Source of the DNA: an uncultured Clostridia bacterium
GTDB lineage: Bacteria > Bacillota > Clostridia > TANB77 > CAG-508
Assembly (NCBI GenBank): GCA_947623725.1
Contig: CANQHI010000010.1
Coordinates: forward strand, 7,130-39,129
Reading direction: 5' to 3'
DNA: 32,000 bases
Positions 1 to 32,000 of this stretch are shown piece after piece. Below the pieces are notes generated by a model. It saw only the letters and a program-made list of their open reading frames with translations. It searched no databases and was not told the DNA's origin. Position numbers and translations under genes: made by a program. The number at the start of each line of letters is the position of its first letter. Position 1 is the stretch's first letter.

Positions 1-1369
1 CTATTTCATGTCCAATATCAGTTAATCTTAAATCCGCATTATCTTGCCTTAAAAGTAATCTATATTCTGCACGAGATGTCATCATTCTATATGGCTCATT
101 CGTTCCTTTTGTTACTATATCATCAATAAGAACTCCAATATATGCTTGACTTCTATCTAATATAATAGGTTCTTTTTCTTTAATTTTTAATGATGCATTT
201 ATTCCTGCCATTAAACCCTGTGCTGCTGCTTCTTCATATCCAGATGTTCCATTAATTTGACCAGCAAAAAATAATCCCTCTATATTTTTATGTTCAAGTG
301 ATAATTTCAATTCTTGTGGATCAATGCAGTCATATTCAATAGCATAAGCTGGTCTTGTAAATTCAACATGTTCCATTCCAGGAATTGTTCTATACATTGC
401 AATTTGTACCTCTTCTGGTAAAGATGAACTCATTCCTTGAACATACATTTCATCAGTATTTCTTCCTATTGGTTCAATAAATAATTGATGTCTTTCTTTA
501 TCTGCAAATCTTACCACTTTATCCTCAATTGATGGACAATATCTTGGTCCTGTTCCATGAATCTTTCCAGAATATAATGGAGATTTATCTAAATTATCTC
601 TTATAATTTGATGAGTTTTTTCATTTGTATAAGTTAAATAGCATGGTAATTGATCTTCACAACTTGAAAAATTATTTTCTAATGAAAAAGGTGTTATTTC
701 TTCATCTCCATTTTGAATTTGCATTTTATCAAAATCTAAACTTCTTTTATTTACTCTTGCTGGAGTTCCTGTTTTAAATCTATTTACTTTTATTCCTAAT
801 TTTTTTAATATTTCAGTTAACTTATTTGCTGCAGAAACACCGTCTGGTCCACTAGAATATGCAACATCTCCTATATGTATCATTCCGCCCAAATATGTAC
901 CTGTTGCTAAAATAACTGCTTTTACATTATATATAGCTCCAATATTTGTTTCTATACTTTTTACTTTGTTATTTTCAACATTTATATTTACAATTTCTGC
1001 TTGTTTTAAAAATAAGTTTTCTTGCTTTTCTAATGTATGTTTCATTTCTGCTTGATATTGTTTTCTATCTGCTTGCGCTCTTAATGAATAAACTGCTGGT
1101 CCTTTTGATGTATTAAGCATCTTTAATTGTGTAAATGTTTTATCTATATTTTTTCCCATTTCTCCACCAAGACAATCTATCTCTCTTACAATGTGTCCTT
1201 TTGAACTGCCACCTATATGTGGATTGCAAGGCATATTTGCAACAGCTTCCAAACTAATTGAAAATACTAAAGTTTTCATATTCATTCTTGCACAAGCGAG
1301 TCCTGCTTCACATCCAGCATGTCCAGCTCCTATAACTGCTACATCATAATCTCCTGCATTATAACTCAT
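1..1369 (-). CDS. mnmG: tRNA uridine 5-carboxymethylaminomethyl modification enzyme MnmG (GidA), N-terminal ~456 codons; 3' end runs off the window
   Basis: Not in the ORF track because it is open at the window edge. Reverse complement from ATG (1369-1367) reads [27 protein letters not shown]..., the FAD-binding GxGxxG N-terminus typical of MnmG. The frame stays open to position 1. Conserved position next to mnmE. Confidence 0.9.
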
Positions 1370-1503
1370 TTCCTACATCCTTTCTTTATGATTTATACTA
1401 ATTAATTTTTTGTTCTTTATGAAACAAAAACACTTAGTTAAAAAATTCTTTTGTTTTTTTGTTTCAATCCTTTTAATTTGTATATTTTTTGTGTTCGGTT
1501 TTA

Positions 1504-2877
1504 CTATTTTCCTAAACAGAATTTACTGAATATTTCATTTATTATATCCTCAGATACATTTTTCCCTGTAATCTCCCCTAATTCCTCTAATGCTTGCTTT
1601 ATTTGTATTGATGATATATCAATTGGCATATTATTTTTTATTGAAATAATTGCTTGATTTATATTTTCTTTCGCTTTTTTTATTTGATTTTTATGTCTTT
1701 CATTTGTTATTAAAATTTCATTATCATTATATAATTCATTTAAACTAAATACTTCTATTATTTTATCATATAATTTATCTAGTCCACTTCTATCCATAGC
1801 TGAGATTTTAATTGTTGGTTTACATAATTTATTTACACTATTTTCCAATACTTCATTCTTTTGCTCTATATCTACTTTATTTAATACAATTATTGCATTT
1901 TTATTTTTAATAATATCTATTATTTCTTTATCTTCTTCTTCTAATTCCCTTGATAAATCAAATATTGCAATAATTAAATCAGCTTCATTTGCAAGCTTTT
2001 TACTTTTCTCTACTCCTATCTTTTCAATTTCATTATCTGCATTTCTAATTCCTGCTGTATCAATAATTTTTAAAGTTAATCCATTAATATTAATAAATTC
2101 TTCTATTGAATCTCTTGTAGTTCCCTTTATATCACTAACAATAGCTCTATCTTCATTTAAAATTGCATTTAATAATGAAGATTTTCCTGCATTTGGCTTA
2201 CCTAATATTACTGTTTTTATTCCATCTCTAATTAATTTTCCTTTATCAAAACTTTTTTCTAAATTCTCTAACATTTTATTTACTTCATACATTTTTTCTA
2301 ATGCATCTTTATTTGTAATTTCTTCAATATCATATTCTGGATAATCAACAATAACTTCAATATTAACCATGACATCTATTATTTTTTGTTCTATTTCATT
2401 TATTTTTTTTGATAAATCCCCTTCTAGCTCTTTTATTGATTCCTTTGCTTCTTTATCTGATTTTGAATTAATTAAATTTATTATTGATTCTGCTTGAGCT
2501 AAATCAATCCTACCATTTAAAAATGCTCTTTTGGTAAACTCTCCTGGTTCAGCTAATTCTGCTCCGTTATTTAAGCATACATCTAATATTTTTCTTTCGA
2601 CTATCATTCCTCCATGAGTATTTATTTCACACATATCCTCTCTTGTGTAGCTATTTGGACCTATAAAATAAGATACCAAAACTTCATCAATTATTTCATT
2701 ATTTTCTGGATTAATTATATTTCCATATTTTAATGAATAACCTTTCATTTTATTATTTTTATTTTTTGGTATAAATATTTTATTTATTATTTCAAAACTT
2801 TTATTTCCAGATAATCTTATAATTCCTATTCCACCGTTTCCAGCTGCAGTTGAAATAGCAACTATTGTATTTTCCAT
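1504..2877 (-). CDS. mnmE: tRNA modification GTPase MnmE (TrmE)
   Basis: 457 aa. G-domain motifs GKPNAGKSSLLN (G1), DTAGIR (G3), NKVD (G4). Family-typical C-terminal CLGK. SD AAGGAG upstream of the ATG. Confidence 0.95.
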   Translation of the reverse strand: MENTIVAISTAAGNGGIGIIRLSGNKSFEIINKIFIPKNKNNKMKGYSLKYGNIINPENNEIIDEVLVSYFIGPNSYTREDMCEINTHGGMIVERKILDVCLNNGAELAEPGEFTKRAFLNGRIDLAQAESIINLINSKSDKEAKESIKELEGDLSKKINEIEQKIIDVMVNIEVIVDYPEYDIEEITNKDALEKMYEVNKMLENLEKSFDKGKLIRDGIKTVILGKPNAGKSSLLNAILNEDRAIVSDIKGTTRDSIEEFININGLTLKIIDTAGIRNADNEIEKIGVEKSKKLANEADLIIAIFDLSRELEEEDKEIIDIIKNKNAIIVLNKVDIEQKNEVLENSVNKLCKPTIKISAMDRSGLDKLYDKIIEVFSLNELYNDNEILITNERHKNQIKKAKENINQAIISIKNNMPIDISSIQIKQALEELGEITGKNVSEDIINEIFSKFCLGK

Positions 2878-3430
2878 TAATTTGCTCCTTTTATTTTTTA
2901 TTTTTTATTTTTTTATTATTTAATTTTATTATTATAATTTTTATTATTTTATTTATTATTAAATTAATTTTTTTATTATTTAATATTTTTTTAATATATT
3001 ATTAATTATTTAAAAATTAAAATTTCTTTTATTTATATTGTTATTATATTATTTCCATTTTATATTTCTATTTTTTTAATTTATATTTATTTTTTATTAT
3101 TTTATATATTTTTTTTAATACTTTTTATTATTTATTATTTTATTTTCATTATATTATTAATTATTTAAAAATTATATTTTTATTTATATTGTTATTATAT
3201 TATTTTTTTATCTTTCTATTTTTTATTAATTTTAATTTATATTTTTTTATTTATTATTTTATATTTATTATTTATTTTTATTTTTCTATTTTTATTAATT
3301 AATTTATATTTATTTTTTTAGTTATTTTATTTATCATTTTTATTTATTTTTTAATAATTAATTTTTTTATTTTATTTAATTATTTAATTTTTATTTTAAA
3401 TTAATTTTTTATTATAAAAAAAATTAAATA
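2878..3430. repeat. A/T-only low-complexity spacer with degenerate ~155-bp tandem structure
   Basis: About 540 nt between mnmE start and jag terminator with only about a dozen G/C by hand count; T-rich on + strand. Block at 2998-3055 recurs at 3153-3206 (22 nt and 29 nt identical runs). A second unit (ttctattttt..aatttatattta..attttat) recurs near 3066, 3215 and 3285. Confidence 0.8.
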
Positions 3431-3482
3431 AAAAGTCAAAGTAAGATTGTTTCTAAAAACTTAATCTCGAACTTTGACTTCG
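3421..3482 (-). terminator. Rho-independent terminator downstream of jag
   Basis: Perfect 10-bp stem aagtcaaagt (3433-3442) / actttgactt (3471-3480), followed on the minus strand by a T-rich run (tttatttaattt). Confidence 0.6.
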
Positions 3483-3497
3483 ATTTTATTATTTTAA

Positions 3498-4193
3498 TTA
3501 TTTATTTATATCAACTACTAATTTTCTATGAGGTTCTTCCCCTATACTATATGTAATAACTTTTTTGCTATTTTGTAATTCAGTATGTATTATTTTTCTT
3601 TCATAAGCTGTCATAGGCTCTAAAACTACTTTTTTTCTAGTTCTTATTACTGTTCTTTCTAATTTTTTTGCTAATTCTTTTAAAGTATTTTCTCTTTTTT
3701 GTTTATAATCACATATATCTAAGGAAATTCTTACTCTATCACTAGTTCTTTTATTTCCAATTGCAGTTAGAATTGTTTGTATAGAATTTATAATGTCTCC
3801 CCTATATCCAATTAATTTGCTTGAATTTTCACCATTAATAATAACTTCAACTAAATTATTATTTTTATTTATTTCATATTCTAATCCACCAAATACTGAT
3901 GCAAAATCATCTAGAAATTTTTTCAAATCTTCTTTAGCTAAATTAAAATCTTCTTCACTTAAAATTTTTTCTTCTTTTATTACTGGTTTTATTCTTTCTT
4001 CTTTAGGTCTAATATTTTCTTTTACTGTTAATTCAACCTTTACTATTCTTGGTGAAAGTATACTATAAAAACTTCTTTTTTCTTCATTTTCTAAAATTTT
4101 TACATCTACATCTTCCCTACTTACACCTAATTCTTTTAATCCTTTATTAATAGCTTCTGTTGATGTTTTTCCTTCAGATACTACAGATTTCAT
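3498..4193 (-). CDS. jag: Jag/KhpB-type RNA-binding protein (Jag_N, KH, R3H domains)
   Basis: 231 aa. N-terminal MKSVVSEGKTSTEAINKGLKELG (Jag_N-like). C-terminal R3H-like LEPMTAYERKIIHTELQ. Conserved position directly downstream of yidC. Confidence 0.85.
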   Translation of the reverse strand: MKSVVSEGKTSTEAINKGLKELGVSREDVDVKILENEEKRSFYSILSPRIVKVELTVKENIRPKEERIKPVIKEEKILSEEDFNLAKEDLKKFLDDFASVFGGLEYEINKNNNLVEVIINGENSSKLIGYRGDIINSIQTILTAIGNKRTSDRVRISLDICDYKQKRENTLKELAKKLERTVIRTRKKVVLEPMTAYERKIIHTELQNSKKVITYSIGEEPHRKLVVDINK

Positions 4194-4248
4194 TTTTTAC
4201 CTCCTAAAGTTAATATACCATTTTTATAATAAAATATCAATTTATTTT

Positions 4249-5109
4249 TTACTCTTCTGCTTCTTTTTTTATAAATATTTTATTTATTACTATCCTCTCT
4301 ATTAATTGTAGTATGTTACTGACAAACCAATATAATGATAATCCTAATGGTGCAATTATTGCAATTGCTATAGACATAATCGGCATCATATAATTCATGC
4401 TATTTGTCATTTGTTGCATACTTTCAAGTTGATCTTCTGTAGTTTCTTCTTTATCTTTTTTATCTACCTTTTTAACTTCTTTTTTCTTTTCTTTATTTTG
4501 ATTTTGTGTTAATGCAGTAGATAATTTAATATTTAAAAATGTAGTTAAAATATATAATATTGGAATAATATATACTTTAAAATCTTTCAAATTCTGCATT
4601 GGTACTTTGCTTAAGTCTAATCCTAAGAAGTTCATATTAATATTAACATTTTCATCTTCACTAGACTTTTTCTCTATTATTTTTATTTCTGGATATGATG
4701 ATAATTCGCCATTTTCTTTAATTTCATTAGTATAATTATTAATTACTGTACTATCAACTTTTTTCATATAAGTTAAAGGTCTACTAACTAAATAAAATAC
4801 TGATAAAAATATAAGTAATTGAAGTATTGAACTAAGACATCCTGAAAAAGGACTCATCTTTTCTCTTTTATATAAATCAAGTGTTTCCCTATTTAATTTT
4901 TCTGGATCATTTTTATATTTTACCTTTATGCTATTCATTTCTTCTTGAATTTTTGCAGATTTTTTCATTGTTTTTTGTTGTTTTACTGTAATCGGTAATA
5001 ATAATAATTTTAATAAAATAGAAAATATAATAATTGCCCATCCATAATTTTGCACAAAATTATATAAAAAATTCAGTACATATCCAAATAAATTTGCTAA
5101 AAAAGCCAT
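4249..5109 (-). CDS. yidC: Membrane protein insertase YidC/OxaA (SpoIIIJ family)
   Basis: 286 aa, multiple hydrophobic helices, conserved KMSPFSGCLSSILQLLIF segment, basic C-terminus. Synteny rnpA-yidD-yidC-jag. Confidence 0.9.
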   Translation of the reverse strand: MAFLANLFGYVLNFLYNFVQNYGWAIIIFSILLKLLLLPITVKQQKTMKKSAKIQEEMNSIKVKYKNDPEKLNRETLDLYKREKMSPFSGCLSSILQLLIFLSVFYLVSRPLTYMKKVDSTVINNYTNEIKENGELSSYPEIKIIEKKSSEDENVNINMNFLGLDLSKVPMQNLKDFKVYIIPILYILTTFLNIKLSTALTQNQNKEKKKEVKKVDKKDKEETTEDQLESMQQMTNSMNYMMPIMSIAIAIIAPLGLSLYWFVSNILQLIERIVINKIFIKKEAEE

Positions 5110-5122
5110 TTATACTCTCCTT

Positions 5123-5341
5123 TCACTTTAATAGGTCTACCCCACCTTTAGAAAATGGATTACATTTTAATAATCTTATTACACCTAAAAAAATTCCTTT
5201 TATACATCCATATTTTTCTATTGCTTGTTTCATATATTCTGAACAACTAGGATAATATTTACAATTTACTCCTAGATTATGTAGAACTGGAGATATTTTT
5301 CTTTGGTAAAAGTTTATTATTTTTATAAAGAAACTTTTCAT
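5123..5341 (-). CDS. yidD: Membrane protein insertion efficiency factor YidD
   Basis: 72 aa with the family signature FYQRKISP...CKYYPSCSEYMKQAIEKYG. Overlaps the rnpA stop by 4 nt. Confidence 0.9.
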   Translation of the reverse strand: MKSFFIKIINFYQRKISPVLHNLGVNCKYYPSCSEYMKQAIEKYGCIKGIFLGVIRLLKCNPFSKGGVDLLK

Positions 5342-5679
5342 TTTAATATTCCTATTTTTGAAAACATTTTTTTTATATCATTATAAATAACATCATAAGA
5401 AAGATTTTCTATATTTTCATTTTTATTCCAAATAAAAACTAAGTCATGTCCTTTAGTAGTATCTTTTTCTAATATTTGATAAACAGCTCTTATTTTTCTT
5501 TTTATTTTATTCCTTTTTACTGCTTTGCATAACTTTGAACTAATTGCAATTCCTAATCTGTTATAATCATATTTATTTTTTAAATCGTATAAAATAACCT
5601 GTTTTCCTATGTAATACTTTCCTTTATTAAAAACATTTTTAAATTCATAGTTCATTTTTAAAGTTTTTATTTTTTTCAT
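5338..5679 (-). CDS. rnpA: Ribonuclease P protein component
   Basis: 113 aa, basic, RLGIAISSKLCKAVKRNKIKRKIR motif. Located directly downstream of rpmH. Confidence 0.9.
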   Translation of the reverse strand: MKKIKTLKMNYEFKNVFNKGKYYIGKQVILYDLKNKYDYNRLGIAISSKLCKAVKRNKIKRKIRAVYQILEKDTTKGHDLVFIWNKNENIENLSYDVIYNDIKKMFSKIGILK

Positions 5680-5741
5680 ACCTTAATTCCTTATATAAGG
5701 CACAAAATTTTATGAATAATATTATTTATTCAACCTTATAC

Positions 5742-5773
5742 CTTAAAAAAGGTCACCAACCTTTGTGACCTTT
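5742..5773 (-). terminator. Hairpin terminator/attenuator between rpmH and rnpA
   Basis: Stem aaaggtcac (5748-5756) / gtgaccttt (5765-5773), followed on the minus strand by TTTTTT (complement of 5745-5750). Confidence 0.7.
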
Positions 5774-5787
5774 ATTTTATGCGCACT

Positions 5788-5922
5788 TTAAGCACTTAAT
5801 TTTTTTCTACCTTTTGCACGTCTTGCTTTTATTACATTTCTTCCTTGTTTAGTAGACATTCTTTTTAGAAATCCATGTTCTTTTTTTGCTTGTCTCTTTT
5901 TTGGTTGATATGTTCTTTTCAT
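5788..5922 (-). CDS. rpmH: 50S ribosomal protein L34
   Basis: Too short for the ORF track. Reverse complement from ATG (5922-5920) gives [44 protein letters not shown] (44 aa), stop TAA at 5790-5788, SD GGAGGTG at 5927-5934. Confidence 0.92.
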
Positions 5923-6143
5923 TATTGCACCTCCACTTTCTATTGCTTACAGATAATTATAATCGCAGTTAATATTATACCTTTTTATAATAATTATGTC
6001 AATAGTTTTAGGGATTTTAGTTATAAAATTTTTTTAATTTACATTTACTTTTTCACTTTACCATTTTTTTATTATAAAAATTAATAATTAATATTTTCTA
6101 CAAATTATTATATAAAAATAATTATTTTATTTTTTATTTTTTC

Positions 6144-6173
6144 TTGACTATTTATGTCTAATTTTGATATTAT
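6144..6173 (+). promoter_or_regulatory. Candidate sigma-A promoter for dnaA
   Basis: TTGACT (6144-6149), 18-nt spacer, TG-n-TATTAT extended -10 (6165-6173). Confidence 0.45.
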
Positions 6174-6216
6174 GTAGAAGTAATAAAAGAAACTAAAGAA
6201 GATGTTATTTAAATAA

Positions 6217-6248
6217 ATTTCCACATATTTTGTATATTATGTGGATAT
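6217..6248. promoter_or_regulatory. Inverted pair of DnaA boxes upstream of dnaA (left part of bipartite oriC)
   Basis: atttccaca (6217-6225, 2 mismatches to TTATCCACA) and tgtggatat (6240-6248, complement ATATCCACA, 1 mismatch). They form an 8-bp inverted repeat tccacata-N10-tatgtgga. Confidence 0.6.
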
Positions 6249-6304
6249 TATAAATAACTTTTTTTATTATTTGTAAAAAAAATATTAACTAAAGGGGAAA
6301 GAAA

Positions 6305-7642
6305 ATGTCTAATGAGTCAATAAATGACCTTTGGAACAAAGCAAAGGATTTATTAAAAGAAGAAACAACAGTAATTACATATGAAACATGGATTCAACCA
6401 TTAGAATTAAAAAGTATTAATGACAATATTATTGTTCTAACTGCATCTAATTCCTTCCAAAGGGACACAGTAGAATCAAGATATATTGATTTATTAACAA
6501 ATACCTTTAATTTTATTACAAATAAAAAATGCAAAATTTTTATAAAATTAGATAATGAAGAAAATGATGTTTTATCTCAGATTCCCAAAATAGGGAATAA
6601 GAAGATGTTTTTAGATTCAGGACTTAATCCAAAATATACATTTAGTTCATTTGTTGTTGGTAGTAACAATAAATTTGCACAAGCAGCAGCAATAGGAGTT
6701 ACCGAAACACCAGGTTCAAAATATAATCCATTTTTTATTTATGGTGGAGTAGGGTTGGGGAAGACCCATTTAATGCATGCTATTGGAAATCAAATTCTTG
6801 AAAATAATCCTAATGCTCAAATTTTATATGTTACTTCTGAAACATTTATGAACCAATTAATTAATGCATTAAAAGATCAATCTACTGAAAAATTTAGAGA
6901 AAAATATAGAAATATAGATGTATTATTAATAGATGATATTCAATTTATTGCAAATAAAAAAAGTACACAAGAGGAATTTTTTCATACATTTAATACTTTA
7001 TATGAAGCAGGAAAACAAATTGTTTTATCAAGTGATAAACCACCAAAAGATATAGAATTATTAGAAGATAGATTAAAGTCAAGATTTGATTGGGGAGTAA
7101 TAGCAGACATTTCAAGCCCTGATTATGAAACTCGTTTAGCCATTTTAAGAAAAAAGACTCAACTTGAAAATATTATAATTAATGATGACATACTTTCTGA
7201 AATAGCAACAAGAGTAGAATCAAATATTAGAGAACTTGAAGGAATACTTAATAAACTTACAACAATTTCAACTTTAACAGGCAGTCCTATAACAATGGAA
7301 ATGGCACAAAAAGCCATAAATGATATTGTTGCTTCACAGGATAAAGTTATTTCGTCTGACTATATTCAAGAAGTTGTTGGAAAATATTTTGATGTTTCAC
7401 CTCAAGATTTAAGAGGATCAAAAAGATCTAATGATGTAACTTTTCCAAGACAGGTTGCAATGTATTTATGTAGAAATGTTGCTCAAATGTCATTACCTCA
7501 GATAGGAAATGATTTTGGAAAAAGAGATCATACAACTGTAATGCATGCTTGTAATAAAATTGAAAGTCAAATTAAGACTAATTATAAAAATACAAAACAG
7601 ATTGTGGAAAGTGTGAAAAACATATTGCTTTCTAAAAACTAA
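6305..7642 (+). CDS. dnaA: Chromosomal replication initiator protein DnaA
   Basis: 445 aa. Walker A GGVGLGKTHL, Walker B LLIDDIQF. C-terminal DNA-binding domain with RDHTTVMHA. SD AAAGGGGAAAG. Confidence 0.97.
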   Translation: MSNESINDLWNKAKDLLKEETTVITYETWIQPLELKSINDNIIVLTASNSFQRDTVESRYIDLLTNTFNFITNKKCKIFIKLDNEENDVLSQIPKIGNKKMFLDSGLNPKYTFSSFVVGSNNKFAQAAAIGVTETPGSKYNPFFIYGGVGLGKTHLMHAIGNQILENNPNAQILYVTSETFMNQLINALKDQSTEKFREKYRNIDVLLIDDIQFIANKKSTQEEFFHTFNTLYEAGKQIVLSSDKPPKDIELLEDRLKSRFDWGVIADISSPDYETRLAILRKKTQLENIIINDDILSEIATRVESNIRELEGILNKLTTISTLTGSPITMEMAQKAINDIVASQDKVISSDYIQEVVGKYFDVSPQDLRGSKRSNDVTFPRQVAMYLCRNVAQMSLPQIGNDFGKRDHTTVMHACNKIESQIKTNYKNTKQIVESVKNILLSKN

Positions 7643-7650
7643 TTACAATA

Positions 7651-7702
7651 TCAAACAAAAATGCTTATTAATAAAATTTCTGTTTGTAAAATTTTTGTTT
7701 GA
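7651..7702 (+). terminator. Possible dnaA terminator (12-bp perfect inverted repeat)
   Basis: tcaaacaaaaat (7651-7662) / atttttgtttga (7691-7702). The 28-nt loop is long and the T tail is weak. Confidence 0.35.
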
Positions 7703-7743
7703 TAATAATTTATTAAAATTTACTTACGGAATAAACACATTGA

Positions 7744-7960
7744 TTATCCACATACCCTTGTTGAAAACCTGTAGAAAAAATGTGTAAAACTATCATATGT
7801 GGATAAATTATTTAATAGTGTGAATAACTTATTTATTTTTCCACAAATTTATCAACAGCGATTTCCGTAGGCATTTACAGATTTAGATGAGTTTTCCACC
7901 GAATCCACAGCACCTACTATTACTACTACTATATATATTTATATTATTATATAAGAAAGG
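7744..7960. promoter_or_regulatory. oriC right part: DnaA-box cluster, DnaA-trios and AT-rich unwinding element
   Basis: Perfect TTATCCACA at 7744-7752 and, on the complement, 7798-7806. One-mismatch boxes at 7819-7827 and 7837-7845. Abutting degenerate boxes at 7892-7900 and 7901-7909. Then gcac, then cta cta tta cta cta cta (7914-7931), then A/T-only sequence up to the dnaN SD. Confidence 0.8.
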
Positions 7961-7969
7961 AACAAAAAA

Positions 7970-9091
7970 ATGAAATTTATTTGTGACAAAGAAAAATTGC
8001 TTAAAGCTATTAATTCCGTAACAAAAGCAGTAGCTGTTAGAACTACAATGCCAATTTTAGAAGGAATACTTATTCAAACTAATGATAATGATATAAAATG
8101 CACATGTTACGATAATGATTTAGGAATAGAATATATTGTTAATGACTGTAATGTAAAAGAACAAGGAGCAACAGTTGTTAATGCAACAATGTTTAGTGAA
8201 ATAATTAGAAAATTACCAGATACAGAAATAAAAATTGAAGTAAATGATAATAATTTATTAGTAATAGAATGTGAAGGTTCTTTATATAAATTAGCGACTA
8301 TGAATCCAGAAGAATTTCCAGAACTTCCAGAAATAAATGTTGAAAATTCTGTTGAAATTGAACAAAATACATTAAAAGATATGATAAGAAAAACTATATT
8401 TGCAATTAGTACAGAAGAAAATAGACCAATTTTTACAGGATGTTTATTTGAAGTTAAAAATAATAAATTAAATGTAGTAGCTGTAGATGGATTTAGATTA
8501 GCATGGAAAAATAAATTTTTACAAACAAAAACAAATGATTTTACTGCAGTAATTCCAGGAAGAACTTTAACAGAAATAAATAAAATATTACTTGATTCAT
8601 TTGATAATGTTAAAATTGGAATTGCAAAAAATCAAGCTTTATTTGAAATAGAAAATTGTAAAATAGTAACTAAATTGTTAGATGGAGAATTTTTAAATTA
8701 TTCAAGTGTTATTCCAGAAAAATGGGAAACAAGAGTAAGAGTAAATAGAAGTGTTTTAGCAAATTGTTTTGAAAGAATTAGTTTAATATCATCATCTAGC
8801 ATAGAGAAAGAAAAGAAGTATCCTGTAAAAGTTGCAATTGATGTTGGAAAAGTTACTATTTCCTGCACAAATCAAACTGGTGATGCAAAAGAAGAATTAT
8901 ATGTAAATACAGAAGGAAAAAATTTAGAAGCAGGATTTAACCCAAAATATTTCTTAGATGTATTTAGAAATATAGATGATGAAGAAGTATTTATAGATTT
9001 TGGAACAAGTATTTCTCCTTGTATAATAAGAAGTGTAGAAGATGAGGGAGATTACAAATATATGATATTGCCAATTAAATTAAAAAATTAA
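7970..9091 (+). CDS. dnaN: DNA polymerase III beta sliding clamp
   Basis: 373 aa. Typical MKFICDKEKLLKAI start, three-domain length, position after dnaA. Confidence 0.95.
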   Translation: MKFICDKEKLLKAINSVTKAVAVRTTMPILEGILIQTNDNDIKCTCYDNDLGIEYIVNDCNVKEQGATVVNATMFSEIIRKLPDTEIKIEVNDNNLLVIECEGSLYKLATMNPEEFPELPEINVENSVEIEQNTLKDMIRKTIFAISTEENRPIFTGCLFEVKNNKLNVVAVDGFRLAWKNKFLQTKTNDFTAVIPGRTLTEINKILLDSFDNVKIGIAKNQALFEIENCKIVTKLLDGEFLNYSSVIPEKWETRVRVNRSVLANCFERISLISSSSIEKEKKYPVKVAIDVGKVTISCTNQTGDAKEELYVNTEGKNLEAGFNPKYFLDVFRNIDDEEVFIDFGTSISPCIIRSVEDEGDYKYMILPIKLKN

Positions 9092-9096
9092 AGTAG

Positions 9097-9128
9097 TTAT
9101 CCACATTCTATTAATAGAATGTGGATAT
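9097..9128. promoter_or_regulatory. Perfect 28-bp palindrome built from two convergent DnaA boxes
   Basis: TTATCCACA at 9097-9105 and tgtggatat at 9120-9128. atccacattctatt (9099-9112) is the exact reverse complement of aatagaatgtggat (9113-9126). Confidence 0.75.
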
Positions 9129-9140
9129 TATGGAGAAAAG

Positions 9141-10190
9141 ATGTACTTAAAGAAAATTAAAATTTGTAATTTTAGAAATTATGAATCTCAAGAAATAAAT
9201 TTTGAGAAGGGAATTAATATTTTTTTTGGAGATAATGCTCAAGGAAAAACTAATATTTTAGAAGCTGTATTTTTGTGTGCATTTGGAAAGTCTTTTAGAA
9301 CAAATAAAGAAAAAGAAATGATAAAAAAAGATGAAGATTTTGCAAATATTGAGTTAGAATTTGAAAAAAAAGATAGAGATGGAATTATAAAATTTAATAT
9401 TAGTGATAAAAAAAATGTTTTAGTAAATGATGTAAAATTAAATAAACTTAGTGAAATTTTAGGAAATATTAATTTAGTAATTTTTACTCCAGATGATATA
9501 AATATTTTAAAAGATGGGCCAGAAGAGAGAAGAAGATTTTTAGATATGATGATAGGACAATTAAGACCAAGATATATCTATAAATTAAATATGTATTTAA
9601 AAAATCTAAAACAAAGAAATAATTATTTAAAAGAAAAAATTATAAAAGACGAAATGCTTGAGATATGGGACGAACAGCTTGCTGAGTATGGGGAAGAGGT
9701 TTATAAATATAGAAAAGAATATATTGAAAAAATAAAAGATAAGATAAAAGAAATTCACTCACAGATTACAAATGAAGAAATAAAAATTAATTTTGTATCA
9801 AATTGCACAACAAAAGAAGAGTATCTAGAAAAATTAAAAAAGAATAGAGAAATAGATAAAATTAGAGGTTTTACAAGTGTTGGAGCACACAGAGATGACT
9901 TTAAAGTTTATATAGATGGGGAAGAAATTAATGTTTTTGGTTCACAAGGTCAAAATAGAACAGCAATTTTATCATTAAAATTAGCAGAATTAAAAGTAAT
10001 TTATGATGAAATAGGGGAGTATCCAATTTTACTATTAGATGATTTTATGTCAGAATTAGATGAAAAAAGAATTTCTAAATTCTTGTCAAATATAGAAGAT
10101 ATACAAGTTTTAGTTACTTGCACTAAAAATATTGATATAAAAAATAGTAAGGCTTATCAAATTATAAAAGGAAAAGTTGAAGAAGTATAA
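9141..10190 (+). CDS. recF: DNA replication and repair protein RecF
   Basis: 349 aa. Walker A GDNAQGKTNILEA, signature GSQGQNRTAILSLKLAE, Walker B ILLLDDFMSELD. Confidence 0.93.
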   Translation: MYLKKIKICNFRNYESQEINFEKGINIFFGDNAQGKTNILEAVFLCAFGKSFRTNKEKEMIKKDEDFANIELEFEKKDRDGIIKFNISDKKNVLVNDVKLNKLSEILGNINLVIFTPDDINILKDGPEERRRFLDMMIGQLRPRYIYKLNMYLKNLKQRNNYLKEKIIKDEMLEIWDEQLAEYGEEVYKYRKEYIEKIKDKIKEIHSQITNEEIKINFVSNCTTKEEYLEKLKKNREIDKIRGFTSVGAHRDDFKVYIDGEEINVFGSQGQNRTAILSLKLAELKVIYDEIGEYPILLLDDFMSELDEKRISKFLSNIEDIQVLVTCTKNIDIKNSKAYQIIKGKVEEV

Positions 10191-10199
10191 ATTTTTTAA

Positions 10200-10325
10200 T
10201 TTAATATAAATACAATATTTTGCAGTTGTGCGTAGCGACCAAGTGCATAGCACGCGAATGGAGCGAAATTTGCTTGCAAATTTCTAGCGACAACAAGCAA
10301 CAAAAAATATTGTATTTATATTAAA
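10200..10325. repeat. 22-bp perfect inverted repeats enclosing a GC-rich ~80-bp core (MITE-like element or structured RNA)
   Basis: 10200-10221 (tttaatataaatacaatatttt) is the exact reverse complement of 10304-10325. The core 10222-10303 is about half G+C by hand count. It contains direct repeats tagcgac (10243-10249 and 10286-10292) and the near-palindrome gaaatttgc-tt-gcaaatttc. Confidence 0.7.
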
Positions 10326-10407
10326 AGTTAATAAATATTATATAATTAATTTAAGTTTGTAAACATAAAAATATTGATATAAAATTAAAATTTAAACAAA
10401 TAAACAC

Positions 10408-10436
10408 TTGACAAATTTTAAAATTAAAAATAAACT
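10408..10436 (+). promoter_or_regulatory. Candidate gyrB promoter
   Basis: TTGACA (10408-10413), 17-nt spacer, TAAACT (10431-10436). Confidence 0.4.
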
Positions 10437-10561
10437 AATATAGTAAAAAATAAATATTTTTAAGCAATATAAATAAAAATTAATTAATAATTAATTAAAA
10501 TAATATCCATTATTTGGAATAGTTAATATAAAACATCAAAAACTCAGAAAGGAAAATAAAT

Positions 10562-12478
10562 ATGGAAAAAGTAGAACACGAGTATGGAGCAAATCAGATA
10601 CAAGTTTTAGAAGGATTAGAAGCAGTTAGAAAAAGACCTGGTATGTATATAGGAAGTGTTTCTATAAGAGGTTTACACCATTTAGTATATGAAATTGTTG
10701 ATAACTGTGTTGATGAAGCTTTAGCTGGATATTGTGACAAAATAACAATACAAATAGAACCTGGAAATATTATTTGTGTTGAAGATGATGGTAGAGGTAT
10801 ACCAGTTGATATTCACCCAAAAACTCATATTTCAGCAGCTGAGACTGTTTATACTGTTCTTCACGCAGGTGGAAAATTTGGTGGAGATAGTGGATATAAA
10901 GTATCTGGTGGATTACATGGGGTTGGTGCATCTGTTGTAAATGCTCTTTCTAATTGGGTTGAAGTAACAATTCAAAGAGATGGTGGAATCTACAATATGA
11001 AATTTGAAAAAGGAAAAACTGTCCAAAAATTAGAGAGAATAGGTGATTCTGATAAAACTGGAACAAAAGTAAGATTTTTAGCAGATGATACAATTTTTGA
11101 AACATTAGATTATGATTATGAAGTATTAGAAAAAAGATTTAGAGAAATAGCTTTCTTAACTAAAGGACTTACAATAATTATAGAAGATTTAAGAGAAGAA
11201 ACTCCTAAAAAAGCAGAATTTTGCTTTGAAGGTGGATTACGTTCTTTTGTAGAATTCTTAAATAAAAATAAAGAAACAATAAATAAAGAACCAATCTATA
11301 TAGAAAAAGCAAATGGGGAAGTACCAGTTGAAGTTTCACTTCAATATACAACAGCATATAGCGAAAGCATATATTCATTTGTAAATAACATTAATACTAT
11401 TGAAGGTGGAACACATCTTGAAGGATTTAAAAGAGCTTTAACAAAAGTATTTAACGATTATGCAAGATCACATTCTATATTAAAAGAAAAAGATTCTAAT
11501 TTACAAGGTGAAGATATAAGAGAAGGCCTTACAGCTGTTGTGTCCGTAAAGGTTAAAGATCCTCAATTTGAAGGACAAACTAAAACAAAATTAGGTAATA
11601 GTAATGTTACTGGAATTGTACAAGCTGCAGTAGTAGATGTTTTATCAGCATATTTAGAGGAAAATCCAGCTGTTGCTAAAGCTATTTTGGAGAAATGCGT
11701 TAGTGCTTCAAGAGCTAGAGAAGCTGCAAGAAAGGCAAGAGAACTTGTTAGAAAAAAGAATTCTTTAGAAGTTACAACATTACCTGGAAAATTAGCAGAT
11801 TGTAGTAGTAAAAATGCTGATGAATGTGAGGTTTATATAGTTGAGGGAGACTCTGCTGGAGGAAGTGCAAAACAGGGTAGAGATAGAAGAACACAAGCAA
11901 TTCTGCCATTATGGGGTAAAATGCTTAATGTTGAAAAATCAAGAGCAGATAAAATATATAATAACGATAAATTAAAACCAGTAATTCAAGCCATTGGAGC
12001 AGGAATTGGAGCTGATTTTGATGTAAATAAAATTAGATATGGAAAAGTAGTAATTATGGCTGATGCCGATGTTGACGGTTCACATATTAGAACATTATTA
12101 TTAACATTTTTCTTTAGATATATGAGACCTTTAATAGAGCAAGGGCATGTATTTTTAGCACAACCACCTTTATATAAAGTTTCTAAAAAGGGGATAAAAG
12201 ATGTTTATTGTTATACAGACGAAGAATTAGATGAAGAACTTGAAAAAATAGGTAGAGATAATGTTTCTATTCAAAGATATAAAGGTTTAGGAGAAATGAA
12301 TCCAGAACAATTATGGGAAACAACAATGGATCCACAAAATAGAATATTTGTTAAAGTTACTATGGAAGATGCAATAAAAGCAGATGAAATATTTAATATT
12401 TTGATGGGCGATGATATTGAACCTAGAAGAGAATTTATTGAGAAGAATGCAAAATTTGTAAAGAACTTAGATATATAA
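10562..12478 (+). CDS. gyrB: DNA gyrase subunit B
   Basis: 638 aa. [25 protein letters not shown]-terminus, Toprim [40 protein letters not shown]. Confidence 0.97.
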
Positions 12479-12593
12479 TTTTTTGAAAAATAAGAAGATA
12501 GGTAAATTTTAGTTGACAAATAAAAAAAAAGATGTTATTATAATTTTAGCAAAAGCTAAAATTAAGTCAAATGAATTCAAAAAAAATTAAAAA

Positions 12594-12623
12594 GGTAGTT
12601 GCTTGGGGCAACTACCTTTTTTT
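12594..12623 (+). terminator. Strong rho-independent terminator downstream of gyrB
   Basis: GC-containing stem ggtagttgc (12594-12602) / gcaactacc (12608-12616), 5-nt loop, then TTTTTTT (12617-12623). An A-run upstream makes it potentially bidirectional. Confidence 0.75.
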
Positions 12624-12677
12624 GCTATGTACTAACAAAAAATTGTAAAAAAATACCAATTATTTTACAAAAAGCTA

Positions 12678-12706
12678 TTGACAAAATATGGAAAATAATG
12701 TAAAAT
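12678..12706 (+). promoter_or_regulatory. Near-consensus sigma-A promoter in front of the VirB4 operon
   Basis: TTGACA (12678-12683), exactly 17 nt, TAAAAT (12701-12706). SD AAAGGAG precedes ATG 12728. Confidence 0.6.
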
Positions 12707-12727
12707 AAAAATTGAGAAAGGAGAAAA

Positions 12728-13258
12728 ATGAAGGTTGAACAAATAAATTCTGTTCAAGAGTGGTTGCCTTTTGCAGAGATTTTAGATAAAGGAATTATAA
12801 AAATGAAAGATTCCTCCTATATAAAAATTCTAAATATAAATCCAATAAACTATATTCTAAAATCTAGTTTAGAAAAAGAGGCAATTTTAAATTCTTATAA
12901 AAATTTATTTAAAAGCTGTGATTTTAATTTTCAGATTATGATTCAAAGTCAAAAAGAGGATTTAAAAAATCATATCAATAAATTAAATGAAAATAATTTA
13001 TATCCAGAAATTAAAGAAAAATATATTAATTATATAAATTATTTTGTAAAAAATAAAAAATCCTCTAATAAAAAATTTTATCTAATATTAAAAAGTCCAC
13101 TATCTGAAGAAAATGAAAGTGTAAAAATACAAAATTTAGAAAATAATTATTTAAAAATTAAAGATTTATTCGGAAGATGTGGAAATATTGTATCTGAATA
13201 CACAGAAGAAAAGCAAATTATAGATGTTTTATATTCATTTTTTAATTCAAATAAATAA
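12728..13258 (+). CDS. VirB4/TcpF/Orf16-type T4SS ATPase, N-terminal fragment (ends at an in-frame TAA)
   Basis: 176 aa. EWLPFAEILDKGIIKMKDSSYIKILNINPINYILKSSLEKEAILNSYKNLF..FQIMIQS follows the N-terminal pattern I recall for Gram-positive VirB4 homologues (LPY...GII...Y.K...N...EQE.IL...QI.I). Same reading frame as the next ORF. Confidence 0.7.
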   Translation: MKVEQINSVQEWLPFAEILDKGIIKMKDSSYIKILNINPINYILKSSLEKEAILNSYKNLFKSCDFNFQIMIQSQKEDLKNHINKLNENNLYPEIKEKYINYINYFVKNKKSSNKKFYLILKSPLSEENESVKIQNLENNYLKIKDLFGRCGNIVSEYTEEKQIIDVLYSFFNSNK

Positions 13259-13270
13259 ATAACAAAAGAG

Positions 13271-15028
13271 GTGATATTTATAGATAATTATATAGGAGGA
13301 ACATTTAATGATAAGGATTATTTAAGTCCATCTTATATAAACTTAAATAATCCAAAATATATTGAAATTGATGGAATATACTATTCAAGTTTATTAATTG
13401 TAAATTATATAAGAGAGCAGAATGATTTAATTTTTCAAAATATAATTGATACAGATGAAAATATTTATATATCAATATATTATGAAAAACAAGATACATA
13501 TAAAGTTATAAAGGATTTAACATATAATATTGGAAATGTTGGAGTTGATTTAGAAAAAATAGGAAAAGCAAGGCAAGATTATGAAATTGCAGCCTTTACT
13601 TATAATGATGCAAAATATATTAGAAAAGAATTGCAAATAAATAACGAAGAACTTTTATTTATATATACATATGTTACAACTTTTTCGAAAGACAAAAGAG
13701 ATTTAGAAAATAAATTAAATAAAATTGAAGGAATGCTTAGAAGCAAAGGAATGCAATCGAAAAGAGCTTATTTTAGACAAGAGCAAACTTTTAGGACATG
13801 TTTGCCTTTTATGCAAAATGATAAAGATGTAAAAGAGGTTACAAAAAGAAATGTATTAACTAATTCTGTTCCGGCTACTTATCCATTTTTATCATCATCA
13901 ATATTTGATGAAAATGGCATATTTATTGGAACTAATGTATATAATAATTCATTAATTTTTTTAGATAAATATGACAGAAACAAGTATAAAAATTCTAATA
14001 TGTGTATATTTGGAACAAGTGGATCAGGAAAATCATTTTTTACTAAATTAATGATTTTAAGAAATAGTTTATTTGGATTAGAACAATATGTTATTGATCC
14101 TGATAGAGAATATGATGGTATTGCGAAAGAATTAAATGCTTCAATAATAAAAATAGGACCTAGCTCTGAAAACTATATTAATATCTTTGATATAAGAGAA
14201 GAAAGTTTAGAAGATGATCAAAAAGGATATTTATCTACTAAAATAAATAAAATTTTGGGATTTTTTAACTTAATTTTTGGAGAATTAAATGAAGAAGAGA
14301 AAGCTATTTTAGAAGAGAAAATAATAAAAACTTATGAAAAAAAGGGAATAACATTTGAAGATAAAAGCTTATATGAAAAAGGAATATTTAAAAAATCGGA
14401 AGATATGCCAATTTTAACTGACTTATATAATGAATTAGATGGTATTATGAAAATAAAATTAAAACCATTTGTTGAAGGCTCATTTAGATATTTTAATAAT
14501 CATACAAATGTTAGAATTAATGACAAATTAATTATTGCAGATATATATGAATTAGGAGAAGAAAATATTAAATATGGCTTATTTTTATTTACAGAATTAT
14601 TTTGGGATAAAATAAAAAAAGATAGAAACGTAAAGAAAAGTATTTATTTAGATGAGATTTGGCAATTGATAGGAGTAACTTCAAATAAAGAAGTAGCAAG
14701 TTTTATTTATAAAATATTTAAAACAATAAGAAAGTATGGAGGAAGTGCTATTGCAATAACTCAAGATGTGTCTGATTTATTTAGTTTAGATAATGGAACG
14801 TATGGAAGAAGCATATTAAATAATTCAGAAATAAAAACATTCTTCAATTTAGAAGAAGAAAATTTAAGAGTATTAGAAAAATACCTAAATATTTCAGAAA
14901 AAGAAAAAATTGAAATTAATTCATTAAGAAGAGGAGAATGTGTTATGTTTGTAGGAAAAGAACATATTTTAGTAAAAGTGGAGTCAGCGGATTTTGAAAA
15001 AGAAATAATAGGAGGTGGTAATAATTAA
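13271..15028 (+). CDS. VirB4/TcpF-type T4SS ATPase, central and C-terminal ATPase part
   Basis: 585 aa. Walker A GTSGSGKSFFTKL (14022-14045), VIDPDREY, Walker B IYLDEIW, AITQDVSD. Only a GTG start is available, and it lies inside an SD-like AAGAGGTGAT. Confidence 0.85.
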   Translation: MIFIDNYIGGTFNDKDYLSPSYINLNNPKYIEIDGIYYSSLLIVNYIREQNDLIFQNIIDTDENIYISIYYEKQDTYKVIKDLTYNIGNVGVDLEKIGKARQDYEIAAFTYNDAKYIRKELQINNEELLFIYTYVTTFSKDKRDLENKLNKIEGMLRSKGMQSKRAYFRQEQTFRTCLPFMQNDKDVKEVTKRNVLTNSVPATYPFLSSSIFDENGIFIGTNVYNNSLIFLDKYDRNKYKNSNMCIFGTSGSGKSFFTKLMILRNSLFGLEQYVIDPDREYDGIAKELNASIIKIGPSSENYINIFDIREESLEDDQKGYLSTKINKILGFFNLIFGELNEEEKAILEEKIIKTYEKKGITFEDKSLYEKGIFKKSEDMPILTDLYNELDGIMKIKLKPFVEGSFRYFNNHTNVRINDKLIIADIYELGEENIKYGLFLFTELFWDKIKKDRNVKKSIYLDEIWQLIGVTSNKEVASFIYKIFKTIRKYGGSAIAITQDVSDLFSLDNGTYGRSILNNSEIKTFFNLEEENLRVLEKYLNISEKEKIEINSLRRGECVMFVGKEHILVKVESADFEKEIIGGGNN

Positions 15029-16196
15029 AAGAATAGTTACTGCAATAGGGGATTCAAAATTAAATGATGAACTAAAAAATGAAAATTTAGAAGTAGTATG
15101 TGGGGATATTTTATATAAAGAGGGAATTTTAGAATTTTTAGAAGAAAATAAAAATGTAGATTATATAATTATAAACGAAAATTTATCTGGAAATATAAAA
15201 TTAATTGAATTATTAGAAAAAATAAAAAATATAAATAATAAAATAAAAATAATATTAATATCAAAAAATAATTATAATAATAAAGAAATATTAAAAAATA
15301 TTTATAAAAAAATAGAAAATATAAATAAAAATGAAATTATAAATATTATTTCAAAAAAAGATAGTGTATATAATAAAGTAACTATACCAATAAATGATTT
15401 TTTTTATGAAAATACAAAAGATGGAAAAATAATATCTATTTTAGGACCTAATGGAGTAGGAAAAAGTATTTTTTCGATTACACTAGCTAATAATATAAAT
15501 GATAAAAAAATATTAATAATTGATTTTGATGCATTTAATGAAAGTATTTATAATTTACTTGGAATAAAAAAAGAAAAAATTAATATTCAAGAAAAAAATA
15601 ATATTATATTTCAACAAAAACTAAATAATTATGAAAATAATTCAAAAAAATTAAAAAAAATAAATAATTTTAATGGTGAAAAATATTTTGAAGTAAAAAA
15701 TTTAATTATAAAATCTAAATATAATATAGATTTATTATCAGGAATAAATATAATATTTAATTTAAATTATCAAATTAATCCACAAAAATTAATTAATATT
15801 TTAAATAATTTAAAAAGAGAATATGATTATATAATTATTGATACTTCATCAGATTATTTATTAGAATATACATCTGAAATAATAAAAATATCAGAAAATA
15901 TAATTTTTATATCAGGTTCAAATTTATTAGAAATTAAGAAAACTCAAAAATTATTAGATATTTATATTGAACAATATAATATTCAAAAAGAAAAAATAAA
16001 TATTATTTTTAATAAATGGAATAAAAATTCAATAGATGATGGAGTTTTAAGAGAATTATTTAGAGATTATAATATTTTAGGAAAAATAAAATTAAGTGAT
16101 TATTATGATTTAGCAATAAATAGAAATAATATCAAAAATAAAAAAATTGAAAAAAATATAAAATATATTAGGAGAAAAATAGTTAGGCGAAAATAA
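15015..16196 (+). CDS. TadZ/CpaE-like protein: N-terminal receiver-like (pseudo-receiver) domain + ParA/MinD-family ATPase
   Basis: 393 aa. N-terminus has an alternating beta-alpha pattern (IVTAIGD, VDYIIINENL, IKIILIS) with no obvious phospho-acceptor context. ATPase part: ISILGPNGVGKSIFS (15444-15467), LIIDFD, Walker B YDYIIIDTS. Overlaps the VirB4 stop by 14 nt. Confidence 0.65.
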   Translation: MVIIKRIVTAIGDSKLNDELKNENLEVVCGDILYKEGILEFLEENKNVDYIIINENLSGNIKLIELLEKIKNINNKIKIILISKNNYNNKEILKNIYKKIENINKNEIINIISKKDSVYNKVTIPINDFFYENTKDGKIISILGPNGVGKSIFSITLANNINDKKILIIDFDAFNESIYNLLGIKKEKINIQEKNNIIFQQKLNNYENNSKKLKKINNFNGEKYFEVKNLIIKSKYNIDLLSGINIIFNLNYQINPQKLINILNNLKREYDYIIIDTSSDYLLEYTSEIIKISENIIFISGSNLLEIKKTQKLLDIYIEQYNIQKEKINIIFNKWNKNSIDDGVLRELFRDYNILGKIKLSDYYDLAINRNNIKNKKIEKNIKYIRRKIVRRK

Positions 16197-16200
16197 AAAA

Positions 16201-16254
16201 ATTAAATAAAAATAAAAAATTAAATAAAAATAAAAAATTAAATAAAAATAAAAA
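16201..16254 (+). repeat. Three perfect tandem copies of an 18-bp unit (attaaataaaaataaaaa) inside an A/T-only spacer
   Basis: Units at 16201-16218, 16219-16236 and 16237-16254 are identical, followed by a degenerate fourth copy from 16256. The spacer 16197-16340 has almost no G/C. Confidence 0.85.
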
Positions 16255-16351
16255 AATTAAATAAAATTAAAAAATAATAAAAATTAAATGGAAATAAATA
16301 AAAAGTAAAAAATAAATTAATAAAAAATAAATAAAATAGAAAGGAGAATAT

Positions 16352-17068
16352 TTGGAACTAACAAATACAATAGAAAATAATATTTCTAATGAATTAGTAA
16401 CAGAAAATACACAAAATAAATTTTTAAATTCGACCTTAGGAAAAGTAATAAACTTTGGATTAGATACAGGAATAAGAGCACTTTTACCAGATTTAATTGA
16501 GAATCAAGTAATAGATATTAAAGATGCAATTTTAAATAATGGTTTTTCTGCAGGAATAAAAAAGGCAATTTCATCAGCTATAGACTTAGGAAAAAGTGCA
16601 TTAGGAATTGTTACAGGAAAATTTGACAATATAGAGCAAGCGAGAACAGTAGTAAAATCAGGAGGATTGTTAGATAATATATCAAATTTATTAGATAAAG
16701 GAATTAATTTAGTAACTAAATCTGGTAAAATTCCAACAGAAATAGGAAATATTATTAGTAAGGGTAAAAATGTTATTTTAGATACAATTAGCAATAATAT
16801 CGAAGAAAATTTCGACACACAAATCAATTCAATACAAAGATTGAGCAAATATGCAGGAAATTGGAAAGATTATTACAAAAATCAGAATTTTACTGGAATG
16901 GAAAAAGAATATAAAAAAATTGAAAATACAATAAAAGATATATTACCTCTGGAAAATACTATGAGAGAAATTAGACAAATAGAAAATTTACATACATTAA
17001 TAAAAAATAAAAATGGTAATTTTGACCTAACTAAAGAGGAAATTGAATTAGCCAATAAATTAATGTAA
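16352..17068 (+). CDS. Hypothetical soluble protein, no recognised domain
   Basis: 238 aa, TTG start 5 nt after SD AAGGAG. No hydrophobic helices or signal peptide. Gly/Ile/Asn-rich N-half, charged helical C-half. Confidence 0.6.
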   Translation: MELTNTIENNISNELVTENTQNKFLNSTLGKVINFGLDTGIRALLPDLIENQVIDIKDAILNNGFSAGIKKAISSAIDLGKSALGIVTGKFDNIEQARTVVKSGGLLDNISNLLDKGINLVTKSGKIPTEIGNIISKGKNVILDTISNNIEENFDTQINSIQRLSKYAGNWKDYYKNQNFTGMEKEYKKIENTIKDILPLENTMREIRQIENLHTLIKNKNGNFDLTKEEIELANKLM

Positions 17069-17094
17069 ACTAAATGTCCGTAAGAAAAGATTAT

Positions 17095-19009
17095 GTTACA
17101 AGATAATGGTTTTTATAAAGAAAAATACTGAAAGTTAGTTGTTGTAATGGTTCTGCAATAAAAAATTAATATATTTTTTTCATAATTATTTTTTCAAAAA
17201 ATGTTACATTATATGAAAAGCTTTAATTTGAGTATATTTACTTAATTAAGGCTTTTTTATGTAATTTTCAATTAAAAAAACAAAAAAATAATAATTTAAT
17301 CTGTATATCGTTTTTAATGCTGTAATTTTCTTGTAACGCTATTGAAACGTGCATTTTTAAAGAATATGTAGTATAATTATCACATCAGAAAGGTGGTGAT
17401 TTTATATGATATATTCTGAAAAACAATATAAGGAATTAGAAGCACAATTAAAAAAATTAAAAAAAGAAAATGAATTAAAAGATAGAGAAAATAAATTATT
17501 AAAACAACAAAATAAACAAAAAGATGAAATAATATATGATTTAGATAAAAATAATTATAAAAGACAATGTGAAAGTTTAAAACAAGAAAATATAGAACTC
17601 AAAAAAAAACTAAAGATATACGAAGAAAAATTCGAGATGCAGAGAATCAGCTTAGAAAAAAATAGCAGTAATAGTTGCAAGCCATCATCAACAAATGGCT
17701 TAAAAAAAGTAGTTCAAAATAATCGTGTAAAATCAGGAAGAAAACCAGGGAGAGAAAAAGGACACTTAAGATCAGCTCCAACAGTAAGTAAAACACCAGA
17801 TAAAGTTATTAATGTGTCAAAAGTAGCAACATGTATATGTGGAGAAAAAACAAAAGAAAGAGAAGAAATATCAAGAGATTTAATATCACTAGAAATAATA
17901 GTACATACAACCCAATATAGAGGAAGAAAAACAGTATGTCCAAAATGTAAAAAAGAATATATGCCAAAATTTCCAAAAGAAGTAAAAAACACAATAAATT
18001 ATGATGAAGCAATAAAAGCATTAGTAGTATACTTAAATTCATATTGTAATGTACCAAATCAAAAGACAGTAGAGCTTATAAGTTTATTAAGCAAAGACAA
18101 AATAAAGATGAGTCAAGGAACAGTAGGGAATACAATTTCACAATTCAGTAAAAAAAGTAAACCAATTCTAAAAAAGATGAAACAAGAAATCTTAAAAGCC
18201 CCAGTAATAAATGAAGATGAAACACCAATAAAAGTTAATGGTAAATTTATGAGTGTAATAGGAGTATTTACAAAAGGAATATCCGTACTAGAAGCATTTG
18301 AGCATAGAAGTCTTGAAAGTTTTAAAGAAATGGGGATATTGGATAGATATATAGGAACAGTATGTCATGACCATAATAAAATACATGATTCATTTACACA
18401 ATCAAAACAAGCAGAATGCAATTTTCATATATTAAGATATTGTAAAGGAGAATATGAAGTACATAAAAGAGAACCCATAAAAAATTTTATGGATTATATG
18501 TTAAGGTTGAGAGAAAAAGTAGATGAATATAAAATAGAAGGAAAAACATCATTCACTGAAAAAGAGTATAGTGAAGCAAAAAGAGAATATTTAGAATTGT
18601 TAGATAAATGGGATAAAGAATTCAAAAAAGAATATGATTATGATAAAAAACAATATTATGATAGTGAAAGATGTTTAAAAGCAAGACTAAGAGAACGAGT
18701 AGATGATCATTTAAGATTCTTAAGGGATTTTCGAATAGATTTTACAAATAATTTAGCAGAAAGAGGATTAAGAAAAGTAAAAACGAAAATAAAAATAGCA
18801 GGAGGATTTAGAAAATTAGAATTTTCTAGATATTATTGTGATGCAATAAGTATAATAGATACATGTAAAAAGCAAAGTAAAAATATAGGGGAAACAATAG
18901 AACATATATTTAGAGGAAAGAAAAAAATATTTGCATTTTAAAAATAAGCGAGCCTTCCTATCTCAAGGAAAGCCCGTTATTTTTTTATTTAAAAGTATTA
19001 TCTAGTAAC
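17095..19009 (+). mobile_element. IS66-family insertion sequence (single-ORF type), 1915 bp, with 8-bp target site duplication
   Basis: Left end gttacaagataatggttttta (17095-) versus reverse complement of right end gttactagataatactttta (-19009): about 17/21 matching. Flanked by identical AAGATTAT at 17087-17094 and 19010-17. An 8-bp duplication is the IS66-family norm. Confidence 0.8.
17406..18941 (+). CDS. IS66-family transposase
   Basis: 511 aa. N-terminal coiled coil, zinc-finger cysteines (CICGEK ... CPKCKK), NEDETPIKVNG, CNFHILRY, and the family-typical TNNLAERGLRKVKTKIKIAGGFR. Confidence 0.88.
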   Translation: MIYSEKQYKELEAQLKKLKKENELKDRENKLLKQQNKQKDEIIYDLDKNNYKRQCESLKQENIELKKKLKIYEEKFEMQRISLEKNSSNSCKPSSTNGLKKVVQNNRVKSGRKPGREKGHLRSAPTVSKTPDKVINVSKVATCICGEKTKEREEISRDLISLEIIVHTTQYRGRKTVCPKCKKEYMPKFPKEVKNTINYDEAIKALVVYLNSYCNVPNQKTVELISLLSKDKIKMSQGTVGNTISQFSKKSKPILKKMKQEILKAPVINEDETPIKVNGKFMSVIGVFTKGISVLEAFEHRSLESFKEMGILDRYIGTVCHDHNKIHDSFTQSKQAECNFHILRYCKGEYEVHKREPIKNFMDYMLRLREKVDEYKIEGKTSFTEKEYSEAKREYLELLDKWDKEFKKEYDYDKKQYYDSERCLKARLRERVDDHLRFLRDFRIDFTNNLAERGLRKVKTKIKIAGGFRKLEFSRYYCDAISIIDTCKKQSKNIGETIEHIFRGKKKIFAF

Positions 19010-19156
19010 AAGATTATTATAAATATTTAATTTTTATATTGCAAATTATTAAAAATAGATGTAAAATATATAGCATATAAATATAAAATAATAATTAATA
19101 TTCTTTATTTTAAGTTATTAAATATTATTTATTTTTAGGAAAGGAATGATATAAGA

Positions 19157-22100
19157 ATGAAGGAGTTTATTAAGAAATCTTTTCTTATTTTACTTATTTT
19201 AAGTGTTTTTTGTACGAGCTTTGTTTTTGCAAAAGAGGATGTATCATATCAATATAATAATGAAAATATAGAGACAGTTGGTAAAACAGAAAATTCAGAA
19301 AAAAATGAAGAAGAAAAATCTGTTCCTACTACAGAATTTATTATTGAAGATAATAAAGACGAAAAATCTTTAGATAAAGACACAAGAATCCCAAATATGA
19401 ATTCCGGAATAGCTACTATTGCAGAAGGAATTACTTCTGTTGATAGCAATTTTACAACAAAAACATTAAGTGATGGAACATTATCAATAACTGGTTATAA
19501 AGGAGATGTTGATATATTAAAAATACCATCACAAATCAATAATAAAAATGTTACGGAGATAGCAGCACAAGCATTCTATAATATGACAACATTAGATAAA
19601 GTTGTTATTCCTGCTACAGTAAAAACAATAGGTGATTATGCATTTTATTATTCACATAATTTAAACGATGTAACATTAAATAGTGGTCTTATAACTATAG
19701 GCAATAGTGCATTTAGATATACAAGTATTTATAGTATTACAATACCAAACACTGTAAAAACTATAGGAACTTATGCTTTTTATGATTGTTTTCTTTCAAA
19801 TACTTTGACTATACCAGACTCAGTAGAAACAATAGGAAATTGTGCTTTTGCAGATAATTATGGATTAACAAAAATATCTTTAGGAAAAAATTTATCTAGT
19901 TTAGGAACTAATGTTTTTTATGAGAATCCTAAAATTGAAAGCTATAGTGTCAACTCTGAAAATAAAAATTTTTCTGTAGAGAATGATGTTTTATTTAATA
20001 AAAATAAATCAGAATTAATTTTATATCCATCAGCAAAAGCTGATACTACATATCAAATTCCAAGTTCAGTAAAAAAGATAAAAGAAACAGCTTTTTATGG
20101 AAATAAAAAAATAACAGAAATAACAATGCCAGATAATCTTACAGAAATAGAGACAGGAGCATTTGTTAATTGCACAAGTTTAAAAAAAGTAACTTTAAAT
20201 AAAAACTTAAAGTCAATACCAGATTATGCTTTTAATAATACTGGAATTGAAGATATTAATATACCAGCGAGTGTAACATCATTAAATTCAATAGCCTTTA
20301 TAGGAACAGCTACATTAAAAAATATAAATATTGATCCAAATAATTCTGTATATAAAAGTGATAATGGAATAGTCTTTTCAAAAGATGGAACAAAATTATT
20401 AATGTATCCAAGAGGAAAAACAGATGCAAGCTATGCAATACCAGATACAGTAAAATCTATTGGAGAAAGTGCATTTATTGATGCAAATGTAACATCTGTT
20501 ACTATACCAAATGGTGTAACCAGTTTAGGAGATTGGTGTTTTTCAAGAAGTAAACTTACATCAATAGTTCTTCCAAGTAGCATTACATCAATGGGAAATG
20601 GATCATTTGTTGAATGTAAAGATATGGTAAGTGCTAAAATAGATGCTAATGTAAAAGTACTTCCTTATGAAAGCTTTTTTAAATGTGAAAAATTAAAAGA
20701 AGTTACATTTAACAATAACATAGAAGAAATTAGCAATTTAGCATTTGCTTTATGTACTAGTCTAGAAAGTATTACACTTCCAGAAAGTTTAAAAAGAATT
20801 GAATATGGATTTGAAAAATGTAGTGGAATAAAAAGTGTAGTCATTCCAGCTGGAGTGGAGCATATTTCAGAAAGCTCATTTGATGAATCGACAAATATAG
20901 ATATTTCAAAAACAAAGTTAAAGAAATTAGACAATGGTGCATATGCAATTATTTATGATGTATATTTAACAGGAACATTCTATTATGACAAGGCAAAAGA
21001 AGTTTTTGATCAATTAAATCAATATAGACAAGAAAAAGGTTTATCAACTTTAACATTAGATCAAGATTTATTTGCAGCTGCTATGGAAAGAGCAAAAGAA
21101 ACTGGATTGTATTTTGATCATGGTCGTCCAAATGGAACAATGTGCTATACAGCTTGCAGTAAAATGGATGCTGAAAATATAGCAGCAGGTTCATCAACAT
21201 CAACAGGTGCAATGAATCAATGGAAAAACTCTCCAGGACATAATTCTAATATGTTAAATGCAAGTTGGAAGAGTGTAGGAATAGGTTGTTATTGTACTAA
21301 TGGAGTATATTATTGGGTACAATGTTTCTCATCAGAAGCCGGAAATAGTCAAAATGTAATACCAAATAATAAAACAGAAAAACAAAAAATACAAACATTA
21401 GATGACAAGATAGATTTTTATTATAGAGATAGTAAAGATATATCATTATTTGAAGGAGAAACTACAAATTTAGGAAACATATATACAGTAAATACAGGAT
21501 GGGAATTAGTTATAACTCTTCTAGAAAAAGAAAGTATGCAATATACAAGCAGTAATACAAGTGTTGCTACAGTAGATAATAATGGAAAAATAACTGCTGT
21601 AGGAAAAGGAAAAACTGTAATAAAAGCATCTATTGGAAGTAAGTCTTTAGATATAAATTTAACTGTAAATAAAAATATTCCAGACTATGGAAAAAAAGTA
21701 ATAACAGCAATAGAGAAAGAAGGAACAAATTATACAATGAATGTATTAATGTCATCAAACAATCCTTCAAATGGTAATGCAAATATATTAACAAGAAAGA
21801 AAGTTGTAGAGTTATTGCAAGCTAAATGCAAGCAAAATGGAATAGTAAGTAAAATATATAAAACAGATGGTAGAACAGAAATAACGAAAGATACAGAACA
21901 AGTTGGAACTGGATATAAAGTAAAATTATCAGATGGAAATGAATTAACTGTAGTAATGTATGGAGATGTAAATGAAGACGGAATGATTGATACAAGTGAT
22001 ACAGTTTATATAGCAGAATACAATGTAAGAAGGAGAACATTAGATAAGTATCAAATAAAAGCAGCAAAATTGACCGATGATAGTGAAAATGTAGATACAA

Positions 22101-22210
22101 ATGATACAGTAAGAGTAGCATATTACAATGTAAATAATTTAAAAACAGACAAAACAGGTAAAGCAATATTAGATATGCAATTATATCCAGAAGATTACTT
22201 AGGGGAATAA
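19157..22210 (+). CDS. Secreted mosaic surface protein: signal peptide, BspA-type leucine-rich repeats, CAP/SCP domain, Big_2 domain, dockerin-like C-terminus
   Basis: 1017 aa. Signal peptide ILLILSVFCTSFVFA. About 20 repeats of the pattern IP.sVt.Ig..AF..c..L..v.l. CAP-like YRQEKGL..L..D..L...A..RA...HGRPNG...ENIAAG....GAMNQWKNSPGHNSNML..SWKSVGIG. Big_2-like SSNTSVATVDNNGKITAVGKGKTVIKA. Dockerin-like GDVNEDGMIDTSDTVYIAEYNV plus DDSENVDTNDTVRVAYYNV. Confidence 0.8.
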   Translation: MKEFIKKSFLILLILSVFCTSFVFAKEDVSYQYNNENIETVGKTENSEKNEEEKSVPTTEFIIEDNKDEKSLDKDTRIPNMNSGIATIAEGITSVDSNFTTKTLSDGTLSITGYKGDVDILKIPSQINNKNVTEIAAQAFYNMTTLDKVVIPATVKTIGDYAFYYSHNLNDVTLNSGLITIGNSAFRYTSIYSITIPNTVKTIGTYAFYDCFLSNTLTIPDSVETIGNCAFADNYGLTKISLGKNLSSLGTNVFYENPKIESYSVNSENKNFSVENDVLFNKNKSELILYPSAKADTTYQIPSSVKKIKETAFYGNKKITEITMPDNLTEIETGAFVNCTSLKKVTLNKNLKSIPDYAFNNTGIEDINIPASVTSLNSIAFIGTATLKNINIDPNNSVYKSDNGIVFSKDGTKLLMYPRGKTDASYAIPDTVKSIGESAFIDANVTSVTIPNGVTSLGDWCFSRSKLTSIVLPSSITSMGNGSFVECKDMVSAKIDANVKVLPYESFFKCEKLKEVTFNNNIEEISNLAFALCTSLESITLPESLKRIEYGFEKCSGIKSVVIPAGVEHISESSFDESTNIDISKTKLKKLDNGAYAIIYDVYLTGTFYYDKAKEVFDQLNQYRQEKGLSTLTLDQDLFAAAMERAKETGLYFDHGRPNGTMCYTACSKMDAENIAAGSSTSTGAMNQWKNSPGHNSNMLNASWKSVGIGCYCTNGVYYWVQCFSSEAGNSQNVIPNNKTEKQKIQTLDDKIDFYYRDSKDISLFEGETTNLGNIYTVNTGWELVITLLEKESMQYTSSNTSVATVDNNGKITAVGKGKTVIKASIGSKSLDINLTVNKNIPDYGKKVITAIEKEGTNYTMNVLMSSNNPSNGNANILTRKKVVELLQAKCKQNGIVSKIYKTDGRTEITKDTEQVGTGYKVKLSDGNELTVVMYGDVNEDGMIDTSDTVYIAEYNVRRRTLDKYQIKAAKLTDDSENVDTNDTVRVAYYNVNNLKTDKTGKAILDMQLYPEDYLGE

Positions 22211-22253
22211 TCATTATTAATGAATAAAAATAATATGAAAATTTAAAATAAAA

Positions 22254-22301
22254 AATGAACCTGAAATGTTAGAAAAATAACACATAAAGGTTCATTTTTT
22301 T
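22254..22301 (+). terminator. Terminator after the LRR protein gene
   Basis: Stem aatgaacct (22254-22262) / aggttcatt (22288-22296), followed by a T-run. The loop is long (25 nt). Confidence 0.5.
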
Positions 22302-22313
22302 ATAAATTTTTGC

Positions 22314-22342
22314 TTGCTTTTTTAAAAGTGTTTTAGTATAAT
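22314..22342 (+). promoter_or_regulatory. Candidate gyrA promoter
   Basis: TTGCTT (22314-22319), 17-nt spacer, consensus TATAAT (22337-22342). SD AAGGGAAGAGG before ATG 22378. Confidence 0.55.
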
Positions 22343-22377
22343 AAAGAGGTAAAAATAGCAAGGGAAGAGGTATGTAA

Positions 22378-24873
22378 ATGGACGAAAATGAAGGAACAGA
22401 AAATAATCAAGAGAAGATAATAAATAGAGATATTCAAGATGAAATGAAAACTGCGTACATTGATTATGCTATGAGTGTTATAGTTCAACGTGCTTTACCA
22501 GATGTTAGAGATGGTTTAAAGCCTGTTCATAGAAGAATTTTATATACAATGTATGAAGATGGATTGACAACAGAAAAACCATATAGGAAATCTGCTACCA
22601 CCGTTGGTGACGTTTTAGGTAGATATCATCCACATGGAGATTCATCTGTTTATGATGCAATGGTAAGACTTGCACAAGATTTCTCACTAAGATACCCATT
22701 AATTGATGGACATGGAAACTTTGGTTCTATTGATGGTGATGGAGCTGCTGCATATCGTTATACTGAAGCAAGAATGTCAAAAATTGCAGAAACAATGCTT
22801 ACAGATATTGAAAAAAATACAGTAGACTTTATGCCTAACTTTGATGGAATAAGACAAGAACCAACTGTTTTGCCTGCTAAACTTCCAGCATTACTTGTAA
22901 ATGGATCTTCAGGAATTGCCGTAGGTATGGCAACTAATATTCCTCCACATAACCTAAAAGAAGTTTTAAGTGCAGTAGTTAAAATGGTTGAATATAAAGA
23001 AAAAGATGAAGAAATTTCTGATGAAGAACTTTTAAAAATAGTAAAAGGACCAGATTTCCCAACAGGTGCTACTATTTTAGGAAGAGAAGGAATAAAGGAA
23101 GCATATTTAACAGGTAAAGGAAAAATAATTTTAAGAGCAGAAGCAGAAATTGAAGAAATGCAGGGAAATAAACAAAGAATTATTGTTTCTTCATTACCAT
23201 ATCAAGTAAATAAAGCTAAACTTATAGTAGATATTAATCAATTAGCTAGAGATAAGAAAATTGAGGGAATCTCAGAAGTAAGAGATGAATCTGATAGAGA
23301 AGAAAAAGTTAGAGTTGTAATTGAATTAAAGAGAGATGTAAATGCTAGAGTTATTCTAAATAAATTATATAAAAATACACAAATGCAAAACTCTTTTGGA
23401 ATTATAATGTTAGCTCTAGAAAATAATGTTCCAAAAATATTAACATTAAGAGAATGTTTAGATAATTATATTAAACACAGAAAAAATATTATTATAAGAA
23501 GAACAAAATTTGACTTAGATAAAGCATTAGCTAGGGCACACATATTAGAAGGATTAAGAATAGCTATTGATAATATTGATGAAGTTATTAGAATTATAAG
23601 AAATTCTTATGATGATCCAAAAGAACAATTAATGCAAAGATTTGGATTAGATGATATTCAAGCACAATCAATATTAGACATGAGATTAAAAACATTATCA
23701 GGTTTGCAAAGAGAAAAAATAGAAGAAGAATATCAAGAACTAATGAAATTAATAGCACATTTGAGAGAAATTTTAGCAGATGAGAAATTAGTTGATGATA
23801 TAATTAAAGAAGAATCTCTTGAAATGATTGAAAAGTATGGCGATGAAAGAAAAACAAAATTAGTTGCAGCAGAAGATGAGTTTGAAGATGAAGACCTTAT
23901 TCAAGAAGAGCAAACAGTAATTGCTTTAACCCATTTTGGATATATTAAAAGAATGCCATTAGATACATATAAGAGTCAAAGAAGGGGCGGAAAAGGAATA
24001 ACAGGTATGACAACAAGAGAAGAAGACTTCGTAAAACAAATATTTACTGCTTCTACTCATGACATTGTATTATTCTTTAGTAATAAAGGAAAATTGTATA
24101 AATTAAGAGGATTTGAAATTCCAGAGGCAGGTAGAACTACTAGGGGCACTGCAATTGTAAATCTTTTATCATTAGAAGGTGGAGAAAAAATAACAGCAGT
24201 TATTCCAATAAAAGAATTTAATGAAAATCAATTCTTATTAATGGCAACAAAACAAGGATTAATTAAGAAAACACCATTAATTGAATACAACTCAGGAAAG
24301 AAAACTGGATTAATTGCAATAACTCTAAAAGAAGATGATGAATTAATTGATGTTAGATTATCTGATGGAAATAACAATATCGTAATGGTTACTAAAAAAG
24401 GAATGAGTATAACATTTAGTGAAAAAGATGTAAGGCCAGTGGGAAGATCAGCACAAGGTGTTATAGGAATGAGACTTGATAAAGAAGATGTAGTTATTGG
24501 AATGGAATCAATTAATGAAAATGATAAAGAAACACTACTTGCTATTACAGAAAATGGATTCGGAAAAAGAACAGAACTTGAAGAATATAGAGTACAAACA
24601 AGAGGCGGAAAAGGAGTAATAACATATAAGGTAACACCTAAAACTGGAGACATTGTTGGAATTAGAATAGTTGATGAAGAAGATGATGTTTTAATGATTA
24701 CAGATGGAGGCATTGTAATTAGAATTAAAGCTAATGAAATAAGTGTTTTAGGAAGAAATACTCAAGGAGTAACTTTAATGAGAACATCAGATGGCGGAAA
24801 AGTTGTTAGCATAGAGAAAGTTCAAGAAGAAAAAGAAGTTGAAGAAATAGTTGAGGACAAAAAACAAGAATAA
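22378..24873 (+). CDS. gyrA: DNA gyrase subunit A
   Basis: 831 aa. [43 protein letters not shown], active-site [12 protein letters not shown]-terminal beta-pinwheel repeats, acidic tail. Confidence 0.97.
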
Positions 24874-24879
24874 AAACTA

Positions 24880-24909
24880 AAAAATCGGATATTTTTATCC
24901 GATTTTTTG
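24880..24909. terminator. Bidirectional terminator between convergent gyrA and the loader gene
   Basis: Stem atcggata (24884-24891) / tatccgat (24896-24903), loop tttt, A-run before and T-run after. A second hairpin lies at agcattag (24921-24928) / ctaatgct (24939-24946). Confidence 0.75.
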
Positions 24910-24989
24910 TTATATAAAAAAGCATTAGATATAAATAACTAATGCTTAAAAAAATAAAATAACGAATTTTCATTGTATAACAATAAAAA

Positions 24990-26000
24990 TTAAGCTTTAA
25001 TTTTTTTCTTTATTCTAATATCATCTCCAAAAAAGTAACAAGCATTATAATTACCTATAATTCTAGAAATTATGCGTTCTTCATAAATATCATACATATC
25101 TTGAAGTGAAAGATTTGTTGAAATAATAGTTTTTGTAATTTTATTTGATTGATTTAGAAGTCTATTATTAATAATATTAAATAGCTCCGTATTTTTTAAG
25201 CTATTAATTGTTTCAGTTCCTAAATCGTCTATAATAAGTAAATCAACAGAATTAATAACATTACATATATTTTTATCTGTTTTTCCAAATTTATAATCAA
25301 TAATACTATCAAGCATTATAGGAGCAGTCTGATATAAAACAGTTTTTCCTCTTGAAATTAATTCGTTACTTATACAAGAAGATAAAAATGTTTTACCAAG
25401 TCCGGGACTACCACAAAATAATAGATTTAATTCATCAGGAGAATCAAAGTTTTCTATAAAATTATCACAAATTTCTTTAATAGCTATCATATTTTGTCTA
25501 GGAGAAATATCTTTGTTATATTTCTCTTTATCAACAATATCAGAATAGAAATCTAATTTAAAATTTTTAAAAGTTTGATTTCTTAAATCATAAATATTAG
25601 CATTATTATATTCCATATTGTATAATTTTTGCTTTATACAATTACATAAAGAAGATTTACCATTAGGTGATTTTACATAACCGGTATCATTACATTTATT
25701 ACATTCAAATTTAGGTTCTAAATCCTTAGAAGAAAGATTATGATTTTTTAAAATTTGTAATCTTTTTTTTCGCAAATCAGAGATTTGTTTTTTTAAATCA
25801 TCTATAATTTTTTTATTGTTTTGAGAAGTCAAGACTAATTTTATAGATTTTATAGATAAAGAATTTATATCATTATCAATCTTTTCTAATTCAGGTATTT
25901 TATTATATATATCAATTTTTTGTTGTCTTGCCTTAAAAATAGCCGAAGATCTCTTTTGATTATATTCTATTAAAAGAGATTTTAGGTTGTCAGTGTTCAA
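24990..26000 (-). CDS. DnaC/DnaI-like helicase loader (IstB-like AAA+ ATPase with N-terminal zinc motif)
   Basis: 336 aa. CNKCNDTGY...CNC cysteine cluster, Walker A GSPGLGKTFLSSCI, Walker B LLIIDDLGTE. Confidence 0.85.
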   Translation of the reverse strand: MNTDNLKSLLIEYNQKRSSAIFKARQQKIDIYNKIPELEKIDNDINSLSIKSIKLVLTSQNNKKIIDDLKKQISDLRKKRLQILKNHNLSSKDLEPKFECNKCNDTGYVKSPNGKSSLCNCIKQKLYNMEYNNANIYDLRNQTFKNFKLDFYSDIVDKEKYNKDISPRQNMIAIKEICDNFIENFDSPDELNLLFCGSPGLGKTFLSSCISNELISRGKTVLYQTAPIMLDSIIDYKFGKTDKNICNVINSVDLLIIDDLGTETINSLKNTELFNIINNRLLNQSNKITKTIISTNLSLQDMYDIYEERIISRIIGNYNACYFFGDDIRIKKKIKA

Positions 26001-26047
26001 AATATACCACCACCTCGTATTATATATTTATAGTATTTAAAATCTTT

Positions 26048-27001
26048 TTAGATATTGCTATAAAAATTATTTAAGTTATCATATGTTCTTTGAGAAAAGC
26101 TACTCTTTTTATTTTTTTCGGTCTTTTGTATAGGTTTATTTTTTTGATTTTCCATATATACTGTAATTTTATTGACAGTATTTAAGCCTTTTTCATGCCA
26201 GTCAGATAAAAGTTTATCGATATATTCAAAACTTGGATTAAATTTAGAAGTAGTCTTTTTTAAAGCAAGTTCAATTATATCCATTTCATAACCATAAGTA
26301 ATTGTCCATTTTGAAACATAAGCTTCTTCATATTCTGATAAATTTCTAGATAATCTTAGTTTTTTCTTAATAATATTAGCTATAGACTTTACTTTTTCTT
26401 GCTTTTGATAGTATAAATCTAAATCAGAAAAGGTTTTTATATTATTTTTATTCCAAGCCTCTGCAACAGTAGATATATAAGATCTATGTAAAGCTGATTT
26501 ATTGAAACAATATCTAAATAAAGCTATCATAACTTCTTCATCAAATCCGTATTTTTTAAACCATAAGTCAATATCTCCATACCAAGATGGTGACATCACT
26601 CCTTGGAAAAATTCGTTATTGATTGTTTCAATAGCAGTTGCACGACTTTTACTGTCTGCAATTTTCTTTAAATCAGTAGAAGATAATGAAACTTTAGGTT
26701 TGTAAACTTTATTAAGTTCAATATCTTGGAGATTTGCAACGATAAATCCTTGATTTTTTCTAATCAGCAATCCAATATCTTCCCAATATTTTATACCATC
26801 TTGAATTATTTTTAATGGAAGTTCTAATTTCTTAGATAAATCATTTATTTTTATATCTTTATTATATTTTGATAAGAAAAATAAATATAAATAGATCTTA
26901 ACATAATCACCATTTGCTTGTGATAAATATTCTGTAAAAAATACATCTGGTATATTAGTTTGAGAAAATATTAATGATGAATCGTTTTGTTCTAGTTTCA
27001 T
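26048..27001 (-). CDS. DnaD-domain replication protein (B. subtilis DnaB/DnaD-like)
   Basis: 317 aa with two DnaD/DnaB_2-type repeats: MIALFRYCFNKSALHRSYISTVAEAWNKNNIKT and IIELALKKTTSKFNPSFEYIDKLLSDWHEKGLNT. Confidence 0.8.
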   Translation of the reverse strand: MKLEQNDSSLIFSQTNIPDVFFTEYLSQANGDYVKIYLYLFFLSKYNKDIKINDLSKKLELPLKIIQDGIKYWEDIGLLIRKNQGFIVANLQDIELNKVYKPKVSLSSTDLKKIADSKSRATAIETINNEFFQGVMSPSWYGDIDLWFKKYGFDEEVMIALFRYCFNKSALHRSYISTVAEAWNKNNIKTFSDLDLYYQKQEKVKSIANIIKKKLRLSRNLSEYEEAYVSKWTITYGYEMDIIELALKKTTSKFNPSFEYIDKLLSDWHEKGLNTVNKITVYMENQKNKPIQKTEKNKKSSFSQRTYDNLNNFYSNI

Positions 27002-27060
27002 ATTTATTAATCTCCATTTCGTAAAGCTTAAAAGACTTATCTGCCTCTTTTGTAAATCAA

Positions 27061-27089
27061 ATTATATCATTATAAATCGGCTTTTACAA
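27061..27089 (-). promoter_or_regulatory. Candidate promoter for the DnaD-like gene, abutting the TcpE-like stop codon
   Basis: On the minus strand: TTGTAA (27089-27084), 17 nt, consensus TATAAT (27066-27061). Confidence 0.5.
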
Positions 27090-27368
27090 CTATTTATATA
27101 AATAAATTTTGGGCTTAAAAAAATATTTTATAATATAAAATAAACAGTATAATATATTTTCATGATTAAATCCGATTATACTAAAAAGAAAAATTGGAAA
27201 ATAGAATATGACAATAAATATAATTTTTAAATTTAAAGATTTAAAAATTGTATTAAAAATAAAAAATATAAACAAAAAATAAATTATGTTAAAAATCATC
27301 GTTGGATAATCAATTATACCTAAAATCTTATTTTTAAAATTATAATTTGTTGGAAAAATATATTTCAT
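27090..27368 (-). CDS. Small two-helix membrane protein, TcpE/Orf17 (VirB3-like) candidate
   Basis: 92 aa. N-terminal YIFPTNYNFKNKILGIIDYP followed by two hydrophobic helices and a C-terminal KPKIYLY. This matches my recollection of the TcpE-family pattern. Position in a T4SS block. Confidence 0.5.
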   Translation of the reverse strand: MKYIFPTNYNFKNKILGIIDYPTMIFNIIYFLFIFFIFNTIFKSLNLKIIFIVIFYFPIFLFSIIGFNHENILYCLFYIIKYFFKPKIYLYK

Positions 27369-27410
27369 ATTAAATAAGTCCTTTTTAATTTTTTTTTAAT
27401 TACTAAAAAA

Positions 27411-28277
27411 TTATTTTTTTAGCATTGACATAATATTTGTGAATCTACCAGAAACATCAACACTTAATCCACCGAATATTTCTCGAACATAACTGTTAAT
27501 TTTAGTCAATAACAAAATTCCAGAAACAATTAAAATTTTATTTTGTTCATCTATTGAAAAAATAATCATAATAATTAATGGAAAAAAAGATTGAAGTATT
27601 AGTAAAGAAAATAGACATTTTGCCCATGAACGAAAAATCCACATTGTTGAAGAATTGATTAAGCTAAGTAAAGCAAATGGTGAAAAGAGGATAAGTACTT
27701 CTACTAGTACATATCGTAAGGAATAAGTAAAAAGTAAGTTGACTAAACCAATACTAATAAAACTTTTAAGTATACCATCTAATGAAAATATATCTAATGA
27801 AGATGATCCGCCTATGGATATAGTAGTATTTAATTTTGAAACTAACTCAGAAAAAGATATTTCAGAACCTAATATATTTTTTCCGATTTCTTGAATAGAT
27901 GATGAAAATAGATTATTTATATAAAGAACTTTTTCCATTAAAAAATATGAAAAATTAATTAAAATAGAAAAAATTAATAATTTAAAAATAAATTGATATG
28001 GTTTTTCGATATTTGATTCTGTAAAATGTGAAAGATAAAATTTAACACAATAGAATATTGTAATACCAAGTAAAAGGGCATCAGTTATATATAAAAGTCC
28101 ATTTTTTCCATTTAAGCCAAGAACTTTTTCAAAAAAAGAATTAGATAAAATGCTTGAATCAATAAATGCTACTCTATCTAAATTAGCATATATACTATTA
28201 TCTATTGAAGAAAAAACATTGTTAAAAATTGTATTAATTGTTTCTATAATTAAATCAATAATTTCAGATTGTTCCAA
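27411..28277 (-). CDS. Polytopic membrane protein, VirB6/TrbL-like (start revised to TTG at 28277)
   Basis: About 288 aa with 5-6 hydrophobic helices. SD AGGAGG (28287-28282) sits 4 nt before in-frame TTG. The 43 extra N-terminal codons in the ORF track are Y/F/I-only translation of the A/T-only spacer. Confidence 0.6.
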   Translation of the reverse strand: MEQSEIIDLIIETINTIFNNVFSSIDNSIYANLDRVAFIDSSILSNSFFEKVLGLNGKNGLLYITDALLLGITIFYCVKFYLSHFTESNIEKPYQFIFKLLIFSILINFSYFLMEKVLYINNLFSSSIQEIGKNILGSEISFSELVSKLNTTISIGGSSSLDIFSLDGILKSFISIGLVNLLFTYSLRYVLVEVLILFSPFALLSLINSSTMWIFRSWAKCLFSLLILQSFFPLIIMIIFSIDEQNKILIVSGILLLTKINSYVREIFGGLSVDVSGRFTNIMSMLKK

Positions 28278-28495
28278 ATTTCCTCCTAAAAAATACAAAT
28301 AAAAATAGTAAATAAAATAATTAATTATAAATAAATAAAAATAATAATAAATAATTAATAAGTAATTAATAAAATAATGATAATAATAAAATAAATAATA
28401 AATCAAATAATTAAAATAAAAAATAAAAACAAATAATAAATAAAATAATAAAATAAATAATTAAATAATAATTTAAAATAAAAATAAATTTAATT
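28278..28495. repeat. A/T-only low-complexity spacer
   Basis: About 215 nt of aaataaaataat-type sequence with a handful of G/C, A-rich on the + strand, between two minus-strand T4SS genes. Confidence 0.75.
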
Positions 28496-28927
28496 TTAAA
28501 TCAAAGATTTAATTGCTTGTAAAATTAAATCTAAGGCAAGTAAAAAAGCATAAGAAAATAAAGAGCCTTTTATTATTTTTTTTGCAGTTCTAATTCGTTC
28601 CTCATCTCCAAAACTAAATTTTTTCATGAAAACTCCAACACCGACAGCTACTGCAGCAGCCGGAGTGGCTAATTTCAAAAACCAATCTTCAATATTTTCA
28701 AATGCTTTTGTTAAAGTATTTACGATTTTTGGAGTCGCGGCAAATGTTTTTTTTTGGAAAAAAATTATTGGAAATATAATAAATAATATAAAAAATATTT
28801 TTTTAATAATTATTTTATTATTTTGATAAAAAAAGTGAATTTTTTTGCTAATTTGATTAAAAAAATGATTTTTTTTATATTTTTTTATATTAAATTTATT
28901 AATTTTCTTTATTTTATAAAAATTCAA
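28496..28927 (-). CDS. VirB2/TrbC-like pilin-type protein
   Basis: 143 aa, TTG start 8 nt after SD AAGGAGG. Long basic N-terminus, hydrophobic leader ending TFA-ATP. Then two hydrophobic helices (PAAAVAVGVGVF and SLFSYAFLLALDLILQAI) separated by a charged loop. Confidence 0.55.
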   Translation of the reverse strand: MNFYKIKKINKFNIKKYKKNHFFNQISKKIHFFYQNNKIIIKKIFFILFIIFPIIFFQKKTFAATPKIVNTLTKAFENIEDWFLKLATPAAAVAVGVGVFMKKFSFGDEERIRTAKKIIKGSLFSYAFLLALDLILQAIKSLI

Positions 28928-28977
28928 TTAAATAACCTCCTTAAGTACATAATGATTTTTCGTTAAAAAATTATAAT

Positions 28978-30646
28978 TTATTTTTCTTCATTTTTAAAAT
29001 AAGGTATCATTTTTAATTTCATAGGTTTAAGGATTTTTGATCCATCTGATAGAAATGCTAAAGATTTAAAAGTAGTTAGTTCTTGAGTAAAAAATTTGTA
29101 ATCGTATTTGAAATCAAATTGAGTGTATGAATTAACACTTTCAGAAATATTTGAGTCTATAGAAACAAAGTTTTTAGCAAAATAATTATAAAAACTTTCT
29201 TTAGAGTTTTCAGAAAAAGATTTTGATAGCTTTTCTTTTTCTTCTTTTCCAATTTGTTTTTGAATATCTTCAATTGTAAAAATATCATCACATCTAAACC
29301 ATATTTTATTTACTAGGTTTTGAATAATTACCTTTGTAGAGTATTGGTTATTTAAAGTATTTAGTATAGATGTATAACTTTGAGTTGCAATAATATTAAT
29401 ACATTTTGATTCTCTACTTTGTGAGAAAAATGAAGCATCGGAAGAAGTGACATATTCTTGATATTCGTCTGATATAAATACAGAAGGTTTAATTTGTTTA
29501 TTTTTTTGAGATAATTGTTTTAAAATATCAGTTTGATAGTCAAGCTTTAAATAGGTTGCTATAATTTTAGATAAATTCTTAAATTCAGATATATTCATAT
29601 TTAAAACTACTATTTTTCCATTTTTTAAAACATCTTCAAATCCAAAAAAACTTTCATTTTCTTTTGAAGGACAAAAAGTGTTTTTTACATCTAGACTGGA
29701 AACAAAACAATTAGTTATTCTTGTTATTTCAGACTTTAGAAGATTATAAGTTCTATCGTCTAGAGAAAAGTAATCTTTTTCTAAAATATTTATTGAACTG
29801 TATAAGTCAAAAATATTATCTTTTGTCAATTTATTAGATAAAAACTTTTTTCTGGCTATAGAGATTTTTTCTTCAAAGTAAGATTTATCAATAACTAAAT
29901 TATGTAGTTCTTCAAAAGTAACATATCCATCATTGTAAATTCTACAAAACTTTATACAAGCTTCTAAAATTTGTTCTGATTTATCTAACCAATAAGATTC
30001 AGAGTTATTGGGGGAAAATAACATTAATATTTCTTTTAATCTATTGGCAAGAACAGAAGCTTTTAAGTTAGGCTTGTCAAGTGGATTGTATGTATACTTA
30101 CCACCGAAGTTCTATTATAATTACATCATTCAATCTATGAAATTCTTTTGCAAATTCTAAAACTTTTAGATAATAATTTCCTTTAACATCTAGTATTAAA
30201 AAGCTTAATTTATCACTATTGTATGAATTATACTTCATAAGCTGTTTTGTAAAAGGATATAATGCTGATGAAGTTTTTCCTGAACCTATTGTGCCCGTAA
30301 TTAGAATATTTTGATATAAACCTTTCTCTGGAATATATATCTTATTATCATTTTCATCTGTACCAACTAAAATGCCAAATGTAGGGGCATGTTTTTGAAT
30401 TATGGATTTGTTCTTTTTTATTCTAAAAAATGAAAACCAAAAAAGAGTTAGGAAAATTGTAGAAAATATTGAGGTAATTATGAAAACGATTTTAGTAATA
30501 TTCCATAAAAATGGGTCTTGTAATAGAAAATTAAATATCTTAAAATGACTGTAATAGCTTATATTATAAGATGTTAATATGGATTTATATAAATTAATTT
30601 CTAAAAAAGTTATGATGAATGAAAATATTATAGGTAAAAAATACAA
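28978..30646 (-). pseudogene. VirD4/TraG-type type IV coupling protein interrupted by a frameshift near 30100-30110
   Basis: ORF 30646-30098 has two N-terminal TM helices plus Walker A GTIGSGKTSS (about 30272-30295) and ends ...DVIIIELRW*. The downstream frame is open from 30111 as NFGGKYTYNPLDKPNLKASVLANRL... and continues through Walker B VFISDEYQEY and IIATQS. Removing the single C at 30106 (5th of the nine nt cac cga agt, 30102-30110) restores ...IIIELGGKYTYNPL. Confidence 0.8.
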
Positions 30647-31007
30647 TGTAGATTATTAAATTTCCTCCTTCTGTGTTAATTTCAGTTTTAGTTTTGAACC
30701 TTGCATATTATGAAAAAATAAAATTTGAATAATACTGTAAATTGAACCAAAACTTATGAGACAATTGATTATTAGATTTATAAAAAATAAATCAATAAGT
30801 GTTAAAATATATAATCACTCCTTCCAATATCTACCATTATACAACATATTTTTTATTTTGTCTATACTTTTTTGAAAATTTATGATAAAATATTTTAAGT
30901 TACTAAAAACATATTTTTAAATATGAAGTAAAGGTTTATAGGTAAAACCATAAAAACCTAAATATTATAAGGAGTATAAGATGATAAAAATCATCTAAAA
31001 TAAAGAT

Positions 31008-31193
31008 ATGAAAATTGAGAAAGATATGAAAATAGGAGAATTATTAGAAGTTGCTCCAGAAAAAGTTGATATATTGTTAGATGCAGGAATGCATTGCGTT
31101 GGTTGTCCAGCTTCACAAGATGAAACAATTGAAGAAGCTTGCATGGTACATGGAATAGATGTAGAAGAAGTAGTAGAAGCATTGAACAAATAA
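31008..31193 (+). CDS. DUF1858 / hybrid-cluster-protein-associated redox disulfide domain protein
   Basis: 61 aa. GMHCVGCPASQDETIEEACMVHGIDVEEVVEALN is the family signature. The true start may be ATG 31026. Confidence 0.8.
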   Translation: MKIEKDMKIGELLEVAPEKVDILLDAGMHCVGCPASQDETIEEACMVHGIDVEEVVEALNK

Positions 31194-31224
31194 TTAAATA
31201 ATAAAATAAAAAATGTACAAAAAA

Positions 31225-31254
31225 ATCAACTGATGAAGAGTCAGTTGATTTTTA
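31225..31254. terminator. Bidirectional terminator between convergent genes
   Basis: Stem atcaactga (31225-31233) / tcagttgat (31241-31249), A-run before, T-run after. Confidence 0.7.
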
Positions 31255-31256
31255 AG

Positions 31257-32000
31257 TTATATATTCCAACCACCGTTTATTTGTAAGATTTGACCTGTAA
31301 TATAAGAATTTTTTTCTAAAAAAAGTACACATTTAGCTATATCAGATGGTAATCCTATTCTTCTAACAGGTACTTCATTTAGAAGATTTGTTTTTTCTTG
31401 TTCTGATAAAAAAGAATTCATTTCTGTATCGATAATTCCGGGAGCAATGCTATTTACTCTTATATTTGATGGTCCAAGTTCTTTTGCTAAAGATTTAGTC
31501 ATTGCATCTAATCCAGCTTTACTAATTGAATAAGCCATTTCACAGGAAGCTCCAATTAGTCCCCATATTGAAGAAATATTAATGATATTACCAAACTTTT
31601 GATTAATCATATACTTAGAAACTTCTTTAGAAGAATAAAAAGCAGAATATAAATTAGTTTTCATTATATTATCAAAATCTTCTATTGAGGTATCATTAAT
31701 AGTCTTTACTAAATCAATTCCTGCGTTATTTACAAGTAAATCAATGTGATTAAATTTTTTTATTGTAAAATCAACTAAAGCTTGTACTTCAATATAATTT
31801 GATATATCTGCTTTAAAAGGATATATGTTTTTATAATCTTGGGCAATTCTTTCTGCTAATTCTTTAGATTTATTATAATTAAGTATAACAATATAACCAT
31901 TTTGAGATAAGGTTTTCACAATTTCCGCACCTATTCCACGGGAACCACCTGTAACAATTGCAACTTTATGCTGAATATTTTTTTCTAGATTTTCTTCCAT
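31257..32000 (-). CDS. Short-chain dehydrogenase/reductase, FabG-like 3-oxoacyl-ACP reductase
   Basis: 247 aa. TGGSRGIG Rossmann motif, NNAG, catalytic YSISKAG (YxxxK), PGIIDT. ATG lies exactly at the window edge, so the upstream context is unseen. Confidence 0.8.
   Translation of the reverse strand: MEENLEKNIQHKVAIVTGGSRGIGAEIVKTLSQNGYIVILNYNKSKELAERIAQDYKNIYPFKADISNYIEVQALVDFTIKKFNHIDLLVNNAGIDLVKTINDTSIEDFDNIMKTNLYSAFYSSKEVSKYMINQKFGNIINISSIWGLIGASCEMAYSISKAGLDAMTKSLAKELGPSNIRVNSIAPGIIDTEMNSFLSEQEKTNLLNEVPVRRIGLPSDIAKCVLFLEKNSYITGQILQINGGWNI

Follow-up and report, generated by a model that had tools for sequence, protein, structure and literature searches.

A relaxase-less type IV secretion gene set split around gyrA is a conserved, and probably domesticated, part of the chromosome of uncultured gut Clostridia

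Uncultured gut Clostridia of one large group, which includes Clostridium sp. CAG:793 and is probably the GTDB order TANB77, carry around gyrB and gyrA a set of type IV secretion system (T4SS) genes that are conserved, vertically inherited and under purifying selection. These genes form two opposed blocks, with gyrA and the dnaD-dnaI helicase-loader genes between them, and we consider it fairly probable, on sequence grounds, that they represent a domesticated T4SS of monoderm MPF-FATA descent that resides beside oriC and does not serve to spread an element. In the window (the whole 32,000-nucleotide stretch of DNA that was analysed) the order is gyrB, VirB4N, VirB4C, ParA-like gene, orphan and gyrA, and then a minus-strand block with dnaI, dnaD and the VirB3-like, VirB6-like, pilin and coupling protein (T4CP) genes:

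12589–12621: terminator-like hairpin and T run, 3' of gyrB, dividing gyrB from the VirB4 module
12678–12706, plus: promoter-like site TTGACA-17-TAAAAT, 22 nt 5' of the VirB4N gene (11/12 consensus matches; a consensus match only, with no statistical enrichment in such AT-rich DNA)
12728–13258, plus: VirB4 N-terminal-domain protein (VirB4N; TrsD/TraC-like, 176 aa), a separate gene
13271–15028, plus: VirB4 ATPase (VirB4C, 585 aa)
15015–16196, plus: ParA/MinD-family ATPase (393 aa) with an N-terminal extension of ~130 aa
16352–17068, plus: orphan, a conserved all-helical soluble protein (238 aa)
17106–22262, plus: insertion of 5.16 kb, outside the T4SS, with an IS66-family DDE transposase (17406–18941) and a BspA-type LRR/CAP/Big_2 surface protein (19157–22210)
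22378–24873, plus: gyrA, the core gene parting the two halves
24990–26000, minus: dnaI-like helicase-loader gene
26048–27001, minus: dnaD/DnaB_2 helicase-loader gene
27089–27061, minus: promoter-like site
27090–27368, minus: VirB3/PrgI-like protein with two transmembrane segments (92 aa)
27411–28406, minus: VirB6/TrbL-like polytopic membrane protein
28496–28927, minus: VirB2-like pilin
28978–30646, minus: VirD4-type T4CP, in two reading frames
30104–30109, minus: candidate programmed +1 frameshift site CTT CGG in the T4CP gene (the 0 frame stops at TAA, 30100–30098)
30836–30864, minus: promoter-like site TAGACA-17-TATAAT, 5' of the T4CP block (11/12 consensus matches)

This layout bears out the first-pass annotation, which had described a T4SS set in two opposed halves around gyrA and the helicase-loader genes: every gene that it named is present, Pfam, NCBIfam and family HMMs support the T4SS assignments, and promoter-like sites lie at the three places where it had put promoters. 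It had further stated that relaxase, integrase/recombinase, VirB8-like and cell-wall hydrolase genes were missing; relaxase, integrase, VirB8-like and hydrolase genes were indeed not found among the window ORFs, but the window does contain the IS66-family transposase of the insertion. The insertion is lineage-specific (absent from the closest relative, L003, while L004 has the LRR gene but not the rest). Monoderm T4SSs normally require a VirB8/PrgL-like protein and a hydrolase; since neither is encoded in or beside the locus, they may be encoded elsewhere or be dispensable, or the machine may work differently.

The VirB4 identity proposed for the gene at 12728 stood, but not its description as a single gene: a TrsD-like N-domain protein and the ATPase are separate ORFs, parted in the window by an in-frame TAA. 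VirB4C matches Pfam P-loop_TraG (E 1.3e-21) and scores 294 bits against the NCBIfam VirB4 model conju_CD1110 (model positions 186–731; the equivalog cut-off of 325 bits is not reached) and 248 bits against a mycoplasma ICE VirB4 model, while VirB4N matches positions 1–147 of the same NCBIfam model. A family profile hits the VirB4 ATPase domain structure PDB 4AG5 (E 9e-50); more than 5,900 homologues of VirB4C were found, and its Walker A (GTSGSGKS) and Walker B (IYLDEIW) motifs are invariant across the family (Walker motifs as a whole are invariant or almost so). Orthologues of VirB4N carry the TraC-like Pfam domain PF26593, and its family HMM matches the N-terminus of the fused VirB4s in a relaxase-bearing element (L088) and a Vescimonas plasmid (L083). 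Two ORFs encode VirB4 in 71 of 71 loci examined, with varying frames and gaps, so that the split is, judging from this distribution, an ancient gene fission; mobile relatives have it too. Of 56 loci, 54 have the ParA-like gene, which was identified by profile matches, and all 56 have the orphan. The orphan (1,743 homologues; AF2 model with a pLDDT of 77) gave no match in family and fold searches; it is seen only in chromosomal versions of the module, always as the last gene.

In the minus-strand block the T4CP exceeds the cut-off of Pfam TraG-D_C and also matches TrwB_AAD_bind; its N-terminal part (30646–30098) has two transmembrane helices and Walker A, and its C-terminal part (30105–28978) has Walker B. 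The pilin matches T4SS_pilin (E 5.7e-5), a model that recognises 34 of the 35 members of its family, against 15 for TrbC/VirB2. It shows a signal peptide and two hydrophobic helices with a charged loop (KKFSFGDEERIR), and its translation probably starts at an internal position of the 143-aa ORF. The VirB3 and VirB6 assignments are putative and combine weak Pfam matches with position-specific HMM matches. Pfam PrgI matches 8 of 38 VirB3-like proteins, whose family HMM in turn matches a PrgI-VirB4 fusion of the Vescimonas plasmid (E 4e-6); the TrbL/VirB6 model matches 4 of 36 VirB6-like proteins (best E 1.8e-4), whose family HMM matches VirB6-position membrane proteins of four independent T4SS loci. 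The VirB6-like protein probably starts near 28274, because its relatives are ~287 aa long.

The first-pass annotation was right about the VirD4-type identity of the T4CP but had missed a +1 frameshift at 30104–30109, which is probably a programmed ribosomal event. Reading on in the +1 frame recovers the conserved E-L-G-G-K-Y-x-Y-N-P motif, and the A-site codon, CGG, is nearly absent in the clade (8 of 286,875 codons). Three lineages, dS ~1.2 apart, share the CUU-CGG site, and both halves of the gene are under purifying selection. Programmed +1 frameshifting at CUU before a slowly decoded codon occurs at bacterial prfB (CUU-UGA) and in yeast Ty1 (CUU-AGG-C); the T4CP site resembles both in having CUU in the P site followed by a scarcely used codon, and differs in that no Shine-Dalgarno-like stimulator was seen upstream and in being found in three lineages so far. 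To our knowledge, no frameshift has been reported for any T4SS coupling protein.

Roughly 80 species-level genomes from uncultured gut Clostridia share the whole gene arrangement, split included, and relatives of the window VirB4 were found in at least 578 species-representative genomes. The VirB4 module has gyrB upstream in 65 of 65 loci and is followed by gyrA in 55 of 56; minus-strand dnaI-dnaD come next in 48 of 50 loci, with VirB3 and VirB6 past them in 38 of 41, and the pilin and T4CP were found in 30 of 30. This co-conservation within the window clade is the only link seen between the two halves. Inside the two blocks the genes are closely packed (median intergenic gaps of 5–77 nt), and dnaD and dnaI, co-directional with the T4CP block, keep their place directly downstream of it even where the block is inverted. 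Pairwise distances of VirB4C follow those of GyrB (Spearman 0.84) and GyrA (0.86) as closely as these follow each other (0.83), and the closest plasmid VirB4 is only 32% identical. The dN/dS values of the T4SS genes are 0.02–0.3 (up to 0.57 for the ParA-like gene), against 0.03–0.24 for the neighbouring gyrB, recF and dnaI; the T4CP, at 0.02–0.14, is among the most constrained. The earlier suggestion of a chromosomally fixed T4SS-like apparatus is upheld as to fixation and selection, while its non-conjugative role is our inference.

Relatives indicate where the set was broken. VirB3 lies directly upstream of VirB4 in mobile or contiguous relatives (L088, L089 and L083), including relaxase-bearing ones, and the split in the window therefore falls exactly at the VirB3/VirB4 junction, in agreement with the proposal that the halves were once contiguous. 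Family HMMs find VirB3, VirB4N, VirB4C, VirB6, pilin and T4CP in L088, in L083 and in a TopB-bearing element (L090). The caution that the history was not one simple inversion was also justified: in a sister lineage (L084) the T4CP half is plus-oriented downstream of gyrA, with dnaD still after it. Distant chromosomal versions (VirB4 33–52% identical) retain VirB4N-VirB4C-ParA-...-orphan, by gyrA or near parAB.

A working DNA-transfer pore, moving chromosomal DNA between cells of these reduced-genome bacteria, either with the help of a relaxase or another DNA-processing enzyme encoded outside the locus or with none, as in mycoplasma-type chromosomal transfer, is an unlikely alternative. T4CPs classically feed DNA-relaxase complexes, and here a tightly conserved T4CP is linked to pore genes; the similarity of VirB4C to the mycoplasma ICE model and the position among DNA replication genes point the same way. 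However, no relaxase, MobC or oriT-like feature was found in the window or the ~80 related loci, whereas L088 has relaxase and MobC beside VirB4; the hydrolase has been lost, and no functional tie between the replication genes and the T4SS genes is apparent.

It is quite improbable, in our estimate, that the VirB4N-VirB4C-ParA-orphan module is a Tad-type pilus accessory, functionally separate from the T4CP half. This reading draws on the company that the module keeps: in L086, L093 and L094 it also takes in a T2SSE ATPase and a T2SSF-like platform protein, ahead of the orphan, so that VirB4 might serve a Tad-like machine. In more distant chromosomal relatives with such Tad-type genes, a search of the surrounding 10 kb showed no T4CP block. 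L088 and L090 pair the window type of VirB4 with complete Tad modules, and a conserved Tad pilus cluster is reported elsewhere for TANB77 (PMC11680825). Like TadZ/CpaE, the ParA-like protein is a ParA/MinD-family ATPase with an N-terminal extension, and its gene holds the position of the ParA/TadZ-like gene directly before the TadA-like T2SSE ATPase and TadB/C-like protein of related loci. Yet a PDB profile search returned generic ParA/MinD proteins and no TadZ, support for a receiver-like N domain is weak (Response_reg, E 0.009), and TadA, TadB/C, CpaB and Flp genes are missing from the window. No role in Tad pili is known for VirB4, its two genes directly follow VirB3 in mobile relatives, both halves are co-conserved in the window clade, and the window lineage kept VirB4 though the adjacent TadA and TadB/C were lost.

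We regard a competence-like DNA-uptake machine as very unlikely. Relaxase-less T4SS derivatives are established importers of DNA, Helicobacter ComB among them, but ComB has no T4CP and needs none, and the locus contains no com genes and, of recombination genes, only recF, a normal neighbour of oriC. The crenarchaeal Ced importer offers a further precedent, and T4SS loci of the Patescibacteria class ABY1 accompany comF, recG and radA (PMC12102498).

The first-pass annotation had also entertained a decaying, rearranged ICE, and the out-of-frame T4CP, the two VirB4 ORFs, the nearby IS66 element and the missing relaxase and integrase could pass for decay; this reading is rejected as highly implausible, because the arrangement and low dN/dS are shared across ~80 species, VirB4 divergence follows that of GyrA and GyrB, the split of VirB4 runs through the whole clade and is present in mobile relatives, and both T4CP halves are under selection in the three frameshift lineages. 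Least credible of all is an anti-phage or anti-plasmid defence module of HerA/VirB4-like and ParA-like ATPases, a defence role having been the weaker alternative of the first-pass annotation, for the weak PADLOC matches (mad8, DndH, HerA) reflect generic P-loop similarity, no nuclease or effector gene is present, the partners are membrane and pilin proteins typical of T4SSs, and core-genome conservation contrasts with the patchy spread of defence islands.

Among known systems, the relaxase-less, origin-proximal T4SS of Patescibacteria/CPR appears to be the closest parallel. It is likewise MPF-FATA-derived and chromosomal, with a separate TrsD-like gene adjoining virB4, PrgI/VirB3, VirB6 and PF18895 pilins (Quinonero-Coronel et al. 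2025, PMC12102498), often close to dnaA, dnaN and rnpA, and vertical within lineages whose hosts are, as here, reduced-genome and culture-resistant; according to a report cited there, it is essential for epibiotic growth of Ca. Southlakia epibionticum (ref. 37 in PMC12102498). The window set differs in belonging to a Clostridia lineage, in its division between two opposed operons with gyrA and dnaD-dnaI in the middle, in having a single pilin gene rather than an array, in its ParA-like ATPase and orphan, and in a tightly linked, strongly constrained T4CP, which in CPR is usually distant and not essential.

Of the Firmicutes MPF-FATA systems we compared the pGO1 TrsD/TrsE subclass, the C. difficile CTn2 CD1110/CD1115 family and V. 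fastidiosa pMM35_02. The window shares with them the conju_CD1110 matches of both VirB4 parts (that of VirB4C below the equivalog cut-off, and with plasmid VirB4 identity ≤32%), a T4CP of VirD4/CD1115 type and, in relatives, the order T4CP-pilin-VirB6-...-VirB3-VirB4; unlike them it is non-mobile and fixed in the core genome, and it lacks a relaxase, a hydrolase, a VirB8-like protein and an adhesin. The minimal 'type IV-C' T4SS of the Streptococcus suis 89K island (VirB1, VirB4, VirB6, VirD4), credited with protein secretion, is a similarly small monoderm set with VirB4, VirB6 and VirD4, but it sits on a mobile pathogenicity island and has a hydrolase and no VirB2-like pilin, whereas the window set is core-genomic with the reverse.

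Under the domestication that we favour, an ancestor of these low-GC Clostridia would have captured the mating-pore genes of an MPF-FATA-type conjugative element near oriC. The relaxase, the cell-wall hydrolase and any integration functions would then have been lost, and the surviving genes would have settled among core replication genes as two small operons, one (promoter-VirB4N-VirB4C-ParA-like-orphan) between gyrB and gyrA and the other (promoter-T4CP-pilin-VirB6-VirB3) 5' of dnaD-dnaI, both thereafter passed on vertically and kept under strong purifying selection. The two-piece VirB4 ATPase may form a membrane translocon with VirB3 and VirB6, and the VirB2-like protein, which bears a signal peptide, would build a short surface filament or conduit, with the membrane-anchored T4CP recruiting and energising substrates and the ParA/MinD-type ATPase and helical orphan assisting in positioning or assembly. 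Such a channel might, upon contact with another cell, carry protein or nucleic acid bound to protein in either direction between the two, as has been proposed for Patescibacteria. In this large group of Clostridia a pared-down T4SS of a type usually found on mobile DNA is a permanent, strongly conserved feature of the chromosome beside the origin, and its most likely task is therefore one for the cell and not the spread of an element.

The window spans the neighbourhood of the replication origin in a Firmicute chromosome, with mnmE-jag-yidC-yidD-rnpA on the minus strand followed by dnaA, dnaN, recF and gyrB on the plus strand, and a GC-skew switch near 6 kb. Its GC content is about 23%, and its closest relatives are metagenome-assembled genomes (MAGs) of uncultured gut Clostridia (hosts: rabbit, mouse, human, chicken and ruminants), together with Clostridium sp. 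CAG:793; all genomes compared were MAGs. CAG-793 has been assigned to Firmicutes_A in one paper, and the window probably belongs to the GTDB order TANB77, family CAG-508. Genetic code 4, considered on account of the low GC, was ruled out, since table 11 leaves the long open reading frames (ORFs) unbroken and none of them calls for an in-frame TGA (the stop codons of 21 window genes were TAA in 19 cases, TAG in two and TGA in none, with no in-frame TGA, a sample too small for any conclusion). Neither an Rfam nor a tRNA scan of the window gave a match. At the locus of one relative (L001; GCA_948524275.1, a MAG), dnaA is present as two overlapping ORFs of 166 and 294 aa (L001:3331-4666), probably the result of a frameshift or an assembly error, and 1.5 kb without a called gene lie between gyrA and dnaI (L001:16281-17821), a spacer of about 100 nt in the window.

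Pfam, NCBIfam and family hidden Markov model (HMM) searches of the ORFs recovered every type IV secretion system (T4SS) gene named in the first-pass annotation, distributed over two opposed blocks. VirB4, which had been read as a single gene, is encoded by two ORFs, one for the N-terminal domain (VirB4N) and one for the ATPase (VirB4C).

Genes of the T4SS set and of the adjoining insertion (coordinates, strand where noted, assignment and evidence)
12728-13258, plus: VirB4 N-terminal domain as its own gene; matches positions 1-147 of the conju_CD1110 model, orthologues with Pfam TraC-like
13271-15028, plus: VirB4 ATPase; Pfam P-loop_TraG, E 1.3e-21; NCBIfam conju_CD1110, 294 bits; family profile against PDB 4AG5, E 9e-50
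15015-16196, plus: ParA/MinD-type ATPase with an N-terminal extension
16352-17068, plus: helical protein without family or fold match (the orphan)
17406-18941: IS66-family transposase, within the insertion; the only recombinase in the window
19157-22210: BspA-type LRR / CAP / Big_2 surface protein of 1,017 aa with a dockerin-like C-terminus, within the insertion
27090-27368, minus: VirB3-like protein with two transmembrane (TM) helices; PrgI in 8/38 family members, best E 0.004
27411-28406, minus: VirB6-like polytopic protein with at least five TM helices; TrbL in 4/36 members, best E 1.8e-4
28496-28927, minus: VirB2-like pilin with a signal peptide and two hydrophobic helices; PF18895 in 34/35 family members, TrbC in 15/35
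28978-30646, minus: VirD4-type coupling protein (T4CP); two N-terminal TM helices, Walker A, Walker B, TraG-D_C, TrwB_AAD_bind

The T4CP scores above the TraG-D_C gathering score and matches TrwB_AAD_bind too, and its family HMM recognizes the T4CPs of two mobile relatives, L088 (E 1e-134) and L090 (E 1e-153). The weak VirB3-like and VirB6-like assignments are strengthened by family HMMs built from relatives, which match proteins where they would be expected in genuine T4SS loci: the former hits the PrgI-VirB4 fusion of a Vescimonas plasmid (E 4e-6) as well as the genes immediately 5' of VirB4 in L088 and L089, and the latter the equivalent proteins in that plasmid (L083) and in L088, L089 and L090. 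With moderate confidence, we read the two as a VirB3/PrgI-like small membrane protein and a VirB6/PrgH-like polytopic protein. PDB profile searches with the pilin, VirB6-like and VirB3-like families gave no match; for the ParA-like protein they returned generic ParA/MinD and no TadZ, and the latter name was not applied. The orphan had no consistent match in Pfam, NCBIfam or PADLOC, and its AF2 model (pLDDT 77) matched nothing in the PDB or BFVD. An exact look-up of the window VirB4 found no match, probably owing to its GTG start, and genomic context was taken from relatives.

The set carries no integrase, and wherever a locus is long enough to judge, core genes enclose the set and the order is unchanged. 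Neither the window nor the conserved locus offers a candidate ORF for a VirB8-like (PrgL/TcpC) protein, and the inter-gene gaps are too small to fit further genes; a VirB1-like peptidoglycan hydrolase is likewise missing from the window, and M23 or C39-type hydrolases are found in the clusters of mobile relatives. The first-pass annotation was right that the window encodes no relaxase, integrase, VirB8-like protein or hydrolase, and wrong only in extending this to recombinases, the IS66-family transposase being part of a 5.16-kb insertion (17106-22262) between the orphan and gyrA. The closest relative (L003) lacks this insertion, and another relative (L004) carries the LRR gene there but no IS. 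With 24% of loci having an orphan-gyrA spacer longer than 500 nt, the position looks like a recurrent insertion site.

Homologues of the VirB4 ATPase number in the thousands, the best 120 being all about 585 aa long and 67-100% identical, and in a scan with a single genome for each species at least 578 genomes held a relative of VirB4. Synteny was counted over the best 80 loci, taking as denominators the loci whose contig extends far enough. Wherever this was the case the gyrB-gyrA-loader order, for which the first-pass annotation had proposed a comparison, recurs: gyrB lies upstream in 65/65 loci and gyrA downstream in 55/56, the orphan is present in all 56 and the ParA-like gene in 54 of them, dnaI-dnaD follow on the minus strand in 48/50, VirB3 with VirB6 lie beyond these in 38/41, and the pilin and the T4CP are present in 30/30. 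Promoter-like sites precede each of the two blocks, and the gaps inside them are short (medians 5-77 nt). In all 71 loci that hold both VirB4N and VirB4C, the two are distinct ORFs whose relative frames and spacers vary, so that the division is an old gene fission and did not arise by a nonsense mutation; a TrsD-plus-VirB4 layout is likewise found in the pGO1 subclass and in Patescibacteria (PMC12102498).

Pairwise distances of VirB4C track those of GyrB and GyrA (Spearman 0.84 and 0.86, against 0.83 for GyrB-GyrA), catalytic motifs are conserved across the family, and the dN/dS values obtained with four relatives lie at 0.02-0.3 in the T4SS genes and reach 0.57 in the ParA-like gene, a range that matches recF, dnaI and dnaD. 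With gene order kept, dN/dS low and distances tracking the gyrase subunits, the set is not a remnant, and the decaying integrative element first envisaged can be discarded. The idea of a defence module fares no better, PADLOC giving only generic P-loop matches (mad8, DndH, HerA) in the window and no partner genes. An origin of dnaD-dnaI as element-derived replication genes was also provisionally set aside in view of their core-gene conservation rates and the cysteine-rich (zinc-finger-like) CNKCNDTG motif in the DnaI-like protein.

The T4CP gene is out of frame at 30104-30109 (minus strand), where the codons CTT CGG occur. The 0 frame reads ATA GAA CTT CGG TGG TAA, with CTT CGG TGG TAA at 30098-30109, and the +1 frame, starting from the base after CTT-C, reads GGT GGT AAG TAT ACA TAC AAT CCA and restores the family motif E-L-G-G-K-Y-x-Y-N-P. 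Walker A lies 5' and Walker B 3' of the shift, so the ATPase needs a single polypeptide. The CTT CGG site is common to the window, L003 and a third lineage found via protein lengths (L091, whose T4CP is only 84% identical), and 20 other T4CPs read straight through; a metagenome scan with the exact frameshift motif gave no match. Overall, T4CP dN/dS is 0.015-0.19 on both sides of the shift at dS up to 1.2, and between the window and L091 (dS about 1.2) the values are 0.19 before and 0.086 after it. In the 24 codons from the shift to the first in-frame ATG, 14 changes are synonymous and one is non-synonymous, and the +1 frame has no start codon there. CGG is used once in the 8,571 window codons, at the site itself, and eight times in 286,875 codons of conserved genes from about 80 loci.

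The textbook setting for a +1 shift, as in prfB and Ty1, is a CUU codon in the P site with a starved codon next to it in the A site. The T4CP site combines a slippery P-site codon with a rare A-site codon, is shared by lineages and has both frames under purifying selection. Judged from these sequence features, it is most likely a programmed +1 ribosomal frameshift, a reading that would be a further argument against decay. We know of no report of a programmed frameshift in a coupling protein, and it would be unusual for a bacterial gene; if true, CUU-CGG in the T4CP would rank among the rare cases of +1 recoding in bacteria other than prfB. The T4CP is broken at other places in two further genomes (L030:20813-20861 and L092:1141-1171), which may be assembly errors or true single-lineage pseudogenes.

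A search of 50%-identity cluster representatives gave relatives at graded distances, and the contexts of these were looked up.

Graded relatives of the window locus (handle, VirB4 identity, nature, gene order)
L084, 52%, chromosomal: gyrB-...-VirB4N-VirB4C-x-x-orphan-gyrA, then T4CP-pilin-VirB6-VirB3-dnaD on the plus strand
L089, 49%, nature unknown: VirB6-x-VirB3-VirB4N-VirB4C-ParA-...-T2SSE, contiguous
L086, 47%, chromosomal: VirB4C-ParA-T2SSE-x-orphan-gyrA
L088, 42% (fused VirB4), mobile with relaxase and MobC: VirB3-like directly upstream of VirB4; PF18895 pilin; T4CP; M23 hydrolase; VirB6-like; ParA-type gene and RcpC
L093 and L094, 33-37%, chromosomal: VirB4N-VirB4C-ParA-T2SSE-T2SSF-like-orphan; L094 near gidB and parAB
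L090, 32%, mobile with TopB: TopB-T4CP-pilin-VirB6-hydrolase-x-VirB4N-VirB4C, then a complete Tad module

The nearest plasmid VirB4 is 32% identical, and a rough, not robust neighbour-joining tree separates the chromosomal from the mobile lineages. By these gene orders, the ancestral arrangement was T4CP-pilin-VirB6-(hydrolase)-VirB3-VirB4N-VirB4C-(Tad-type genes), against which the break in the window lineage falls exactly between VirB3 and VirB4N, as the first-pass annotation had surmised. It had also doubted that a single inversion could explain the layout, and L084, a sister lineage whose T4CP block lies on the plus strand after gyrA, bears this out: the history involves more than one inversion. 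In L084 this block (L084:18045-21791) is still followed by dnaD, which implies that the helicase-loader genes travel jointly with the T4SS block; the T4CP block and dnaD may be co-transcribed, the VirB3-dnaD spacer having a median of 112 nt.

This type of VirB4 is repeatedly linked to Tad-type genes, in mobile and chromosomal loci alike (L086, L093, L094, L090 and L088); these encode ParA/TadZ-like proteins, T2SSE ATPases, T2SSF-like proteins, CpaB/RcpC and prepilin peptidases, and the chromosomal modules end with the orphan. The latter is restricted to chromosomal versions, where it invariably closes the VirB4 module. Gene content suggests that the ancestral element was a T4SS-Tad hybrid. Of the genes that accompany VirB4 in these modules, the window lineage kept the ParA-like gene and the orphan only. 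Genes for VirB2-like pilins (PF18895, family HMM) were seen in the relaxase element (L088:13080-13478), the TopB element (L090:6700-7038) and the Clostridia plasmid (L083:10580-10900), with no outer-membrane core genes near virB4. Monoderm systems of the MPF-FATA mating-pore class have been described as lacking VirB2 homologues, and Patescibacterial pilins have been suggested to be co-opted from diderm systems (PMC12102498); VirB2-like pilins in relaxase-bearing relatives without VirB7, VirB9 or VirB10 near virB4 bear on that origin.

The window encodes a complete inner-membrane T4SS core (VirB3, a two-piece VirB4 and VirB6), together with a secreted VirB2-like subunit and a T4CP, and these genes are intact or recodable, co-conserved, under selection and fixed in the core genome without mobility genes. 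The T4SS parts are proposed to form a translocon that has a short pilus-like conduit; selecting and driving the substrate would fall to the T4CP, and positioning or assembling the machine to the ParA/MinD ATPase and the orphan. Chromosomal fixation, one of the options first offered, holds, and so does selection; for the accompanying non-conjugative role, we infer contact-dependent transfer and not element propagation. The main weakness of the T4SS-channel interpretation is the missing VirB8-like protein and hydrolase. Alternatively, the apparatus may transfer DNA with a relaxase encoded elsewhere. No relaxase (MOB), accessory protein or oriT was found, either in the window or across about 80 related loci of 20 kb; in L088, Relaxase PF03432 and MobC adjoin VirB4. 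It may also be a DNA uptake machine, or the VirB4 module may serve a Tad-like machine. Tad genes adjoin the orthologous module in L086, L090, L093 and L094, and TadA (T2SSE), a TadB/C platform, Flp pilin and prepilin peptidase were all missing from the window.

For a contact-dependent T4SS, the closest parallel is the Patescibacteria system, which is relaxase-less, MPF-FATA-derived and often origin-proximal, with the same parts list, and which is reported essential for epibiotic growth (PMC12102498). The window system is likewise relaxase-less, chromosomal and origin-proximal, with a separate TrsD-like gene, VirB3, VirB6 and a PF18895 pilin. It differs in its phylum, in its linked T4CP, in being split around gyrA and in its extra ParA-like and orphan genes; as the host is a Clostridia lineage, the window VirB4 is unlikely to belong inside the monophyletic Patescibacteria VirB4 clade. 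TANB77 is described as uncultured and low in GC, with a conserved cluster for a Tad pilus and a reduced genome size (PMC11680825). The 'pilin' cluster published for TANB77 is that Tad pilus locus and was ruled out as the window locus (PMC11680825). If the window is TANB77, the presence of an adhesive pilus together with a T4SS would mirror Patescibacteria.

A literature search returned no prior description of such a T4SS in Clostridia. Exapted T4SSs are well known in Proteobacteria, and to our knowledge the Patescibacteria system (2025) is the only broad monoderm case described so far. The kind, an exapted chromosomal monoderm T4SS, is already known, and its occurrence in Clostridia appears to be new: it adds a second, independent-looking monoderm case, a relaxase-less core-genome T4SS that splits the near-universal gyrB-gyrA pair and is spread over several hundred species or more of an abundant gut lineage that is uncultured. 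The most far-reaching combination, which we consider improbable as a whole, would have reduced-genome gut Clostridia depend on a core-genome T4SS and, with their Tad pilus, lead a contact-dependent lifestyle on other cells in parallel to Patescibacteria; would derive the Patescibacterial T4SS and VirB2-like pilins from a Clostridial MPF-FATA subclass; and would make a programmed +1 frameshift, at a CGG codon not used elsewhere, the control of T4CP output in one sublineage. The locus offers a defined set of seven genes, including one unknown conserved protein, for metatranscriptomic and structural follow-up. TANB77 has been tied to immunotherapy response in published work, which applies if the placement of the window is right, and the T4SS is a concrete candidate for how these reduced-genome gut bacteria interact with their neighbours or host.
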